In this document: positions 1 through 64,000 of the stretch, one piece after another
Position numbering within the stretch: position 1 is the stretch's first letter
Layout: every line of letters starts with the position of its first letter
Assembly: GCA_963675665.1 (NCBI GenBank)
Contig: OY776510.1
Span: 5,056,001-5,120,000 of the forward strand
Direction of reading: 5' to 3'
DNA: 64,000 bases
DNA from: Spirochaetia bacterium
GTDB lineage: Bacteria > Spirochaetota > Spirochaetia > UBA9216
The notes under the pieces: generated by a model
The model's input: the letters and a program-made list of their open reading frames with translations, nothing else
Databases searched by the model: none
Told to the model about the DNA's origin: nothing
Position numbers and translations under genes: made by a program

Positions 1-1204
1 AACCGAAATCTATTCCGACGGCATTCGCCGAAGGCCAGCCAGCAATGAAAACGTCTTCCATCCAGCTCCATATGTCAGTTATATTCGAAGCCGCAACGGG
101 AATATAGGCTTTTATTCCCCCGCCTGCAGCAATGGAACTGTTGATTTCGGTAAGCGCGGTTTCAGCAAACTCCGAACCGATCGAAATATCGCTCCATCTA
201 TCAGATACCTGTATGTCGCTTAGATCGATGTCGCTTTGTCCGACAACAAGAGCGCTGCCGGGACTCAGAGAAAAAGCGCTGCCGGTCCGGTTGCGGATAT
301 CATTCAGGGCGCCGGTCATTCTCACTATTGCAGTTCGTATATCGGCTTTGGCATCGGACAGTTTTTTTTCCGCCTCATCGTCAGGATCAAAAAAATCTCC
401 CGAAAAGAAGGATTGTATAAAATTAAAATCCGAAACCTCCCCGTTCAGAAAATCGAGAATTATAAGATTAATATCCGGCAGTATAAACTTGTAAGCCTGT
501 GCGGTCTTAACCAGACTTCTGAACGCCGGAAGGTAAGAAGCAACAATTTCAATTTCAGCTTTCCCGATTACAAGCTGCTGTAATTGCCCGTTGTTATCCT
601 CAATTCGTGTAATATCGCCGGGTATAATAATCTGCGCGTCATCGGAAATACTGTTTATTACATCAAAAACAGACTGAAAACGTTCCTGCAATCCAGTACT
701 CATTACAGTACCGTTATTATCCTGTCCGCTGTTATTGAGAATAAATATCTTAACAGCAGCGACAACCTTTTCCGTAATCTGAATCAGAAAATCCTCCGGA
801 TCAGAACTTAACGATGCATTTACTCCCTGGTAAGTCATTACAAAAAGTTCATCCAGATTTGAAGGATAATTGGCAAGACCGAAACAATCCCGGGCAAGAG
901 ACACTATTTCAGGATCTACCGAAATATTTAAAACTTCAAGAACAGCGTACCCCATAAGGGCCTGATCATTGCTTTCATCATACAGCACAGCTTTTGAGAA
1001 ATCGCTCATCGCCTTTTCAAAATCCCTGTTTTTCAGTGCATCAAAAGCCGAGTTTACAGCCTCTGCGGAAGCTTCGGAATCTTTTGTATAATAAAATGCA
1101 CCATCGGCAGCGTCGTCGGATATTACCCCGTTGTTGCAGGCTGTCAATACAGCGATAATAAAAAATGCCGTCAGTAGCGGTAATATCACCCTTGTCAAGG
1201 CCAT
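1..1204 (-). CDS. Hypothetical lipoprotein, 3' end runs off the window start
   Basis: Absent from the ORF track. Manual translation from ATG 1204 gives MALTRVILPLLTAFFIIAVLTAC-NNG..., a hydrophobic signal with lipobox LTAC; GGAG lies upstream. Only the first ~120 codons were read explicitly. Confidence 0.7.
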   Translation of the reverse strand, partial: MALTRVILPLLTAFFIIAVLTACNNGVISDDAADGAFYYTKDSEASAEAVNSAFDALKNRDFEKAMSDFSKAVLYDESNDQALMGYAVLEVLNISVDPEIVSLARDCFGLANYPSNLDELFVMTYQGVNASLSSDPEDFLIQITEKVVAAVKIFILNNSGQDNNGTVMSTGLQERFQSVFDVINSISDDAQIIIPGDITRIEDNNGQLQQLVIGKAEIEIVASYLPAFRSLVKTAQAYKFILPDINLIILDFLNGEVSDFNFIQSFFSGDFFDPDDEAEKKLSDAKADIRTAIVRMTGALNDIRNRTGSAFSLSPGSALVVGQSDIDLSDIQVSDRWSDISIGSEFAETALTEINSSIAAGGGIKAYIPVAASNITDIWSWMEDVFIAGWPSANAVGIDFG

Positions 1205-1470
1205 AGATTATCTACTCCATTGCTTATATACCAGTTTATCCTTCCGTTCTTCATTATTCAATAATTCCAGGAATAATTATCTCTGCCCCGTATTGGCGTC
1301 CACTCTGCCGATTCCGCTTTGATCTGCTTTTTTTTATAGACAACCGTCCGACAATATGTTACCATAATACCAGTTTGGTGGTAACTTTATAACAATTAAA
1401 TAACAATATTAGTAAATTACTCACATTTATGTGGTAATAAAAATAAAAAACCAAAAAGGAGAGTGATGTA

Positions 1471-2466
1471 ATGAAAAAGCATGCTGGAATTATTATTCTG
1501 TGCATCTGTTTCATGCTGATTGCCCCCGGATTATTTGCCGGCGGACAACAGGAATCCGCGGACGGACAGCTTGAAATTGCAACCGTAGTAAAAATAACCG
1601 GAATACCGTGGTTCAACAGACTTGAAGAAGGTGTAAAACAGGCGGAAAAAGAGCTTGGCGTAAAAGCCTATCAGATTGGTCCTTCAGATGCCGATCCTGC
1701 CCAGCAGGTAAAGATGGTTGAAGATCTAATCAACAAAGGCGTCGACGCCATCTGTATTACACCCAATGATGCCAAAGCTCTGGAGCCGGCATTCAAAAAA
1801 GCAGCGGACAAGGGTATTGCAATTATCACCCATGAATCACCCGATCAGAAAGGCAAAGACTATGATGTAGAGTTGATTGATAATGTTAAATTCGGTCAGC
1901 ACTTCTGGGACATGCTTGTTAAATACATGGGAGATTCAGGGGATTACGCAATTTTTGTCGGCAGCCTGACTGTCCCCCTGCATAACCTGTGGGCCGATGA
2001 AGGCATTAAATACGCTGCAAAGAAGTATCCTAACCTCAACCTTATTACGGAAAGGATCCCCTGTGGGGAAGATCAGGAACTGGCCAAACAGAAAACTCTT
2101 GAGCTGCTCAAGACCTATCCGGATCTTAAAGGTATTGTAGGCTTTGGTAGTTTGGGACCTCCGGGTGCTGCCCAGGCCCTTAAAGAAAAAGGCCTTGACG
2201 GAAAGGTTACAGTAGTCGGAACCGTATTGCCGGATCACGCTGCTCCTTACCTGAAAGAAGGATCAATGCAGCATGGAATTCTGTGGGACCCGAAAGATGC
2301 AGGTTTTGCCATGACATGGATAGCAAAACAGGTTACCGAAGGGAAAACCATTACAAACGGCATGGAGATTCCTGGATTGGGAAAAGTAATGCTTGACGGC
2401 GATGTAATTAAGGTTGATGCTGTTATAGATATTACTAAAGATAATGTAGACAGTTTCGGTTTCTAA
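1471..2466 (+). CDS. Sugar ABC (CUT2) substrate-binding protein, LsrB/AI-2-like family
   Basis: Signal peptide ending AGGQQES; VVKITGIPWFNRLEEG and LWDPKDAG motifs of the LsrB/RhaS-like group; GGAG RBS. Confidence 0.85.
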   Translation: MKKHAGIIILCICFMLIAPGLFAGGQQESADGQLEIATVVKITGIPWFNRLEEGVKQAEKELGVKAYQIGPSDADPAQQVKMVEDLINKGVDAICITPNDAKALEPAFKKAADKGIAIITHESPDQKGKDYDVELIDNVKFGQHFWDMLVKYMGDSGDYAIFVGSLTVPLHNLWADEGIKYAAKKYPNLNLITERIPCGEDQELAKQKTLELLKTYPDLKGIVGFGSLGPPGAAQALKEKGLDGKVTVVGTVLPDHAAPYLKEGSMQHGILWDPKDAGFAMTWIAKQVTEGKTITNGMEIPGLGKVMLDGDVIKVDAVIDITKDNVDSFGF

Positions 2467-2487
2467 TTTTAGCCAGATTAATCTACG

Positions 2488-2518
2488 GCCCCTTTGAGGA
2501 TATCAGAGGGGCTTTTTT
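2488..2518 (+). terminator. Stem-loop with U-tract after the SBP gene
   Basis: gcccctttga-ggata-tcagaggggc followed by tttttt. Confidence 0.7.
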
Positions 2519-2556
2519 ACAGCGTGAATTCGCATATTAACTATACGAGGTAAACA

Positions 2557-4053
2557 ATGGCTTCAGTTTTTCTGGAAATGAAAAATATCAGCAAACGTTA
2601 CGCCGGAGTCCAGGCGCTTGACTCTGTTGATTTCAACATCATGGCGGGAGAAATACACTGCCTTGCCGGCACTAACGGTTCAGGGAAATCCACTATAATT
2701 AAAATAATATCCGGAGTTGAAAAGCCGGATATAGGCTCGGAAATCTATATAGAAGGTGATTTAAGTGTAAACAGGACCTCTATTGATTCCATTTACCAGG
2801 GAATTGAGGTCATTTACCAGGATCTGTCGTTATTTCCGAATCTGACGGTTGCCGAGAACATCGCTTTCACCGATGTTATTGCGGAAAAGAAAAAAGTAAT
2901 CAACCCGGCAGACCATAAAAAAACTGCCGCCGCCGCCATGGCCCGTATAGGCGTCAGGATACCGCTGTCGGCAAAAGTGGAAGAACTGTCTATTGCTGAT
3001 CAGCAGCTTGTAGCAATCTGCCGTGCTCTGACAGGAGACCTGAAACTGCTTATAATGGATGAACCAACAACAGCGCTTACAAGGAAAGAAGTAAACTCCC
3101 TTCTTGCCGTTGTTTCCGATTTAAAAACCAAAGGCATTTCCACCATGTTCGTAAGCCATAAACTCGACGAGGTAATGGAGATAGCTGAGAGAGTAACCGT
3201 TCTTCGGGACGGAAAGAAGATTGGCACATGGCCGGCATCTGAGCTTGACAGCAGAAAACTGGAATTCCAGATGACAGGGGAAAACTTTGAGTACACCCAT
3301 AATAAAGAGGTTGTGTCCGGAAAAGAGCCTGTATTAAAAATTGAGACCCTGTCAAAAAAGGATAACTTCAGAAACATCTCTTTGGACGTCTTTCCGGGAG
3401 AAATCGTCGGAATAACCGGGCTTCTGGGCTCGGGCCGAACCGAACTTGCAATGTCGATATTCGGGATGAATCCGGCTGACAGCGGAACAATAACGCTCGA
3501 CGGGAAAAAACTCAGATTAAAGTCGGTAAAAGATGCTGTAAAACACGGCATTGCCTATGTTCCGGAAAACAGGCTTGTTCAGGGATTGGTAATGGAACAG
3601 TCGGTATCAAAAAATACCATAATTACGGTTATTGATAGACTGCTGAAAAAGACGGGTCTTATTGATCATTCGAACAAGAATAGTAAAATCAACGAGCTGG
3701 TTGAAAAGTTCAAAATAAAAGTCCCGTCAATCGACGCACCGGTGTCTACACTTTCGGGAGGGAACCAGCAGCGCGTGGTCCTTGCGAAATGGATTGCAAC
3801 AAACCCTAAGCTGCTTATCCTGGATGGGCCGACAGTCGGAATTGATGTTGCCGCAAAGGGAAGCATCCATGAATCCATCAAACAACTTGCGGATGAAGGC
3901 CTCGGCGTAATAGTGATTTCAGATGAAGTCCCTGAAGTAATGAACAGCTGTCACCGGATCTTCGTCATGAATCGCGGAGAATTTATCAGGGAATTCATCA
4001 CACGGGATGTAGCCGAACAGGAAATTCTTGACTGCATTTCGCAGGCCGGTTAA
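2557..4053 (+). CDS. Sugar ABC ATP-binding protein (two fused ABC domains, RbsA/MglA type)
   Basis: GTNGSGKS Walker A, MDEPT, LSGGNQQ signature. Confidence 0.92.
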   Translation: MASVFLEMKNISKRYAGVQALDSVDFNIMAGEIHCLAGTNGSGKSTIIKIISGVEKPDIGSEIYIEGDLSVNRTSIDSIYQGIEVIYQDLSLFPNLTVAENIAFTDVIAEKKKVINPADHKKTAAAAMARIGVRIPLSAKVEELSIADQQLVAICRALTGDLKLLIMDEPTTALTRKEVNSLLAVVSDLKTKGISTMFVSHKLDEVMEIAERVTVLRDGKKIGTWPASELDSRKLEFQMTGENFEYTHNKEVVSGKEPVLKIETLSKKDNFRNISLDVFPGEIVGITGLLGSGRTELAMSIFGMNPADSGTITLDGKKLRLKSVKDAVKHGIAYVPENRLVQGLVMEQSVSKNTIITVIDRLLKKTGLIDHSNKNSKINELVEKFKIKVPSIDAPVSTLSGGNQQRVVLAKWIATNPKLLILDGPTVGIDVAAKGSIHESIKQLADEGLGVIVISDEVPEVMNSCHRIFVMNRGEFIREFITRDVAEQEILDCISQAG

Positions 4054-4064
4054 GGGAGGATTAA

Positions 4065-5078
4065 ATGAAAAAACTGTTGAAACACCATGAAACCTATCTT
4101 GTAATAATCATTATTCTTTTATCCGCGATTATAACCTCCCGGAACCCAAACTTTTTCACATCCGAGAACATGTTTGATTTGCTGAAAAGCAACTCATTTA
4201 CGGGTATTCTTGCTATCGGGGTGCTCTTTGTACTTATAAGCGGCGGTATAGACATTTCGTTTGCCGCAACGGCAACTGTTGCCGAGTATATCACTGCACT
4301 GGTCATCATAAATCTGGGCGGCAATATTATTGCCGCAATACTGATAGCCGTTATCATAGGAAGCATCCTTGGGTTTATAAACGGCCTGCTTGTATATAAC
4401 TTTAAAATTCCGTCTATTATTACAACAATTGCCACAATGAACATTTACTACGGCCTGTTGACCTTTATCACGGGCGGAAAGTGGATATATTCACTACCTG
4501 ACTGGTTCAGGAATTTCGCACAGATAAGGCTTCTTACATTCTACAATGCAGACGGAATACCCTACGGGTTGTCGATTATCACATTTATCTGGATTCTTGT
4601 TGTTATTGCGGCAGTAATTATACTGCGCTTCACTATTCTGGGACGCAGCATCTATGCTGCAGGCGGAGACCGAAAGGCTGCAGTCCGGGCCGGTATAAAC
4701 GTATTTTTTACCGAAACCTTTGTCTATACCTTTATGGGTTTTCTGGCCGGGCTTGCCGGCGTTGTTCAGGCGCTTCTGGTGCAGACTGTTGCGCCGAATT
4801 CAATTGTAGGCAAAGAACTGAACGTTATCGCGGCTGTTGTTCTGGGCGGAGCAAGCCTGTCCGGGGGTAAAGGAAGCGTTATTGGGGCCCTGCTTGGAGT
4901 GGCGCTGCTGGCAATTCTTAAAAACGGAATGACTTTAATGGCGGTCCCGCCTGTATGGTACGAATTTCTGGTCGGAGTAGTTATTCTTATAAGCATAGGG
5001 TTCAGCTCATGGCAGGCCAAGATGAAATCAAGAAATACATCGGTAATTGAATTACTTCCCGGGGAGGCAGCTGAATGA
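4065..5078 (+). CDS. Sugar ABC permease (RbsC family)
   Basis: GGIDIS and IAAVVLGGASLSGGKG motifs; highly hydrophobic. Confidence 0.9.
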   Translation: MKKLLKHHETYLVIIIILLSAIITSRNPNFFTSENMFDLLKSNSFTGILAIGVLFVLISGGIDISFAATATVAEYITALVIINLGGNIIAAILIAVIIGSILGFINGLLVYNFKIPSIITTIATMNIYYGLLTFITGGKWIYSLPDWFRNFAQIRLLTFYNADGIPYGLSIITFIWILVVIAAVIILRFTILGRSIYAAGGDRKAAVRAGINVFFTETFVYTFMGFLAGLAGVVQALLVQTVAPNSIVGKELNVIAAVVLGGASLSGGKGSVIGALLGVALLAILKNGMTLMAVPPVWYEFLVGVVILISIGFSSWQAKMKSRNTSVIELLPGEAAE

Positions 5079-6076
5079 AAACCATGCTTAACAAAATGAA
5101 CAACGAAATGAAGATTTTAAGCCTGATCCTTGCTTTTGCATTTTTACTCATGGCCGTGCTCAGTCCGGGCCACTTCCTTAGACTCGGCACTTTTCAGGGA
5201 ATGGCATTCCAGCTGCCCGAGCTTGGACTGCTGTCGCTTGCCATGATGATTACAATGCTCACAGGAGGAATCAACCTGTCGATCATTGCAACAGCCAATA
5301 TTTCTGCCATTTTGTCCGCAATGATCCTGGTAAACAACGTTAATCCTGAAGCAGCAGCAGCCGCAGACGGATGGTATATTCTGCTTGCCGTTCTTACGGC
5401 GCTTGCCGTGTCGGTTGTTATAGGATTGTTTAACGGCATCCTGATATCAGTTATTAATATTCCGCCCATCCTGGCAACCCTTGGCACAATGAAACTGCTT
5501 CAGGGGCTTGCGTTCATTATTACAAAGGGATATGTAATATCAGGCATGCCGAATGCAATAAGTTTTATCGGCAACGGGACAATTGCGGCGGTGCCCTTCC
5601 CGCTGCTCATTTTTATCCTCTTTGCGGCAATAATGTCTGTTTACCTTAATCATACATCAACCGGATTCAATATCTTCATGTACGGCTCCAACCCGGTTGC
5701 CACCTTTTTCTCCGGAACGGACAATACGAAAGTAATAATCCAAACCTATATAATGTCAGGGCTGTACTGTGGAGTCGCCGCGCTTGTAATGATGTCCAGG
5801 TTCAATTCAGCGAAAGCCGGTTACGGTGAATCTTATCTGCTGGTCACAATTCTTGCGGCTGTTTTAGGAGGAGTAAAAAGCGAAGGCGGGTTCGGACAGG
5901 TCTCGGGTCTTGTATTGTCCCTTATCATACTACAGATAATTTCCAACGGACTGAACCTGCTGGGCGTCAGCTCCTTCATGACCATTGCTATCTGGGGACT
6001 GATAATGATAGGCGCCATGGTTATTCACTTTCTGGTTGAGAAAAGAAACCGGTACAAACTCAGTTTAAACCGCTAA
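5075..6076 (+). CDS. Sugar ABC permease (RbsC family)
   Basis: GGINLS and ILAAVLGG motifs; ATGA overlap with previous gene. Confidence 0.9.
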   Translation: MKTMLNKMNNEMKILSLILAFAFLLMAVLSPGHFLRLGTFQGMAFQLPELGLLSLAMMITMLTGGINLSIIATANISAILSAMILVNNVNPEAAAAADGWYILLAVLTALAVSVVIGLFNGILISVINIPPILATLGTMKLLQGLAFIITKGYVISGMPNAISFIGNGTIAAVPFPLLIFILFAAIMSVYLNHTSTGFNIFMYGSNPVATFFSGTDNTKVIIQTYIMSGLYCGVAALVMMSRFNSAKAGYGESYLLVTILAAVLGGVKSEGGFGQVSGLVLSLIILQIISNGLNLLGVSSFMTIAIWGLIMIGAMVIHFLVEKRNRYKLSLNR

Positions 6077-6104
6077 CGCGGGTTTATTCAGCAGACAAGC
6101 TGAT

Positions 6105-6152
6105 AAGGAGACCGTACAGATATGAAGAATATCGGAACGGTCTCCTTTTTTT
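6105..6152 (+). terminator. Intrinsic terminator between convergent units
   Basis: aaggagaccgt...acggtctcctt inverted repeat followed by a T run. Confidence 0.75.
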
Positions 6153-6180
6153 GTTTTACACTAATGATAAATCTAAATTT

Positions 6181-6666
6181 TTAAAATCTAAATCCGTACG
6201 TGAGGGTTAAATTCGGTATAAAATCCAAATCAAATCCTGTCTTATCCGGAGATATTATAAACGGAATACCGCCTCCTCCTTTCAGAGAAATTCTATGATT
6301 CGGATTTATTTTATAATAAAATCCGGCAGCAAGACCTGAACTGAGCATTGTCTCCGGCCCGGGTTCAGTAAAAACAGTAAACCCGTCAATTAAACCGAAA
6401 AGCAGTTCAGCACCAAACCTGTTCGCATTTGGAGTAATATTCCAAACGCCCGTTAAATCATATAAAAGAACCAGATCCCCTTCGAATGAAAAGATGTTGC
6501 TTCCGATTCCGGTTCTTATTGCAATACTGTTGTTCAGAGAATATTGAAGTCCCAATTCGATTCTTATATCATAACCCGTGGTTACCTGAAACTCCAGTTT
6601 ATCTTCGGCTGCTGCTGCAGAACATAGAACCAATCCAATAGCTAAAATAAATATTATTTTTTTCAC
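6181..6666 (-). CDS. Hypothetical secreted protein, possible small outer-membrane beta-barrel
   Basis: Likely GTG start at 6666 after AGGAG; signal peptide KKIIFILAIGLVLCSAAAA; alternating beta pattern; C-terminal YGFRF. Confidence 0.6.
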   Translation of the reverse strand: MKKIIFILAIGLVLCSAAAAEDKLEFQVTTGYDIRIELGLQYSLNNSIAIRTGIGSNIFSFEGDLVLLYDLTGVWNITPNANRFGAELLFGLIDGFTVFTEPGPETMLSSGLAAGFYYKINPNHRISLKGGGGIPFIISPDKTGFDLDFIPNLTLTYGFRF

Positions 6667-6825
6667 ATTTTCTCCTAATATTAATAAATAGATTATAGGC
6701 ATATCTAATTTCCCCAAATTGGGCTTGATCAGCAATTTACTTCTTATTATTTCTTTCCTGTTAGATAAGAATTTACATCAGTAATCCTCCTTGTTTATTA
6801 TTTTTACTCTACGATTTCACGCTTT

Positions 6826-7047
6826 TCAGAAACGGCCTATACATATAAGAAAAACTCCCAAAATGAGTAAAAGCATGTTCCTGCCCAGAAATATCAAATT
6901 CGCGGATTTTCTTCCAAAACGATTTCTTAACGAAACCAGACCGAAAAACATGTCCGGGAAAAACACCTGCAGCAGAGTCAGCGCCGAAAAGAAAACTATG
7001 ACGATAATTCCGAAGATCTTTAAAATCACTCTCAGTACTTCATTCAT
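6826..7047 (-). CDS. Small hypothetical membrane protein (2 TM)
   Basis: Two hydrophobic stretches; starts 4 nt after the upstream stop, AGGAG RBS. Confidence 0.55.
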   Translation of the reverse strand: MNEVLRVILKIFGIIVIVFFSALTLLQVFFPDMFFGLVSLRNRFGRKSANLIFLGRNMLLLILGVFLICIGRF

Positions 7048-7050
7048 TTT

Positions 7051-8439
7051 TTACTCCTGGCCTGTTTCCGCTGTCCTGAATGTTAATGACCGCAGACCTG
7101 AATTTATTTTCATCCATTCGCTTGTTGCGGTTATTTTAACTTTTGTGAATTTGTTATTTTCAGATAAATTTAAATGAGATTTCAGCCACGTCTTAACACT
7201 ATCCGGGTAACTGTTAAAATTTTCCAAAAGATTACCGGGCACCTCAACTGCCCCTGTATATTTCCTTGGGTTCTTATCAAGCCCTGGAGATCTTTTTTTC
7301 AATCTTACGGTTCCGACTGAATGAATTTTCAGATTGATGTTTTTAGCCTGTCCAAATGATATTACAAAATCAGCAGGCGTACAGTAACAGTGAAACTCAT
7401 TAATCCTTATTGAAAAATCACGGTACTTTTTCAGGTAATTATAGTACTCACCACGACCGGAATCATCCATGGAGCTGTCATACGGCCTGTTTTCCAGAAA
7501 CTTTCCGGCAAGAGGCAGGTTTGTTATATGAAATTTCCATTCAGCATCGGAAATGTGTTTTTCATAAAATCCGGTTTCACCATTTCTGTTCAGGCCTTCA
7601 ACCCTGAGCACACGATCTGTGCAATATGTTCCGACTTTAAAAATAGTAATACAATCTGTAATCTGCGCATCGCCTCCTGATGTATCAATTTTAGGCTGCA
7701 TTTTCCAGTCTTCAGCGGGAAGCTGCCATTTGGGATTATCCTTTCCCCTCTGGTCCTCGTAGCTGTAGTCGATTGGATAATAAATATTGTGGTACCCTGA
7801 TATATCAAAATCATACAGACGGGTAAACATATCGCCAAATTTATTCATGATAAAATGAGTAGAACCGCTGCTGCTCATTGCTGCCGCGACAAACCTGCCC
7901 CTGTAAGGCAACCCAATCTCATAGCTGTAATCCGCCGGCAGCCACGGGTCATTGAAAATCAGGTGCCTGCCTGCATTGTCAAGAATGATCAGATGCGCAC
8001 AGCTTATTTCGTTTTTCGGCGGCTGTCCCTGATGATTGCCGGCTGGATCGGTATACATAATGTCTTCCGGCGTTGATACAACAGATATATCCCAGGACAG
8101 GATATCTTCCCTGATATTAAATCCGAAGCCCTGGGCAAAAGGGAATCCCCAGCGGTCCGTCCAGAAAAAATCCTCAACAGGCCCTCGAGCATCATCCATC
8201 CTGTAAAGTCTGCGGTTACTATCTATTGCAATCATTTGCCTGCCGTCGATGGCAATTTCAGATACACTTCCATCAAGATCTTTCGGCAGCGTCATTTTTT
8301 CCCAGGGACCGTCGCCGCCGTCGAGGTCCTGATTTGGTTTGATATAGATACTTCCGTCCAGAATTGCTGTGTAGTAACGGGAATTGAATGTATATTTACC
8401 GGTCCTGAAATAGAACCTTTCCGGAAGATCAATCTTCAT
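7051..8439 (-). CDS. Hypothetical protein of unknown function
   Basis: 462-aa ORF in operon context; rich in Trp, Asp and Pro; no recognised motif. Confidence 0.75.
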   Translation of the reverse strand: MKIDLPERFYFRTGKYTFNSRYYTAILDGSIYIKPNQDLDGGDGPWEKMTLPKDLDGSVSEIAIDGRQMIAIDSNRRLYRMDDARGPVEDFFWTDRWGFPFAQGFGFNIREDILSWDISVVSTPEDIMYTDPAGNHQGQPPKNEISCAHLIILDNAGRHLIFNDPWLPADYSYEIGLPYRGRFVAAAMSSSGSTHFIMNKFGDMFTRLYDFDISGYHNIYYPIDYSYEDQRGKDNPKWQLPAEDWKMQPKIDTSGGDAQITDCITIFKVGTYCTDRVLRVEGLNRNGETGFYEKHISDAEWKFHITNLPLAGKFLENRPYDSSMDDSGRGEYYNYLKKYRDFSIRINEFHCYCTPADFVISFGQAKNINLKIHSVGTVRLKKRSPGLDKNPRKYTGAVEVPGNLLENFNSYPDSVKTWLKSHLNLSENNKFTKVKITATSEWMKINSGLRSLTFRTAETGQE

Positions 8440-8463
8440 GAATGCCCCTGAATTCCTTTAATT

Positions 8464-9828
8464 TTAATTATTTATATCCTCTTTGATCTTCTCATAGTTC
8501 TCCGGATTGATTGGAAAAAATGAGACCACAACAGTTCCGATTATCAACAGAGCAGAAGGCAGAAGCGTAAACAATGCGGTAATTCCGAATTTTACATCAG
8601 CAGGCTGTTCAACATTGGCTACGTAACCTATCAACTCCAGAATATAACCGACTGAATATCCGGCTATTGCAGAACCGAGCTTGAAAACAAAATAAAAGAC
8701 TCCGTAGATCGGACCCTCATAATTATGTCCTGATTTCAGCTTTGAATACTCCACCGTATCCGGCAGCATTGACCAGGGTGAAAGCCAGTTTGTTGAAAGA
8801 CCTACGCCTCCGAAAATCAGAAGAGGCAGAATCATCGGAATTGAGGAAGCGCTAATTTTTATTTCCCTGTCGCCGACAAAAAAGATCACAATTAGGGCAA
8901 TTACAACCATACTCATTCCGATAATATACGGTTTTTTCTTTCCCAATCTCGAAGACAGTTTTACAAACAGGGGAATACTTATTGCCGCAGATACAAACAG
9001 GCTCAGCAGCGCCGCTGATGTAAGTTCTTCCCTGAGCAGGCAATACTTGAAGTAATAGGCAATCAGAATGGCCATTATTCCCGTTGCGGTCATTACAAGG
9101 AGCAGGGCTGTCGTCAGAATAATAAACGGTTTGTTTATCGAAAGGGCCCTGAGTATCTCCTTTATACCGCTTTTCCTTCTCTTTTCGACTGTATTTCGCT
9201 CTTTTACCGTCAGAAACGTTACAATGGTTACAATACCGATTGCCAACCCGTATACTATCCCGGTTCTTCTGAACCCCTGGACCTGGCTTCCGTTTCCCAG
9301 AACGGATACCAGCAAAAGCGTGACGCCTGCAGCGGTCAGGGTCCCAATAATCCCCAAAAAGACCCTGTAACCCGTTATAACCGAACGTTCATGATAGTCA
9401 TCCGTCATTACCGGCGTTAAAGCCAGGTACGGGACATTGACAACCGTAACCGCCGTGCTGAAAAATGTAAAAGTCAGTAATGCATATATTATTCTGCCCA
9501 GCTCATTCAGATCCGGCGACATGAAAAGAAGAAATACCGACAGCCCCAGGGGAGCGGCCCCGAATAACAGATAAGGCCTTTTGCCGCCCCATCTGCTTGA
9601 TGTATTGCCGACAATATAACCCATAACTGGATCGGTTAAAGCGTCCCAGATTTTTGAAAAAAGAAATATGCCGCCTGCAACGGCAGGTGAAAGCCGGAAA
9701 ACATCCGTATAAAAAAACAGAAGATAAAAAGCCACAACCTGGAAAGCCAGATTAGCCCCGAAATCTCCGACTGCGTACCCGAGCCTGGTTTTCATACCAA
9801 GTTTATATGTACCGACTGCATTATTCAT
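8464..9828 (-). CDS. GPH-family (MelB-like) MFS symporter
   Basis: GDFGAN, WDALTDP, RWGGKRPYLLFG, PDTVEY motifs. Confidence 0.9.
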   Translation of the reverse strand: MNNAVGTYKLGMKTRLGYAVGDFGANLAFQVVAFYLLFFYTDVFRLSPAVAGGIFLFSKIWDALTDPVMGYIVGNTSSRWGGKRPYLLFGAAPLGLSVFLLFMSPDLNELGRIIYALLTFTFFSTAVTVVNVPYLALTPVMTDDYHERSVITGYRVFLGIIGTLTAAGVTLLLVSVLGNGSQVQGFRRTGIVYGLAIGIVTIVTFLTVKERNTVEKRRKSGIKEILRALSINKPFIILTTALLLVMTATGIMAILIAYYFKYCLLREELTSAALLSLFVSAAISIPLFVKLSSRLGKKKPYIIGMSMVVIALIVIFFVGDREIKISASSIPMILPLLIFGGVGLSTNWLSPWSMLPDTVEYSKLKSGHNYEGPIYGVFYFVFKLGSAIAGYSVGYILELIGYVANVEQPADVKFGITALFTLLPSALLIIGTVVVSFFPINPENYEKIKEDINN

Positions 9829-9844
9829 TTTTTATTCTCCATGT

Positions 9845-11215
9845 TTAAACCCCGCGCAACTTTCGTTTTTCTATTATTCCGATGATCCTGTTATGCATCC
9901 TTGTATCCAAAGGATAAAAAACCAGGGTAATAACTCCCAAAAGCAACAATATTGCAGGAATCAATGTAAACAGATATTTAATCCCTTCGAGAGTTTTTTC
10001 AGTCTGTGCCATATTCGGATTATACCCCGTTCCCGACAGGACCTTTCCGACTATAAATCCCGCAATTGCAACGCAAAGTTTTTGAACGAAATAAAATATT
10101 CCGTATAATATTCCTTCCTTTCTATTTCCAGTCACAAATTCCGAATATTCAACGGTATCGGCAACCATCGCCCAGGGAGAGATCCAGTTTGTCGACAACC
10201 CTATGCCGGCAAATACAAATAATATTATGGTCAAAGCAGCGCTCCGCTCTCCAACCAGCATTATCATTACCAGGCTTACTATTACTATGGACATACCGAG
10301 GCAATATGCCGTGCGCTTGCTTGTTCTTTTGGAAATGTATATCCAGAGAACCGAAGCGCCTGCCGCCGATACGAACAGGCAGAGGAAAGCAATTGATATC
10401 AGGTTTTCAGCTCCCAGATTGTACTTAAAGAAATAATTTATCACGACGGCAAGAATGTTCATTCCGGTCATATTTAAAAGGACTCCGGCGCAAAGAAGGA
10501 GAAACGGTTTATTGCGTACAATTATCCGGATTGAATCCCTTAAACTGTTTTTGTCGCCGGCGTTATAATCAATCTTTTCCTTTACAGCAAAAAAACACAG
10601 GAGCGTTACTCCGGCGGCAATCAGACCGTATACCATGCCGAGCATCCTGAAGCCAAGTTGCTGGCTGCCGGCTCCAAGCAGGTTAACCAGCGGAAGGGTC
10701 ACAGCAGCAGCCGTCAATGTCCCGAGGATACTGAAAATCGCCCGGAACCCCATCACCGAAGCCCTTTCATCGCTGCTTGAAGTCAATGACGGAGTAATTG
10801 CCTGGTAGGGAACATTTACCACTGTTATTGCAGTACTGAAAAAGATAAAAGTTGCCAGTCCGTACAGGAATTTATACTGTTGCTCTACAGGCGGGGCAGC
10901 CCATAACAAAGCTATGCTGAGCATGAACGGAAAGGAGCCGAACAGCAGGTAGGGTCTGAATTTCCCCCACCTGGTTCTGGTTCTGTCGGCAATCATCCCC
11001 ATCAGCGGGTCGGATACTGCATCCCAAATCTTTGCGTATAGAAATATCGTTCCGGCCAGGGCTGGAGCAAGTCCGAATACATCTGTAAAATAAAACATCA
11101 AAAAAAGGCTGGTAGACTGGAACGCCAGGTTCGCTCCGAAATCCGCCAGGGAATAATTCAGCTTGATCGAAAAACCTACCTTCTGATCACTTTCCATTTC
11201 CAATATCTTACTCAT
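9845..11215 (-). CDS. GPH-family (MelB-like) MFS symporter
   Basis: WDAVSDPLMG, DRTRTRWGKFRPYLLFG, ADTVEY motifs. Confidence 0.9.
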   Translation of the reverse strand: MSKILEMESDQKVGFSIKLNYSLADFGANLAFQSTSLFLMFYFTDVFGLAPALAGTIFLYAKIWDAVSDPLMGMIADRTRTRWGKFRPYLLFGSFPFMLSIALLWAAPPVEQQYKFLYGLATFIFFSTAITVVNVPYQAITPSLTSSSDERASVMGFRAIFSILGTLTAAAVTLPLVNLLGAGSQQLGFRMLGMVYGLIAAGVTLLCFFAVKEKIDYNAGDKNSLRDSIRIIVRNKPFLLLCAGVLLNMTGMNILAVVINYFFKYNLGAENLISIAFLCLFVSAAGASVLWIYISKRTSKRTAYCLGMSIVIVSLVMIMLVGERSAALTIILFVFAGIGLSTNWISPWAMVADTVEYSEFVTGNRKEGILYGIFYFVQKLCVAIAGFIVGKVLSGTGYNPNMAQTEKTLEGIKYLFTLIPAILLLLGVITLVFYPLDTRMHNRIIGIIEKRKLRGV

Positions 11216-11224
11216 ATTTCGTTC

Positions 11225-12553
11225 CTAAATTCCGAGAAAAACATTCTGATTCTTCAGATTAGACTGCAATTCAGCAATATCCAATTCTCTGACAAGCAGA
11301 TCCTTTGCCGAACAGAGAGCGGCGGCAGTACCTGCCGCCTGTCCCGTCAGCATACATACAGGCTGAATTGCCCAGGCGGCCATTGCTTCATACTGTCCCG
11401 AAATGGAGCTTCCGGGTACAATTACATTTTTAATCTTTTCAGGCAGAAGACAACGAAACGGAATAGTGTACCAGGTGTTTATCAGATGTTTGAAGATATT
11501 GCTTCCGCTTTCAGGGTCCCAGATTTCCACACGGTAGGTACCTGTTGCTATCACATCATCAAACTTTTTCCCCGATAAAATATCGTTCTGGGTGATATGG
11601 TAATCACCGTGAATTCTGCGGGTACCTATTGCTCCCAGAGAAGCGCCAGTATTGATTAATTTTGCATCCCTGAATTCCGGAAAAGTTTTTTTCATGTATT
11701 CGACAATGTCCCAGATCTGCTGTCTCTGAACTTTTTCACCCTCTGCAGAACTTTCCGGCTCCAGCGGATTGATATTGAAGACCCTTGTTCCGAATATCTG
11801 TACTACGCCTCTGCTGAATACATGCATGCAGAGGCCCTGCAACGGAATATCAATAATCCCTCTGGAGCGGTCTTTCTCATAGATACCGGATATTTTTTCG
11901 ATATCAATTTTATCGGTGTCTACGCCTGCAATTCTCCACGTTGTTGAACTCGGCATTATGAAGTTTTTCTCAGGATGTCCCAAATCGGCACCGTAACCGG
12001 CCCTGAACACCAGATCGGCACTGCCTGTTGCATCAATGAAAATCTTTCCTTTTACCTTCCGTCTGCCGCTCAGGGTTTCTATTACTATTGATTCAACCAG
12101 ATTATCCGCCATATTTACACCGGTTAAAAGAGAGTTATTCCAAAACTCAACTCCTGTTTCATCCATGAGATCAAAAAAAACTTTTTTTAACGCCTCCGGA
12201 TCATAGATATACCATTTAGCCGACGCAACCTTGTCATCTTCCGTCGGATCGGGAACAAAGGTATCGACTCCGTCCATTTTTATTTCCCTGAGTTCTATTG
12301 CATCGAGAGTCCTCAGCCTGTCAACTATTTCCTGCGGAAACCCGCTGTAGGATTGTTCCATTTCCCCGATTTCGATAGCGGTAACTATAGGCCACATTGA
12401 AACCGGCACAACGGTAGACATGCCACCCGGAAAAGAAAATCTGTCAATCAGCAGGACTTTTGCCCCGTTGCGACTTGAGGATATGGCGGCGCTCATCCCG
12501 GACGGGCCGGAGCCGGCTATCACTACATCAAAATTTAAATTTTCTTCATCCAT
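11225..12553 (-). CDS. FAD-dependent oxidoreductase (PF12831-like)
   Basis: GSGPSG dinucleotide motif, FIDATGSADL, RRIHGDY, YTIPFRCLLP, CMLTGQAAGTAAAL. Confidence 0.85.
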   Translation of the reverse strand: MDEENLNFDVVIAGSGPSGMSAAISSSRNGAKVLLIDRFSFPGGMSTVVPVSMWPIVTAIEIGEMEQSYSGFPQEIVDRLRTLDAIELREIKMDGVDTFVPDPTEDDKVASAKWYIYDPEALKKVFFDLMDETGVEFWNNSLLTGVNMADNLVESIVIETLSGRRKVKGKIFIDATGSADLVFRAGYGADLGHPEKNFIMPSSTTWRIAGVDTDKIDIEKISGIYEKDRSRGIIDIPLQGLCMHVFSRGVVQIFGTRVFNINPLEPESSAEGEKVQRQQIWDIVEYMKKTFPEFRDAKLINTGASLGAIGTRRIHGDYHITQNDILSGKKFDDVIATGTYRVEIWDPESGSNIFKHLINTWYTIPFRCLLPEKIKNVIVPGSSISGQYEAMAAWAIQPVCMLTGQAAGTAAALCSAKDLLVRELDIAELQSNLKNQNVFLGI

Positions 12554-12578
12554 AACTTTCTCTCCTCTCCGTTAATAT

Positions 12579-14135
12579 TTATTGTGAAACATCGACACCT
12601 GTCGCAATCATTTCCGAGATTTTTTTCGCAGCCAGAATCTGGGTCCATACGCCGGGTCCGCATTCGCTTTGACTGCCTATAAACCAGAGGTTCCTGAAGG
12701 GAGTTTTATGCGGTATTCCGGCGGTTATAATATCCGGCCTGGCCCCTCCGAAAGAGTGGTGTGAAACCTGATGAACCATCTTCCCGTAATCTTCAGGGGT
12801 TATGACAACCTTTTCAAGAATCGACTGCTGAAGCCCGGGTATTATCCTTTCAGCATGGTTCAGCAGTTTTTCTTCGAGCCGGGCTCTATGACTTTCCCAT
12901 CCGCCGTCAATTCTGTACGGGGCAATGGTATATACGGTCACTGCGTATTTCCCTTCCGGGGCCATGTCGGGCGAGTGAAAAGACGGGATATAAATCAGAA
13001 AACCGTCGTCTCCCTGCTGCGGGACCCCCTGCCTTGTTCGCTTCACTCCGGCTTCCACATCATAAGTATTGTAATAGTACGCCAGAGGCATCGGCTGATA
13101 TTCTGCAGGGTTAAAATCGATTCCCAGGTGGATCATGAAAACCGATTCCATAAGAGGCAGGTTCTCAACCTTGTCTATCCATGATTTATCAAGATACTCT
13201 CTGCCGATCATATTAAAAAAACAGTTTTCAGCCGGGCCGCTGACCGCGACAATATCCGACTCGTGGAAAACACCGTCGGAAGTTTCCACTCCACAGGCGC
13301 AATTATCCTGAATGTGGATTTTCCGGACCGGCGCTGAGGTATGAACACGGCCTCCGTTTTTTACCAGCCGCTCAATAATATTATTGATCAGCACCCCGTT
13401 TCCTCCTTCCACATAACGGTAGGTTATATGTCCGGGACCGAAACAAAAAACCTTTCTCTGCCTGATTTTCCTGTTATATGCATTTTCCTGGTTGGAAAAT
13501 GCCAGCGCAAGCGCCGGGTACTCATCGGGAAGAACCGTCATATCCGCAAGGATCATCATGAAATAGGCTTTTAATTTATCGTTTTTAAAAAACAGATCAA
13601 CAATCTCGCAGCTGTTCATCCGGCTGTACTTTCTAACTGCAAGATATTTAACAGACATTCCGGCTTTGAATAACAGTTTAATGAATCCGTTTTTAAACGG
13701 AATATTCTTCTCAAGTGTTACAAGATCATTAACAGTATCCATCATTCCCAGGAATTTTCTTATACTTTTCCGTTCTTCAGGGAAAATGGAGGACAACCGT
13801 TTCTTTCTCCAGTTTCTATTAAAATCATCGCCCGGCTGTATTGAAAAATCTTTAAAGAAAAGACTGCGGTCTCCCCTGACAAGCTTAAGGTCAAAGTCGG
13901 GAAATACTTCCTTTAACGCTTTTCCTGCCGGTTCCGCCGGAGCAATACCCTCAAGCATCATCGGGCCCAGATCCCATTTAAAACCGTTTGACGACAGTGT
14001 TGCGGTTACTCCGCCGGGCCGGGAATGCTGCTCAAAGACCTCTGTCTGATAACCGTATTTCTGAAGACAGGCGGCAAGACTTAATCCGGCTATGCCGCTT
14101 CCGATAATTATAGCTTTCTTCCCGTTTGTATTCAT
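12579..14135 (-). CDS. Phytoene desaturase / retinol saturase-like FAD oxidoreductase
   Basis: IIGSGIAGL..EQHSRPGG..GFKWDLGP; SVFMIHLG; TPFRNLWFIG. Confidence 0.8.
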   Translation of the reverse strand: MNTNGKKAIIIGSGIAGLSLAACLQKYGYQTEVFEQHSRPGGVTATLSSNGFKWDLGPMMLEGIAPAEPAGKALKEVFPDFDLKLVRGDRSLFFKDFSIQPGDDFNRNWRKKRLSSIFPEERKSIRKFLGMMDTVNDLVTLEKNIPFKNGFIKLLFKAGMSVKYLAVRKYSRMNSCEIVDLFFKNDKLKAYFMMILADMTVLPDEYPALALAFSNQENAYNRKIRQRKVFCFGPGHITYRYVEGGNGVLINNIIERLVKNGGRVHTSAPVRKIHIQDNCACGVETSDGVFHESDIVAVSGPAENCFFNMIGREYLDKSWIDKVENLPLMESVFMIHLGIDFNPAEYQPMPLAYYYNTYDVEAGVKRTRQGVPQQGDDGFLIYIPSFHSPDMAPEGKYAVTVYTIAPYRIDGGWESHRARLEEKLLNHAERIIPGLQQSILEKVVITPEDYGKMVHQVSHHSFGGARPDIITAGIPHKTPFRNLWFIGSQSECGPGVWTQILAAKKISEMIATGVDVSQ

Positions 14136-15463
14136 ATTGATTTACATACTGCATAATGGTAATCAGAAATCACTTCCGCTATTCTTGCCCTGATTAGTTC
14201 AGAAGGGTCTTTTTTTAATAACTGATTTCTAACATCCCAATATTGTCTTTCAAAAAACTGCTTTAAAAGACCATCCGGTATTTCTTCGGATTCCATATTG
14301 ACAAGAAGCCTGTCAAGGCTCTCTTTTACCTCGGGATCATTCCAGTAATATCTTATTCGATCCGAATAACTGTATTTTTTTGACAGTTCAACTTCATACC
14401 TGCTTCCGCGGTAATAATCTTCCCAGTAACTTCTATTCCTGTTCTCCGCCTTGTTAAGAACCTCTTTAATTTCCGACAGTTTTATATTTACAAAAGACCC
14501 GAACATCTCCTGCTCCATGTAGCCCAAAAGGAAAACAGCCTCGCGCATTGCATATGACAAAGCAGGACCCACTTTTAAAATTGAGAAACCGTCGGCTACC
14601 ATGGATCTTAATTTCTCCGCCGATTGATAATCAGTTGAATGCGCTTCATAAACCAGATTGTAGTTTTTAATAAATTCTATAAGCTTTTCATTTTTTTCAT
14701 GTTCATATGGAAATACGATACTGTCGCCGAATTCAACTCCCGGCTGAACTACAACGGCAATCACCCTTTCCCATGCGTTATGAAGTTTTTCTTTCGCAAA
14801 AGCGGCTTCCGCTTCTTTTATTGTGTATTCAAGATCACTGACCGACGTAACCTCCGGGGCAGCGACATGCCCTTCAACCTCACCTCCGGGAACCGGCACC
14901 TCCGATCCAATTACAAAAACAGGGGGCTCAAGGGCCCTGTTCAGTTTATATTCTTCTTCGAAAGCCTTTTCGGCAACCCTGCATAATTGCGCTGTTCTTT
15001 CGGCTATAAGCCGTATATTTATTCCGCCCCCGGGTTCACGTTCGTCTTCCCCGAGAGGATGGCTGGCATCAAGATGTATCTTGCTGAATCCGGCCCGGAC
15101 ATAGCTGTCTACAAGGTCACAGGCTTTTTCCATTGCTTTTTCAGCCGGCTCTTTCCTCCATGGGTATGGTCCGAGATGGTCTCCCCCCAGAATCAGGGAT
15201 TCGGAACTGATCAGCCCTTTACTGTATATTGATTCTATATAATTTCTGAAATCTGCCGGCTTCATACCGGTGTAGCCGCCTTGCTGATTAACCTGATTGG
15301 AGGTTGATTCAATCAGCACCGGAAGTCCGGCTTCAGCGCCCTGTTCAATTGCAGCTTCGAGAACAAACCGGTTGGACGAACATATTGAAGCAATCCCGGA
15401 GTGCCTTCCGTTCCTGTTGTCGTCTATAATATTTCTGAATAAATCATATGTTGATTTCTTCAT
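14132..15463 (-). CDS. gatZ: GatZ/KbaZ family protein (tagatose-6-phosphate 4-epimerase-like)
   Basis: SICS, ESTSNQVNQQGGYTGM, GGDHLGP, GSEVPVPGG, VVQPGVEF, EAHSTDYQ, SDRIRYYW. Confidence 0.9.
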   Translation of the reverse strand: MKKSTYDLFRNIIDDNRNGRHSGIASICSSNRFVLEAAIEQGAEAGLPVLIESTSNQVNQQGGYTGMKPADFRNYIESIYSKGLISSESLILGGDHLGPYPWRKEPAEKAMEKACDLVDSYVRAGFSKIHLDASHPLGEDEREPGGGINIRLIAERTAQLCRVAEKAFEEEYKLNRALEPPVFVIGSEVPVPGGEVEGHVAAPEVTSVSDLEYTIKEAEAAFAKEKLHNAWERVIAVVVQPGVEFGDSIVFPYEHEKNEKLIEFIKNYNLVYEAHSTDYQSAEKLRSMVADGFSILKVGPALSYAMREAVFLLGYMEQEMFGSFVNIKLSEIKEVLNKAENRNRSYWEDYYRGSRYEVELSKKYSYSDRIRYYWNDPEVKESLDRLLVNMESEEIPDGLLKQFFERQYWDVRNQLLKKDPSELIRARIAEVISDYHYAVCKSI

Positions 15464-16422
15464 GCCGTTATCATTTTCCTTACCGAATCCGCGGAGATCT
15501 CGCCTTCCATCGGGCCGAATGCCGAGGCATTTAAAGCCCCTGCAGCCGCAGCAATTCTGCCTGCTTCGGAAACAGACTTTCCTTCAATAATTCCGCATAA
15601 AAATCCTGCGTCAAACGAGTCTCCGGCACCGGTGGGATCTACTTCCCGAATTTTATAAACCGGGATGCTGACTTCATCCTTATCTCTCTGAAAAACAGCC
15701 GCCCCGTTTTTTCCTTTTTTCAGCACAATGATCTCCAGCCTGCTGTTGCCGCTGAACAGGACAGATACGGCCTCATCGATGGTCTCTTTATTCGTCATCA
15801 TTTTAAGCTCATCAATGCCCGGCAGAATTATTGAAGAATTGTCAATAATCGGCCTGATAATCTCTAAAAGGTCTCCGTCGGCAAGCAATTCTTTCCTGAT
15901 ATTGGGATCAAAACTTATCCTGTATCCGGCCTTAATAAAAGTCTCCATCGTTTCAATTATTGAATCCCTGAATTTGTCGGAAGCCAGAAGGGAACATCCC
16001 ATTATATGGAAAAAACCCTTATTGCCGTCCGGATCCGCCGACAACTCCGAAACCAGCGAATCAGGAATCCTGTTGTTCATTACGGCGGGGGTTCCGTCTA
16101 TGTGGTAAATGAACCGGCGAGAGCCGTCTTCAAAATATGTTACGAAAGCTACCGCAGTTGCCGTCTGTTCATATTCCCCGACAAACCTTGTGTCTACACC
16201 GTCATGCGACAGCCTGTCGATTACACATCTTCCGAAATCATCTTTTCCTACACCGCCGATGATTCCGCTCTTGTGGCCCAATCTTGCGGCGGTATCGATG
16301 AAAATTGCGGGAGCGCCGCTGGGAAACGGCCCCCTGAAAATTCCGGTTTCGTACAATGACATTCCCGCGTTCGGCCTCATTATTTCAACAAGGATCTCTC
16401 CCATTGTCCATATTGCAGCCAT
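15460..16422 (-). CDS. PfkB-family sugar kinase (tagatose kinase-like)
   Basis: GEILVEIM, GPFPSGAPAIF, FDPNIR, DPTGAGDSF; adjacent to gatZ. Confidence 0.85.
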   Translation of the reverse strand: MAAIWTMGEILVEIMRPNAGMSLYETGIFRGPFPSGAPAIFIDTAARLGHKSGIIGGVGKDDFGRCVIDRLSHDGVDTRFVGEYEQTATAVAFVTYFEDGSRRFIYHIDGTPAVMNNRIPDSLVSELSADPDGNKGFFHIMGCSLLASDKFRDSIIETMETFIKAGYRISFDPNIRKELLADGDLLEIIRPIIDNSSIILPGIDELKMMTNKETIDEAVSVLFSGNSRLEIIVLKKGKNGAAVFQRDKDEVSIPVYKIREVDPTGAGDSFDAGFLCGIIEGKSVSEAGRIAAAAGALNASAFGPMEGEISADSVRKMITA

Positions 16423-16425
16423 CAC

Positions 16426-16917
16426 TCACCTCCCTGAACCGTCGCCGGAGAAATCAATCTTTACACTTTCGGCAAGGGGACAGATTTCAAGATCATCATC
16501 CGGAGTACCGGATTTAAATATGACCAGTATCCGCCCGATATCATCGAGGGGAAAAGGAGACCAGTGCCAGGTCCCCTCATGCATTGCGACGGCTTCTCCC
16601 TGTCGTATGACAAAAGCAGCAAGATCCTCTCCCGCACGCCCCCCCGGTTTTCCGAACAGCACGACTGAATCGCCTTCAATCCCAATCATAATTTCAGGAG
16701 AGTTTTTATGCCTTTCCATTTGGGTTACTATTTTTTCTCTCCGGTATATTTCCAGTATTCCGGTAGATGTGGTCCGGCCCATTTGCAGTTCAGACACCTT
16801 ATCCCAGTATGTAATTTCTTTATTCGCAGCGACCGGGCATCCGTTTGTCAGGGATATAATTTTCCCGAAACGTTCAAATCTGTCCTGCGACAATTTTTCG
16901 ACGTCTATATTTATCAA
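16426..16917 (-). CDS. Ureidoglycolate lyase (AllA)-like cupin
   Basis: F.RFG near the N-terminus, MERH..SPE, GTWHWSPFP; TTG start. Confidence 0.7.
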   Translation of the reverse strand: MINIDVEKLSQDRFERFGKIISLTNGCPVAANKEITYWDKVSELQMGRTTSTGILEIYRREKIVTQMERHKNSPEIMIGIEGDSVVLFGKPGGRAGEDLAAFVIRQGEAVAMHEGTWHWSPFPLDDIGRILVIFKSGTPDDDLEICPLAESVKIDFSGDGSGR

Positions 16918-16942
16918 TTGTTCTCTCCCGTAAATTCCTGTT

Positions 16943-17962
16943 TTAAAGATCTATTATTACCTTTATCGCCTCATCCGGTTTTTCCATCAGCAGCCTGTAT
17001 CCCTTTTCCCACTCTTCAAATTTAAAATGGTGAGTCCTGAGCTGTTCGAGCTTTATTTCTTTTCTGCTTATTAACTCAACCGCCCTGTAATAATCATCCC
17101 ATGTATACATTAGCGAACCCGTCATTTCAATTTCCTTGTCCTGGACCATTACCATATTGGTTTCCGGCTGATCTTCATAAACGCCGAGGACTATCAGCTG
17201 GCCGCCCCTGTCAATAAGCGATATTGAATTATTTAAAACGGCTTTGTTCCCGACACACTCAAAAACGACTTCGGGAGGATTGTTTCCAAGGATTCTATGA
17301 ATATCACCGATTAAGTCTTCTGTCTTTCCGGGATTTATAACTGTGAAACCGAGCTTTTTCGCAATATCCAGCCTGTTTTCAAGCAGATCCGCCAGGATAA
17401 TTTTCCCGGCCCCTGCATTCCCGGCAACCTGGGCAACCAGATTACCTATTGTGCCCGCGCCGAATACGACGACGTCTTTTCCTTCAATGGAATCCACTTT
17501 ACTTACGGCTCTTACCGCGACGGCCGCCGGTTCAACCATAGCTGCATCGTCGGCGGAAACCCCGTTGGGGATTTTTACAACATGCGCAGCATCAACCTTA
17601 AAGTATTCACTGCCGGCCCCGTGAACAGCGCCTCCGATAAACTGAAGTTTATCGCACTGGGCGACTATCCCTTTTTTACATTTCCTGCATTCCCCGCACC
17701 CGATTGCGGGCTGGACCGTTACCAGATCGCCCTTTTCAAAGCCCTTTACCTCGGAACCCAGTTCTTCAATATAGCCGCTGAACTCATGGCCCTGTACAAG
17801 AGGAAAGCTGACCAGCGGATGTTTCCCCTTATACACATGCAGATCCGAACCGCATATTCCGATCCTTGATATTTTAAGCAGTACTTCATTATCATTAATT
17901 TCCGGTTTCTCTACTTCGCGGTACTTGATTGTTAATTTCTCCGGCATGAAAGCTTGCTTCAT
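16943..17962 (-). CDS. Zn-dependent polyol/sugar dehydrogenase (MDR family)
   Basis: GICGSD, GHEFSG, structural Zn CGECRKC..C, GAGTIG; GGAG precedes ATG 17962. Confidence 0.9.
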   Translation of the reverse strand: MKQAFMPEKLTIKYREVEKPEINDNEVLLKISRIGICGSDLHVYKGKHPLVSFPLVQGHEFSGYIEELGSEVKGFEKGDLVTVQPAIGCGECRKCKKGIVAQCDKLQFIGGAVHGAGSEYFKVDAAHVVKIPNGVSADDAAMVEPAAVAVRAVSKVDSIEGKDVVVFGAGTIGNLVAQVAGNAGAGKIILADLLENRLDIAKKLGFTVINPGKTEDLIGDIHRILGNNPPEVVFECVGNKAVLNNSISLIDRGGQLIVLGVYEDQPETNMVMVQDKEIEMTGSLMYTWDDYYRAVELISRKEIKLEQLRTHHFKFEEWEKGYRLLMEKPDEAIKVIIDL

Positions 17963-17997
17963 TTTAATCTCCATAAAAAAAGGTAAACTGCTTATTT

Positions 17998-19110
17998 TTA
18001 TAAGCTGTCAAAAACAACATCAATTATGCTCTTTATTTCTACAGAAGAATTGAATTTTTCCTTTGCATTTTTAAAGGTTTTAACGGAATTCTGCGAAGAA
18101 GTAACCAGAAGCTCTACGCCGTCGTTTTCAGCCTCTTCAAGCACCTTTTTCGCAATTTCGCAGCCTATTTCAGGATGCGTAAAAAACATTGCCGATCCGG
18201 CCCCGCTGCTTTGCGCCTTTTCCCTGTTGAAATACAATTCGGACAGGCTGCCGGAAACACACATTCCGATAACGTCACGCGGCGCATCAAAAACACCCAG
18301 CTTGCGGCCAAGATAGCTTCCGTCGTGATAAGCTGTCTTCTTGCCGATGTTTTTCTTCAAGGCAAGTTTATTCTCTTTGGCCGCTTTTTCAACAAACTCC
18401 GAAAAATGTATTACCTGAAGGCCCTCCGGGAGAGTAATTCCCCATTCCGGAAAAAGCTCTTTTATAGCGCGAAGGCTTGCGGCGCAGTATGATACTATCA
18501 CCCCGGCGTTACTTTCCTTCAGAGCCCCGGCAAATTTCAGGGCCGAACTTTTTGCCGCTTCGTAATACCCCAGATCATAAAGTTCCATACCGCTGCTGAT
18601 ATCCCTGTCAAAGATTGAAAAATCCGAGCCTTCCTTTTTAAGTATTAAAACAGCCTTGTCAACGGCTTCCTGATCCATTTCGCCGAGGGTGTTGCCCGGA
18701 ATAAACAGGACCCTTGAATTCCCTTTGTCAGCATACTTTGACGCCAGTTTATATTTCTTTTCTCCGTAAATATTGCCTTTTTCAATCAGGTTTTCGGCGG
18801 CTGTTTTAACGGAGGCCGGCACAAGATTCTTTTTAACGATCTCGTCTCTTGCGTCGCGTACCATCTGATCTTCTTTCCAGTCGAAAAAGCAGTCTTCCCT
18901 GCATTCGCCGCCAAGGGTACACTGATAAAAATAATCGGCAATAGTATCGGTCCATTCACGTTTACCTTCATCAATTTCCGACAGGAGTATTCCGTACCCC
19001 TTGGGCGTACAGGATTCAAGTTTTGTAGCAATAAAATGAGGGCTTATATATCTGCACATAAAACAATGCTTGCAAGCCCTTACTGTTTCTCTGGTTTCCG
19101 CTATTCCCAT
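17998..19110 (-). CDS. GlpC/HdrD-like Fe-S protein with degenerate Cys motifs
   Basis: CKHCFMC and YQCTLGGECREDC ferredoxin-like region; CCG-domain relics YHDGSYLGR and SSGAGSA. Confidence 0.75.
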   Translation of the reverse strand: MGIAETRETVRACKHCFMCRYISPHFIATKLESCTPKGYGILLSEIDEGKREWTDTIADYFYQCTLGGECREDCFFDWKEDQMVRDARDEIVKKNLVPASVKTAAENLIEKGNIYGEKKYKLASKYADKGNSRVLFIPGNTLGEMDQEAVDKAVLILKKEGSDFSIFDRDISSGMELYDLGYYEAAKSSALKFAGALKESNAGVIVSYCAASLRAIKELFPEWGITLPEGLQVIHFSEFVEKAAKENKLALKKNIGKKTAYHDGSYLGRKLGVFDAPRDVIGMCVSGSLSELYFNREKAQSSGAGSAMFFTHPEIGCEIAKKVLEEAENDGVELLVTSSQNSVKTFKNAKEKFNSSVEIKSIIDVVFDSL

Positions 19111-19112
19111 GG

Positions 19113-20558
19113 TTATTCTCCTAATCCCAATTTTCCAGGATTCATAATATTTGATGGATCAAGAGCCTTTTTAATGTATCTTGCCAGCTCATACCCTTCT
19201 CCGTAGGCCTCTTTCATTAATGAGCCCAGGCGCATTCCGACGCCGTGATGTTCGTTTATTACCCCTCCGTTCTTCAGGGAAGCCCTGACGCAGCCGTTTA
19301 CGATTTTTGTATATATCCTCATGGCAACTTTTTCATCCTGCGGGAAATCCTTCAGAATGAAGGAGGGATAAAAACTTGTTCCCCAATCGTACCAGTGAGA
19401 AAAATGCGCATGAAATTTTGCGTCGTATTCCTTAAAATCTTCTTCAACAACTTTCTTCATTGCCCAGTAACAGTCTTCTATGTTCTCATAGGGAGCTACC
19501 GTATCCATAACAGCCATCATCCACGGAAAATAAATATAATCCTTCGGGGGATAATATGACTGGTACCTGTTCTCCCACCAGAGCTTTGCCGTTTTTTCTC
19601 CAAGGTTTTGGGCCCCCATGTCTGCAAGAATTTTTTCCGCCTCGGCTACAAGCACTTCCACGACCTTTGCATTTCCGTCAAAACCGATAACCAGAACACT
19701 GCCGTCGGCATCAAGCCCGTACTGGTCTTTTAAAATGTGCGCCGTGTCTATTTCATCATAAAGCCTCATTAGACAGGGCGTAAGGCCGCTTGTCATCAGC
19801 TTTCTTCCGGCCTCTATTCCCGTCTTCAGATCCGGAAGCAGATAGGTTCCGAAAGATCTTTTTTCGGGAAGTTCATAGATCTTGCAGACTGCTTCTGTAA
19901 CAATACCGAGAGTTCCCTCAGCCCCGAAGAACAGCCTCGAATAATCAGGCCCGGAAGAGTGCCTGTTTACAGGAAGGCTCTTAAAAACCTTGCCCGTCGG
20001 AAGAACAACCTCGATCTGCCTGACCAGGTCCGTCATCTTCCCGTATTTCGAAGAAAGAACGCCGGTACCGTTGGTTGCAATAAATCCGCCGACTGCCGAA
20101 GTTGTAAACGAAGCCGGAAGGTGGTTCATAGTGTAACCCCTTCGGTTCAAATAAACCTCAAGATCTTTCTGAAGTATTCCGGGTTGAACCCTTACGGTAA
20201 GCGAACGCTCATTAAGTTCAATAATCCGGTCCATTCTTTTCATATCAACAACAATACCGCCGTTGATCGGAAGGGTTCCGCCGACATCGCCGGCCCCTCC
20301 TCCGCGGGGAACAAGCGGGATTTTGTGTTCATTACTGAATTCCACCAGCTTCACAACATCTTCAGTAGTCCGCGGGAAGGCTATTGCCATCGGTTTCGGA
20401 ATATCCAGGTTCTTGTTGTTTAAAAGAAACCTTGTAATCCACCATACATCAAGGGATTGGGCATCAAGCTCAACCTGATCCGTAACGACATTTTCCTCGC
20501 CCAGAATATCCTCAAGTTCGTACTGAAGGTATTGTTCCAAAAATTTTGTTTTGTTCAT
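19113..20558 (-). CDS. VAO/PCMH-family flavoprotein, alkyl-DHAP synthase (ADPS/YgcU)-like
   Basis: PRGGG..GG, HLPASF..SAVGGFIAT.G.G.LSSKYG, GAEGTLG, HFSHWY, NEHHGVG, LDPSNIMNPGKL. Confidence 0.85.
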   Translation of the reverse strand: MNKTKFLEQYLQYELEDILGEENVVTDQVELDAQSLDVWWITRFLLNNKNLDIPKPMAIAFPRTTEDVVKLVEFSNEHKIPLVPRGGGAGDVGGTLPINGGIVVDMKRMDRIIELNERSLTVRVQPGILQKDLEVYLNRRGYTMNHLPASFTTSAVGGFIATNGTGVLSSKYGKMTDLVRQIEVVLPTGKVFKSLPVNRHSSGPDYSRLFFGAEGTLGIVTEAVCKIYELPEKRSFGTYLLPDLKTGIEAGRKLMTSGLTPCLMRLYDEIDTAHILKDQYGLDADGSVLVIGFDGNAKVVEVLVAEAEKILADMGAQNLGEKTAKLWWENRYQSYYPPKDYIYFPWMMAVMDTVAPYENIEDCYWAMKKVVEEDFKEYDAKFHAHFSHWYDWGTSFYPSFILKDFPQDEKVAMRIYTKIVNGCVRASLKNGGVINEHHGVGMRLGSLMKEAYGEGYELARYIKKALDPSNIMNPGKLGLGE

Positions 20559-20578
20559 AACTTCTCCAAGTAAAATAT

Positions 20579-20737
20579 GGGGATCTCTAAAAACTTCAGT
20601 TAAAAAACTTTAGTTTAAAAACTTTAGTTTTAGAGATCTTCCCTAGATTTAATGGAGTTTAATTATTTTCCGGCAAGGAAATAATTAAACTCCAGGGCAC
20701 CTCTGATAATCCCGGTACAGGGTTATTGGAGGCGCCC
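20579..20737. repeat. Three consecutive inverted repeats (REP/MITE-like)
   Basis: gggatctctaaaaact...agttttagagatcttccc; tggagtttaattattt...aaataattaaactcca; gggcacctctgataatccc...gggttattggaggcgccc. Confidence 0.7.
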
Positions 20738-20743
20738 ATATTT

Positions 20744-21745
20744 CTATAAACCGCTTGAAACCGGGGCCCATTCAATCGGGATTCCGGCGGAAAGCGCGAT
20801 ATCGCGAAGATTCTCCATTGTTTTAAGTTCATCCTGAATTGAAGGCACCGGAACACCGCCGTTTTTTACAATATCTATAAAATGTCTGAATTCACCTACA
20901 TAGCCGTTAAAAACGTGACTCTGGTTCGGGCTGATTGGGTTCCAGTCGTTTGTCCAGTGCGTTCCGTTCTCAATATCGCAGAACTGCACTTCCCTGGCGT
21001 TTGTTATAATCGCCCTTTTCCCCTTATCACTTAAAACCTCAACCCTTTCAACAAACTGACCCGGACCGCCGTAAGTGCCCCAAGATAAAGTTCCCAAAGC
21101 ATTATTTTCAAATCTTAAAAGGGCCGAGAGCGCTCCGGTTCTGTCGCTGTCTCTGTGTGATATTGCATTTATCTCTTTTATGCTGCCTGCAATTGAAATA
21201 ACAAGATCAAGGTTATGGCACTGCCATTCAAGCATGCATGTGTAAAAGGTCGGAAACACCGTAAAGCCGTGCATCTTGCTGTCTATCTGAATTATATTGC
21301 CGAACTCTTCTGTATTTGATACATGTTCCCTGAGCTTGTTATAGGCAAGCCCGTGTCTCTTCTGGTGGCCCACTTGTACGGGAACTCCCGCAGAAGAAGC
21401 CACATCGCTTATCTGCCTGGTCCCTTCGACATTAATGGCGGCCGGCTTTTCAAGGAATACCGGAAATCCCGCCCTGATTACTTCCGAAGCAACCGCAGGA
21501 TGATGTTTTGCGCCCAAACAGACAAAAACGGCATCAGGTTTAACCTCATCAAGCATTTTATGGAAATCGGTATAAACTTTCTTCCAGCCGTATTTGTCCG
21601 CCAGTCTTTCAGCCCTGTTAATGTCCAGATCGCATACTGCCGCCCTTTCGATATCATCAAAGAAATGCAGAGACAGGCTGGGAAAATGATTCGCTTCAGC
21701 AAATATTCCGGCACCGATAATTGCCAGTTTAAATTTATCACTCAT
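20744..21745 (-). CDS. Gfo/Idh/MocA family NAD(P) oxidoreductase
   Basis: IIGAG, VFLEKP, VGHQKR. Confidence 0.88.
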   Translation of the reverse strand: MSDKFKLAIIGAGIFAEANHFPSLSLHFFDDIERAAVCDLDINRAERLADKYGWKKVYTDFHKMLDEVKPDAVFVCLGAKHHPAVASEVIRAGFPVFLEKPAAINVEGTRQISDVASSAGVPVQVGHQKRHGLAYNKLREHVSNTEEFGNIIQIDSKMHGFTVFPTFYTCMLEWQCHNLDLVISIAGSIKEINAISHRDSDRTGALSALLRFENNALGTLSWGTYGGPGQFVERVEVLSDKGKRAIITNAREVQFCDIENGTHWTNDWNPISPNQSHVFNGYVGEFRHFIDIVKNGGVPVPSIQDELKTMENLRDIALSAGIPIEWAPVSSGL

Positions 21746-21761
21746 TTATTTACTCCTAAAG

Positions 21762-21817
21762 TTACACGAGTAGCTACTCGTGTAAATCATTATATTTTGT
21801 ATACTTTTATATGTCAA
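21762..21817 (-). promoter_or_regulatory. Sigma70 promoter TTGACA-N17-TATAAT with a downstream 24-bp perfect palindromic operator
   Basis: -35 at 21817-21812, -10 at 21794-21789; ttacacgagtag|ctactcgtgtaa at 21762-21785. Confidence 0.85.
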
Positions 21818-21835
21818 CCATTTTCTGAATAATAA

Positions 21836-23374
21836 TTAAATGCTGTTTTCCAAAGACTCCAGAATCTTAACGGCAGCAGTCTGCGCGCCTTTCATTACCC
21901 CCGCAACCCCGCCTCCGCTTTCGCTTTGCGAGCCGATTAACCACAAATTTTCGACCGGTGTTTTATAGGAAGGATTAGACCTGCCCCGCACAGGAGCAAT
22001 TCCACCGAAAGAATGGTGTTTCTGATATACCATGGTTCTGAAATCGGCAGGGCTCACTATTTCACGCGTTATTGTACCCTCTTTCAGGCCCGGCACAAAT
22101 TTTTCCGCTTCCGCGACAAGCCGATCAGCCAGCGCTTCCTGCCGGTCTTCCCATTCGCCGTCCTGAAGAAAATTCGGGGCAACGGTATAGACTGTAACGG
22201 CATGACAGTTCTCCGGCGCCATTCCGGGGGAATGCATGGACGGAACATAGACAAGAAACCCGGACCGGCCTTCATGGTATTTACCGTTTCTGATTTCATC
22301 CACTGCTTTGCCGATTTCATATGTTCCGTAATAATAACATAATGCGCTTTTCTGTTTCGGGGTATAATTTACTCCCAGATGAACCATAAATACCGATTCC
22401 ATATGAACCTGGTCGCGGATTATTTCCCTGTAATCTGCCGTCAAACAATCAGGCCCAAGCAGATCAGACAGCAATTCCTGAGTTCCGCCGGTATAGATTA
22501 CGATATCGGCTTTTTCCGATACACCGTTAACAACAACCCCTGCAACGCGGCCGCTTTCCACTTCAACGCGGCTAACCGGAGCAGAGGTGCGTATCCGACC
22601 GCCGGCGCTTCGTATACTTTCAATAACCGCCGACACCAGGGTTTCACAGCCGTTACTGATATACCGATATATTGTGCCGCAATCCGAGCTGTTATCGGCA
22701 TCCAGGCCGCGGGCATCAAAAGCGCTTTCAATATTAAAAAAGGGTACACCGAGCGCCGGGAATTCATCCGGTTTCACCATCAAATCAGCAAGGATGCCGG
22801 TAAAAACAGCCCGCAACCCGGGAGAATTAAAAAAATATTTCATCAGCCTGTCGGCGGACCATGATTCATATTTTTTTACGGAAAGATAATTCAAAAGCAA
22901 TAGAACCCGAGCTATTGAAGAACCGGCCTTTCTTCCGACATTTGAACGGCGATTGATTTTCATAATCCGGCACATTCTGCGGTAAAACCTGTAGTAACGC
23001 CTGATTCCGGCTGCCTCGGCGGGGAATTCATTTATCAGAAAATCTCTCCGCCACAGATCGCCGGTATATATATCCGGCTTCCACAGGCTGAAATCCGGAA
23101 ACACTATACCGCGATCAGAAGGGGGCGTCGAAAAAACATCATTAATACCAATCTCGCTGAGAATCCGTGTTCCGCTATCTCCTTTCCCGAACCCGTCAAG
23201 AAGAAGAGGCCCCAGGTCCCAGGAAAAACCGTCTTTGTGCAGTGTTCGCGTAACGCCGCCGGGCTCCGAAAACTGTTCATAAACTACAACCTCATGACCC
23301 GCCCTTGCCATATATGCCGCAGCAGTCAGACCGCTCATTCCGGAACCGATTATTGCAATTTTTTTCTTATCCAT
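21836..23374 (-). CDS. Phytoene desaturase / retinol saturase-like FAD oxidoreductase (paralog of 12579-14135)
   Basis: IIGSGMSGL..EQFSEPGG..GFSWDLGP; MESVFMVHLG; HHSFGG; likely start MDKKK. Confidence 0.8.
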   Translation of the reverse strand: MDKKKIAIIGSGMSGLTAAAYMARAGHEVVVYEQFSEPGGVTRTLHKDGFSWDLGPLLLDGFGKGDSGTRILSEIGINDVFSTPPSDRGIVFPDFSLWKPDIYTGDLWRRDFLINEFPAEAAGIRRYYRFYRRMCRIMKINRRSNVGRKAGSSIARVLLLLNYLSVKKYESWSADRLMKYFFNSPGLRAVFTGILADLMVKPDEFPALGVPFFNIESAFDARGLDADNSSDCGTIYRYISNGCETLVSAVIESIRSAGGRIRTSAPVSRVEVESGRVAGVVVNGVSEKADIVIYTGGTQELLSDLLGPDCLTADYREIIRDQVHMESVFMVHLGVNYTPKQKSALCYYYGTYEIGKAVDEIRNGKYHEGRSGFLVYVPSMHSPGMAPENCHAVTVYTVAPNFLQDGEWEDRQEALADRLVAEAEKFVPGLKEGTITREIVSPADFRTMVYQKHHSFGGIAPVRGRSNPSYKTPVENLWLIGSQSESGGGVAGVMKGAQTAAVKILESLENSI

Positions 23375-23378
23375 TACA

Positions 23379-24812
23379 TTAAATCCCGATTTCTTCAAGT
23401 TTTTTCCGGTTTTCTGCAGCCTTCTCCGGGGTCAGATTATATGAACGGATAAACAGCAAGGTGCTGCCCAGTACAAGTAGAGCAGGTACAAGGGCGGTAT
23501 GAATCCTTATCCCGACCAGGACCGCCTGCCATCCTTCCGGATTGGCCGCCTGCTGGGCAGCCAATGTCGGCGCCCCTTCCACAAAACCGGTTGCAACATG
23601 GGCAAGAGCAATTACAAGTGCCTTAAACGCTTCCCCAAACCTTACTATAAAAGACTGGAACCCGTAATATATTGATTGCTCTCGTTTTCCGTTTCGGGCG
23701 GCTACATCGTCAAGAACATCTCCCATTGTCGGGGGGTCCATAAACCATTGCCCCCCCAGGCTTATTCCAAATAATGCCAGGCATGCTATCCATTGCCACA
23801 ATTCTGAGGCAAAAAGCATCGGAACAAATGAAACTGCCATAACAAACCCGGCAGATACGCTCATTTTTTTATTATTATTTATTCTCTGGGCGACTGCAGA
23901 CCAGACCGGGGTTGAAACCAGGGCGCCGATTAACATTGCTCCCATAAGAAAAATCAGGGAATCATTTTCAGGATCATCGAGTATATAGGTGACAACATAA
24001 AGAGCTGAAGCATTAATCAGCGCAACAGCTGCCTGGTAACCGAAAAAGAAAAAATACTTGGACCTGACGATTCGATCTGACAAAACCTTCTTTGCTACCT
24101 GGGAAAACGACTGATGGACCTCTTTGGAAACACGCTCGGCCTGAATATACTTTGCTCTCAGTCTTTTATTTTCATAAACTCCCGGCAGAATTAAAATGAA
24201 AAAGAGGAGCCCGCCGAACATGGTAACAAATGCCGCCTGCCTGTAACTTTCAGGACGATTCTGACTAACAATCATTCCTGTTATAACGAAGGCAAGAACA
24301 ATTCCCAGAATTCCCAAAATTGTTCCCCAGGTCTGCACAGCCCTTCGTTCATTCGGTTTTGAAAATTTAACGGGAAACAGAGACGCGCAATTAATATCAA
24401 AAAGAGTAAAAAATGTATCAAATATAACAAGCGATACAATATACCAGGCGAAAAGACTGCCTGTATTGCCGTCGGTTCCCCAGTTCAGGGGCACCAGGAA
24501 AATGCACAGATATGACACCATCCACGGAATTCCGCCAATCAGGATCCAGGGAAATCTTCGAAAATGGCGTTTCTTCTGCCACGGCATTTTCAGCTTTTCC
24601 ATAAGGTAGCCGATTATGGGATCGTTTGCGGCATTCCAGATTGCAAAGATCAGAAACGCGGTCAATGCAAGTTCCGAAGGCAATCCTATTACACTTTCAT
24701 AGTAGAAAAAAGTATACAAACTGAATGCTGAAGTAAACCATTGAGAAAACATCTCTCGCGAACCAAAACTGGCATGAACCAACCGTGAATTATCATAGCC
24801 GTTATTTTTCAA
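23379..24812 (-). CDS. Divergent GPH-family MFS transporter
   Basis: WNAANDPIIG, RRFPWILIG, about 12 TM segments. Confidence 0.82.
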   Translation of the reverse strand: MKNNGYDNSRLVHASFGSREMFSQWFTSAFSLYTFFYYESVIGLPSELALTAFLIFAIWNAANDPIIGYLMEKLKMPWQKKRHFRRFPWILIGGIPWMVSYLCIFLVPLNWGTDGNTGSLFAWYIVSLVIFDTFFTLFDINCASLFPVKFSKPNERRAVQTWGTILGILGIVLAFVITGMIVSQNRPESYRQAAFVTMFGGLLFFILILPGVYENKRLRAKYIQAERVSKEVHQSFSQVAKKVLSDRIVRSKYFFFFGYQAAVALINASALYVVTYILDDPENDSLIFLMGAMLIGALVSTPVWSAVAQRINNNKKMSVSAGFVMAVSFVPMLFASELWQWIACLALFGISLGGQWFMDPPTMGDVLDDVAARNGKREQSIYYGFQSFIVRFGEAFKALVIALAHVATGFVEGAPTLAAQQAANPEGWQAVLVGIRIHTALVPALLVLGSTLLFIRSYNLTPEKAAENRKKLEEIGI

Positions 24813-24855
24813 TTTCTGCCTCCTTTTTCCAACCTAATTCCGCTGTCGATCATGC

Positions 24856-25767
24856 TTATAATATAATCGGCTGGGACCACGCTTTTTTACCTTCCGGCGA
24901 GACAATTTCCAGCCTTATATATTTTTCATGACCGTCAATTTCATAAACAGCTTCGGTAAGAAGCTGATTCTTCCCGGAATATATCTGCTTTCCAAAACAG
25001 GGACCGGTTATAAACGCTGCGGACACCGAAGGTGAAAACCCGGCAACGATCATTCCTCTTTTATTTTCCCCGTATGATTTTTCCGGATTACCTGGTTCTT
25101 CAATCCTGAAATCAAAAATCTCGGGACCCTGGGTTGAATAAAACATACCCTGCTTCAAAGACTGCATAATACCTGCAATAGTCAGGTTACGGCTTTTCAC
25201 CATAATCCATCCGGCATACCTGTCGTCCATGTAATGAGAATCATCACATGCAATACCTAGTACCGGGCCGGCCCTGTCGAGAAGATCATCCCAATGCGAT
25301 TCTGAAAAAGCCCTGCCCATTTTATCGCAGGCTGTATTAAAGACTTCCATTGCAAAGTAACCTTTCAGCGGCAGTAAATCCGTAACGGTATGCCCAGACC
25401 AGTACGGATGCGCAAGAACCGAAAGACCGCCCTGCCCGGCGACCTCTTTCATTATTTCATTAGGATGTCTTTCTTGTACAGGAATTTTTTTATGAATATT
25501 TATAGCAACAATATGATAAAGGGTTCCTCCGTACGGATTATCAGGATGCAGTTCACTGCCGGGAATTACCAGAAAGTCTTCATCTGAATATCCCGAAACA
25601 GTACTCACCTCATGGTGGTCCGTTATTACCACAAAATCATATTTATGCTGTTTATAAGCTTCAACACAGTCTGATATCGAAAAAGAGCCGTCTGATACGG
25701 TACTGTGAATGTGAGTATTTCCGCGATACCATTTTCCGTCTTCTTTGAAAGGATTATTATATTTCAT
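24856..25767 (-). CDS. PHP-domain metallohydrolase (CehA/McbA-like)
   Basis: GNTHIHS.VSDG, ITDHH, AHPYW, DDSH. Confidence 0.82.
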   Translation of the reverse strand: MKYNNPFKEDGKWYRGNTHIHSTVSDGSFSISDCVEAYKQHKYDFVVITDHHEVSTVSGYSDEDFLVIPGSELHPDNPYGGTLYHIVAINIHKKIPVQERHPNEIMKEVAGQGGLSVLAHPYWSGHTVTDLLPLKGYFAMEVFNTACDKMGRAFSESHWDDLLDRAGPVLGIACDDSHYMDDRYAGWIMVKSRNLTIAGIMQSLKQGMFYSTQGPEIFDFRIEEPGNPEKSYGENKRGMIVAGFSPSVSAAFITGPCFGKQIYSGKNQLLTEAVYEIDGHEKYIRLEIVSPEGKKAWSQPIIL

Positions 25768-25779
25768 TGTATTTTAAAA

Positions 25780-26604
25780 TTACTCCTTGATTGCGCCCAT
25801 GGTTAAACCGCGCACCAGATATTTCTGTGTAAATGCGATGAAAACTATAGGCGGTATAATCGAGAAAACGGCGATACTGGACAGTCTTCCCCAGTCCAGC
25901 TCAAAAACACCAAGCGAATTATAGAGTTCTATAGGCAGTGTCCTGATTTTTTCACCTGTAATGAAAACTGCAAATAAAAACTCATTCCACAACCCGATAA
26001 AAGCAAGACTGGATGCAGCAAATATTCCGGGCAGCACCATCGGGATAACAACATATCGTAATATCTGAAGCCTTGTACAGCCGTCCAGTTGGGCCGACTC
26101 TTCAACCGAAACCGGAACATCCTGAAAAAAACTGATCATCATCCATGTTATCAGCGGTAAAGCAACAACGACATACATTACAATGAGCGACAGGTAGGTA
26201 TCCAGCTTATCCAGTTTGTACCATATGATAAAATAAGGAATTACCAGCGATATCGGCGGTACTATTCTCAACCATAGCGTAGACTGGGACAGAACCTTCA
26301 GCCACCTGTTCTTAAACCTCGAGATTATATAACCGGTACAGACTCCCAGGCAGGTAGAAATTATTGTGGCGCTTACGCCAATTATCACACTGTTTTTTGT
26401 TGCTTTCAGAACTTCACGATTAGTAAACTGAACGATATAATTCTTCAATGTCGGCGAAAATAACCACTTCGGCGGCATCGCAATAGCATCAACATGGGTT
26501 TTAAATGAAGTAAAAAACACCAAAACAAATGGGAACAATGCAATGCAGACCATTAAAAAAATAAAAACATATTTGGCAGCTTTAATTAAGTTATATTTAT
26601 TCAT
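25780..26604 (-). CDS. Carbohydrate ABC permease (MalG type)
   Basis: EAA loop VEESAQLDGC; WNEFLFA; QKYLVRGLTMGAIK. Confidence 0.92.
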   Translation of the reverse strand: MNKYNLIKAAKYVFIFLMVCIALFPFVLVFFTSFKTHVDAIAMPPKWLFSPTLKNYIVQFTNREVLKATKNSVIIGVSATIISTCLGVCTGYIISRFKNRWLKVLSQSTLWLRIVPPISLVIPYFIIWYKLDKLDTYLSLIVMYVVVALPLITWMMISFFQDVPVSVEESAQLDGCTRLQILRYVVIPMVLPGIFAASSLAFIGLWNEFLFAVFITGEKIRTLPIELYNSLGVFELDWGRLSSIAVFSIIPPIVFIAFTQKYLVRGLTMGAIKE

Positions 26605-26617
26605 TTTATATTTCCTT

Positions 26618-27514
26618 TTACTCCGCGCCGAATTTGCTGTATTTAAGCAATGTGTTTATTAATACCATCACTAAGACGAAGAACATAAATGTAGAAGCGG
26701 AACTGTATCCTGTATGATAATAATTAAATGACTGCGCAGTTGCATACATTGAAATGTTTTCCGTGGTACTGCCCGGCCCTCCCTGCGTCAGGATATAAAT
26801 TTCATCAAATATTTTAATAACCGACATAAACCTGAAAATGCAGGCTACAACTATAACCGCCTTGATATTCGGTATTATCACCTGAAAAATTCTTTGTATA
26901 AAATTAACCCCGTCTATTTCTGCAGCCTCAAGGATGGAAACTGGAATAGCCGTTATTCCGGCATATAAAATAAGCATGATGAACGGCGTTCTTACTATAA
27001 CTTCCAGTACCATAATCGCAATGATAGCGTTAAACCTGCCTTCAAACAGAATGAATGGAGGAAGTTTCAACAGTTCCAGAAAATAATTAAGATAACCGGC
27101 ATAAGGGTGATAAATAAGATTCTTGAAAGTAAAAGCTACAACAACCGGGGCAATAATAAACGGAATCATTAATAAGGTCCTGACTACCGATGAATATTTT
27201 GATGAAAAGTCCTTACCCGCAAGAATATATGCATAAATAAACCCCAGGATCAGTTCAAGCCCGACGGCAACAATACCAAAAATAATTGTAAACGCTATTG
27301 AATATAAAAATCTGGTATCAGAAAACAGATGAAAATAATTTTTCAGCCCGATAAAATTTGTTTCTTTCTGGATCAGGCTGAAATCCGTCAGCGAAACAAT
27401 GAATGAATATAAAACCGGAACAAATCCTATAACCAGGATAATTATTCCGATTGAGATCGTAAATGTGTTTGCAAATTTTTTATCGTCTTTTTTTACTTCA
27501 TTCCAGGTAGACAT
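26618..27514 (-). CDS. Carbohydrate ABC permease (MalF type)
   Basis: EAAEIDG, FDEIYILTQGGPG; ATG 27514 follows AGGAG. Confidence 0.9.
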   Translation of the reverse strand: MSTWNEVKKDDKKFANTFTISIGIIILVIGFVPVLYSFIVSLTDFSLIQKETNFIGLKNYFHLFSDTRFLYSIAFTIIFGIVAVGLELILGFIYAYILAGKDFSSKYSSVVRTLLMIPFIIAPVVVAFTFKNLIYHPYAGYLNYFLELLKLPPFILFEGRFNAIIAIMVLEVIVRTPFIMLILYAGITAIPVSILEAAEIDGVNFIQRIFQVIIPNIKAVIVVACIFRFMSVIKIFDEIYILTQGGPGSTTENISMYATAQSFNYYHTGYSSASTFMFFVLVMVLINTLLKYSKFGAE

Positions 27515-27609
27515 AAAAGAACTCCTACATTTGTACACTTCACCTCGGAAATAACAGGACAAAACAGCAGGTCAAAGCGTCCATAATACTTAATTCGCGC
27601 TTCATTTAA

Positions 27610-27635
27610 ATGGAGGGGAGTTATCTCCCCTCCAT
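27610..27635 (-). terminator. Stem-loop after the SBP gene
   Basis: atggaggggag-ttat-ctcccctccat perfect 11-bp stem. Confidence 0.65.
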
Positions 27636-27659
27636 CAAACGGAATTTTAAAATCATTTT

Positions 27660-29051
27660 TTATTTCACTGCAGATTTGACACCCAGTGCGGCAAGATATT
27701 TATCCGCGTCGGCGCAGGCTTCTTTTACAGTTTTAATACCGGAAACAACATTGTTCATCTCTTTGGATATGATATCGGCAATTTCAGCATATTTTACATT
27801 TGCTATTTGAGGAGACGGATTAATACCGTTATTCATCATCCAAAGCTGGCTGTCAATGAATTCCTGGCTGGGCATCGCAGCTAAATACTCCGGCGTTTTA
27901 TATGAAGTCTCCCTTCCGGGGGCCCCAAAAATTGCGCCGAATGCTTCATCGACGTTGGGAGAAGTCAGATACTCAATCAATAACCATGCAGCTTCTTTCT
28001 TTTTTGAGTCCTTATTAATACACCACCCCCATTCCCACAGGGGATCCTGTCCGCCGTCTTTCATTACGGTAGGAGTATAACCTACACGGCCGGCAACTGT
28101 TGACTTGGTTTCATCTTCCGCTGTTCTCCAGGATGTGTTTCCGGCGATTGCCATGGCAAGAAGTCCATGATTAAAAGCTTCCGATATATCAGGCCATGAC
28201 CAGTTTGCTGATCCCGGAGGCGCATATTCTTTCAGCCAGCCGGTGTAGAACTCCATGAATTCAATCCCTTTTGGTGTCTGGAGGTTGCTGACCATATTAT
28301 CGAAGTCTACCAAATCCAGCCCGTAACGGCTTGCAGAACAGAACATACTCCATCCGCCTTCGCTTGAACCGGGCAATGCCCTGTCTACATAAGCGTACGA
28401 ATTTATTTTTCCGTCCAGTCTGGCCTGATTAACTGCTTCTGTGACCTTTTCATATTCTTCCCATGTTTTCGGAGGCGACAAATCAAGCAATTCAAAAACA
28501 TCTTTCAAATAATAGATTAGATAATATTGTGCAGTCCACGGGATATATACCAGTTCTCCTGATTTCGCTCTGCCCGCATTCAGAACATCTTTGGAAAAGC
28601 CGTCAAGCTTATACCATTCCAGATCTGTTAATTCAGGATTATTCAGATACGGTTCAAGCGGTTCCAGGTACCCGGGCACTGCAAACTCTTCACGGTTGGA
28701 AATCCCGATAGCGGCGACATCATAATCCCCCCTGCCGGTTGCGAAATCAGCAAGCTGAAGCCTCTTTCTTTCCGAATCTACAATTTGAATAAAATGCACT
28801 TTTATTCCCGTCAGTTTTTCAAAATCTGCAAGCGGGGCCTTGAAATTATCTGTTGTGCTTGAAGCATAACTCAGTAAATTCAATTCCGTTCCGGCGCAAC
28901 GGGTCCAGTCGATATTTCCCCAGTCGCCGGGCAACCCTTCTATTACTATTTCTTCCGCAGATTCACCCTGACCGCCTGCGAAGGATAAAACAGGAGTAAA
29001 AAGCAGAACAATAGTAATTATAAGAAAACCTGTAAAACAGTTCCTTTTCAT
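27660..29051 (-). CDS. Carbohydrate ABC (CUT1) substrate-binding protein
   Basis: Signal ending AGGQGES; SBP_bac_1-like motifs; upstream of two permeases. Confidence 0.88.
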   Translation of the reverse strand: MKRNCFTGFLIITIVLLFTPVLSFAGGQGESAEEIVIEGLPGDWGNIDWTRCAGTELNLLSYASSTTDNFKAPLADFEKLTGIKVHFIQIVDSERKRLQLADFATGRGDYDVAAIGISNREEFAVPGYLEPLEPYLNNPELTDLEWYKLDGFSKDVLNAGRAKSGELVYIPWTAQYYLIYYLKDVFELLDLSPPKTWEEYEKVTEAVNQARLDGKINSYAYVDRALPGSSEGGWSMFCSASRYGLDLVDFDNMVSNLQTPKGIEFMEFYTGWLKEYAPPGSANWSWPDISEAFNHGLLAMAIAGNTSWRTAEDETKSTVAGRVGYTPTVMKDGGQDPLWEWGWCINKDSKKKEAAWLLIEYLTSPNVDEAFGAIFGAPGRETSYKTPEYLAAMPSQEFIDSQLWMMNNGINPSPQIANVKYAEIADIISKEMNNVVSGIKTVKEACADADKYLAALGVKSAVK

Positions 29052-29171
29052 AAATAATCTCCTTATTTTTATTAAACGCTGATTAAAAAATTAACCTCCT
29101 TTTTCTATTGTTTATGCTTAAACATTAAATCTCATCAGTCATTCTGAATGTATTTTGATGTTTAACCTTAT

Positions 29172-29234
29172 CTACACGTGTAGCTACTCGTGACCATAGA
29201 AGGAAGTATAAGCTCTTGATATAAAATTTGTCAA
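29172..29234 (-). promoter_or_regulatory. Sigma70 promoter TTGACA-N18-TATACT with tandem operator
   Basis: -35 at 29234-29229, -10 at 29210-29205; ctacacgtgtag-ctactcgtg at 29172-29192. Confidence 0.8.
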
Positions 29235-29295
29235 GCTTTTTGTGTTGACAAATATTCATTTTTTTTATTATATATAACTACCGAAGGGGGCCGCT

Positions 29296-30177
29296 ATGCT
29301 CGCAATCGCATTTGCTGTTATCAGTATGACCTGCGCGGCAATGAACGATTTCATTTTTAAAATATATTCAGGGAAAAAGAAATCAATCGGACTTTACATG
29401 ATTGTAATCGGTATTGTGTGGACATTTTTTTTCTTTTTCAGGTGCGGGGCTTATAAAACATTTCCCGCCTTGCTTTCCAGGGAACTGGTAACCTGGGGCG
29501 TTGTTTCGGGAATATTCTCCGCGGCCGCCAATATTATGCTGATAGAGGGCATGTCAAGAAATGATGTGGGCATATGCTCCGTTATATACAGACTGAATCT
29601 TGCTCCTGCAGCTTTGATGGCATTTATTATTCTAAGCGAAGAGATAACATTGGTTAAACTGGTCGGCATCACTCTTGCAATCGGGGCAACCCTGTTGTTT
29701 TTCAATCCGGCAAAAACCCGGGACGTCAATAAAAAATATCCGGATATCCCCGGCCTGTGGATTGTTGTTTCTGCAGCAATTCTCCGCGCAGGGATGGGGA
29801 TAATATATAAATTCGCATTAGTTCCGTCAGTGGATACCAACGCCTTTCTGGTAATGGGCGGACTGGTCTGGATTATTTCCGGAGTTATATATCATTATGC
29901 AAAACCCCAGGGGGCTTTTGATAAAAGAATGCTTTTTACAATAATTCCTTTCGGTTTGGTTTCAGGGCTCTTTATCTGTGGTATAGTATTATTCACAGCA
30001 CTGGCCCTGAAAGCCGGTCAGGCAAGCACGGTCTTGCCGGTAGCCCAAATGAGTTTTATAGTTACAGCAGCGGCAGGAGTCATTTTTCTTGGCGAATCAT
30101 TCGGGAAACGACAGGCAATCGGATTAGCCATGGGAATTTTGTGTATTGTTTTTATGGGTTTGGAGCATACTGGATGA
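29296..30177 (+). CDS. EamA/DMT family transporter
   Basis: About 10 TM in two repeats; LSEEIT and LGESFG motifs; TTGACA at 29245 upstream. Confidence 0.82.
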   Translation: MLAIAFAVISMTCAAMNDFIFKIYSGKKKSIGLYMIVIGIVWTFFFFFRCGAYKTFPALLSRELVTWGVVSGIFSAAANIMLIEGMSRNDVGICSVIYRLNLAPAALMAFIILSEEITLVKLVGITLAIGATLLFFNPAKTRDVNKKYPDIPGLWIVVSAAILRAGMGIIYKFALVPSVDTNAFLVMGGLVWIISGVIYHYAKPQGAFDKRMLFTIIPFGLVSGLFICGIVLFTALALKAGQASTVLPVAQMSFIVTAAAGVIFLGESFGKRQAIGLAMGILCIVFMGLEHTG

Positions 30178-30767
30178 AGCGCACAGCTAATAATGAACTT
30201 ATCGAAATCGGAATGAGGATTAAAGAAATACGGACCAGGCGCAACCTTACGCTTGCGGAGACCTCAAAACGGGCCGGACTATCAGCCGGTTTGTTGTCAA
30301 AAATAGAAAATTTCAGGACACTTCCGTCGTTACCGGTTCTGACTTCAATAGCAAGAGCGCTTGAGACGGATATGGCGGACATTGTCAGGGGAATCGGACA
30401 TGAAACAAAGGAAACTTCCTATATCCTTACAAAAGCCGGAGAACGGGAACGTATAAACCGTGACAATGCTGTCGGTTTTTCTTATGAATCATTGGGCTCA
30501 AGATATGAGAGCGATAATATAATTGAAGCCTTTACTCTTACAATAACTCCCGAAAGCAAACGTCAGGCTGTTACCACAGACGGAGAACAATTTCTGTTTT
30601 TACTCAAAGGAGAAATTGATTTTGAATATGGACGTGAGACAATACATATCGGCGAAGGAGACGCTTTGTTCTTCGACGGAAGAATTCCCCATCGGCCATT
30701 TTGCAGAAAGGGAAAAGAAGCGGTCCTCCTTGCACTGTATATTTTAAATAATAAAACTGATCAATAA
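30174..30767 (+). CDS. XRE-family regulator with C-terminal cupin (PuuR-like)
   Basis: IGMRIKEIR..LTL..GLS.GLLSKIEN HTH; GEQF..GD..FDGRIPH cupin; ATGA overlap. Confidence 0.88.
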   Translation: MKRTANNELIEIGMRIKEIRTRRNLTLAETSKRAGLSAGLLSKIENFRTLPSLPVLTSIARALETDMADIVRGIGHETKETSYILTKAGERERINRDNAVGFSYESLGSRYESDNIIEAFTLTITPESKRQAVTTDGEQFLFLLKGEIDFEYGRETIHIGEGDALFFDGRIPHRPFCRKGKEAVLLALYILNNKTDQ

Positions 30768-30784
30768 TATACAGCTATAAATTA

Positions 30785-31810
30785 TTACAAACATTCATAG
30801 GTAATAATATCAGGTTCAACATAATATTTTTCATTCACAGGTTTAATTTTTCTGAAAACAAATTTGAACAACAACTGAATTGCCATGGAACCCTGTCTCA
30901 AAGGGTTATGACATATGGAAAATTTCACAATTCCCTCTTCCATCAGTTTGATAACCGATGGAGACAATTCATGGCTTATTACCTGAACCTGAGAGTGCAT
31001 TTCACTGCTCTTCAAGGCTTTGCCAAGGCCTTCGGCTCCGGTGCCTGTTATATATATCCCTTTTAAATCAGGGTATTTTTTACAAATTTCAGAAACAAGT
31101 TTAAAAGAAAGCAAATCCTGCCCCAGGTTCTCTGCTGATTCAACAACTGTAATTGATGAGCCGGAACTCCTTAACCTGCGAAAAAACCCCTCTTCCCTGT
31201 ACTTTTGGCAGATAAATTCAGAAAAATCGGATATTATCGCAACCTTACTGTTCCGGGGAAGAATCAAATCAAACAAACCCGATGAAATTTCACCTGCCTT
31301 GCTGTCATCCTGTCCGACATGGCAGATCCGTCTGATGTTATCAAGGTCCTGGTAAAATGTTATAACCGGGATCCCGTTGGCCATTAATTCATTCAGTTTT
31401 TCTGCAACAGACTTTTCGAATACCTGAGCAATTGCAATGCCGTCGATACCCTGCTTTAACAAACAGTCAAGCTGTTTAAGTTGTTCAGAAGCATTAGAGG
31501 CAGTAGTAACTTCAATATTGAGTTCAATACCCCATGCACGCAGTTCTTCCACCTGAATAAAAACTTCTCTGCGAACTTCCTCAATCGAAGTTTGAATATT
31601 CGGCGAGATCATAACACCGAAAAACAGATTCCTTTTCCGGCAGACAAGAGCCTGCCCTGCAACATTCGGCGTATAGTCCAGGGCCTTAATAATATTATTA
31701 ACCCGTAAACGTACATCTTTGTTTACACCCGGCCTGTTATGAAGTACACGGTCAACAGTTCCGCGAGAGACTTCTGCTATTTCGGCAATTTCCTCCTGGG
31801 TAATCCTCAT
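30785..31810 (-). CDS. LacI-family transcriptional regulator
   Basis: TQEEIAEIAEVSRGTVDRVLHNR..YTPN..GQAL. Confidence 0.9.
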   Translation of the reverse strand: MRITQEEIAEIAEVSRGTVDRVLHNRPGVNKDVRLRVNNIIKALDYTPNVAGQALVCRKRNLFFGVMISPNIQTSIEEVRREVFIQVEELRAWGIELNIEVTTASNASEQLKQLDCLLKQGIDGIAIAQVFEKSVAEKLNELMANGIPVITFYQDLDNIRRICHVGQDDSKAGEISSGLFDLILPRNSKVAIISDFSEFICQKYREEGFFRRLRSSGSSITVVESAENLGQDLLSFKLVSEICKKYPDLKGIYITGTGAEGLGKALKSSEMHSQVQVISHELSPSVIKLMEEGIVKFSICHNPLRQGSMAIQLLFKFVFRKIKPVNEKYYVEPDIITYECL

Positions 31811-31856
31811 AACCAATCCAAAACCATTTTATACGGCCTGTTGCTGAAGTTCATCG

Positions 31857-32717
31857 CTATGTGAGAAGATTCTTTACAAATTTCAGCGACTGTTTTATCT
31901 GCAAATCATAATCATCAATCTGCATTATTTCGTGGTACAGGCTGACGGCGGATCCCACTTCTCCTCCCGGTTTAACAAACGGTTCCATTGAAATCGGGTT
32001 CTGATAATTTACCAGTTTCAGGGTCTCAAATATGGTTTTCCACGGCATACTGCCGAGCCCCGGGAAATTTCTGTTGTTTTCACCTATGTGAAAATATCTC
32101 AGCCTGTCCTTTGCCTTGAAAATCGGAGATACCATATTACTTTCCTCAATATTCATATGAAAAGTATCCAGATGAATACCAAGCTGCGGAGAGTCAACCT
32201 CGTCTAGATACTGCAGTGCTTCATCACAGGTGTTTATCAGAAAGTTCTCAAACCGGTTTACAACTTCAACATTAAAATATACTCCCTCGTCGGCAAACGC
32301 CTTTGACGCTTCTTTCATCGCTTCAACGCTGTTTTTCCAGTAAACCTGCTTCTCGCTGTAATCGCTTATTTTACCGTTCCAGGAACCGTGAATTATTCCG
32401 CTGCAGTCGCTTGCACCGACCTTTCTCATTGCTACGGCCAAATCCGTCAGTATTTTTTTCCCTGCATTTCTTATTCCGGTATCCGGTGAACCTATATCCT
32501 CATTGGGAGCAAGCCCCAGACTCATAACAAGGTCAATTTCATTTTCCACTGCGAGATCCTTAAACCTGAAAATATCATCATCGCTCATATTTAAAAGATA
32601 ACCTGCCCCAAACTCAAGAACATCAAATCCCAGCTCTTTAACTTTAGGAATAAGTGAAAACTGCTCGTCATTCCAGTTTCTGACAAAACTTCCGTAGTGA
32701 ATTCCAATTTTATTCAT
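31857..32717 (-). CDS. D-psicose/D-tagatose 3-epimerase family protein
   Basis: EVVNRFE, LDTFHMNIEE, HIGENNR and MEPF carry the Glu/Asp/His/Glu metal and catalytic set. Confidence 0.85.
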   Translation of the reverse strand: MNKIGIHYGSFVRNWNDEQFSLIPKVKELGFDVLEFGAGYLLNMSDDDIFRFKDLAVENEIDLVMSLGLAPNEDIGSPDTGIRNAGKKILTDLAVAMRKVGASDCSGIIHGSWNGKISDYSEKQVYWKNSVEAMKEASKAFADEGVYFNVEVVNRFENFLINTCDEALQYLDEVDSPQLGIHLDTFHMNIEESNMVSPIFKAKDRLRYFHIGENNRNFPGLGSMPWKTIFETLKLVNYQNPISMEPFVKPGGEVGSAVSLYHEIMQIDDYDLQIKQSLKFVKNLLT

Positions 32718-32770
32718 TTTTATCATTCCTCCTTTTATCAAATATACCGAACTGTAAAAACCACATGATT

Positions 32771-34279
32771 TTATAAGCCTAAATTCTCTTTATATCTAAA
32801 ATACTTATCCTGATAAATTTTCGTATCCCTCCCGATATGCTCCAGCTTTTTAATTTCTGAAGAACATTTACCTGCCGCATCATCCGTATCTTTAAAAATA
32901 CCGCTGCCGATACCGGCAAGCATGGCAGCGCCGACGGAGGACCCTGAAGACATACAGATATAGCCGTCTTTGCCCAGAACACTTAAGAGGATTTTAACCC
33001 AAAGACTGTTTTTCACTCCGCCGCCTGTCAATTTTACACTTTCCAGCTTTTCGAACTCCGGGCCTATAACGGTTGCGGCATCTTTAATAGAAAAAGAAAC
33101 CCCTTCCATCACTGCCCGCGCAAGATGCCCCCTGCCGTGACTGCCCATCAACCCGGTAAAGGAACCCCGAAGACCGGGATCCCAGTACGGGGCGTCTTCA
33201 CCCAGCAGATAAGGATAGAACAACAGGTCCTCAGCGCCTGCATTTACCTTGGAGGCTTCTTCAATCATTTTTATATAGGCATCAACCGGTTCCGGATATT
33301 CCGAATAACAGCATTTTCTCAACCATTCAATAGAATAGGCACATGAACGGGTGTTCAAATCGATCATCCATTTCCCTTTCTGGAAATATGCCCAGGTGTA
33401 TGTTTTGGGATTAAGTATATTGTTATAATTGTTTGTTATTGATGAAACAGCAGCCGATGTTCCAAGCCTGATTTTACATTCACGCTCATCGAGAATTCCC
33501 AGCGCCAGCATTTCTGCCGTTCCGTCGCTACAGCCGGCAATTACGGGAAGGCCTTCAGGCAGGCCTGTTATTACTGCAGTTTCCCTGTTAAGGCGTCCCA
33601 AGACATTAAATGAATCAAGGATCTCCGGAAGAAGGTTTTCAGGAATACTGTATTCATCCAGGATTGCCTTTTCCCAGTTTCCGTTTTTAAGGTTGTAATA
33701 TGAAGAACCGGAAGCATCGCTGTGATCTGTTTTTATTTCATCTGTAAGAATGTAATTAATATAATCTTTCGGATACAGGATTTTGTAAATCCTGTTCCAT
33801 AGTTCGGACTGATGTTTTTTAAGCCACATCAATTTCGGCAGTGTGCACATCGTATTTATTGGATTACAGGTCAATTCCAGTATCTGCTGATGATAGTGTT
33901 TTTTTATCAATTCCACTTCAGCGGAACACCTGATATCATTCCAGAGAATCGCATCGCAAAGCGGCGTTAATTCTTTATTCAGAAGGACAACGCCGCGCAT
34001 CTGCCCGGCTACGGCAAGCGCTGCAATTTCCGCGGGAGGGATGTTCCGTGTGCCCGTAATATCTTTAAGACAGGTAAAAACCGCGTTTACCCAGTCCGCC
34101 AGAGGCTGTTCCATATATCCGGGTTTTCTGGACACCGGTGAATAGGCGCTGTATGTTTCATTTAAAACAACACCTTCCGTGTTAATCAAACTGCATTTAC
34201 AGCCGCTGGTTCCCAGGTCCAGACCTATTAAATATTTTTCCATATCCTGTTCCGAGTATTTTTTCTGTGTCTTGAGCAC
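32771..34279 (-). CDS. FGGY-family carbohydrate kinase (xylulokinase-like)
   Basis: GLDLGTSGCK, GQMRG, WNDIR, TDHSDASG, PYLLGE, ARAVMEGV; alternative start ATG 34243. Confidence 0.88.
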   Translation of the reverse strand: MLKTQKKYSEQDMEKYLIGLDLGTSGCKCSLINTEGVVLNETYSAYSPVSRKPGYMEQPLADWVNAVFTCLKDITGTRNIPPAEIAALAVAGQMRGVVLLNKELTPLCDAILWNDIRCSAEVELIKKHYHQQILELTCNPINTMCTLPKLMWLKKHQSELWNRIYKILYPKDYINYILTDEIKTDHSDASGSSYYNLKNGNWEKAILDEYSIPENLLPEILDSFNVLGRLNRETAVITGLPEGLPVIAGCSDGTAEMLALGILDERECKIRLGTSAAVSSITNNYNNILNPKTYTWAYFQKGKWMIDLNTRSCAYSIEWLRKCCYSEYPEPVDAYIKMIEEASKVNAGAEDLLFYPYLLGEDAPYWDPGLRGSFTGLMGSHGRGHLARAVMEGVSFSIKDAATVIGPEFEKLESVKLTGGGVKNSLWVKILLSVLGKDGYICMSSGSSVGAAMLAGIGSGIFKDTDDAAGKCSSEIKKLEHIGRDTKIYQDKYFRYKENLGL

Positions 34280-34336
34280 TAAACTTCTAAACCTGATACT
34301 GCACTTTTCTCATTTATTTATGCAAAATAAATATTA

Positions 34337-35341
34337 TCAGACTGAATTTCTTTGTATCAGTTCGTCAGTCAGCTGCAGATGCGTAACTTCTGCAGGCTCA
34401 TCAGAATTAATTGATTTCATTAAAAGCTCAACAGCTCTTTGCCCCATTTCCTGGGTAGATTCCGAAACTACTGTCAGCGGAGGGTCACACAAACTGCTCC
34501 ATACAGAATCATCAAACCCGATCATTCTAACCTGATCAGGGATCCTGATCCCGCGCTCTTTCAGGACCTGCAATGCTATTGCGGTTTTCCCCTGGCTGGC
34601 TGCAATCAGACCGTCAAACTCTTTGCCGGAATCTATAAAATCGTTAAGAGCGATTACACAATGCTCCGTATCATGTTCATGAATTTTTATACAAAGATGT
34701 TCGTCAATTTCGGAATCAACAAGAGCCTGATCATAACCTTTTTTCTTTTCGAGGTTTGTCAGCATGCGCTCATCGTAACCGAAATAGATAATCTTTCCGG
34801 AACCTTTATCCACTAACATTTTGGTAGCTTCATATGCCGCTCCGTAACTGTCGGACACAACCGAACTTATGTCCAGTCCGTCAATTCGCCGGTTGACCTG
34901 CACAACGGGCAGGCCCTGTCCTTTCACTCTCAGCAGCATTTCGGCATTTTGCGAACTGCATGGCGCAATCAGCAGTCCGCTGAATCTTTTTGCCAGCAGC
35001 ATATTAATAAGTTTCAGCTCAATTTCCGGGTTCTCTTCACTTGAAGAAATTATTAAATCGTAATCATTTTCCTGACAATATGAGTTTATAACCTTTATCA
35101 GGGGAGTAAAAAACTTGGACATTACGGGTATTATCAGGCCTATTGCTTTTGAATCCTGGGTTTTAAGCGCCCTGGCGAGAGGGTCCGGAATGTAATTCAA
35201 GTCGTCAATTGCTTTCTGGATCTTTTCAGACAACTCAGGCGACACATACCTTGTTTTATTCAGGTAAGCAGAGACTGTCGCCCTGGAGACTCCTGCAAGC
35301 GTTGCAACATCTTTACTTGAAGCCTTTTTAAGATTTTCCAT
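34337..35341 (-). CDS. LacI-family transcriptional regulator
   Basis: SKDVATLAGVSRATVSAYLN..YIPD..ARAL; IGFDD, PPLT. Confidence 0.92.
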   Translation of the reverse strand: MENLKKASSKDVATLAGVSRATVSAYLNKTRYVSPELSEKIQKAIDDLNYIPDPLARALKTQDSKAIGLIIPVMSKFFTPLIKVINSYCQENDYDLIISSSEENPEIELKLINMLLAKRFSGLLIAPCSSQNAEMLLRVKGQGLPVVQVNRRIDGLDISSVVSDSYGAAYEATKMLVDKGSGKIIYFGYDERMLTNLEKKKGYDQALVDSEIDEHLCIKIHEHDTEHCVIALNDFIDSGKEFDGLIAASQGKTAIALQVLKERGIRIPDQVRMIGFDDSVWSSLCDPPLTVVSESTQEMGQRAVELLMKSINSDEPAEVTHLQLTDELIQRNSV

Positions 35342-35373
35342 ATCCTTCCCCTTGTACCGATTCAAATTAAAAT

Positions 35374-36198
35374 TCAGCCCTTAATCGCTCCCATTGTCAA
35401 ACCCCGAACTATATATTTCTGCGTAAGAGAAATAAACAGCACCGCAGGAATAATTGCTATTACCGACGAAGAACTTAATCTTGCCCAATCAAGTTGATAA
35501 TATCCTAAAGAATTATATATTTCCACAGGTAAAGTGCGGGTCACCCTTCCTGTATTATAGAGCGCAAAAATGAATTCGTTCCATACCGAAATAAAGCCCA
35601 AAGTAGCCGATGCAAATATTCCGGGTCTTATTGCGGGTATAATTATCAACAGGAAGGATTTCCACCGGCTGCATCCGTCGACCATCGCCGCTTCTTCCAG
35701 TTCTACAGGAACATCCTGAAAAAAGCTTCGCATCATCCAGACTATTAATGGTGTAGCAAGAACAGCGTACATCAGTATCATGGATATATACGAATCCTGT
35801 AAACCAATCTTTCTCCACAGCAGAAAATACGGTATTACAAAAACAATCGGCGGAACCAATCTGAGATATAAAACAGAATAGGAAATCATCCGGTTTCCTT
35901 TAAAACGGAACCTTGCAAATGCGTATCCTGCAAAAACTCCTATTATAGTGGACAGCAACGTGGATAACCCTGCTATAACGACGCTGTTAACAAGAGCTTT
36001 CAGAAACCTTGAGTCCAGAAGCAAATGAAGATAATTATCGAATGTGGGTTTGAATTTCCAAACCGGAGGAGAAACGACTGACAGGTTAGTCGGTTTAATT
36101 GAGGTCAGTAACAACAATATAAACGGAATAAGTTCTATTGCAATAATCAGTATTAAAACGGCTTTCTTTCCGGTAATAATCAGTTTTCTTTTGTTCAC
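35374..36198 (-). CDS. Carbohydrate ABC permease (MalG type)
   Basis: LEEAAMVDGC, WNEFIFA, QKYIVRGLTMGAIKG. Confidence 0.92.
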   Translation of the reverse strand: MNKRKLIITGKKAVLILIIAIELIPFILLLLTSIKPTNLSVVSPPVWKFKPTFDNYLHLLLDSRFLKALVNSVVIAGLSTLLSTIIGVFAGYAFARFRFKGNRMISYSVLYLRLVPPIVFVIPYFLLWRKIGLQDSYISMILMYAVLATPLIVWMMRSFFQDVPVELEEAAMVDGCSRWKSFLLIIIPAIRPGIFASATLGFISVWNEFIFALYNTGRVTRTLPVEIYNSLGYYQLDWARLSSSSVIAIIPAVLFISLTQKYIVRGLTMGAIKG

Positions 36199-36211
36199 TT
36201 TTCCTCAACTC

Positions 36212-37105
36212 CTAGTTATCAAGTTTTTTCATAAATAGAGATACAAGAAAGATTATAAGGATTAAAAACAAAAACGTTGCAGCGCAGGCATACCCCATAT
36301 GATAATAAACAAAAGCCTGTGTGGAAGCGAACAGAGAGATATTTTCCGTAACATGACCGGGACCGCCGTTGGTTACTACATAAATCTCGTCAAACATTTT
36401 CAAGGCATCCATAAATCTGAGAATAAACCCGATAACGGCAACAGGTTTGATAATTGGTATAATTATTGAAAAAACCTTTTGCCTCCAGTTTACACCGTCT
36501 ATTGCTGAAGCATCAAACACGGAATTATCTATGCTGGATATTCCCGCATAAAAGATGATAACAATAAACGGTGTTCTAAGTATAACTTCCATTACCAGTA
36601 ATGCAACAGGGGCGGCTACTGCGCCTTTAAAAATCATAAATCCTTCCAACCCGAACAATTGAAGAAACCAGTTCAGATAACCGAATGTCTGGTCATAAAT
36701 CAGGGTTTTAAACGCATAGGAAATTGCTACAGGCGGTACAACAAATGAAACAAGCAGCAAAGTTCTTATTACAGAAGAGAATCCATGTGAAATATCCTTA
36801 TCGCTCAATAAAAACGCAACAATAAATCCTACTATTATCTCAAGCGATGTTGCGACAAACGCAAACAGAAACGTAAAAATCAACGCATGTATAAATCTGC
36901 TGTCGTTCGTAAGCAGGTTAATATAATTCTGAAGACCGATATATTTTGCAGGGGGATCTATCAATTCATATTCCTGCAATGAAATAATAAAAGAATAGAT
37001 AACCGGGACAATTCCAAGCAGAATAATCAGGGCAACCGCCGGGAGAATTAATAAATAAGGCAATCTGTAATCATTCTTGCTTTTAGCAACTAATGTAAGC
37101 TCCAT
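36212..37105 (-). CDS. Carbohydrate ABC permease (MalF type)
   Basis: DASAIDG, FDEIYVVTNGGPG. Confidence 0.9.
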   Translation of the reverse strand: MELTLVAKSKNDYRLPYLLILPAVALIILLGIVPVIYSFIISLQEYELIDPPAKYIGLQNYINLLTNDSRFIHALIFTFLFAFVATSLEIIVGFIVAFLLSDKDISHGFSSVIRTLLLVSFVVPPVAISYAFKTLIYDQTFGYLNWFLQLFGLEGFMIFKGAVAAPVALLVMEVILRTPFIVIIFYAGISSIDNSVFDASAIDGVNWRQKVFSIIIPIIKPVAVIGFILRFMDALKMFDEIYVVTNGGPGHVTENISLFASTQAFVYYHMGYACAATFLFLILIIFLVSLFMKKLDN

Positions 37106-37121
37106 ATTTCCCTCTTAATAG

Positions 37122-37147
37122 AAAAGCAGGGAGGCTTACGCCTCCCT
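37122..37147 (-). terminator. Stem-loop after the SBP gene
   Basis: agggaggc-ttac-gcctccct, with T runs nearby on both strands. Confidence 0.6.
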
Positions 37148-37153
37148 TTTCAC

Positions 37154-38518
37154 TTATTTTGCAGGCGTAAAGCCGATTCCCATTAAGGATTTATCAGCAT
37201 CAGCAGCCGCTTCATCTACAGTTTTGATACCGGCAATGATATTACTCATTTCGGTAGAAACTATATCAGCTGTTTCTCCATATTTTGCATCTACAAGTAT
37301 ATGATCGGGTTCAATACCCATAATCATCATCTTTTGTTGTGCATCAATAAATTCAGCGCTCGGCATTGCTTTAACATAGTCTGCAGTCTTGTAAACGGAA
37401 CTTCTTGCCGGGCAGCCGTACTGAGGCGCAATTTTATTCATCAGAGTCGGGGATGTAGCCCACTGTATGAACAGCCATGCAGCGCCTTTGTTCCTTGAAT
37501 CTTCATTCATACCCCAGCCCCAAACCCAGAGCGGGTCCTTTCCGCCTTCAGCCATCGGAGGCATAGCATATCCGACCTTGCCGGCAACCTTGGATTCTGC
37601 TTCATCTTCAAGAAAGGCATAGGATGCATTTCCGCCTGTTGTCATGGCGATCATTTCGGTTTTAAATGCCTGGGCAATTTCCGGCCAGGACCAGTTTCCT
37701 GACCCCGGAGGCGCATAATCAAGAACCAGGGAAGTATAATAATCAAGAACATTCTTGGCAGCCGGAGTACTTACATTGCTTATCATATTCTCAAAATCAA
37801 AGAAAGGAACTCCAAACCTGTAACCCGTACAAAAAAGGTTCCATCCGCTTTCTCCGCCGCCGGGCATCTGGCGTTCGATCCATGCGTATTCCTTGATTTT
37901 ACCGTCCAGCCTGGCTTTATCCAGCTTCGCTGCGGTTTCCCTCAGCTCTACAAAATTGGTAGGAACTGATAACCCGAGTTTGTCAAAGATGTCTTTACGG
38001 TACCAGAGTAGAAAATATTCCGCCGTATATGGTATAAAAACCAGTCCGGAATCTATTTCCCCGGAAGCAAGAACATCGGCAGGATAGTCGTCGATATTGT
38101 ACCATTCGGCATCGGTAAGCTTCGAATCATTAATAAATTTTGATAGATCGGCAAGATATCCGCCCTGTACAAATTCACCTTTGTTTGAGAAACCTACATT
38201 GCTTACATCATATTCACCTGTTCCGGAGTTGAAATCCACAACCTGCTTCTTCTTTCTGTCTGTATCTGAAAGAAGTTCATAATTAACCTTGATTCCAGTG
38301 AGAGTCTCAAACTCTTTAAGCTGCTCAACATAAATTTCCGACACAGCCATGGAAGTCATAAGCACGCTGATGCTTTCTCCTTCAAACTGACGCCAGTCTA
38401 TACTTCCCCAATCGCCTTCAACAGCCGGGGCTTCGACACTTTCCTGTGCTCCGCCTGCTGTCGCAACCATCGGCAATAACAGCAGCAGAAAACACGCCAA
38501 AATCAGACCTTTTTTCAT
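37154..38518 (-). CDS. Carbohydrate ABC (CUT1) substrate-binding protein (paralog of 27660-29051)
   Basis: Signal ending AGGAQES; shares GDWGxIDW, APPGSxNWSWP and GGxDPLWxWGW with the other SBP. Confidence 0.88.
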   Translation of the reverse strand: MKKGLILACFLLLLLPMVATAGGAQESVEAPAVEGDWGSIDWRQFEGESISVLMTSMAVSEIYVEQLKEFETLTGIKVNYELLSDTDRKKKQVVDFNSGTGEYDVSNVGFSNKGEFVQGGYLADLSKFINDSKLTDAEWYNIDDYPADVLASGEIDSGLVFIPYTAEYFLLWYRKDIFDKLGLSVPTNFVELRETAAKLDKARLDGKIKEYAWIERQMPGGGESGWNLFCTGYRFGVPFFDFENMISNVSTPAAKNVLDYYTSLVLDYAPPGSGNWSWPEIAQAFKTEMIAMTTGGNASYAFLEDEAESKVAGKVGYAMPPMAEGGKDPLWVWGWGMNEDSRNKGAAWLFIQWATSPTLMNKIAPQYGCPARSSVYKTADYVKAMPSAEFIDAQQKMMIMGIEPDHILVDAKYGETADIVSTEMSNIIAGIKTVDEAAADADKSLMGIGFTPAK

Positions 38519-38668
38519 TTTGTCCTCCTCAAATATTAAACCCTATCAACGATAGGGGGTTAAACACAACTTGTCAAACGTTTCTGTATTTAGAAGAAAC
38601 ATATACAGAATGACTTCTGTTCAATCAGGTTTATTTAATATCTTTATATTAAATGCCCGTTTTTGACT

Positions 38669-38732
38669 AGACACGTGTAGCTACTCGTGTAGCTACACGT
38701 GTATTATAAAACCATCACTCATAATCTGTCAA
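38669..38732 (-). promoter_or_regulatory. Sigma70 promoter TTGACA-N18-TATAAT with triple tandem operator
   Basis: -35 at 38732-38727, -10 at 38708-38703; agacacgtgtag|ctactcgtgtag|ctacacgtgtat at 38669-38704. Confidence 0.85.
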
Positions 38733-38807
38733 GATATATCTTTTAGTATTTATTTCATTTCATCTTTTATATTTGATTTATTCCGGCTTTGCATAATTTC
38801 CAGCTTG

Positions 38808-40187
38808 TTATCGATTCCTCTCGCGCAACTTTCTCTCAATATCCGCATGCACTTTCGCATCTATCGGGAATTTTTGAACAACGACTATACCGGCTGCAAT
38901 AAAACCAAAGGGTATCCAGGTCTGCAACAGCCGGATTGCATTTACAGCTTCAGGGATCTGGTTCATATTGGCAATGTAACCGGCTTTTGAGAGAACAGTC
39001 CCTACCAGAAATCCCGCAAATGCCGATCCAAGCTTAAAAACAAAGTAGAAAATGCCATAAAGCAGGCCTTCATTTCTTATCCCGGTATCAAGTTCCGAAT
39101 ATTCGACCGTGTCGGGAAGGATAGACCATGGTGAAAGCCAGTTGGTAGAGAGGCCCATCCCGCAGATAAAAAGAAACAGAAATATTGCCGGAATTTCGGT
39201 ACCAAACAGGCTCAGTTCCTTTTCACCGAAAAAATAGATAAGGGCAAGCCCAGCGGCCACAATTCCCATTCCGATATTATATGTGAATTTCTTACTTGTC
39301 TTTTTTGAAATTCTTACGTACATCGGAATGAAGGCTGCAGCGGTAACAAAAACAAACAAGAATCCGACAGATGTCATAGCCTCATTTACAATAACATATT
39401 TAAAATAATAACTGATAATGACTGCAAGTATACTCATTGCAACAATATGCAGGGCTGTTCCCGCAGTTATAATAATAAACGGTTTGTTCCTGAGAACAGC
39501 CAGCAACTTCGGTTTGAAGGCAGTTTTCTCTCTGTTTACAGAAACGGTCTTCTCTTTGACGGCAATAAAACTGACCAGTGTTACAACAGTTACAATGACA
39601 CCGTAAATCAACCCTATATATCTGAATGCCAGGATCTGGTTGCCGGAGACAAGACTGCCCAGAGATAAAGTAGCGCCCGCTGCAAGCAGTGTTCCAAGAA
39701 TCCCGAATATAACCCGGTAGCCTGTTATAACAGCCCGTTCATGTGAATCTTTCGTCATTGCGGGAGTCAGCGCCAGGTATGGAACGTTAACCACTGTAAT
39801 TGCCGTACAGAATAATATAAATGTTACGATTCCGTAGATGAACTTTGTTTCGCCCGGAATATCAGGGCCGAAAAATAACAGAAAAATGGTAATTCCAAGC
39901 GGAACCGCCCCGAAAAGCAGATAAGGCCGTTTCTGTCCCCACCTTGTATCGGTCCTGTCAACCAGGAAACCCATAACCGGGTCAGATACGGCATCCCAGA
40001 TTTTCGCACAAAGAATTATCACTCCTGCAAGAGCAGGCAGTATTCCGAACACATCCGTAAAAAAGAACAGAAGATAGAAACTGGTCACCTGAAAAGCAAG
40101 GTTCGCCCCGAAATCGCCTATTGCATAACCGAATTTCGTCTTCAGATTTACTTTATCGGTTCCTGTTGGTTTTGATATGGAATTCAT
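38808..40187 (-). CDS. GPH-family (MelB-like) MFS symporter
   Basis: GDFGANLAFQ, WDAVSDPVMG, RWGQKRPYLLFG, GLSTNWLSPW, PDTVEY. Confidence 0.9.
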   Translation of the reverse strand: MNSISKPTGTDKVNLKTKFGYAIGDFGANLAFQVTSFYLLFFFTDVFGILPALAGVIILCAKIWDAVSDPVMGFLVDRTDTRWGQKRPYLLFGAVPLGITIFLLFFGPDIPGETKFIYGIVTFILFCTAITVVNVPYLALTPAMTKDSHERAVITGYRVIFGILGTLLAAGATLSLGSLVSGNQILAFRYIGLIYGVIVTVVTLVSFIAVKEKTVSVNREKTAFKPKLLAVLRNKPFIIITAGTALHIVAMSILAVIISYYFKYVIVNEAMTSVGFLFVFVTAAAFIPMYVRISKKTSKKFTYNIGMGIVAAGLALIYFFGEKELSLFGTEIPAIFLFLFICGMGLSTNWLSPWSILPDTVEYSELDTGIRNEGLLYGIFYFVFKLGSAFAGFLVGTVLSKAGYIANMNQIPEAVNAIRLLQTWIPFGFIAAGIVVVQKFPIDAKVHADIERKLRERNR

Positions 40188-40190
40188 CTT

Positions 40191-40820
40191 TTATACCCAC
40201 CCGAGAATTGAGGCAAAAACGATATGACATACAACTGCGGCTGAAAGCCCTGCTGCAGCGTAGATTTTCTTCCTCCTGATGGAAAATCCGTCATGCATTC
40301 TTGCCAGCATAAAATACGGAACGGACCACCAGACAACCATGAAATAGATATTCGGCCAGCTCCAGAATTTATACTGCCACACAAGGATTCCCGAAAAGTT
40401 CAGCATTATTTCGATAAAAACAGCAAAAATACTCCACAAGAAAGGAATGACAATACGGTTTGATATTCCAAAGATCTTCAAGCTTCGGTCTTCAGGCAGA
40501 CTTTTTACAACAATCAATCCGCCCAGCGCTGCCAATACAAATATTTCAAAATTCCAACCGGCGTAAATGACGAATGCCGATCTGCCCGGAGTAGTCCACA
40601 GTGCTGAAAATTGCGTAAAATGCAGAACCAGGGCATTTACAATCTCGAGTATCCAGCCGCTTGCAAGCGAGTACAGGCCTATGAATACAGCGCTGAAGTT
40701 CTTTCTGCCTGTTTCCGAAACATAAATATAAATTATAAGAATCAGGAACGGAATAATATACCATTGCAAATTATCAAAATTTCTCAGATTCGACAGCATT
40801 TCAATACTTGCGTTTGACAT
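40191..40820 (-). CDS. Hypothetical integral membrane protein
   Basis: About 6 hydrophobic segments, Trp-rich; GGGAG RBS; first gene after an operator-bearing promoter. Confidence 0.75.
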   Translation of the reverse strand: MSNASIEMLSNLRNFDNLQWYIIPFLILIIYIYVSETGRKNFSAVFIGLYSLASGWILEIVNALVLHFTQFSALWTTPGRSAFVIYAGWNFEIFVLAALGGLIVVKSLPEDRSLKIFGISNRIVIPFLWSIFAVFIEIMLNFSGILVWQYKFWSWPNIYFMVVWWSVPYFMLARMHDGFSIRRKKIYAAAGLSAAVVCHIVFASILGWV

Positions 40821-40852
40821 TACTCTACTCCCTTTTTTGTTATCTTATCCCG

Positions 40853-40909
40853 CTACACGTGTAGGTTACACGTGTTACCCATAATAACACCGGTGTTTTT
40901 TTTTGTCAA
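40853..40909 (-). promoter_or_regulatory. Sigma70 promoter TTGACA-N17-TATTAT with tandem operator
   Basis: -35 at 40909-40904, -10 at 40886-40881; ctacacgtgtag-g-ttacacgtgtta at 40853-40877. Confidence 0.8.
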
Positions 40910-40968
40910 TTTATTATTTAATGCGTACGGATTGTAAGATATCAGGAATATCCGACAATATGGTTTTT

Positions 40969-41010
40969 AAAAAAGGAAAACCCGGACAAACAAAAAAATT
41001 GCCCGGGTTT
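40969..41010 (-). terminator. Intrinsic terminator of the TetR-SCP2-M24 operon
   Basis: Minus strand AAACCCGGGCAA...TTGTCCGGGTTTTCCTTTTTT. Confidence 0.65.
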
Positions 41011-41016
41011 CATTTA

Positions 41017-42246
41017 CTATTTTATTATTTCAATTCCCAAAGGATATTTGGAAAGGACTTCACAATCATTTTTCCTTATAACTATGGGATTCTCATATCT
41101 GAAGCCGATATCCTCATCAGAACAGGCATACTGCATTGCGCAAATAAGCATTTCACCTTCCCTGTATGAATGATCAGGATCAGTCCAGTATGGAATCGGG
41201 CCGTCGTCTCTGCCTATGCGCCATTCATCACCCAGCATTCCGATGCCGTGTTCAAAACCCGGCAGCATATACTCGCCGAAACCTTTGTCTTCCGCTATTC
41301 CCAGCAGTTCCTCCGAAAGGATATCGGGAGTTACTCCGGCCTTATACCTTTTAAGCGTTTCCTGTACTATCAGAATGAAATTCCCGGCGTGCCACATCTG
41401 CCGGTCGGTGGCTTTTCCGATAAAGTAGTTATGTGAATGGTCACCAAGACCCAGCCTGAATGTCGCATGCAGATCCACCATCAGCGGGTCACCTTCAGAC
41501 AGCTCTTTTCTTGACGGCGGGGTACATGCACATCCGGGAAGCCCGGTCCGGTACCCGCAGGCAATTTCGTTACCGCCGGTAAACGACCATTCCCATTCGC
41601 TGCCCTGCTTCCGCATTGCAAGCGCCGCAATACCCGCAATTTCCGTTTCGGTAACGCCCTTCCATCCGCCGCCGGAAAGCGCGGAAAAAACCGCTTCATG
41701 TCCTGCGTCAACCATACGTGAGGCTTCCCTGAAACGATTGACTGTTCCCTCGTCTTTAATGACGGCAATACGGTCAACAATATACTGGGCGTTTACCAGC
41801 TCGGAGCCTTCAAGCGCATCCCTGAACCCCTGGTATTCGCGGCGGGTAAGATTTCCTTCGGGCGTGTAATTGCTCATACCGTCTTCAAAGCCAACCCGGC
41901 CTTTTCCTCCGGGCAGCGCATCTTTGATATAAGCAGAAACAAGAGAAATCTGATCCATTCCGCCCATCGAAACATAACCCAACACATGGTCTTCATCCAG
42001 CCAGGATTCATCAGCAATCCGGCCCGCATCGATCAGAAATGTAAAAACCCACGGAAGGCCTTCGGCCGGAATCACAACAAAGCTGCGCCAGGGGCAGAAA
42101 GCGTCTGTAGTCCATGATAATGTTCGGAGTCTCGACCCCAGATATACATCAATTCTTTCTTCAGCCATGGCTGCCTGTATTTTTCTGATTCGTTCGGGAA
42201 AATCAACATAGTACGGGCTGTTTTTATCTGTTATAGAAGGCATCAC
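41017..42246 (-). CDS. M24 (Xaa-Pro peptidase/creatinase) fold hydrolase
   Basis: Creatinase-N-like region plus pita-bread motifs VD..GD, HGIG, RYEN. Confidence 0.8.
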   Translation of the reverse strand: MMPSITDKNSPYYVDFPERIRKIQAAMAEERIDVYLGSRLRTLSWTTDAFCPWRSFVVIPAEGLPWVFTFLIDAGRIADESWLDEDHVLGYVSMGGMDQISLVSAYIKDALPGGKGRVGFEDGMSNYTPEGNLTRREYQGFRDALEGSELVNAQYIVDRIAVIKDEGTVNRFREASRMVDAGHEAVFSALSGGGWKGVTETEIAGIAALAMRKQGSEWEWSFTGGNEIACGYRTGLPGCACTPPSRKELSEGDPLMVDLHATFRLGLGDHSHNYFIGKATDRQMWHAGNFILIVQETLKRYKAGVTPDILSEELLGIAEDKGFGEYMLPGFEHGIGMLGDEWRIGRDDGPIPYWTDPDHSYREGEMLICAMQYACSDEDIGFRYENPIVIRKNDCEVLSKYPLGIEIIK

Positions 42247-42659
42247 TCGCCTCCTTCAAATAAAGTCGGAACCTGGGAAATAACATTGTTCATCCGATCA
42301 CTTATGGTGACCAGTTTTAAAGCCTTGATCATATTTCCTTTCAGTTTCATTTTTCCGCTCATCAGGGCTTTTTGCGAACGCAGCTCACCTCTTGATACTT
42401 TCGCAAACATTTCATAATCAGCTGTAATAACAAATTCAGCATCAGGCCAGTTATCTCCTTCTCCCACAGAGACTTCGGCAAACAACCCTTCCTCCATTCT
42501 GGTATAGAAATAGTGTTTCTTGCCATCAGGACATTTTTCATATACATTTACCATTGAGGTAGATGTATGTTTGTTTGTTTCTGCACTCAGTGTTGATGTA
42601 AGTCTTTCCCGGACCGCATCGCACCACTGTTTGCTCAGATACAACAGTTTTTCAGACAT
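42243..42659 (-). CDS. SCP2 sterol-carrier-like lipid-binding protein
   Basis: AEFVITADY..GEL...KALMSGKMKLKGNM..AL; ATG 42659 after GAGGA. Confidence 0.85.
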   Translation of the reverse strand: MSEKLLYLSKQWCDAVRERLTSTLSAETNKHTSTSMVNVYEKCPDGKKHYFYTRMEEGLFAEVSVGEGDNWPDAEFVITADYEMFAKVSRGELRSQKALMSGKMKLKGNMIKALKLVTISDRMNNVISQVPTLFEGGE

Positions 42660-42705
42660 ACTGAAATCCTCCTCTTTGGCCGGCAGCTGCAACTGTCGGC
42701 TTTAT

Positions 42706-43290
42706 TTAAACAAGCACTCCCTTAAGAATTAAATCGATTGCTTCGCTGTAGTAATCCTCAAACAAATGCTTATTCGGCAGAATATAGGTTTTAACAATAA
42801 ACATTACGTATATTGAATAAAACAGGTGACTGATATGGTCCGTATCAAAATCATTCCTGAACACTCCCCGTGCTTTTCCCTCTTCAAGAATTGAAGCTAT
42901 CATTTGAATTGATCTTCCGTGTATGTCGGAAAAAAGACCGCTGTTAATGGGATCTATCGGAAAAAGGGTTTTATCTTTTATAAAAATCTCTCTTAAAACT
43001 GAATCCTCAGCCAGATATCTGTATGACAGTTCGCACATGATACGAAATTTCCTGACAGGATCTGTTTCGGAGACAAGTTCCGAAAAAACCCGGCCCTGCC
43101 ATTTCTTCAATCCCCAGGCAACCGCGTCCAAATACAGCTGCTTTTTGGATTTAATAAAGAAGTATAGATTGCCTTTTGTCATTCCCAGTCTCCGGGCGAT
43201 GGATGAAATGTTTGCCCTGCTGTACCCGAAACCGGAAAATTCTTCCAGAGCTGCCTGATATATATCTTCAATCCGTTTTTGTTTATCCAT
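42706..43290 (-). CDS. TetR/AcrR-family regulator
   Basis: AALEEFS.FGY...IARRLGMTKGNLYFFIKSK. Confidence 0.92.
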   Translation of the reverse strand: MDKQKRIEDIYQAALEEFSGFGYSRANISSIARRLGMTKGNLYFFIKSKKQLYLDAVAWGLKKWQGRVFSELVSETDPVRKFRIMCELSYRYLAEDSVLREIFIKDKTLFPIDPINSGLFSDIHGRSIQMIASILEEGKARGVFRNDFDTDHISHLFYSIYVMFIVKTYILPNKHLFEDYYSEAIDLILKGVLV

Positions 43291-43328
43291 AATTGACCAT
43301 TTTACCTAATTGTTCAATTAGTCAATTA
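43290..43328. promoter_or_regulatory. Putative TetR operator palindrome
   Basis: ctaattg-tt-caattag (43306-43321) nested inside taattgac...gtcaatta, immediately upstream of the TetR start. Confidence 0.5.
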
Positions 43329-43441
43329 TAATGCATATTTTTATATTTACAAGATCTTTTTTACATAATCAGATCAACTCATTCAGGATGTATAAGAATA
43401 TGCTTAATTACTTTATTACTATACCGTCAAAATATCTGCAA

Positions 43442-44182
43442 CTAATTCCCAAGCAGATATCTGACGGCTTCTTTAACCGCCATATGGATATTTTCGTTCT
43501 TTTTTACAGCTTCTGTAATCCTGTTAACTATATATGATCCGACAATTGCCGCATCACAATGAGGCTGCAGAGTTTTGACCTGTTCGGGCGTTCTTATACC
43601 GAAGCCGGCCATTATCCTTGAATTATATTTTTTCAGCCTGTCGAGAAATCCGAGATTAGTGACGTCCAGATCGGTATAGCTCCCGGTTATTCCGCTTCGA
43701 AGGGCCAGGTACACCCATTCGGGCTTTTCAGTCATTATCTCCGACAACCTTTCATCATCTACATCCGGAACGATAACTGGCACTATATCAATTCCGGCAA
43801 GTCTCCCGGCTTCATACAGCCCTTCATCACTGCCGGGCGTAAGGTCGGGAATAATCAGCCCTTTCACTCCGGAGCTTTTCGCACGCTCAACAAACAGTTT
43901 CACACCCATATTAAAAACAATTGCCGAATAGCTCATTATATAAACCGGAACGTCGGCGTATTCCCTTATTCGTTCAACAAGCCTGAACCCGTCGGCTACC
44001 CGAAAACCCGCTTCAAGAGCTTTGCGGCAGGCTGATTCAATAACCGGTCCGTCGGCGGAAGGGTCAGAAAAAGGAATCTGCATTTCAAGAGCGTAGGCGC
44101 CGCCGTCGATTAAACCTTTTGCCGTTTCAAATGATGATTCAAGGTCCGGATACCCTGCTATAAAATGTGTTACAAGTTTCAT
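43442..44182 (-). CDS. trpA: Tryptophan synthase alpha chain
   Basis: AGYP, EMQIPFSDPSADGPVI, IIPDL, GITG, GFGI, IVGS. Confidence 0.95.
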   Translation of the reverse strand: MKLVTHFIAGYPDLESSFETAKGLIDGGAYALEMQIPFSDPSADGPVIESACRKALEAGFRVADGFRLVERIREYADVPVYIMSYSAIVFNMGVKLFVERAKSSGVKGLIIPDLTPGSDEGLYEAGRLAGIDIVPVIVPDVDDERLSEIMTEKPEWVYLALRSGITGSYTDLDVTNLGFLDRLKKYNSRIMAGFGIRTPEQVKTLQPHCDAAIVGSYIVNRITEAVKKNENIHMAVKEAVRYLLGN

Positions 44183-45414
44183 TCAATTCTCCCGGCTTCT
44201 TCCAAAAGATAAGCCTTCCAGTTTTCGCCGTCGAGTGCGGCAGCCGAAATAAAAATATCCTTGTCTCCGCGTCCCGACATATTAACGACAAGCGTTTTAC
44301 CCTTGCCCAGTTCCTTTGCAAGCTCTATAGCAGCCGCCCCGGCATGGGCCGACTCCATTGCAAAGATTACGCCCTCGGTCCGGGCAAAAAACTTCAACGC
44401 CTCAAGGGCCTGCTCATCCGTGGCCGCCTGGAACTCGAGCCTGCCGGTTCTTCCAAGCTCCGCAAGCTGCGGGCCGATTCCCGGGTAATCAAGTCCCGCC
44501 GATATTGAATGGGTCGGCATTACCTGTCCGTCTTCATCAAGCAAAAACCGGCTTTTATATCCCTGAACAATCCCCGGCCGGCCTGCATCATCCATTCGAA
44601 CGGCATTGTTGCCCGGTCCGGTTCCGCGGCCGCCTGCTTCAACACCGATCAGCCGGGGTTTATTCTCATTTATAAACTGGCTGAAAAAACCTATTGCGTT
44701 CGAACCGCCGCCCACACAGGCAACCATTGCATCGATTCCGGCCCCGCCGGCATCTCCGGCATCTGCCAGCTGCTGTTTTACTTCCCTGCCTATAACCGAC
44801 TGAAACTCGCGGACCATATCAGGGTACGGCGACGGCCCGAGGGCCGACCCGAGAAGATAGTGGGTGTCTTTATAGCTTGCAGTCCAGTCGCGGAATGCTT
44901 CATTGACGGCATCCTTGAGAGTACGGCTGCCGGATTCAACTCCACGAACCTCGGCTCCGAAGAGTTCCATCCAGTAAACATTCGGCCGCTGTCGGCGGAT
45001 ATCCTCGGTACCCATATAGATAACACATTCCAGCCCGAGCTTTGCGCAGGCGGAGGCAGTTGCAACACCGTGCTGGCCGGCGCCTGTCTCGGCTATAATT
45101 CGGGTTTTTCCCATTCTTTTTGCAAGCAGGGCCTGGCCAAGCGCGTTGTTTATCTTGTGTGCGCCGGTATTCGCCAGCCCTTCAAGCTTGATATATATAT
45201 CGGCCCCGCCCAATTCGGCAGTTGCATTGGCTGCATGCAACAACGGCGTAGGACGCCCTATGAATGTTTTCTGAAAATCAGCAAAGGCCGCAATAAAATC
45301 AGGATCTTCAATTGCTTCACAGTATGCTTTTTCAAGTTCAATCAACGGAGCCCGCAAAACTTCAGGAACATATCTTCCGCCGAACTCACCGAAATAGTTA
45401 TTGTATTTCTGCAT
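44179..45414 (-). CDS. trpB: Tryptophan synthase beta chain
   Basis: FGGRYVPE, TGAHKINN, ETGAGQHG, CVGGGSNA, SISAGLDYPG, SGRGDKD. Confidence 0.97.
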   Translation of the reverse strand: MQKYNNYFGEFGGRYVPEVLRAPLIELEKAYCEAIEDPDFIAAFADFQKTFIGRPTPLLHAANATAELGGADIYIKLEGLANTGAHKINNALGQALLAKRMGKTRIIAETGAGQHGVATASACAKLGLECVIYMGTEDIRRQRPNVYWMELFGAEVRGVESGSRTLKDAVNEAFRDWTASYKDTHYLLGSALGPSPYPDMVREFQSVIGREVKQQLADAGDAGGAGIDAMVACVGGGSNAIGFFSQFINENKPRLIGVEAGGRGTGPGNNAVRMDDAGRPGIVQGYKSRFLLDEDGQVMPTHSISAGLDYPGIGPQLAELGRTGRLEFQAATDEQALEALKFFARTEGVIFAMESAHAGAAAIELAKELGKGKTLVVNMSGRGDKDIFISAAALDGENWKAYLLEEAGRIE

Positions 45415-45450
45415 TTTATTCCCCCGTACCGACAATACCGGCAGCACGTT

Positions 45451-46869
45451 TTATTTCATCAAAAGCCTGATCATTTTAAAATGGTCTTTTATCCCCGGAG
45501 CGGATTCAACTCCGCTTGAGATATCTATCAGTTCCGGAGAAAACCCGTTTATTATATCGTAAATATTACCGGGATTTAATCCGCCGGCAAGCCAGAGCGA
45601 CTGCTGTTTAGCAACCTTCCGAACCAATTCAGTTTCAATACGTTTGCCGGTACCGCCGTGAGCGTCCCGGCTGAATGCGTCAATTAATACAGCGGGACCG
45701 GGCAGACTGCCGGCTTCATCAACTGAATCTGCATCCTTAATTCGGACGGCTTTATAGCCGGGCCATTTCAAATATTCCGACGGCAGCTCATTTCCGTGGA
45801 ACTGAACTGCATCCAGAGCGCCCGACTTAAGCAGCGCGACGATCTCACCCGGCAAAAGCTCTTCCCGGTCAAGAACAACAACTCCCACCTTCAGGATATC
45901 GTAACTGCGGCAACTTTCGATAAACTCAGGCTCAACTTTTCTCGGCGATTCGGCAAGAATGAATCCTGCGACATCGCCGCCGAGACTGATTACAGCCTCA
46001 AGGTCGTCATGGTTTGTTATACCGCATATCTTTACCAGCGGCGCCCCTGTACGGACCCGGCTGTAAAGCTTTCGCCAGAATTTGAAACGGAAATCATCAG
46101 AACTGCGTCCTGATGTAAATGCCGCGGCAAGCTTTTCGGCAAAAGAGGCGTCCCTTACGACGGCCTCGCCGACAAGGACCGCGTTAAAACCGGAACCCTC
46201 AACAAAATCAATGTCGTATTCGGTTTTTATACCTGATTCATAGATTATCCGGCAATCCCAGTTTATCATGGTTCTGATTTTCAGAGGCTGCAACGGCTTA
46301 ATTGTAAAAGATTTGAGATCACGGCTGTTAATTCCTACCAAATCGGGGCGGAACCCGGCCGCTTTTTTAATATCATCTGAACTGTGCAGTTCGACAACCG
46401 GCGTCATTCCCAGCTTCAGTCCGAGTTCATACATCGATCGCAGTTTTTCCGAATCAAGAAGCGACGCAATAAGAAGAAAGGCATCTGCACCGGCTTTGTA
46501 ACTGATCTCGACATCTTCTTCCGAAATCAAAAAATCTTTTCGCAGAATCGCGGTCTGAGGCAAGGCGGTTTTTATTTTAATCAGATCGTCAAGCGACCCG
46601 CTGAAATAATTCTGTTCGGTTAGAACGCTGATACTTTTAATACCTGCCGAGACATAATTCCGTGCCTGGGCAACCGGATCAAGCCCCGTATTGATATTAT
46701 CAACCGACGGAGAGCGTCTCTTTACCTCGCAGATAACACCGGGCTGCTGTAAAAACGGGACAAGGGGAAGTATGCGCTCTGAAGGGATCTTTATTCCCTG
46801 TGCCGCCCCTTTCTGTTTTATATCCTCAGCACGCCTGGCTGCGATCTCCGCCCTGATATCCGGTTTCAT
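45451..46869 (-). CDS. trpCF: Bifunctional indole-3-glycerol phosphate synthase / phosphoribosylanthranilate isomerase
   Basis: EVKRRSPS, SVLTE, LRKDF, ESGI, then VKICGIT, QFHG.E, GGTG, LAGGL, SSGVE. Confidence 0.93.
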   Translation of the reverse strand: MKPDIRAEIAARRAEDIKQKGAAQGIKIPSERILPLVPFLQQPGVICEVKRRSPSVDNINTGLDPVAQARNYVSAGIKSISVLTEQNYFSGSLDDLIKIKTALPQTAILRKDFLISEEDVEISYKAGADAFLLIASLLDSEKLRSMYELGLKLGMTPVVELHSSDDIKKAAGFRPDLVGINSRDLKSFTIKPLQPLKIRTMINWDCRIIYESGIKTEYDIDFVEGSGFNAVLVGEAVVRDASFAEKLAAAFTSGRSSDDFRFKFWRKLYSRVRTGAPLVKICGITNHDDLEAVISLGGDVAGFILAESPRKVEPEFIESCRSYDILKVGVVVLDREELLPGEIVALLKSGALDAVQFHGNELPSEYLKWPGYKAVRIKDADSVDEAGSLPGPAVLIDAFSRDAHGGTGKRIETELVRKVAKQQSLWLAGGLNPGNIYDIINGFSPELIDISSGVESAPGIKDHFKMIRLLMK

Positions 46870-48488
46870 TTTCCTGCCTCTGCCCGTCTTCCCGGCGATT
46901 GCGATTTGCGTATAACGGCATTCAGTTTTTCCTTTACCAATCCTGAGTCCAGAGCCTGCCCGGCTATTTTGCAGCCGGCTTCAATAGTCCCGGTTTTCCC
47001 TGCTACCATGAGTGCGGCACCGGCATTAAGAATGCATGCGGCCCTGACGGCCTCAGGACCTTTACCTTCAATCAGGCGCAGCGCGGTTGCGGCATTTTCA
47101 GCTGCATTCCCGCCGGAAAGGTCTTCGGTACTGTAACCTTCAAACCCGGCTTCAGACGGATCAAAAGTAAAGTCTGTTTCATTATCATTTTCATCAATCA
47201 TGTATACACGCGCAGGAGCTGCGGGCGACAATTCATCAAGCCCGTCGTCGCTGTGAACTACCATTACCCTTTTTACCCCGGTCATTTTCGCCGCCTTTGC
47301 CATGACAGCACAAAGATCTTTTGAGTAGACCCCGATCACCTGGTACTCCGCCTCAGCAGGATTTACAAGCGGTCCCAAAAGGTTCATTATTGTTTTAACT
47401 CCGAGCTCGGCCCTTACCGGTCCCGCGTGTTTCATGGCACCGTGAAATATTGGTGCAAACATAAACGTAAACCCCTCAGCCTCAAGAAGCTGTTCCGATT
47501 CGGAAGGGGTAAGATTATAGTTAATACCAAGTTCCGAATAAAAATCGGCGCTCCCGCTTTTCGAACTTACCGCCCTGTTGCCGTGCTTTGCAACCTTCAC
47601 CCCGCAGGCGGAAGCTATCAATGCGGCCAGCGATGATATATTGAAGGTATGCTTTCCGTCTCCGCCGGTTCCGCAGGTGTCCAGTACCGGACTGCCCGTC
47701 TTTACCTGCAGTTTTTTTCGTTTGAGAACCGAGGCGCAACCGGCTATCTCTTCGGAAGTGATTCCCTTGCAGTTAAGCGCCGTCAGTATTGCAGATATAA
47801 ATACGGGGCTGAGCGCACCTTCCGTAAGCTCATCCATAAAATCAGCAGCTTCTTCAAAACTCAACGAACCTTTTTCCTGAAGCCGTGAAAGCATTCCTTT
47901 TCTGTCCAGCGGCTCCCGCTTATAACGGATAAAATTCTTCAAAATTGTCCTGCCGGCTTCTATACAGCCGATTGATTCCGGGTGAAACTGCACTCCCTCT
48001 ACAATCATTTCCTTATGACGCAGACCCATAATCTCGCCGTCATCGCTTTCAGCCGTTATCTCAAGGCATTCGGGAAGGCTTGCACGCTCAGCCGCCAGCG
48101 AATGATATCGCGTAAACCCGGCTTCAGACGGCAGATTACGGAACAGTCCCTTTCCGTCCAGGCTGATCTTTTCCACCTTGCCGTGAACAATATTCGCAGC
48201 CTGTACTATTCTTCCGCCGAAACATTCGGCAATTGCCTGATGTCCCAGACATATCCCTAAAATCGGGACCGAACCGCTGAAAAACCTGATAACCTCTATG
48301 GAAATACCAGCCTCGGAAGGAGCTCCCGGTCCCGGTGAAATAATAATCCTCGACGGATCTGTTTTTTTCAGTTCATCAACGGTAATTTTATCATTACGGT
48401 AGACTTTTATTTCCTCATCCGTGATGCAGGAAATCTCCTGAACTATGTTATATGTAAATGAATCATAATTATCTATAACTGCAATCAT
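46866..48488 (-). CDS. trpGD: Bifunctional anthranilate synthase component II / anthranilate phosphoribosyltransferase
   Basis: IDNYDSFTYN, SPGPG, GICLGHQ, QFHPES, then DTCGTGGD, KHGNR, DGLDE. Confidence 0.95.
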   Translation of the reverse strand: MIAVIDNYDSFTYNIVQEISCITDEEIKVYRNDKITVDELKKTDPSRIIISPGPGAPSEAGISIEVIRFFSGSVPILGICLGHQAIAECFGGRIVQAANIVHGKVEKISLDGKGLFRNLPSEAGFTRYHSLAAERASLPECLEITAESDDGEIMGLRHKEMIVEGVQFHPESIGCIEAGRTILKNFIRYKREPLDRKGMLSRLQEKGSLSFEEAADFMDELTEGALSPVFISAILTALNCKGITSEEIAGCASVLKRKKLQVKTGSPVLDTCGTGGDGKHTFNISSLAALIASACGVKVAKHGNRAVSSKSGSADFYSELGINYNLTPSESEQLLEAEGFTFMFAPIFHGAMKHAGPVRAELGVKTIMNLLGPLVNPAEAEYQVIGVYSKDLCAVMAKAAKMTGVKRVMVVHSDDGLDELSPAAPARVYMIDENDNETDFTFDPSEAGFEGYSTEDLSGGNAAENAATALRLIEGKGPEAVRAACILNAGAALMVAGKTGTIEAGCKIAGQALDSGLVKEKLNAVIRKSQSPGRRAEAGK

Positions 48489-48501
48489 GTCCGCCCTCGT
48501 G

Positions 48502-49902
48502 TCAGATTTCTATTCCGGCGGCCAGCGCCGCCGCCCTGAGTTTTTCATTGGTTTCTTCAAGTTCGCGCTCAGGCGTCGAATCGTAAACAACACCGCCGCC
48601 GGCCTGCAGGTACAACCTGTCCTGCTTTTTTAACCCGCTGCGTATTGTAATGCATGTATCAAGATCTCCGGATGCATCCATATATCCTACCAGTCCGGCG
48701 TAAAATCCCCGGTTACAGTCCTCTATCTTTGATATCGTCTCGATAGCCTGGATTTTTGGCGCCCCGCTTACGGTGCCGGCCGGGAAACTTGCTCTTACCG
48801 CGTCGGTGCTGTCGCAGTCGTCACGAAGCTCGCCTTCAACCTGCGAAACAATATGCATGACCTTCGAGTATTTTTCGATCATCATGTATTCCGTCACCTT
48901 TACAGTTCCGGTTTTACATACCCGGCCGAGATCGTTCCGGGCCAGATCAATCAGCATAAGATGTTCAGCCCGTTCTTTCGGATCTGCCAGAAGCTCCTCT
49001 GAAAGAGCAAGATCTTCAGCTTCATTTCTCCCACGTCTCCGCGTACCGGCTATGGGCCTGAGTATAACTTTTCCGTTTTTAACCTTCACCTGGACCTCAG
49101 GCGAAGCCCCGTACAGCTGGTAATTTCCAAAATCTATATAAAACAGGTATGGCGACGGATTCGCGGTACGCAGATTACGATATGCATCAAGCGCACTGAT
49201 ATCGGTTTTTATCTCCAGTCTTCTTGACGGCACTCCCTGCAGAAGGTTGCCTTTTATAACCTCTTCACGGATTACAGCAACATTCTTTCTGTAGGTTTCC
49301 GCAGCTTCCTCATTATTCAGCAATTGAGCAGGGGCGATCTCGGGGCGATCAGCCATGTAGTTGAAATTCAGATCAAAGATTTTTTTCTCAATTCTTGCCA
49401 GTTCGTATTCAAGATCAATTTCATAACCCGGATAGTTGAGAACAAGAATGTATATTTCATCAGTGTAGTGATCAAAAATCAGGAACGAGTTCCCGAAAAT
49501 AAACGCCGCATCCGGCAGACCAAGCTCATCATGCCTTTCTTCAAAGACAATATCATCGCAAAAACGGGCGAATTCAAATGATAAAAAACCGAACCCTCCG
49601 GCGGGGAACGGAAAATCGTGTTCGGCATTACTGTGAAACATTGCAAAACGTTTTACAGCATCAAGAATATCGCGACCGCAATTAACAATCTTTTTTCGGC
49701 GCCCGTCTGTTGTTATCAGAAAAGACATTTCTCCGTTTTGAATAATCCGGAATGCTTCGTTAAGCAGAAGCAGCGAATACCTTTCGCGTCCCTTGCTCAG
49801 CGATGACGATTCCAGTATTGCTGCAGCATTCAGCTTGCATGCCAGCGCAAAGGGGGTAAATTTTTCCCCGGGAATTTTTTTTACAAGATGATTTCGACTC
49901 AT
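48502..49902 (-). CDS. trpE: Anthranilate synthase component I
   Basis: NPSPY, GASPE, PIAGTR, KERAEHLMLIDLARND, PAGTVSGAPK; ATG 49902 after GGGGAG. Confidence 0.95.
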   Translation of the reverse strand: MSRNHLVKKIPGEKFTPFALACKLNAAAILESSSLSKGRERYSLLLLNEAFRIIQNGEMSFLITTDGRRKKIVNCGRDILDAVKRFAMFHSNAEHDFPFPAGGFGFLSFEFARFCDDIVFEERHDELGLPDAAFIFGNSFLIFDHYTDEIYILVLNYPGYEIDLEYELARIEKKIFDLNFNYMADRPEIAPAQLLNNEEAAETYRKNVAVIREEVIKGNLLQGVPSRRLEIKTDISALDAYRNLRTANPSPYLFYIDFGNYQLYGASPEVQVKVKNGKVILRPIAGTRRRGRNEAEDLALSEELLADPKERAEHLMLIDLARNDLGRVCKTGTVKVTEYMMIEKYSKVMHIVSQVEGELRDDCDSTDAVRASFPAGTVSGAPKIQAIETISKIEDCNRGFYAGLVGYMDASGDLDTCITIRSGLKKQDRLYLQAGGGVVYDSTPERELEETNEKLRAAALAAGIEI

Positions 49903-49939
49903 CCGATTCTCCCCGGACGGCATCCCGTCCGTTTCTGCA

Positions 49940-49980
49940 TATAGTAACGTTACTATAAAAAGAAACGTGAAAACTGTCAA
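49940..49980 (-). promoter_or_regulatory. trp promoter TTGACA-N17-TATAGT overlapped by a perfect 18-bp palindrome
   Basis: TATAGTAAC|GTTACTATA at 49940-49957; -35 at 49980-49975. Confidence 0.75.
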
Positions 49981-50191
49981 GAGGAACGGTGGTGTTTCTT
50001 CACAAAGAAACGTATATTAATAAAAAACGAAATCTTTATATGCTGTTTCGCCGTAAAAGCACATAGGTCCGATTAAACACTTCTGCTTCGGCACTGTCGT
50101 ACACTACTACCGTATATGAATCGGCTGTCGCAATCGCCCCGGAGCTATCTGCTGTCCGGGAATCGCCGGCGGCTGCATTCTGAAGCCAGGG

Positions 50192-50256
50192 AGAAAAGCG
50201 GGGGATTGCAAGCCTCAGGCCGGACTCAGGTCTTCATGCTTTTCATCCCCGCTTAA
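50192..50256 (-). terminator. Possible terminator after the large lipoprotein
   Basis: Minus strand AAGCGGGGAT...ATCCCCCGCTTTT. Confidence 0.45.
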
Positions 50257-50285
50257 TAAACTGTAATTTCCAGGGTTCCGTTGCC

Positions 50286-52859
50286 TTAAGGGGCCTCCGT
50301 ATCGGCGGTTAGCGGGTAGCTTTCGCTCTGCAGGTTAATCTCCGACAGGGCCGTTTGAAAATCGGCATTGCTCTGATAGATGCTGAAATCACTCGTGGTA
50401 GAAGCACCAGTAACCGGCTCGGTCCAGACAAATTTTGCATAGCTGTTTTCCTGACTCGGATCAGGATGATCATACAGGTACAAAACCGCTGTATTTAAGT
50501 CGCCGTCGATATAGGCCATTGAGGCGTGTCCTTCATATTCAGGAGTACTGAGGTTTGGTCGTCCCCAATGGAGTAGGGCCTGCGAGCCGTCGCTGTAAAA
50601 TTCATATTCCTGGGTTCCATAGCCGTCATCAGGAAGATACCAGGTGCCGCCAAGTTCGATCAGGCTGGAATAATCCGGATGTATTGAAAAATTATAGACG
50701 CCGGTGCTGCTGTTTATCGAGACGGTAGACGCGCCGTAATATCCGGAATAATCTCCGGACAGGGGCTGCCCGAAGGTACCCGATGTATTCACGGCGCCGT
50801 AGAGGTAGTAGCTTCCTGACGGAACATTAGTAATCAGAAAACACATTGAGTTGCTGGTACTGCAATAGCCGCCGCCTGTTGCGACCTGGCCGTTGCCTCC
50901 GTCCTGATCAGTATCCAGGGCCGCCCAGTATGCAGCACCGCTCCAGTCAACACCTTCTGGCAGCGACATGGTCCCCCTGACAATATAACCGCTGGAGTTC
51001 TTCTCTCCACTCAGGACGAATGTTTCATCAATCGAGGAATCCGAGCCGTAGTCATAAGTCCCCAACCCTTCAACCGTTCCGTCTGAATCAACAACCCCGC
51101 AAATATCCGCCGTCACTACCTGCGGAGCAGTAAAATCATGATTAAGAGAAAAGTCTCCGGTAGAGGAGTTTAATGTACCGGTTGCAGTGTATTCTCCTGT
51201 AACAGTAAGAAAGGTCACTGTTGCGGTACTGCCGTTTACTTCCAGGGTCCATACTCCGGCATTTGAGTCTTCCGGATTGCCTGTGGTGGATGACAATATC
51301 TCAGTACTCCCCCCGTAAAGGCCGTTGTAATCAAGCGAAGCAACAACTTCAACCGTTCTTGTTACCCAAACCGCGCTGTTTCCGTCGGTATCGGTTTCCG
51401 AATACGTAAATACATATGTGTCAGGCGTATCAATGTCGAATTCATCATCATCTGAAGCCGTGATTGTATAGTCGTCATTTATTCCCCAGTCACGGACGGT
51501 TGCCTCCGGATCGGTGAAATCTCCGCCGACCTCCACGCTCATTGAAGCATCGCCGTTCAGATAAATGACGGGGGGCACAAGATCAGCCGAAATATAGGCA
51601 GTTGCAGTACGCTCATCAGCCGCGGCGGTACGGGCGGCATTAACTGTAAAATAACCTGCAGTCCAGCTCTGCTCAAAAACCCCGTCGACGGGCTCAGTCC
51701 ATTCAACTTTGAAGTACTCTTCACCGCTCAGAGCTATCCCGTAATTGGCATCATTGTCATATTCAACCATTGTTCCGCTGTCTACTGTAGAACCGGAATT
51801 GGTAACCACTGAATATGAATCATCACCCGGATTTGACTGGTAAAGATAACCGGTGCTGTTATCCCAGAAATAATATGCTTCTGGAATTTCAATCGGGGGC
51901 GGATCAATTACCGTTACCGTTCTTGTTATCGACTCGGCCGCATTCCCGTCCAGATCAGTTGCGTTATAAGTCAGCGTATAATCGTCAGGCGTTGAAGTAT
52001 CAACTTCATCTTCACTGTAAACCGTCCAGGTCCCGTCGACATTATCCGTGGCTGTTGCGCCCGGGTCGGTAAAGTCGCTTCCGTATGACACCGTCATCGG
52101 ATCATCGCCGAGCAGGCTTAAAACCGGGGCCACGGCATCGGCTGCAGCGCGTCTTTCAACATCAATTGTGTATGTTTTTAAAGTTTCGCCGTCTTCCGCA
52201 GTTACTTTCACTGAAACAATATTGCTGCCGGTTACAAGCGCTACCGGACCTGATTCTGCGCCTGAAACAGCAGCAGCGCCGTTTACAGTCATTGAAGCCG
52301 CCGAATCGCTGAGCACAGCTGTTACGGTTATTGATTCCGTATCATCCGGAACGCTTGATTCGTACGAGATAACCGATGAGGCAAATTGAGGATCAAGATA
52401 GCCGACGCTTAATTCAAGAGCGGTTAAATCCGCATTATCCGAATATACCGGTTCCGGTCTTGTTATTTTCAATGTATACGAAACAGCATCGCCATCATCC
52501 GGAGTGACAACAACCGCAACTGTTGTTGTTCCGTAGGATAAATCAATGCTAATACTGCTGCCGCTTGTCAGCGCCTGCCCGCCTACCGAAAGGCTTGCTC
52601 CGCTTAATTCGGCCGCGAGTTCGATGAAAATGGAAGAAAGGGCTGAATTCACGGTTACTTCAACAGTCGCGGTTTCGGCTGAAAACGAGACCTGTTTCAC
52701 ATAGGGTTCTCCGCCGGCATTTCCGCTTAAAGAAAGCGATACGGAGACTGATCCCGCAACCGGAGGGAGCGTTTCAGGACAGCCTGAAAAGAACATAACA
52801 CTCATCGTAACCATCAATAATAGAACAATGTACTTGATTGACTTTCTTATTCCAAACAT
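50286..52859 (-). CDS. Large acidic surface lipoprotein with cadherin-like beta-sandwich and DUF5011-like Ig domains
   Basis: Lipobox FSGC; NADLTALEL..VTAEDG..TYTI; two PV..L.GD...GxDFTDP.AT repeats; rich in Ser/Thr/Asp. Confidence 0.8.
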   Translation of the reverse strand: MFGIRKSIKYIVLLLMVTMSVMFFSGCPETLPPVAGSVSVSLSLSGNAGGEPYVKQVSFSAETATVEVTVNSALSSIFIELAAELSGASLSVGGQALTSGSSISIDLSYGTTTVAVVVTPDDGDAVSYTLKITRPEPVYSDNADLTALELSVGYLDPQFASSVISYESSVPDDTESITVTAVLSDSAASMTVNGAAAVSGAESGPVALVTGSNIVSVKVTAEDGETLKTYTIDVERRAAADAVAPVLSLLGDDPMTVSYGSDFTDPGATATDNVDGTWTVYSEDEVDTSTPDDYTLTYNATDLDGNAAESITRTVTVIDPPPIEIPEAYYFWDNSTGYLYQSNPGDDSYSVVTNSGSTVDSGTMVEYDNDANYGIALSGEEYFKVEWTEPVDGVFEQSWTAGYFTVNAARTAAADERTATAYISADLVPPVIYLNGDASMSVEVGGDFTDPEATVRDWGINDDYTITASDDDEFDIDTPDTYVFTYSETDTDGNSAVWVTRTVEVVASLDYNGLYGGSTEILSSTTGNPEDSNAGVWTLEVNGSTATVTFLTVTGEYTATGTLNSSTGDFSLNHDFTAPQVVTADICGVVDSDGTVEGLGTYDYGSDSSIDETFVLSGEKNSSGYIVRGTMSLPEGVDWSGAAYWAALDTDQDGGNGQVATGGGYCSTSNSMCFLITNVPSGSYYLYGAVNTSGTFGQPLSGDYSGYYGASTVSINSSTGVYNFSIHPDYSSLIELGGTWYLPDDGYGTQEYEFYSDGSQALLHWGRPNLSTPEYEGHASMAYIDGDLNTAVLYLYDHPDPSQENSYAKFVWTEPVTGASTTSDFSIYQSNADFQTALSEINLQSESYPLTADTEAP

Positions 52860-52959
52860 ACTCTTTTCCTTGATATATTTTTCAAATGGGACTTATTTCT
52901 GTTTGAAGTATATCATTTACAGGATGATTAACCCGGATTATTGGAGCACGTGCGCCAAA

Positions 52960-53904
52960 TCATGAACGGTAGCGAACATCGTCAAACAGCCGGAGCCGCC
53001 ATCCGCGCGTCTTTATATCTCTGGGGTTTTCGGAAACAGGCACAATTGTGCCAATCTGGATCAGTTCAAGATACTTTTTTATATCATTTACCCGGTTTTT
53101 ATAGTTGCGGTAATTAGCGCATGAGGTAGCCTTCCAGTTCCCGGCAGTACACTCCCTGCAGTGCGGATCTTCCGTCCCGTCCGCTTTCAGCCGGCTGAAA
53201 AGCTCACTGCAGTTCTGAGAATTGTTTTCCGCTGAAAGAAACGCATGTATAAAATCACATTCCTGGGGACTGAGCATTGACGATATGTTCCTGTCGTCGA
53301 AATAAAGACTGTCGTCGAAATAAAGACTGTCGCCTGAATAGTGAAGCCTGTGGTTGGCCCTCTCCCAGAGGTTCGCTGCCGCAAAAATCATAAGCAGACC
53401 GATTACCCCGTTGACCAGGTTATAGGCTGTAGACTCAATCCACCGGGGCTCGGCTCTTGTTACTATCGCATACGACATCATCATAAGCCAGGAAACCCAC
53501 AGGATAACTATTACAATTGTGCCGATAGTAAGAGTCCTGTATACCGGAGTTCTTTTTTTAACCAGCCTGAGAGAATCTATTTTTATAATTAAGAGAATGT
53601 AATAAAGCAATACTGCCTGTGTTCCATATGTATGAAAATCACGATGGTATAATCTTCCTCCTGCACTTGCTGTTATTATAAGTACTGCAAGACTGAAAAA
53701 GAACACGGGAATGAAGACTCTTGCTTTTTTAAAACGTGAAGTAAAAAAAGGAAGAAAAAAAGCAGCAATTGCCGATATCAGCATGTAGAGGAATTCCGGA
53801 ACACCCGCGGCAGCAACACTTATAGTGCCTGACGGATTTAAAAACACCATGAGTTCAATCACAATCCATGCCACTGCCGAGATAATCGGTACAGAAATCG
53901 CCAT
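52960..53904 (-). CDS. Membrane protein with a C-terminal Cys-rich, winged-helix-like domain (putative regulator)
   Basis: About 6 TM, then LSPQE, C..HCREC..SC.NY, VNDIKKYLE, GWRL. Confidence 0.6.
   Translation of the reverse strand: MAISVPIISAVAWIVIELMVFLNPSGTISVAAAGVPEFLYMLISAIAAFFLPFFTSRFKKARVFIPVFFFSLAVLIITASAGGRLYHRDFHTYGTQAVLLYYILLIIKIDSLRLVKKRTPVYRTLTIGTIVIVILWVSWLMMMSYAIVTRAEPRWIESTAYNLVNGVIGLLMIFAAANLWERANHRLHYSGDSLYFDDSLYFDDRNISSMLSPQECDFIHAFLSAENNSQNCSELFSRLKADGTEDPHCRECTAGNWKATSCANYRNYKNRVNDIKKYLELIQIGTIVPVSENPRDIKTRGWRLRLFDDVRYRS
53291..53332. repeat. In-frame 18-bp tandem duplication
   Basis: ctgtcgtcgaaataaaga x2 plus ctgtcg, encoding DSLYFD-DSLYFD. Confidence 0.85.
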
Positions 53905-54007
53905 ATTGTTCTACATAATAAGGCATAATCCGGAACATGACCAATATTTTTTTGATTCCGATTTATTAATCATCCGTAAGAATGTAGAATATACAAAAGG
54001 AGAAGCT

Positions 54008-54880
54008 ATGCAGGAATTGTCAGCCGAGACGCTAAACGAAGTAATTGCAGATCAGAAAAACGAACTTGACGCATCAATAATTTACGGCAAGATCGCGAAA
54101 AAAATGAAAGATGATAACAACCGGAAAATTCTTTCAAAAATTGCCGAGGATGAAAAAAAGCATTACCTGATTCTAAAAAACTATTCGGGAAGAGATGTTA
54201 AGCCGCGCCGCTTCAAAATACTGATGTTCCTGTTCTTCGCAAGGGTGTTCGGTATAACATTCGCATTCAAACTTCTTGAAAACGCCGAAGGAGAGGCCCA
54301 TACCGGCTACCGGAAAATTTCATCGGCACTCCCTGAACTGAAAAAAATTATTGATGATGAGGAACGGCATGAGCGGGAACTTATCGATATGCTTAATGAA
54401 AAAAAACTCGATTACATAGGCTCAATTGTCCTGGGCCTAAACGACGCGCTTGTCGAATTGACCGGAGCGCTTGCGGGGTACACCTTTGCCATTCAGGACA
54501 GCAGAAACATTGCATTGCTGGGTCTTATCACAGGGATATCAGCTTCTCTTTCAATGGGAGCAAGCGAATATCTGTCCAAAAAACAGGAAAAAGAAGACAA
54601 GGCGTTCAGTTCAAGCCTGTATACCGGCATAGCATACATTATAACTGTTATGCTCCTGGTTCTCCCGTTTCTGCTGTTGTCGAATCCCTTTATAAACCTC
54701 GGAATAACAGTCGGAATAGCTGTCCTGATCATCTTCTTCTTCAATTACTACATTTCGGTTGCAAAAGACCTTTCATTCAGACACAGATTCCTGGAGATGG
54801 CCGCAATCAGCGTGGGTGTTGCAATTATCTCATTCCTTATAGGATGGGCCGTAAGAACGTTTTTGGGATTTGAGCTTTAG
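54008..54880 (+). CDS. Rubrerythrin-like / VIT1-CCC1 fusion (MbfA-like iron exporter)
   Basis: DEKKH and DEERHE ExxH di-iron motifs; VLGLNDALVELTGALAG, SMGASEYLS; ATG 54008 after AGGAG. Confidence 0.85.
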   Translation: MQELSAETLNEVIADQKNELDASIIYGKIAKKMKDDNNRKILSKIAEDEKKHYLILKNYSGRDVKPRRFKILMFLFFARVFGITFAFKLLENAEGEAHTGYRKISSALPELKKIIDDEERHERELIDMLNEKKLDYIGSIVLGLNDALVELTGALAGYTFAIQDSRNIALLGLITGISASLSMGASEYLSKKQEKEDKAFSSSLYTGIAYIITVMLLVLPFLLLSNPFINLGITVGIAVLIIFFFNYYISVAKDLSFRHRFLEMAAISVGVAIISFLIGWAVRTFLGFEL

Positions 54881-54982
54881 CTGGATTAGGATATAACGGC
54901 CGTCTGTTGTTATCAGCAAAAGCGGTGAGTTACCTTCGCGGCTCCTGCTCAGCGATGATGATTTCGACAAAAAGTAACGCTG

Positions 54983-56485
54983 TTAAATTGAAGTTTCTTC
55001 TTTATTCTTTCTTTTTTCCCTGTACATTTCAAAATCTGCGGTCTGTATCATCTTCTCAATATCTTTATCAGCGCTGCAGGATACACAGAACCCTGCCGAC
55101 AGACTGAGGTTGTGAGTGGTTTTAATATTAATTTTTGCAATATTCTCCCGGAGTCGTTTTACCAGTTTTGCTGCAAGTTCATGTTCGCATTCAGTTATCA
55201 GAACAACAAACTCATCGCCGCCTATCCGAAAAATGTAGTCGGTTTCCCTGAAAGTATTTTTCAGAGTCTCTGCAGCCTGCTGTATGAGCACATCACCTTC
55301 AGCATGGCCCAGGGTATCATTCACAGTCTTCAACCCGTCGATATCTACAGAAAAAACGCCGCCCGGACGAAAATCCGTTTCACCCATGATAATCTTGTTA
55401 AAATATGCCCTGTTATAAACACCGGTAAGCGCGTCATGATAACTGGTATATTCATATTGATTTCTGGAAATAACCAATTCTTCATAACGCTGAGCATTTG
55501 AAATAGCCAGCGATGCAATTTTTATGATTGAATTAAAAAGATCAGTGTATTTATCAACATGTTTCGGGAAAAGAAAATCTCCAACCTCAATAATTCCGAA
55601 TTTCTCGTCTCCGGATTTGAGCAATGCATAAAAGGTTTTATTTTCAGAGTCCATTATATACACTTGCTCTTCTTTAAATTCCAGAGTTTTTATTTTCCGG
55701 GGCGCATCAGCCCAATCTTCGCTGTAATTCCAGAAACAGCTTTTTGAGGCACCGAAGAGGATCGTCCAGATATGATCAAGCATTGATATAACATCCCGTT
55801 TGTATTCAGCGCCGGCTATTCTGGACATGATATGCAAAACAGCTGAGTTTCTTGCATTCATATCCATCAACGCACGCATGTCATCCTGCTTTTCAGTCTT
55901 CAGATTTCGGACCCTCCAATCGGTGACAATGCTTTTAAGAAGTGTTCTTATCGGCTCAAGACTAACCGGAATTGATCTGACCGGAAGGTCCAGATAAGCC
56001 GAAAGAGCTTTCAGCTTCTTGTCGGCCTCATCATAGATCCCGGTGTCGAGAAAAACAATTTTACTGCAGCAGCTTTTGTAAAATTCCCGGGCTGTCCCGA
56101 TAGTAAATCCCTGCCTCTTTATATGTTCTTCCCAGTTGACAAGCCAGCCTGTTGTTACGACATAATATCCTTCCGCGGAAAAAAAACGGGCAAACTGGTC
56201 GCTGATCATGTGGGAATAGCAAAAAGCCGATTCGTAAACCGATAAAAACTTTTTATCATACTCATCTTTTCTGGGGGCCCTGCAGAGGTGACTGCATACA
56301 AGTACGGCAGCTTCATCGGGATTCGGTTTTTCCGCAATGCCGTTCTGAGAATTAAAAACAGGAATACCGCCGTCGCAAAAACTGTGAAAAGGAACAATAT
56401 CCAGGTTTTCAGGCCCCTCATTTTCTACGAGATACCGGAATTCGGGGAGATAGTTCTCACATACATATACTGATAATCGGTTCAT
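54983..56485 (-). CDS. Diguanylate cyclase with a Cys-rich DUF1638-like N-terminus
   Basis: HDALTGVYNR, DIDGLK.VND.LGH.EGD, RETD-x5-GGDEF; N-terminal VCENY..YYVVTTGWL..IVFLDTG. Confidence 0.85.
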   Translation of the reverse strand: MNRLSVYVCENYLPEFRYLVENEGPENLDIVPFHSFCDGGIPVFNSQNGIAEKPNPDEAAVLVCSHLCRAPRKDEYDKKFLSVYESAFCYSHMISDQFARFFSAEGYYVVTTGWLVNWEEHIKRQGFTIGTAREFYKSCCSKIVFLDTGIYDEADKKLKALSAYLDLPVRSIPVSLEPIRTLLKSIVTDWRVRNLKTEKQDDMRALMDMNARNSAVLHIMSRIAGAEYKRDVISMLDHIWTILFGASKSCFWNYSEDWADAPRKIKTLEFKEEQVYIMDSENKTFYALLKSGDEKFGIIEVGDFLFPKHVDKYTDLFNSIIKIASLAISNAQRYEELVISRNQYEYTSYHDALTGVYNRAYFNKIIMGETDFRPGGVFSVDIDGLKTVNDTLGHAEGDVLIQQAAETLKNTFRETDYIFRIGGDEFVVLITECEHELAAKLVKRLRENIAKINIKTTHNLSLSAGFCVSCSADKDIEKMIQTADFEMYREKRKNKEETSI

Positions 56486-57537
56486 TTCCTTTTTCCGTAG
56501 CCACCAGGCGGGTAGCGTCCGTATTCCTCTGCAGCCATGGATACAGCAAGAAGAGTTTTTTCCGGTACCTGCAAAGGTATTTCTCCATGAGAGTCCGACA
56601 GGATGAAACCGCCTCCCGGAGCTGCAGTTTTAACCAAAGCCCTGACTTTTTCAACGGCTGTTTCTTTATCCCATTCAGCCATTTCTATTCCGTTTAGGTT
56701 TCCCAATAACGTTATTCTTCCGGTCGAGACGTCTTTTATATGCTTCAACTCTTCGCCTGTCCCTATCCCGACAATCGGGCTGCCGAGGTTAATTATATCT
56801 TCCATTACCTGCAAAACCCTTCCGGAAGCAAGATGCACAGCAACCGGACCTTCTATTCCGGTAATTGTCCGACTGTCTACAGGGTAACCTGCAGACAGAT
56901 ACAATGACCTGTCGATCATATCCGGAGACATCAGCGGATTAAAATAGCCGATGGCTGTTGCACCTGCCTTGAATTGTGCATTTGCGTAATTTATACAAAA
57001 CTGTCGGTTAACCTGCATCAAACGGTCAAACCTCGGCCTGTCAAAATATAATAGTTTCAGATATTTCTCAAATCCCATCTGCATTACGGGCAAAGAAAAA
57101 GGAGACATTACAATTCCGATAACAGGCACTTTTCCGTTTGAATGAATCGCAAGTTCTCTGGTTACCTCAAGCACCTGTCTGAGGACAGGTACATCATCGA
57201 TATCAGGTACTTCCATTGAATCAATATCGCTGCTTTTCCCGATGATACCTTCTCCGGCATTCGGAGGGGTTTCCGGTTGAAAGAGTACTTCTCCGCCCCA
57301 CGCCTGTACTTCAACAGCAGCATAATGAAATGTATAATAACAGTCGGTCTGATACTTTTTCTGCATATGAATCTGTGTTTTAATAACATTTTCAGCCACT
57401 GAAAAGTAATTTTTAACCGAACAGCCCATTTCCTTGGCACCGTAGTGTGAAAACAGGAAGAAGACTGGTACTCTGTCGGGCTCCTTGTGGCCAAGCGTTT
57501 TCAGAACCCTTTCCATCGACGTCATATCACTATTCAC
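56482..57537 (-). CDS. Uroporphyrinogen-decarboxylase-fold protein (MtaA/CmuA methyltransferase-like)
   Basis: MTSMERV..EPDRVPV, SPFSL, LLGNL, GGGFILS; GTG 57537 after GGAGGGG. Confidence 0.82.
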   Translation of the reverse strand: MNSDMTSMERVLKTLGHKEPDRVPVFFLFSHYGAKEMGCSVKNYFSVAENVIKTQIHMQKKYQTDCYYTFHYAAVEVQAWGGEVLFQPETPPNAGEGIIGKSSDIDSMEVPDIDDVPVLRQVLEVTRELAIHSNGKVPVIGIVMSPFSLPVMQMGFEKYLKLLYFDRPRFDRLMQVNRQFCINYANAQFKAGATAIGYFNPLMSPDMIDRSLYLSAGYPVDSRTITGIEGPVAVHLASGRVLQVMEDIINLGSPIVGIGTGEELKHIKDVSTGRITLLGNLNGIEMAEWDKETAVEKVRALVKTAAPGGGFILSDSHGEIPLQVPEKTLLAVSMAAEEYGRYPPGGYGKRK

Positions 57538-58183
57538 AGCCGCCCCTCCATGAATCCAGGTTTCCTGATAAATTCTCCAGAATCCCGAATATTTCTCCGG
57601 CATTCCCGGCACCCCGGCAGGCGCCTACTTTCTTATACAGATTCCGATCAAGCCGGAACGGCGCTCCGCCGACGACAATCGGTACTTCAGGACATTCCCG
57701 GGACATCCGGGAGGACAACTCCTGTACAGCCAGGGCAGAAGGAAACATAAGCACTGATACAAGAAGAATCTGTATCTTGTACTCACGGATTTTAGAAATG
57801 ATCTTTTCCGCATCAACTCCTGTACCAAGATCAAAAACAGGATACCTGTAATTTCTTACCAGGCTGGAGACAATCTTCATTCCAAGGCTGTGATGATCAA
57901 GATAGACTGCAGCCCCGATAACGGGAAGAGACTCATCAGTCCTGTCTGATTCAGATAAAAGCGTCTTCAAAATCTCCTCACATATAACACCGCTCATATA
58001 CACCTGAGCAAGAGATACTTCACCGGATTCCCAGTTTGCCCCGACCTTTTCAAGCGCATACATCAGAGTCTCTCCCATACCGGTAATACCCTTCTCTTCT
58101 ACCGCCTCTCTTAAAATTTTATCTACGCCGGTTCGGTCAACCGAAACAAGCCCTTCATATAAAGCCTGAACTGAATTATCCAA
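57530..58183 (-). CDS. Corrinoid (B12-binding) protein with cap domain
   Basis: VG.NWE.GE.SLAQV cap; DHHSLG (DxHxxG), DLG.GV, SVLM, VGGAP. Confidence 0.88.
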   Translation of the reverse strand: MDNSVQALYEGLVSVDRTGVDKILREAVEEKGITGMGETLMYALEKVGANWESGEVSLAQVYMSGVICEEILKTLLSESDRTDESLPVIGAAVYLDHHSLGMKIVSSLVRNYRYPVFDLGTGVDAEKIISKIREYKIQILLVSVLMFPSALAVQELSSRMSRECPEVPIVVGGAPFRLDRNLYKKVGACRGAGNAGEIFGILENLSGNLDSWRGGCE

Positions 58184-58321
58184 ATCCGATACTCCTTTGC
58201 CAGTTATTTAAAGAAAAGATCATCAGAGATCATTTAATGATAATTCATTCAGAATTGTAATGCAAGAAAGATCATAAACCGTTATGAACAGAGAAAAATC
58301 ATCCGTAAGAATGCAGAGTAC

Positions 58322-58339
58322 GGGCACCTCTGATAACCC
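58322..58339. repeat. Solo copy of the repeat arm found at 20695
   Basis: gggcacctctgataaccc versus gggcacctctgataatccc (first 15 nt identical). Confidence 0.55.
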
Positions 58340-58396
58340 TCGGAATAACGGCCGTCGGCCCTTCACAGAATCTTCATGCTCGGATAAAATACTGCG

Positions 58397-59440
58397 ATGA
58401 AACATAGACTTACAGCACTGATGCTTTTATCAGTAATAACTATAACCGGCCTTTCTGCACTGGGAACAAAAGAACAAAAGCTTGAATCGCATACGTTTTT
58501 CGCGCTTGGAACAACCTGTACCGTCAGCATTTACGGCGGAACAGAGCAGAACTTTTCCGAAATTGAAACGATTATAACAGGCATCGAGAACCGCATGAGC
58601 GTCAACATTGACGACAGCGAGATCAGCATGATCAATAAAGCCTCGGGCAGCAATGCCGTTACTGTATCTTCCGACGTTTACAGCGTTATAGCAGCCGGTC
58701 AGCACTTTTCCGAACTCAGTAAAGGCAGATTCGATATCAGCATCGGGCCGCTTGTTCAGCTCTGGGATATCGGAGGCGGCGGGAACACAGTTCCTTCCGA
58801 AGAAGCAATAAAAGAGGCTCTTGCGCTGGTTGATTATTCCGGGGTTGAAATTGTTCCGGCAGCCGATAACAACGAGGGCGGAAGCATTTACCTGCCGAGA
58901 GCGGGAATGGCTCTTGAACCCGGCGGCATAGCAAAAGGGTATGCCGCGGATGCGGCGGCGGCTTATCTTCGGGACAACGGAACAAGTTCAGCCTTAATAA
59001 ATTTCGGAGGGAATGTCCTTGCAGTCGGTTCCAAAAGTGACGGCTCAAAATGGCGTATCGGGATTCAAAATCCCGACTCCAGCCGCGGCGATTATATCGG
59101 TATTGTTCCGGTAGAAGAAAAAGCCGTTGTTACATCGGGCAAATATGAACGGTTCTTTATAGGAGCCGACGGGCTGCGTTATCACCATATTTTGAGCACT
59201 GAAACCGGCTATCCGGTAGAAAACGGAATTGCGCAGGTCAGTATTATAGCTACCGAATCAATGACGGCAGACGCCTTGTCGACAGCCGTATTCTCACTCG
59301 GCCTTGAAGACGGCATGGCTCTTGTTGACAGTATTTCCGGTGTTGAAACAGTTATAGTCATGGAAAACGGAAATATTTACATAACAGAAAATCTGAAAGC
59401 TGTTTTCCAGCTGACGGACAATAATTTTTCAGTACAATAA
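58397..59440 (+). CDS. apbE: FAD:protein FMN transferase
   Basis: ALGT, FDISIGPL..LW, GGIAKGY, NFGGN, VTSGKYER, HHIL, ADALSTA. Confidence 0.92.
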   Translation: MKHRLTALMLLSVITITGLSALGTKEQKLESHTFFALGTTCTVSIYGGTEQNFSEIETIITGIENRMSVNIDDSEISMINKASGSNAVTVSSDVYSVIAAGQHFSELSKGRFDISIGPLVQLWDIGGGGNTVPSEEAIKEALALVDYSGVEIVPAADNNEGGSIYLPRAGMALEPGGIAKGYAADAAAAYLRDNGTSSALINFGGNVLAVGSKSDGSKWRIGIQNPDSSRGDYIGIVPVEEKAVVTSGKYERFFIGADGLRYHHILSTETGYPVENGIAQVSIIATESMTADALSTAVFSLGLEDGMALVDSISGVETVIVMENGNIYITENLKAVFQLTDNNFSVQ

Positions 59441-59483
59441 CCGGAAACTTCAACAATACCGACTACGGTTTCAATTCAAAACC

Positions 59484-59690
59484 TTGATCTCATGGTATTT
59501 ATCGGGTATATTTGGAAGAAAGAACAGGAGTGTCCTTGTAAGATGAAGAGATAGAAATAGAGTTTACAGATTATTCGGGTTTACCGACTGTTTTACTCTT
59601 TTTCGATCACAGATTCATACAGAGGGCATTTTTTTGTTTGCATAATTTTCATGCTTATTATTCCGTATTAATTACAATTGATGCCCTGAC
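59484..59690 (+). promoter_or_regulatory. Promoter and structured leader (attenuator-like, with uORF MKR) upstream of ABC-F
   Basis: TTGATC-N17-TATATT (59484-59512); ATG AAG AGA TAG at 59543-59554; long stem ending agggca-TTTTTTT; alternative partner atgccct at about 59681. Confidence 0.55.
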
Positions 59691-59716
59691 ATATCCCAAA
59701 ATACCGGAGGCATCAA

Positions 59717-61192
59717 ATGAGTATACATTTTAACAATCTTACGTTCGGTTATTCCGAACTATTAATTAAAAACCTTTCCTGCTGTTTCGAACCGGGATGG
59801 ACGGCTGTTACCGGCACAAACGGAGCAGGTAAAACAACCCCGCTTGATATTATTTCAGGGGTTCTGTCTCCGGATTACGGGTCGGTTTCGATATCAGGCG
59901 GCCATATCTACTGCCGGCAGGTACCTCATCATATACCAGATGAGGCAGAACTGTTGTTCAGCGACGATTCGTCCGAGGCTTACCGGACAAGGCTGAGTTT
60001 CGGACTTCAGGACGACTGGCTGCCCAGATGGGATACCCTGAGTTTCGGAGAACAGAAACGGATTCAGATTGCTTCAGCATTTCACCTTCAGCCCGAAATA
60101 CTGCTCCTGGACGAACCTACAAATCATCTTGATTCGGAAAGCAGGGATATTCTGCTTAATGCGCTGCAGACTTTCCGCGGAACAGGCGTTATTGTAAGCC
60201 ATGATCGCAGCCTGCTTGATCAGCTGCCTTACCAGGTACTGTTTCTCGATCCCCCTGAACACGATCTTCGCTCCGGAACATATACACAAGCAAACCTGGA
60301 AAGACAGCAGGAAGCCTCTTTCCGAAAGGACCAGCGCGAAAAAATAACCAGAGATATCAGAAAACTTGAAAACAGGGCATCGGGATACAGGAACCTTGCA
60401 AAATCGGCAGACTCAAGACGCTCGAAAAAAAATATCGGAAGAAAAGATCATGATGCAAAATTCAAAATGGACACGGCACGCATACTCGGCAAGGATGCTA
60501 TTCACGGCAAGCTGATGAACCAGCTTCAGGGACGTATAAAACAGGATAGGGCGAAACTGGACTGTATTAAAACCGACAGGAAAAAAACATTTAATTTCGC
60601 CCTCAGCTTTGAACCGGGCCGAAGAAAGACCGTTTTTTCAATACCGGAAGACAGACTTTCGATGGGAGAAAAGGTATTAAGCTTTGATACTTTTGAGCTG
60701 CGAACCGAAGATAAAGCAGGGATTACAGGTGTAAACGGAAGCGGTAAATCCACACTTCTGAACCATATATATCAGTCCTGCAGGAAGGAGCGGACGCTTT
60801 ATATTCCGCAGGAACTGGAGAAACAGCAAATCCGCAGTTTTTTCAACATGATTAACGAGCTCAACTCATCAGAGAAAGGCGAAATTTATTCAATTATGGC
60901 AGCGTTAGGTTCGGAACCGGAAAGGGTTCTGCTGGGCGAAACCCCCAGTCCGGGAGAAATACGAAAACTTCTGATTGCCGACGCAATCAGAAAAAAGATT
61001 GAGCTATTAATTCTGGACGAGCCTACAAATCATCTGGATTTGTATTCTATTGAGGCGCTTGAGTCCGCGTTACATGATTACCGGGCCGCCATGGTTCTGG
61101 TCAGCCATGATCACTATTTTCTAAAAAACACGACAACAATACAATGGAGTATTACTGAAAATAAAAATAATAAATTTCATCTGAATAATTAG
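59717..61192 (+). CDS. ABC-F family ATPase (possible ribosome-protection type)
   Basis: Two ABC domains (GTNGAGKT, LSFGEQ, DEPTNHLD; GVNGSGKS, SPGE, DEPTNHLD); long charged linker; no TM. Confidence 0.88.
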   Translation: MSIHFNNLTFGYSELLIKNLSCCFEPGWTAVTGTNGAGKTTPLDIISGVLSPDYGSVSISGGHIYCRQVPHHIPDEAELLFSDDSSEAYRTRLSFGLQDDWLPRWDTLSFGEQKRIQIASAFHLQPEILLLDEPTNHLDSESRDILLNALQTFRGTGVIVSHDRSLLDQLPYQVLFLDPPEHDLRSGTYTQANLERQQEASFRKDQREKITRDIRKLENRASGYRNLAKSADSRRSKKNIGRKDHDAKFKMDTARILGKDAIHGKLMNQLQGRIKQDRAKLDCIKTDRKKTFNFALSFEPGRRKTVFSIPEDRLSMGEKVLSFDTFELRTEDKAGITGVNGSGKSTLLNHIYQSCRKERTLYIPQELEKQQIRSFFNMINELNSSEKGEIYSIMAALGSEPERVLLGETPSPGEIRKLLIADAIRKKIELLILDEPTNHLDLYSIEALESALHDYRAAMVLVSHDHYFLKNTTTIQWSITENKNNKFHLNN

Positions 61193-61204
61193 AATAACAA
61201 TCTG

Positions 61205-61957
61205 TTATACCGGAACAACAAAGGGAAAACCACCGGCGTCCAGAACCATGACATCCAGACCATAAACCTCTTTCATGTTTTCAGGTGTTATAATGCTTCT
61301 GTCTCCCGCGGCATATATCAGACCGTCTTTCAGAAGAACAAATTTGTCTGAATACCTTAAAGCCAGATTGATGTCGTGCATGGTCATTACCGCGGCCCTG
61401 AAGCCGGCATGAATAAGATCCCGGATCTTTACCATAAGGCGATGCTGGTTACTTATATCAAGGCTGCTGGTTGGTTCGTCAAAAAGGATTACACGGGGGT
61501 CCTGAGCCAAAGTGCGGACTATCTGTACCAGCTGAAACTCTCCGCCGCTTATTTCATCCGCATACCGAAGAGAGAGGTCTTCAATACCCAGAAGCTTTAT
61601 TGCTTCTTCTATCTTGTCATAGTCTTCCCTGGCCGGCTCCCACCTGAAATAGGGTTTCCGGCCAAGAAGGATAAGGTCGTATACTTTCATCCTGGAAATC
61701 TCACCCTGTTGAGGTACCCAGCCTATCTTTCGTGCAACTTCCAATGATCGCATATCCTCAACATCTGTACCGTCAATCCGTACAGAACCTCTCAGGGGAG
61801 AAAGGACCCGGTTCAGGCATTTAAGAAGGGTTGTTTTGCCGCTGCCGTTAGGCCCCAGAATGGACAGGATCTCTCCCGCCGCCACTCCGAAGGATACATC
61901 CCTGATTACGGGCACGCTGTTATACCGGAATTTAAGGCCGTGAACATTGAGGATCAT
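61205..61957 (-). CDS. Iron-chelate/cobalamin ABC ATP-binding protein
   Basis: GPNGSGKT, ISGGE, DEPTSSLD, HDINLA. Confidence 0.9.
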   Translation of the reverse strand: MILNVHGLKFRYNSVPVIRDVSFGVAAGEILSILGPNGSGKTTLLKCLNRVLSPLRGSVRIDGTDVEDMRSLEVARKIGWVPQQGEISRMKVYDLILLGRKPYFRWEPAREDYDKIEEAIKLLGIEDLSLRYADEISGGEFQLVQIVRTLAQDPRVILFDEPTSSLDISNQHRLMVKIRDLIHAGFRAAVMTMHDINLALRYSDKFVLLKDGLIYAAGDRSIITPENMKEVYGLDVMVLDAGGFPFVVPV

Positions 61958-63012
61958 CTTTTTCGTCCTGCTATAAGCAGATAAATAAACAGAGGCCCGC
62001 CCGACAGGGATGTCAAGATTCCTACAGGAAGAACCATAGGAGAAAGAACTGTTCTTGCCGCTGTATCCGCCGCTAAAAGGATTATTGCTCCGACCAGCGG
62101 AGAAGCAACCAGTAAAAAGCGGTGGTCTCCGCCAAGGATTTTCCTGGCGATATGCGGCCCCAGAAGGCCTACAAATGCTATTGTTCCAAAAAAGGACACT
62201 ATTATTGCCGAAAGAATGGAGGCTGACAACATCCCGATTATTCTGACGACCCCGGTTTTTACACCGAGTCCCCTGGCCGTATCTTCTCCCGTATCCAAGG
62301 CATTAAAATTCCATCGAAAGTAAAAGAACAAAATATATACGGGAACCAGCACCAGAGCAATAATCAACAGAAAGTGCCGGTTTGCCCGGCCGAGATCTCC
62401 AAAGGTCCAGGATATTATGCCGGCCAGCTGAATACTGTCGGCAAGATACTGCATGAGGGTAAGACCGGCCGAGAAAATTGAGCCGATCGCAATGCCCGCC
62501 AGCACCATACTTTCAGCCGAGATTTTGGTTAAAACGGTAAGCAGGAGAATCGCTGCTGTTGACAGGGAAGAGAAAACAAAAGCTGAAAAAGCGACTGTAA
62601 AGGAATCGCTTATAATAATAGTTGATGTAGTGCCGGTTCCTGCTCCAAAAAAAACGATGGCAAACGACGCTCCAAAAGCTGCAGCGCTGGAAAGGCCCAG
62701 CGTATATGGAGATGCCAGCGGATTTCGAAGCACCGACTGCATGACCGTCCCGGAAAGGGCCAACCCTGCCCCTACAAGAAGTGCGGCAATTATCCTGGGC
62801 ATCCGGACATCCCGGATAATCCTTCCGGCACCGGTCATATCGAACCCGAAGATACCTGAAACCACCTCTTTCAGAGGTATTCTGATAGTCCCCGTCGAGA
62901 CGGATATAATTACAAGCAAAGCAAGGAGCAGTCCTGTAACGATAAGAAAAACAATCTTTCTTCTTATATATCCCCTGTAATGGTAATATATCGAAGAGCC
63001 GTTATGAAGCAT
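61954..63012 (-). CDS. FecCD/BtuC-family permease
   Basis: RMPRI, RNPLASPYTLGLS, IAFVGLLGPH, LPVGILT. Confidence 0.92.
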   Translation of the reverse strand: MLHNGSSIYYHYRGYIRRKIVFLIVTGLLLALLVIISVSTGTIRIPLKEVVSGIFGFDMTGAGRIIRDVRMPRIIAALLVGAGLALSGTVMQSVLRNPLASPYTLGLSSAAAFGASFAIVFFGAGTGTTSTIIISDSFTVAFSAFVFSSLSTAAILLLTVLTKISAESMVLAGIAIGSIFSAGLTLMQYLADSIQLAGIISWTFGDLGRANRHFLLIIALVLVPVYILFFYFRWNFNALDTGEDTARGLGVKTGVVRIIGMLSASILSAIIVSFFGTIAFVGLLGPHIARKILGGDHRFLLVASPLVGAIILLAADTAARTVLSPMVLPVGILTSLSGGPLFIYLLIAGRKR

Positions 63013-63014
63013 AT

Positions 63015-64000
63015 TTAATTAAACCAGTCCACTCTTTCAGGGCCGGCTTTCTGCCGGGCAACAACAGTATCGTAATCCAGCGGCACTCCGAAGAAAAGGT
63101 TCCAAATCTCCTCAGCCTTATCTTTTATTGATACATCACCGTACAGCTCCGGATAACATACCTTACCGGTATAATAGACATTAATAAGCTGATTTTCCCA
63201 GTTGGTTCCGTAATATTTATATACAAAGGTTGTATGAACTTCACGGTTTATAAATGCCGGAACCTGCTCTTCAAGGACCGTCCGGTTTGTCATAAACCCG
63301 GCTTTTGAAAGATTTACATTTGCCGCGTCGATAAATATATAATCCGGGGAAGCCGCTATCAAATCTTCAAGCGACGTCATATATGGTTGAAGGTTTCCCG
63401 CGGGATTTGTGGGCATTACATTTTCCGTACCCGTCAGTTCAAACGGAAGGTAGTCTCCTGTTGTACGGAGCAGATCGGCAGGCCCGTAGTACATCATACC
63501 GCCGGCATAAGCCTTTTGGGGAGCCTGTGATTTCACAGCCCGGGCTTCAAGATCCTTTATAACAGCATCAATACCCGCTACCAGCTCTTCAGCTCTTTCT
63601 TCCCTGTCCAGCACCAGGCCCAATGTTTTAAGTTGATTATAAAACAGTTCCAGGTCAAAAAACTCCACATCAATATTGACGCCGAATACAGGTATTCCCA
63701 AAACCTCCTGAAGATGATCCAGCTGGCCGGTATCTACGGCAGAGGATATAATGACATCCGGAGCCGCCGCAATTATTCCTTCATGGTTTTCCCCGCTTCC
63801 TATGCCCGGCAACTGCCGAAGTTCCGGAAAAGCCAAACGGTAAGTTGCCAGATAAAAAAAGTCATGAACTGTTTTTTCCCTGCCGTGTCCCGAATCTTCA
63901 ACAGCAATCACCTTGTCCGCAGCATTCAGATAACTTACAAGTCTTAAAGAGCCGGCATCAAGAGCAATAATGCTGTTGACTTCTCCCGGTACCGGGACAT
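63015..64000 (-). CDS. Iron-chelate/cobalamin ABC substrate-binding protein, 5' end beyond the window
   Basis: Frame stays open upstream of the track start (VPVPGEVNSIIAL...); E.II..PDVII and E.L...PD.I motifs. Confidence 0.85.
   Translation of the reverse strand, partial: VPVPGEVNSIIALDAGSLRLVSYLNAADKVIAVEDSGHGREKTVHDFFYLATYRLAFPELRQLPGIGSGENHEGIIAAAPDVIISSAVDTGQLDHLQEVLGIPVFGVNIDVEFFDLELFYNQLKTLGLVLDREERAEELVAGIDAVIKDLEARAVKSQAPQKAYAGGMMYYGPADLLRTTGDYLPFELTGTENVMPTNPAGNLQPYMTSLEDLIAASPDYIFIDAANVNLSKAGFMTNRTVLEEQVPAFINREVHTTFVYKYYGTNWENQLINVYYTGKVCYPELYGDVSIKDKAEEIWNLFFGVPLDYDTVVARQKAGPERVDWFN

Follow-up and report, generated by a model that had tools for sequence, protein, structure and literature searches.

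In Agrobacterium tumefaciens C58 and Sinorhizobium meliloti, D-altritol, galactitol and D-tagatose are used by an ABC-dependent pathway with a polyol dehydrogenase, a tagatose kinase and a tagatose-6-phosphate 4-epimerase, and the step from tagatose kinase to the epimerase is documented in PMC9720028. The ygc cluster of E. coli K-12 combines the FAD enzyme YgcU with the FGGY kinase YgcE, the transporters YgcS and YqcE, the SDR YgcW, the ETF YgcQR and YgcNO, and the best-ranked literature matches listed contain no functional assignment for ygcU. The oxidation of kinase-made polyol phosphates by flavoprotein/Fe-S enzymes is an established theme in anaerobes, for which PMC13689815 gives a thermodynamic rationale regarding NAD-independent oxidation of glycerol-3-phosphate and polyol phosphates. 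Eukaryotic alkyldihydroxyacetonephosphate synthase (ADPS/AGPS; EC 2.5.1.26) contains an additional gating domain as well as a C16 channel, and mutagenesis demonstrated the importance of R352 and Y508 in the Dictyostelium enzyme (PMC3509576).

The window analysed here is a stretch of 64,000 nucleotides from a Spirochaetia bacterium and harbors the island summarized in Table 1. Every gene named in a previous sequence-only reading of this DNA was found by Pfam and NCBIfam searches on the minus strand. A third flavoprotein, the PF12831 protein, was missing from that list; its solved relatives cover the FAD-binding N-terminus only. We consider it about an even bet (probability roughly 0.5) that the island is a polyol/ketose regulon in which the ADPS-like flavoprotein and its partner work on the product of the FGGY kinase, following the logic of GlpK and GlpABC. 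The same estimate covers the reading that it was horizontally acquired as a repressor-controlled system for sugar-alcohol and rare-ketose use in a marine spirochaete. The cassette was not found in 40 relatives from genus to class level, and the best homologue among them is at most 34% identical, which argues for horizontal acquisition.

Table 1. Features of the island and its flank in window coordinates.
Feature	Position	Strand	Evidence and remarks
All named genes	7051-43290	-	Pfam and NCBIfam searches; full set present
Six-bladed beta-propeller protein, last gene of operon P4	7051..8439	-	Model pLDDT 93
GPH2 and GPH1 symporters	8464..11215	-	TIGR00792, 385 and 345 bits
PF12831 FAD-dependent oxidoreductase, window-specific	11225..12553	-	Pfam, 292 bits
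CrtI-like flavoprotein A	12579..14135	-	Pfam, NCBIfam
GatZ/KbaZ-like protein	14132..15463	-	PF08013, 529 bits; equivalog 485, cutoff 569
Tagatose-kinase-like PfkB (TagK)	15460..16425	-	NCBIfam "tagatose kinase", 276 bits, cutoff 420
Ureidoglycolate-lyase-family (UGL-like) protein, window-specific	16426..16917	-	PF04115, 48.6 bits
Zn-dependent polyol 2-dehydrogenase-like enzyme (Zn-ADH)	16943..17974	-	Nearest solved: ketose reductase, xylitol dehydrogenase
GlpC/GlcF-like partner, cysteine-poor here	17998..19110	-	NCBIfam; cysteine comparison with orthologues
ADPS-like FAD-linked oxidase, VAO/PCMH fold	19113..20558	-	Pfam; sequence and fold comparison
Dispersed palindromic repeat	20575..20745	-	Inserted between Gfo and ADPS-like gene
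Gfo/Idh/MocA dehydrogenase (Gfo)	20744..21745	-	Pfam
Promoter P4 and operator	21765..21817	-	12/12; operator at 21765-21782
CrtI-like flavoprotein B	21836..23398	-	Forms conserved two-gene pair with GPH3 (21836..24812)
GPH3 symporter	23379..24812	-	169 bits, under GPH cutoff 231
PHP-type CehA/McbA-family metallohydrolase	24856..25767	-	NF038032, 95 bits, cutoff 80
Second CUT1 ABC importer, SBP_A and two permeases	25780..29051	-	Pfam
Promoter P3 and operator	29175..29234	-	11/12; operator at 29175-29192
LacI_1, second LacI-type regulator	30785..31816	-	Pfam, NCBIfam; window-specific
Ketose 3-epimerase-like TIM barrel (DPE)	31857..32741	-	D-psicose 3-epimerase, 290 bits, cutoff 300
FGGY kinase, xylulokinase-like	32771..34279	-	TIGR01312, 361 bits, cutoff 380
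LacI_2	34337..35365	-	Pfam; candidate repressor of palindrome
CUT1-type ABC importer, SBP_B and two permeases	35374..38518	-	Pfam; SBP_B at 37154-38518
Promoter P2	38672..38732	-	12/12; then two overlapping palindromes, 38672-38689 and 38684-38701
GPH4 symporter	38808..40187	-	TIGR00792, 345 bits
Multi-pass membrane protein	40191..40820	-	No Pfam match; AF_1327 family by features (Atlas)
Promoter P1 and variant operator	40852..40909	-	TTGACA-17-TATTAT, 11/12; two ACACGTGTA half-sites
TetR-SCP2-M24 operon, adjacent to island	41017..43290	-	Pfam; no match to the palindrome pattern
SCP2 ORF	42243..42692	-	39.7 bits; between TetR and M24 genes

Gene content, regulon, conservation across phyla and conservation of residues are direct observations. 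A core of FGGY kinase, Gfo, ADPS-like flavoprotein, GlpC-like partner, Zn-ADH and LacI recurs in conserved gene order across phyla, namely in MAGs of Anaerolineae, "delta-proteobacteria" and other spirochaetes (64-66% identity for the flavoprotein, 34-70% for the other proteins), and is usually accompanied by CrtI-like flavoproteins, GPH symporters and the same operator. In the six first-tier loci whose context extends to 8 kb or more (L001, L002, L003, L037, L086, and L138), FGGY kinase, Gfo, partner and LacI_2 are always present, and Zn-ADH, CrtI-like and GPH genes are found in five loci each. Gfo is 65-70% identical in five first-tier loci and L036, and 45% in L002. The question whether ADPS-like, desaturase-like and GatZ genes recur together is answered positively for the first two in five of the six loci, but for GatZ only in L003 and L037, the same two in which the tagatose kinase accompanies it. 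A PF08013 search of five other cassette genomes (four of the six first-tier genomes and that of L132) gave a single, weak match outside the cassette. GatZ and tagatose kinase are an accessory module outside the conserved core. A second-tier clade (41-46% identity) comprises six further loci in five spirochaete genomes, all with the triad of FGGY kinase, ADPS-like flavoprotein and partner, next to IolB/PfkB/class II aldolase, Dak1, AP_endonuc_2 or ETF genes.

There are four copies of the 18-bp palindrome CACGWGTAGCTACWCGTG in the window, against an expectation of none, and the 5.15-Mb genome contains no others. Each site lies just 3' of a near-consensus promoter, and these promoters are the four highest-scoring matches on the minus strand. 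The island had been described as operator-linked and as one co-regulated system, and an operator common to four promoters bears out both statements. The same palindrome is present in L001, L002, L086 and L138, against a background of one match in 2.07 Mb of other loci, and directly precedes the CrtI-like genes in three of the five first-tier loci carrying them. Among the regulators, only LacI_2 is conserved together with the cassette (49-55% identity, all six first-tier loci), and it co-occurs with the operator in four of the six. No counterpart of LacI_1 was found in related loci. Judging from these sequences, LacI_2 is most likely the repressor acting on the palindrome, and would control four sigma-70-type promoters, driving four operons, through one shared operator.

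Polyols and related compounds would enter through the polyol-type CUT1 ABC importer and the GPH symporters. The best solved relative of SBP_B is the sorbitol-binding protein 4rya (105 bits), and orthologues of its importer are found in L002 and L003 (62-64% identity); SBP_A is nearest to a trehalose/maltose-binding protein (84 bits). Pfam detected no ATPase gene for either importer in the island. Judged by their families, the Zn-dependent and Gfo/Idh/MocA dehydrogenases would yield 2-ketoses, and the former has ketose reductase 1e3j (163 bits) and xylitol dehydrogenase 7y9p (153 bits) as its best solved relatives. Either the xylulokinase-like FGGY kinase or the tagatose-kinase-like PfkB would phosphorylate the ketoses, with the products entering the pentose phosphates or, via the GatZ-type epimerase, fructose-6-phosphate. 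The ADPS-like and GlpC-like pair would then serve as an NAD-independent flavin oxidoreductase for the small phosphorylated product of the FGGY kinase, in the manner of GlpK/GlpABC or EryA/EryB but with a catalytic subunit of the VAO fold. We infer every substrate and reaction direction in this scheme. A plain polyol pathway leaves the GPH symporters unexplained, as Pfam finds no glycoside hydrolase in the island.

The flavoprotein had been called ADPS-like, which agrees with its sequence, fold and catalytic residues. ADPS is its best solved relative (2uuu, 190 bits vs. 133 bits for D-lactate dehydrogenase) and the closer fold (TM 0.87 vs. 0.84), and the equivalents of R352 and Y508 (117/117) as well as two of the three histidines in the HHH loop are invariant across 117 homologues. 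The automatic JGI name, "alkyldihydroxyacetonephosphate synthase", is a label and not a test. The invariant residues would fit non-redox ADPS-type chemistry, and the C1-O cleavage proposed earlier is chemically coherent. In generalized form, the enzyme would use flavin-N5 chemistry on a 1-O-substituted polyol, which is oxidized at C2 and phosphorylated before the C1 O-substituent is expelled and water is added. The substituent might be hydrophilic, i.e., a sugar or ring oxygen (glycosyl-polyol, anhydro-alditol), or an alkyl or isoprenyl chain subsequently processed by the CrtI-like enzymes.

The partner bears on this alternative as well. The GlpC-like gene reported earlier is present, but most of its Fe-S ligand cysteines are gone: compared with the L003 orthologue, only 7 of 23 cysteine positions are retained, each ferredoxin motif is one cysteine short and none of the five CCG-2 cysteines is left. 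The partner's five nearest relatives share this loss, four second-tier loci (L246-L249) show it again in a different pattern, and the L245 partner lacks both CCG domains. Electron transfer via the partner therefore cannot be general, and the repeated loss of ligands from a gene that is nevertheless kept counts against the redox reading and leaves room for non-redox chemistry. The latter would also accommodate the co-regulation of CrtI-like genes with the cassette in several genomes, GPH symporters in an island devoid of glycoside hydrolases, the equal distance of GPH3 from MFSD2A (65 bits) and MelB (58 bits), and the neighboring SCP2 gene. However, the flavoprotein alignment begins at residue 56 vs. 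138 in Dictyostelium and 206 in mammalian ADPS; the protein is therefore short of approximately 80-150 N-terminal residues compared to enzymes with a gating domain and C16 channel. Furthermore, the position equivalent to R447 varies, Glu replaces the first His of the loop (EHH), orthologues with intact Fe-S partners or ETF neighbors point to net redox, and the binding protein is of the polyol type. For the lipid version, the SCP2 ORF is indeed adjacent, but the TetR-SCP2-M24 operon has no match to the palindrome pattern. Four first-tier cassette loci (L001-L003, L037) showed no lipid-catabolic genes, and neither did the six second-tier loci, whose triads sit in purely sugar contexts and have CrtI-like or GPH genes in none of six cases. 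With a sorbitol-type SBP_B and the N-terminal ADPS region absent, the lipid, ether or isoprenyl substrate of the sequence-only reading finds no positive evidence, and we do not think that the ADPS-like enzyme acts on ether lipids. Non-redox chemistry as a whole appears unlikely.

Slightly more doubtful still is that flavoprotein and partner form a common 2-hydroxyacid dehydrogenase of the GlcD/GlcF type, acting on D-lactate or glycolate, that is simply placed in sugar operons. This would suit the Pfam domains PF01565 and PF02913, the top-scoring NCBIfam model glcD (211 bits), a fold nearly as near to D-lactate dehydrogenase as to ADPS, the GlcF/GlpC architecture of partner orthologues and the loop Glu. 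Yet 211 bits is far below the glcD cutoff of 568, ADPS outscores D-lactate dehydrogenase, the ADPS-type Arg and Tyr are invariant, and an FGGY kinase gene adjoins that of the flavoprotein in all 12 related loci having the flank. Moreover, three second-tier loci encode a separate, better GlcD-like protein (FAD-oxidase_C, 200-211 bits) beside ETF genes.

Both CrtI-like proteins score below the crtI_fam cutoff (110 and 127 vs. 238 bits). Orthologues of CrtI-like A (45-49% identity) adjoin the cassette, and the GPH3-CrtI B pair is found again in spirochaete MAGs (72 and 57-58% identity) and, with GPH3 at 60-62%, in Asgard archaea. The multi-pass membrane protein has homologues in L085 (57% identity) and L151 (40%), where they adjoin CrtI-like and GPH genes. 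Since the CrtI-like proteins are part of the island regulon and occur together with GPH symporters, their substrate is probably imported, hydrophilic and of the sugar type. That they instead transfer electrons as subunits of the ADPS-like/GlpC-like enzyme, as GlpB or FngB would, is quite improbable: co-occurrence and co-regulation with the cassette and the second FAD/NAD-binding subunit of GlpABC and FngABC (PMC13689815) speak for it, but similarity to E. coli GlpB is lacking (E 0.16 and 1.3), CrtI loci contain an ADPS-like gene in just 5 of 79 cases vs. a GPH symporter in 31, and second-tier triads lack CrtI-like genes. A chance juxtaposition of unrelated sugar operons, to which the genes absent from related loci (SBP_A, PHP, DPE, LacI_1, PF12831, UGL-like protein, GPH1, and propeller) and the accessory status of GatZ and TagK might point, is highly improbable and already disfavored by an island-exclusive operator at four strong promoters and a core order kept across phyla.

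Two further features were characterized. The propeller protein, with 526 representative clusters, has no Pfam or NCBIfam match; in fold it comes closest to fucose lectins, tectonin and TolB (Z 11-12.6). The palindromic repeat (fold energy -70.6 kcal/mol, z -8.7) has at least eight further copies in the genome (69-79% identity) and no Rfam match.

Compared to the A. tumefaciens/S. meliloti pathway (PMC9720028), the island likewise has Zn-ADH, PfkB and GatZ genes in a row, a sugar regulator and an ABC importer. It differs in its CUT1/SBP_bac_1-type binding protein, in TagK (276/420) and GatZ (485/569) scores that are sub-equivalog, and in that this module is accessory to a conserved cassette. 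In the E. coli ygc cluster, YgcU similarly adjoins an FGGY kinase, MFS sugar transporters and an electron-transfer partner, and aligns with the island flavoprotein over its full length (29% identity, 480 residues), with Arg, Tyr and His-His at matching positions. However, the ygc partner is ETF/FixCX-like rather than GlpC-like, the YgcU loop is HHH instead of EHH, and CrtI-like, Gfo, Zn-ADH and GPH genes are missing. As in GlpK with GlpABC and FngABC/Fnp, kinase, flavoprotein and CCG-type Fe-S protein are encoded side by side, and the partner in L003 shares 24% identity with E. coli GlpC (E 5e-13). Unlike GlpABC, the island has a VAO/PCMH-fold catalytic subunit in place of GlpA/DAO, no GlpB homologue and a cysteine-depleted partner. 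With eukaryotic ADPS/AGPS, the flavoprotein shares the catalytic Tyr and Arg and two of three loop histidines, while it lacks the N-terminal extension and gating domain, varies at the R447 equivalent, carries the EHH loop and is encoded with a dedicated partner gene in the context of a sugar kinase.

The window lies at bases 5,056,001–5,120,000 of a single-contig genome of 5.15 Mb, and in the interval 7051–43290 only two genes are not on the minus strand. A repeat search revealed a palindrome in several intergenic regions of this island. The pattern CACGWGTAGCTACWCGTG, with up to two mismatches, is matched four times in the window, where no match is expected, and genome-wide only at these same four sites. 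A variant operator with the same half-sites is located upstream of the gene for a 209-aa membrane protein. A scan for consensus promoters gave no overall enrichment, but the four best minus-strand matches (12/12, 12/12, 11/12, and 11/12) are exactly the sites immediately upstream of the operators. This coincidence of promoter and operator defines four operons, P1 to P4 (table). Hence, what the sequence-only reading described as an operator-linked island is a true regulon, with its four palindromes confined to the island throughout the genome. The adjoining TetR-SCP2-M24 operon contains no palindrome site. Likewise, the palindrome is absent from a ribose-type ABC importer (PBP4 binding protein, ATPase, two permeases) encoded just upstream of the island.

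Operons of the island and coordinates of individual features in the window
Feature	Position	Strand	Content or description
Operon P1		minus	membrane protein, GPH4
Operon P2		minus	SBP_B, two permeases, LacI_2, FGGY, epimerase, LacI_1
Operon P3		minus	SBP_A, two permeases, PHP hydrolase, GPH3, CrtI_B
Operon P4, first genes		minus	Gfo, ADPS-like, partner, ZnADH, UGL-like, TagK
Operon P4, remaining genes		minus	GatZ, CrtI_A, PF12831, GPH2, GPH1, propeller protein
Ribose-type ABC importer	1471–6076	plus	upstream of the island
73-aa ORF	6826–7047		hydrophobic
Propeller protein	7051–8439	minus	last P4 gene; six-bladed beta-propeller and C-terminal beta domain, confident model
CrtI_A	12579–14135	minus	CrtI-like flavoprotein
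Partner	17998–19110	minus	GlpC/GlcF-like protein
ADPS-like flavoprotein	19113–20558	minus	VAO-fold flavoprotein
Folding element	20575–20745		three hairpins, dispersed repeat
Gfo	20744–21745	minus	Gfo/Idh/MocA protein
CrtI_B	21836–23398	minus	CrtI-like flavoprotein
URO-D/corrinoid pair	56482–58183		within the window

Intergenic spacing in P4 ranges from -4 to 25 bp, with the exception of a 185-bp gap between the Gfo/Idh/MocA gene (Gfo) and the gene for the ADPS-like flavoprotein. This gap holds a strongly folding element (-70.6 kcal/mol, z -8.7) that recurs in at least eight further copies in the genome at 69–79% identity, and related cassettes lack the gap. The element may be a MITE/REP-like insertion that influences operon polarity. 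Rfam families are not found in 6000–43600, and base composition does not sharply mark the island edge. Downstream of the propeller gene, a 73-aa ORF, with which the start coordinate of the sequence-only reading coincides, matches no family and may be no gene.

Every item of the previously listed gene inventory was recovered with Pfam and NCBIfam, and a third flavoprotein (PF12831, 292 bits) missing from that list was added. Several assignments call for a caveat. The tagatose-kinase-like PfkB protein (TagK) scores below the equivalog cutoff of NF049991 (275.9 versus 420 bits), and the psicose epimerase match is good yet also under its equivalog cutoff. The GatZ/KbaZ-like protein (GatZ) reaches PF08013 (529 bits), scores 484.7 versus 568.8 bits for TIGR02810, and may be either an epimerase or an aldolase chaperone. 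Among the GPH symporters, GPH1, GPH2, and GPH4 exceed the TIGR00792 cutoff of 231 bits (345, 385, and 345 bits), whereas GPH3, a divergent representative of the family, falls under it (169 bits). ORFs of 209, 462, and 184 aa could not be placed in a family with confidence; the last of them shows a sub-threshold OMP_b-brl match only. A Pfam search of the island detected no glycoside hydrolase family. The family of the propeller protein has no Pfam model and comprises 526 representative clusters; N-terminal extensions are present in most relatives. By fold, the protein comes closest to fucose lectins and tectonin (Z 11–12.6); Foldseek returned generic propellers at TM < 0.3 and the Protein Atlas weak leads only (0.89, "secreted protein").

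SBP_B, the binding protein of one CUT1 importer, is closest among solved structures to a "sorbitol" binding protein from Agrobacterium (105 bits) and to a related sugar-binding protein (93 bits), and SBP_A, its counterpart in the second importer, to a trehalose/maltose binder. The Zn polyol dehydrogenase (ZnADH) is most closely related to ketose reductase/sorbitol-type and xylitol dehydrogenases, and Gfo has weak solved relatives only. For S. meliloti and A. tumefaciens, PMC9720028 documents the conversion of tagatose to fructose-6-P by a kinase and an epimerase. The host is a marine spirochaete, with a TrpB that shares 87% identity with its counterpart in a MAG labelled Ca. Thalassospirochaeta sargassi and 74–77% with those of Oceanispirochaeta MAGs. 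Altritol, galactitol, mannitol, and mannitol glucosides are algal polyols, which have been suggested here as candidate substrates, a proposal prompted only by the kinship of the host with the Sargassum-associated MAG.

Scans with the ADPS-like flavoprotein recovered orthologues of 64–68% identity in "delta-proteobacterial", Spirochaetaceae, and Anaerolineae MAGs and in metagenome contigs. Tblastn with all window proteins yielded the conserved order [CrtI] [SBP_B-perm-perm] FGGY-Gfo-ADPS-like-partner-ZnADH-LacI_2 [TagK-GatZ] [GPH], where LacI_2 is the likely repressor. A scan with CrtI_A as a single protein returned no locus, but an alignment-based scan with both CrtI-like proteins did, extending the set by two complete cassettes (L086 and L138). 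Counted over six independent first-tier loci, each with 8 kb or more of sequence context, the FGGY kinase, Gfo, partner, and LacI_2 genes each occur in all six, the ZnADH, CrtI-like, and GPH genes each in five, the SBP_B-type importer in three, and TagK with GatZ in two. A protein search for GatZ in five cassette genomes (those of the four first-tier loci without a nearby GatZ and of L132) found none, and a Pfam family search gave one weak match located elsewhere. The palindrome is present in 4/6 first-tier loci against a background of one match in 2.07 Mb of unrelated loci, and in L001, L086, and L138 it immediately precedes CrtI-like genes. In 40 genomes drawn from the host's genus, family, and class, no homologue exceeds 34% identity, and among 400 genomes of the phylum six contain homologues of 41–46% identity (the second tier). 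It follows that horizontal transfer brought in the island together with its regulator and operator. The proposed coupling of ADPS-like, CrtI-like, and sugar-alcohol genes holds, and the GatZ link is optional; a regulon plus a mobile conserved cassette is moreover a stronger observation than the one originally made. Topic searches of the literature found no description of the cassette.

We favor, at a probability of about one half, a regulon for polyols or ketoses in which an oxidoreductase step would be carried out by a VAO-fold, GlpABC-like flavoenzyme. The flavoprotein has the VAO/PCMH two-domain FAD fold (PF01565 and PF02913) and belongs to an ADPS-like subfamily of 1236 proteins at E <= 1e-40. 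Among solved structures, Dictyostelium and mammalian ADPS score best (190 and 155 bits), followed by D-lactate dehydrogenase (133 bits) and glycolate oxidase (125 bits). Its model (pLDDT 88.5) superposes best on mammalian ADPS (TM 0.87; 4bca/4bby) and at TM 0.84 on D-lactate dehydrogenase. GlcD family scores are not reached (TIGR00387, 211.5 versus 567.9 bits; NF008408, 128 versus 897 bits). In HMMER alignments, with the numbering offset checked against PMC3509576, R265 and Y397 correspond to the Dictyostelium ADPS residues R352 and Y508, and H437-H438 to the last two histidines of the HHH loop, the first of which is replaced by E436. R265, Y397, and the Glu-His-His loop are invariant in 117/117 homologues of 44–100% identity (120 listed minus three shorter than 441 aa). 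For the Dictyostelium enzyme, PMC3509576 describes Y508 as the base and R352, Y508, and R447 as important by mutagenesis. The review also describes an ADPS-only domain whose gating helix guards a channel sized for a C16 chain. The equivalent of R447 is not conserved, being K339 in the flavoprotein and N, L, Y, or H in relatives. The extra domain is likewise lacking: 55 residues precede the FAD domain, compared with 137 and 205 in ADPS structures, so that the flavoprotein is short of ~80–150 N-terminal residues; ADPS chains exceed the aligned part by 55–85 residues. The retained Arg, Tyr, and His residues and the absent domain thus suggest an ADPS catalytic core without the lipid-handling parts. 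Bacterial and archaeal ADPS homologues are common, and the sources searched assign them no reaction; literature searches for ADPS together with sugar clusters found nothing relevant.

The flavoprotein adjoins an FGGY kinase and a GlpC-like partner in 12/12 flanked loci, six of each tier. In the second tier, the sugar genes around this triad vary: they comprise genes for IolB, PfkB, and class II aldolase; for Dak1 and AP_endonuc_2; for altronate-dehydratase-like and RuBisCO-like proteins; and for a DeoR regulator, a fumarate-reductase-like flavoprotein, a creatininase-family protein, and EtfAB. CrtI-like or GPH genes occur in 0/6 of these loci. At one second-tier locus (L250), the triad is accompanied by a RuBisCO-like protein, a UPF0261/PEP-hydrolase-like pair, three AP_endonuc_2 proteins, an altronate-dehydratase-like protein, and Dak1, which probably make up a further, unassigned sugar pathway. 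The partner in the island departs from the arrangement of GlpC/GlcF/HdrD-type proteins, with two CxxCxxCxxxC ferredoxin motifs and two CCG domains. Ferredoxin motifs 1 and 2 each retain three of four cysteines (fourth Cys to Ser and second Cys to Gly, respectively), both CCG motifs read Ser-Ser-Gly, and the remaining CCG-2 cysteines are gone (0/5), which explains why Pfam finds no CCG domain (PF02754). The five nearest partner relatives in the protein collection (P0122, P0124, P0125, P0127, and P0128; ~40% identity) share these substitutions, so that the loss is, judged from the alignment, not decay of one gene. Two of the five are encoded on contigs equal in length to those that bear the two nearest flavoprotein relatives. 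The full Cys set is present in orthologues L002, L003, L250, P0123, and P0126, and nearly all of it in L037 and P0129; among 20 aligned partners, six have both ferredoxin motifs and CCG-2 complete, five of these also CCG-1. The second-tier loci L246–L249 show another pattern of Cys loss, L245 lacks both CCG domains, and EtfAB adjoins 3/4 Cys-poor second-tier loci. Despite repeated lineage-specific loss of Fe-S cysteines, the partner stays full-length beside the flavoprotein, a natural experiment on its purpose. In Cys-poor lineages, either electrons exit by another route or the flavin works without net redox.

A flavin without net redox leads to the alternative, which we regard as unlikely, that a hydrophilic or lipid 1-O-substituted ketose phosphate undergoes ADPS-type C-O cleavage. 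The dehydrogenase would form a 2-ketone, to which the FGGY kinase would add phosphate; the oxidized flavin would then, as in ADPS, trap the C1 carbanion, the C1 O-substituent would leave, and water would add. Possible substituents would be the sugar of a glycosyl-polyol, the ring oxygen of an anhydro-alditol, or the alkyl chain of an alkylglycerol. Such cleavage would account both for GPH "glycoside" symporters in an island without a glycosidase and for an Fe-S partner that loses its clusters. On this improbable reading, the ADPS-like enzyme would break C-O bonds independently of oxygen and run ADPS chemistry in the catabolic direction. No positive support was found for the lipid or ether substrate originally proposed. 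The coupling of ADPS-like to sugar-alcohol and CrtI-like genes stands.

CrtI_A and CrtI_B are paralogues (36% identity), the sole strong subfamily members in the genome, and stay below the TIGR02734 cutoff of 238.1 (109.6 and 126.8 bits). Neither CrtI_A nor the PF12831 protein resembles E. coli GlpB. Of 79 CrtI-subfamily loci, 31 have a GPH symporter in the flank and five an ADPS-like gene. The GPH3-CrtI_B pair recurs in spirochaete MAGs at 72% and 57–58% identity, and in Promethearchaeum syntrophicum MK-D1, Lokiarchaeum ossiferum, and another Asgard MAG (L097, L100, and L101) a GPH3 homologue (60–62%) adjoins CrtI-like genes, which suggests that a transporter-flavoprotein pair has passed between domains. 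Fourteen more distant CrtI neighborhoods contain no carotenoid genes; they include GH2 with sulfatase, GH3, GH32, and BNR sialidase-like proteins as well as Gfo, PfkB/SIS, AP_endonuc_2, and URO-D-like proteins, with acyl-CoA-type genes in three. GPH3 gives similar scores with MFSD2A (65 bits, partial match) and with MelB (58 bits, over the full length). The most likely substrate of the CrtI-like flavoproteins is a hydrophilic compound that the cell imports; a pairing of CrtI, GPH, and polyol was not found in the literature searched. In three loci unrelated to one another (L003, 2697–3854; L139, 8678–9874; L250, 3429–4481), a URO-D-like (methyltransferase-type) protein is encoded beside a CrtI-like or ADPS-like gene, and the window itself encodes a URO-D/corrinoid pair.

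The island offers an unusually clean handle on these questions: its operator and repressor are defined, its compact core is shared across phyla, one binding protein is of polyol type, and natural partner variants have or lack Fe-S ligands. At stake is whether these enzymes constitute a fourth type of polyol-phosphate oxidoreductase in anaerobes or a new C-O-cleaving flavoenzyme. A solution would also give a role to the large CrtI-like subfamily found alongside GPH symporters in both sediment bacteria and Asgard archaea.

The preferred reading, a polyol/ketose regulon with a GlpABC-like oxidoreductase step, has counterparts in known systems. E. coli has one ADPS homologue, YgcU, which is 29% identical to the flavoprotein over its full length; in the ygc cluster it neighbors the FGGY kinase YgcE, two MFS transporters, an SDR, and ETF/FixCX-like genes. 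Many members of the recently described FngABC family are thought to oxidize polyol phosphates other than G3P, as described in PMC13689815. GlpK/GlpABC and FngABC follow the same order of logic as the cassette, from kinase to flavoprotein to electron-transfer partner.

Follow-up and report, generated by a model that had tools for sequence, protein, structure and literature searches.

A widespread three-gene cassette that probably turns the state of protein-bound B12 into a bacterial signal

Here, we explored a locus of three genes in the genome of a Spirochaetia bacterium, embedded in a stretch of 64,000 nucleotides that was analysed as a whole (hereafter, the window). The genes encode a corrinoid protein (P0003), a URO-D-fold protein (P0002) and a sensor with a GGDEF domain (P0001). 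Our analysis suggests that this cassette probably translates chemical changes of a B12 cofactor bound to protein into signalling within the cell, and we favor, with moderate confidence, the view that it is a dedicated B12-based sensor made of three cytoplasmic proteins, with c-di-GMP as the output in this bacterium. As judged from sequence, a signalling system rather than a metabolic module is well supported, because the sensor begins with a DUF1638-like domain, the triad is conserved, and varied outputs are attached to the same input. The first-pass annotation of this DNA had proposed a methyl-transfer module rewired as a sensor; the triad and its outputs uphold the signalling role, but “rewired” is a loose term for partners that form dedicated families. 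The cassette is widespread in bacteria and apparently undescribed: no description of it was found in the main texts of open-licence PubMed Central papers and bioRxiv.

All the features named in that annotation are present in the sequence, on the minus strand between positions 54983 and 58183 (Table 1). The corrinoid gene starts with TTG at 58183, with a ribosome-binding site, AAGGAG, at 58192-58197, 8 nt before the start. The longest open reading frame of the URO-D gene covers 56482-57612, and homologues begin to align at about residue 23-30 of it; translation probably begins at GTG 57537 or ATG 57525, and we placed the start near GTG 57537 because the public gene call has 351 aa. The description of the three genes as overlapping is exact for the URO-D/cyclase junction (ATGA), but holds for the corrinoid/URO-D junction only with some starts, where one choice of start codon gives an overlap of 8 nt and another a gap of 4 nt. 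An Rfam scan of the whole window returned 0 families, including no cobalamin riboswitch, and a promoter and terminator scan of 54700-58500 gave no signal above that of shuffled sequences.

Table 1. Features of the cassette and its surroundings (positions in the window)
Feature	Position	Strand	Remarks
Corrinoid (B12-binding) protein gene, P0003	57530..58183	-	217 aa; cap domain and Rossmann B12 domain
URO-D-fold MtaA-like protein gene, P0002	56482..57537	-	without zinc cysteines (HLASG, SDSHGE)
Sensor gene, P0001	54983..56485	-	500 aa; DUF1638, GAF-like and GGDEF parts
DUF1638 input domain, P0001 aa 1-195	55901..56485	-	alpha/beta; Cys9, Cys37, Cys68, Cys89
GAF/PHY-like middle domain and long signalling helix, P0001 aa 196-349	55439..55900	-	structure-based; absent from Pfam matches
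GGDEF domain, P0001 aa 349-496	54998..55441	-	GGDEF 422-426; RxxD I-site 413-416
ABC transporter, Fe-siderophore/B12 type	61205..63911	-	ATPase ABC_tran, FecCD permease, Peripla_BP_2; context only

Loci were scanned starting either from alignments of the N-terminal input (GGDEF-type and kinase-type) or from the URO-D protein. From the sensor input, the order corrinoid gene, URO-D gene, sensor was recovered in 59 of 71 loci from more than 12 phyla. Of the 11 GGDEF-type loci, the 8 whose upstream sequence reaches far enough all contain the full triad, and the 3 short contigs keep the URO-D gene directly upstream of the sensor; among the kinase-type loci, both genes lie directly upstream in 51 of 60, and 4 more are cut inside the URO-D gene. 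Exceptions account for 4 of the 71 loci: one (L099) lacks a corrinoid gene directly upstream, two (L104 and L145) lack URO-D but not the corrinoid gene, and one (L108) has neither. From the URO-D side, a relative is encoded in at least 595 of 603 matched stretches, and 71 of the best 80 loci combine a corrinoid gene upstream with a sensor module downstream, 2 of these intact loci belonging to archaeal bins. Thus, the conservation of the triad holds from both starting points. Pairwise identities of the three cassette proteins are correlated across 45 loci (r = 0.77, 0.71 and 0.59), a pattern that could arise from co-inheritance alone. In two further loci (L152 and L153), the corrinoid and URO-D genes are retained, but the kinases resemble the input in its GAF-like half alone, so that DUF1638 may not be the sole or essential reader. 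According to database entries, the carriers are mostly anaerobes or sulfur-gradient bacteria, including purple sulfur bacteria (L143 and L150), with many bins from digesters, sediments and guts; cultured carriers include Desulfogranum marinum DSM 2058, Acetobacterium fimetarium DSM 8238, Geomonas sp. Red32, Thiorhodococcus minor DSM 11518, Allochromatium palmeri DSM 15591 and Desulfobacter vibrioformis DSM 8776.

The outputs, by contrast with the input, vary. A profile of the input module (DUF1638 plus the GAF-like part) matches 1306 representative proteins and aligns end to end with the top 150 of these. Among 75 of these top 150, 37 carry GGDEF domains, 23 are kinases, 1 has a SpoIIE domain, 2 have PAS only, and in 12 no output was found. 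The 60 loci of the kinase-type scan encode 29 kinases, 11 GGDEF proteins, 1 GGDEF-EAL protein and 1 SpoIIE protein, along with 12 complete open reading frames without a Pfam output and 6 that run off the contig. Mapped on the URO-D tree, the output label requires at least 13 changes. Interchangeable outputs had been anticipated for GGDEF, histidine kinase and HD-GYP domains; the former two were recovered, together with GGDEF-EAL and SpoIIE, but in the loci examined HD-GYP was never fused to the input module and occurred solely in a neighbouring gene.

The corrinoid protein is of the methyltransferase type. Pfam recognizes both the Rossmann domain (PF02310, B12-binding, 64.8 bits) and the cap (PF02607, B12-binding_2, 35.1 bits), and, together with the DxHxxG, SxL and GG motifs, these place P0003 with the MtaC/MetH B12 domains. 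The DxHxxG motif, which the initial reading had noted as intact, is present as DHHSLG (D96, H98, G101), and D96, H98, G101, S143, L145, G172 and G173 are invariant in 60/60 cassette corrinoid proteins. The light-responsive cobalamin domains have been described by a signature in the helical cap, GxxW ... E-H (PMC11796333). P0003 carries the GxxW part as GANW, with V61-Y62 at the place of E-H; the orthologue consensus is QVYMSG, and Y62 is at least 90% conserved among cassette corrinoid proteins. Assignment to the CarH type was rejected given the missing E-H signature and a CarH model score of 32.2 bits against a cut-off of 400, compared with 68.4 bits for the NCBIfam methyltransferase corrinoid model.

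The URO-D-fold protein belongs to its fold family (PF01208, 170.4 bits), and its best match among solved structures is MtaA (4ay7, E = 6.2e-8). In this alignment, 'lHI-CGnv' and 'apgCGiap' of MtaA face 'vHLASGrv' and 'sdsHGeip' of P0002, and hence both MtaA-type zinc cysteines are replaced; the MtaA positions concerned (His-x-Cys and a distal Cys) are those that we take to be the zinc ligands. The earlier observation of HLA and LSDSHGE in place of the MtaA/MtbA ligands is thereby borne out. Given that the thiol-activating zinc cysteines of MtaA are missing, the chemistry of P0002 may be other than methyl transfer. NCBIfam ranks MtaA-type models above HemE, and P0002 scores below every MtaA, MtbA and HemE cut-off: PRK06252 (94.9 against a cut-off of 244), MtaA_Meth (74.7 against 400), mtaA_cmuA (73.5 against 235.4), MtbA (46.3 against 600) and HemE (TIGR01464, 47 bits against 302.95). 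P0002 was therefore rejected as a true MtaA or HemE. Across 56 orthologues, mean column identity is 62%, with A233, S234 and H313-G-E-I-P317 invariant, and pairwise identity between loci averages 0.56 for the URO-D protein, higher than for its two partners (0.44 and 0.29). Its own genome offers no match better than 33% over 84 aa, versus 38-76% for cassette orthologues elsewhere; for the corrinoid protein, no match in the genome exceeds 27% identity, versus 30-60% for cassette orthologues from other phyla. By this sequence comparison, the URO-D and corrinoid proteins are dedicated families, and the genome that encodes them has no close paralogue of either.

The N-terminus of the sensor resembles DUF1638, as originally proposed. 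The Pfam match (PF07796) is weak and partial, at 32.6 bits against a cut-off of 27, and covers only profile positions 60-161 (aa 89-183); relatives with the same input module reach 60 bits. In a profile comparison, the input aligns with P0170, a DUF1638 protein of the stand-alone type from the same genome, over 183 columns (E = 1.4e-4, probability 52.6), and these two results, together with the breadth of the profile matches given above, substantiate the claim. Cys9, Cys37, Cys68 and Cys89 are at least 90% conserved in 150 input-domain sequences and come after the first four predicted strands of the domain; C9, C68 and C89 align with cysteines of P0170, C37 does not, and Cys64 is an extra cysteine of this subfamily. 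The predicted structure of the domain is confident (pLDDT 92.6, pTM 0.88). Foldseek gave no match to it at E <= 0.001, and the best VIA-align score over 48,161 chains, Z 7.1 (PTS IIA, receiver and Toprim folds), is within the range of that tool for common arrangements. Searched against sequences of solved structures, the input profile gave as its best hit ribosomal L29, at a meaningless E of 0.21, and an Atlas look-up retrieved nothing but DUF1638 clusters, whose values of 0.86-0.87 fall short of its 0.9 line. From this model, we claim for the DUF1638 domain neither a relative among solved folds nor a new fold. The same genome also encodes a fusion of DUF1638 to a hydantoinase-type ATPase.

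The middle part of the sensor is predicted to consist of a helix (200-243), strands (246-304) and a second helix (307-349). In a Foldseek search, the full sensor model came closest to the phytochrome-activated cyclase 5llw (E = 1.2e-12 over 365 aligned columns), and structures of GGDEF domains were matched as well. As for the “GAF-like linker” of the first reading, the predicted structure agrees with it, but Pfam finds no GAF family in P0001 at E <= 0.1; the likeness is purely structural (PHY/GAF, helix and GGDEF of 5llw), so that “GAF-like” is a description and not a statement of membership. The C-terminal domain is a clear GGDEF (PF00990, 116 bits; TIGR00254, 120.1 against a cut-off of 37.4), in which R413-x-x-D416 lies five residues before G422-GDEF, all invariant in 14/14 relatives. 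The intact GGDEF and I-site can thus be read directly, and these motifs predict an active-type cyclase with an I-site.

As noted initially, no methyl-THF acceptor or RACo gene is adjacent to the cassette: no pterin-binding methyltransferase, MtaB-type partner or RACo occurs among the 10 neighbouring genes annotated in the window, and none flanks 6 related loci (7 neighbourhoods with this one). The cluster thus lacks the second methyltransferase and the RACo/RamA activase that define a metabolic methyl-transfer module. The only RACo of the genome lies about 3 Mb away, in another cluster, and a canonical module elsewhere in the same genome comprises a PocR-AraC regulator, a corrinoid protein, URO-D, CobW and RACo. 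The ABC transporter reported at about 3 kb is indeed found 3.0 kb from the cassette, but a specificity for B12 gains no support, and the window has no cobalamin riboswitch. Peripla_BP_2 and FecCD genes also adjoin the cassette at L093, which additionally has a DUF4430 surface protein, and a transporter is near the cassette in 2 of the 7 annotated neighbourhoods.

Thus, we propose the following route for the signal. Given its invariant DxHxxG, SxL and GG motifs, the corrinoid protein would bind a cobamide in the base-off/His-on form. The URO-D partner would act on the upper face of the cofactor, most likely by adding or removing a methyl group, a role suggested by its family membership and unusually strong conservation. 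The sensor would then read the state of the corrinoid protein, be it Co(I), Co(II) or methyl-Co(III), through a presumed contact with DUF1638, the four cysteines of which may hold a metal or an iron-sulfur cluster, although they could instead form a structural zinc site. The change would pass via the GAF/PHY-like domain and the long helix to a dimeric output. Here, the signal would end in c-di-GMP, with product inhibition via the I-site, whereas in other organisms the same input would drive histidine kinases, GGDEF-EAL proteins or PP2C phosphatases. The signal that we prefer, by inference, is the cellular redox or methyl-group status, sensed as how much of the protein is in the oxidised, inactive Co(II) form, because this fits the genetic link of stand-alone DUF1638 proteins to B12 reactivation. 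In a quite unlikely version, the methyl group itself would be the message, moved by the URO-D protein from methyl-Co(III) to a metal-bound cysteine thiolate of DUF1638 as an S-methylation switch; the URO-D protein would do without a thiol-activating zinc site because the acceptor brings its own metal. Switching by covalent S-methylation is comparable, in principle, to that of the Ada protein. If true, this would be a corrinoid-fed protein-methylation relay in bacteria of more than 12 phyla and some archaea.

Several other explanations have to be weighed against the B12-state sensor. The cassette could report corrinoid availability, the sensor distinguishing loaded from empty corrinoid protein and the URO-D protein serving as scaffold or loader. 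The Fe/B12-type transporter 3 kb away, its counterpart beside the cassette in L093 and the loss of the MtaA zinc cysteines are in line with such a role; we nevertheless consider it unlikely, given that a transporter is nearby in just 2 of 7 neighbourhoods, that the window has no cobalamin riboswitch, and that the invariant barrel motifs and top conservation of the URO-D protein fit catalysis better than a scaffold. There is a similarly small chance that the corrinoid and URO-D proteins are an ordinary methyl-transfer pair with an adjacent regulator, which would detect the methylated compound directly with its GAF-like domain and leave the corrinoid protein unread. A methyl-transfer pathway needs more than a single methyltransferase and its carrier, none of the 7 annotated loci has an adjacent second methyltransferase or activase, the pair almost never occurs without a sensor among the 80 best loci, and regulators of metabolic operons are not normally coupled so tightly and universally, down to a start/stop overlap. 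On the side of this explanation are the two kinases that retain the GAF-like half alone (L152 and L153) and the mlp clusters without H4folate methyltransferase that are described from many anaerobes (PMC10418091).

Alternatively, DUF1638 could carry an iron-sulfur cluster that senses redox state or oxygen and is maintained or poised by the other two proteins. Four near-invariant cysteines after the first four predicted strands and the prevalence of anaerobes and sulfur-gradient bacteria among the carriers found are what this explanation predicts, but it leaves the strict conservation of the B12 site and the URO-D barrel without a role and sits poorly with the genetic tie of a stand-alone DUF1638 to a B12 enzyme (PMC5764234), which makes it very unlikely. 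Finally, we regard as the most improbable a CarH-like light sensor, in which photolysis of a methyl- or adenosyl-cobamide would be the signal and the URO-D protein would re-methylate the cofactor in the dark. The replacement of E-H by V61 and the conserved Y62, the higher score of P0003 as a methyltransferase corrinoid protein than as CarH, and the origin of many carriers in digesters, sediments and guts all speak against it, even though the cassette occurs in purple sulfur bacteria and B12 domains fused to cyclases and GAF domains are regarded as photoreceptor candidates (PMC11796333).

In known B12-based sensing, the regulator itself contains the cofactor, which works as a light-sensitive or ligand-like switch. 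In the cassette, a separate carrier and a methyltransferase-like enzyme precede kinases, c-di-GMP enzymes and phosphatases. If the B12-state sensor is real, corrinoid chemistry serves as a sensory input in many anaerobes and in bacteria living along gradients, the unexplained DUF1638 family can be given a concrete, testable function, and a candidate signal emerges for hundreds of soluble “orphan” kinases and cyclases. The cultured carriers render this reading testable.

Among characterized systems, the closest to the first two genes are MtaC/MtaA and MtbC/MtbA of methanogens, where a corrinoid gene of cap and Rossmann DxHxxG architecture is likewise adjacent to a URO-D-fold gene. Unlike these, the cassette has no substrate-specific first methyltransferase or activase nearby, a signalling protein follows the pair, and P0002 is far below the curated MtaA/MtbA cut-offs, with both zinc cysteines replaced. 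Clusters of the mlp type, as described by Kountz and Balskus, pair a UroD-superfamily methyltransferase with a corrinoid protein, have no H4folate methyltransferase and occur in many anaerobes (PMC10418091). The cassette resembles their Type 1, which is widespread in bacteria and has MtaA-like proteins and a corrinoid protein; by contrast, Type 1 clusters in that description encode an activase of the Ram/RACE kind along with two or three Mlp proteins, but lack a sensor (PMC10418091).

The input domain belongs to the same Pfam family as the stand-alone DUF1638 proteins PGA1_c13340 of Phaeobacter inhibens and SPO2162 of Ruegeria pomeroyi, which either have the gene of a B12-binding protein next to their own or are required together with such a protein (PMC5764234, PMC12478193). 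A stand-alone DUF1638 protein and a RamA-like protein are needed for a split B12 methionine synthase, a link reported as genetic and with no defined role (PMC5764234), and a stand-alone DUF1638 protein is induced together with corrinoid methyltransferases (PMC12478193); the passages of these papers that deal with such proteins assign no mechanism to them. In the comparison with P0170, the stand-alone and cassette domains share three aligned cysteines, whereas the cassette domain has a fourth conserved cysteine, is N-terminal in a signalling protein and is followed by a GAF-like domain.

On the signalling side, cobalamin-binding domains fused to diguanylate cyclase, GAF and other signalling domains have been put forward as photoreceptor candidates (PMC11796333). 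The cassette shares with the CarH-type and other B12 photoreceptors the use of a cobalamin-binding protein in signalling; however, their B12 domain is inside the regulator and has E-H, whereas that of the cassette is a separate, methyltransferase-type protein without E-H, and the cassette adds a URO-D enzyme and DUF1638. Finally, the P0001 model resembles IsPadC (5llw) in its GAF/PHY-like domain, long helical linker and GGDEF output, but in place of the bilin-binding PAS-GAF core its input would consist of DUF1638 and two partner proteins.

The corrinoid protein gene, the URO-D-fold protein gene and the gene for the DUF1638-GGDEF sensor form a fixed three-gene input-output unit, with interchangeable outputs and no adjacent metabolic partners. 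The genes are arranged head to tail on the minus strand, and our analysis confirmed what the first-pass annotation had observed in them. The corrinoid protein has the expected DxHxxG motif, in the form DHHSLG, and its gene starts at TTG 58183, with AAGGAG 8 nt before. The three genes had been described as overlapping, which holds for the URO-D stop and the sensor start (ATGA) and depends on the choice of start for the other pair: the publicly annotated URO-D gene encodes 351 aa and alignments of its homologues begin at about residue 23-30 of the longest ORF, so that translation would start at GTG 57537 or ATG 57525, leaving an 8-nt overlap or a 4-nt gap, respectively, with the corrinoid gene. 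When the URO-D protein is aligned to MtaA (4ay7), HLASG and SDSHGE occupy the places of the two zinc-ligand cysteines, in agreement with their reported absence. In the cyclase, the GGDEF motif is intact and preceded, five residues ahead, by the predicted I-site (R413-x-x-D416); all these residues are invariant in 14 relatives.

Coordinates of the cassette genes and of other features discussed in the text (window coordinates unless a locus is named; L, comparison locus; G000:C1, contig of the window's own genome)
Feature	Coordinates	Strand	Remarks
Corrinoid protein gene	57530-58183	minus	217 aa; B12-binding cap, 35.1 bits, and Rossmann domain, 64.8 bits (Pfam)
URO-D-fold protein gene	56482-57612	minus	longest ORF; 170.4 bits (Pfam)
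Sensor gene	54983-56485	minus	500 aa; GGDEF, 116 bits, aa 349-496 (Pfam)
Fe/B12-type ABC transporter	61205-63911		among the ten annotated flanking genes
Surface protein gene	50286-52859	minus	857 aa; two Cadherin-like and two bacterial Ig-like domains
ORF adjoining the surface protein gene	52960-53904		314 aa; no Pfam match
DUF1638-ATPase fusion gene	L001, ORF from 2175; G000:C1:5126635-5130213	minus	about 8 kb past the window end
RACo cluster	L154; G000:C1:2064000-2077000
Sensors with C-terminal Cys/His motif	L103:5980-7242, L107:5983-7215, L110:2435-3745, L111:768-2024, L116:6001-7287, L121:5992-7266
PAS/GAF/REC-GGDEF-HD-GYP genes	L087:3878-5263, L088:2533-5232, L091:2137-5202		directly upstream of the cassette
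PAS-GGDEF-EAL gene	L085:2475-4169		one gene away from the cassette
Broken URO-D gene	L090:4679-6981		about 1.27 kb of inserted DNA
Histidine kinases with the GAF-like input half only	L152:5941-7260, L153:5911-7230		preceded by the typical corrinoid and URO-D genes

The triad is conserved, as anticipated, far beyond spirochaetes. Loci were collected with N-terminal alignments of the GGDEF-type and the kinase-type input. The GGDEF-type input retrieved 11 loci from Spirochaetota, Desulfogranum marinum, Oscillospiraceae, Christensenellaceae (three), Acetobacterium fimetarium, Limnochordia and Syntrophomonadaceae; the order corrinoid gene, URO-D gene, sensor gene is found in all 8 with enough upstream DNA, and on the 3 short contigs the URO-D gene still lies directly upstream of the sensor. 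Two of these loci, L090, where the URO-D gene is interrupted, and L091, lie on the same Christensenellaceae chromosome, so that one genome holds two cassette copies. The 60 loci found with the kinase-type input belong, by record titles, to Thermodesulfobacteriota, Actinomycetota, Alpha- and Gammaproteobacteria, Bacteroidota, Chloroflexota, Riflebacteria, Coprothermobacterota, Verrucomicrobiota, Acidobacteriota, Armatimonadota, Myxococcota, Thermotogota, Nitrospirota and Bacillota. Both partner genes are directly upstream on the same strand in 51 of them; 4 loci are cut within the URO-D gene, 1 has no upstream DNA, and the exceptions are L099 (no corrinoid gene directly upstream), L104 and L145 (no URO-D gene) and L108 (neither). 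The reverse query, with an alignment of the URO-D partner, matched at least 603 stretches, 595 of which encode a relative. Among the best 80 of these loci, which come partly from the same genomes as in the sensor-based searches, 71 have the URO-D gene immediately preceded by the corrinoid gene and immediately followed by the sensor module, 6 have no sequence on one side and retain the partner on the other, 2 have neither (L187 and L225), and 1 is a short contig with nothing downstream (L186). Two of the 80 are archaeal bins, one of Methanomicrobiales and one of Methanomethylophilaceae, with cassettes at L214 and L223.

The prediction that the same input would be joined to interchangeable outputs was likewise borne out. 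A search with sensor residues 1-335 returned 18 proteins, including the query, of which 15 are GGDEF proteins and 3 carry the same N-terminal 335 residues before histidine kinase domains. A profile of the input module matched 1306 of 1.84 billion representative proteins at E <= 0.001 (567 of them at E <= 1e-30). The 150 best are 183-1462 residues long, and the match spans the whole 339 positions in nearly every one. In the 75 of these 150 that were covered by a Pfam scan, the module is followed by GGDEF (37 proteins, some with extra PAS or GAF and one with REC-BTAD), a histidine kinase (23), SpoIIE with an anti-sigma-type ATPase (1), PAS only (2) or no output (12, many of them short). The sensors of the 60 kinase-type-input loci comprise 29 kinases, 11 GGDEF proteins, 1 PAS-GGDEF-EAL protein and 1 SpoIIE protein, besides 12 complete ORFs in which Pfam finds no output and 6 ORFs truncated by the contig end. 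A small Cys/His motif, IPICSxCKKIRxDxGxW...HSxAxFxHGxCPxC, forms the C-terminus of 6 of 8 output-less cassette sensors; it is covered by no Pfam family and may be an undescribed output domain. In the sensors of L126 and L142 a coiled coil takes its place. Furthermore, genes combining GGDEF with HD-GYP (three Bacillota loci) or EAL (a spirochaete bin) indicate that genes for c-di-GMP breakdown accompany cassettes of the cyclase type, and at L084 the cassette is flanked by chemotaxis-type and kinase genes.

Over 45 loci, mean pairwise identities of the three proteins are 0.56 (the URO-D partner, the highest), 0.44 and 0.29, and the three sets of pairwise identities correlate (r = 0.77, 0.71 and 0.59), as expected for inheritance as a unit. 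In a tree of 56 URO-D partners, built by a quick maximum-likelihood method, the window protein groups with support (SH-aLRT 95) in a clade that unites ten GGDEF-linked cassettes of four phyla, and the output label changes at least 13 times over the tree. Of 60 relatives of the window genome, 4 have the input module; among the 5 that share its genus, 1 has it, at 62% identity. The cassette is thus accessory and mobile. Its URO-D and corrinoid proteins are partners dedicated to it: identity to orthologues in cassettes of other phyla is 38-76% for the URO-D protein and 30-60% for the corrinoid protein, and the best matches within the same genome do not exceed 33% over 84 residues for the URO-D protein and 27% for the corrinoid protein.

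The ten annotated flanking genes (ApbE, ABC-F ATPase, Fe/B12-type ABC transporter, rubrerythrin-VIT1, surface protein and tryptophan genes) include no pterin-binding methyltransferase and no RACo, as had been noted, and the window holds no Rfam family, hence no cobalamin riboswitch. The only RACo of the genome lies about 3 Mb away, in a canonical cluster of a PocR-AraC regulator, corrinoid protein, 453-aa URO-D protein, CobW GTPase and RACo activase; its URO-D protein and that of the cassette share only 20% identity over 210 residues. The genome search reports one TGA within a 633-aa frame of this RACo, which in the ORF list appears as an uninterrupted ORF of 618 aa.

The sensor N-terminus is indeed DUF1638-like, by a Pfam match (aa 89-183) barely above the cut-off (32.6 versus 27 bits) and by a 183-column alignment (E 1.4e-4), with three cysteines in common, to a second DUF1638 in the genome, of the stand-alone type (137 bits). 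This second DUF1638 is joined to Hydant_A_N and Hydantoinase_A ATPase domains, a fusion that is possibly an ATP-driven helper of corrinoid proteins. Conserved in at least 90% of the 150-sequence alignment are C9, C37, C68, C89, Y108, W114, L115, W118, F127 and P168, and C64 is peculiar to the GGDEF subgroup. The domain (aa 1-195) was modelled confidently (pLDDT 92.6, pTM 0.88) as an alpha/beta fold, with the four cysteines placed after the first four strands and probably clustered in space; Foldseek matched it to no solved structure at E <= 0.001, and a wide fold search to generic flavodoxin-like folds only (Z <= 7.1). For the proposed GAF-like linker, Pfam detects no GAF domain. The full-length model (pLDDT 80.4) shows a middle part and a long helix (307-349) similar to the PHY/GAF, helix and GGDEF part of the phytochrome-activated cyclase 5llw.

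Taken together, these results support the earlier interpretation of the module as a signalling system, and we consider it somewhat probable that the cassette is a corrinoid-state sensor. The corrinoid protein would carry a cobamide, of which the URO-D protein may alter the upper ligand, most likely a methyl group; DUF1638 would dock on the corrinoid protein in a state-dependent manner, and docking, relayed through the GAF/PHY-like domain and the helix, could set the activity of the cyclase dimer, with the I-site presumably capping the output. B12-binding motifs are invariant in 60 of 60 cassette corrinoid proteins, the URO-D barrel is highly conserved, with invariant motifs of its own, and the four-cysteine site of DUF1638 is near-invariant. 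Among other readings, that the cassette reports B12 availability is unlikely, and equally so that a metabolic protein pair is accompanied by an independent regulator. An iron-sulfur redox sensor with accessory B12 proteins seems less likely still. Least probable is a light sensor; the E-H signature typical of light-responsive domains is missing from the corrinoid protein. Against the corrinoid-state reading itself count the four loci that depart from the triad and two histidine kinases (L152 and L153) that match the GAF-like input half only, with no DUF1638 by Pfam. We are less certain of any particular signal than of corrinoid-state sensing as such. Published work ties stand-alone DUF1638 to a split B12 methionine synthase and to an activase of the RamA-like type (PMC5764234; PMC12478193); this link and the DUF1638-ATPase fusion point to recognition of the oxidised Co(II) state, in which case the cell's redox or methyl-group status would be the signal.

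The three window genes are one representative, with c-di-GMP as output, of a B12-linked sensory cassette that is widespread and apparently undescribed; no description of it was found in the literature searched, open-licence PubMed Central papers and bioRxiv. Its URO-D protein, devoid of the zinc cysteines, was rejected as an MtaA/MtbA or HemE equivalog: it works like that family or derives from it and is not a member. The corrinoid protein displays the features of methyltransferase-type corrinoid proteins rather than CarH features. A different kind of corrinoid cluster, with an activase and no sensor, is formed by the mlp genes described by Kountz and Balskus (PMC10418091).
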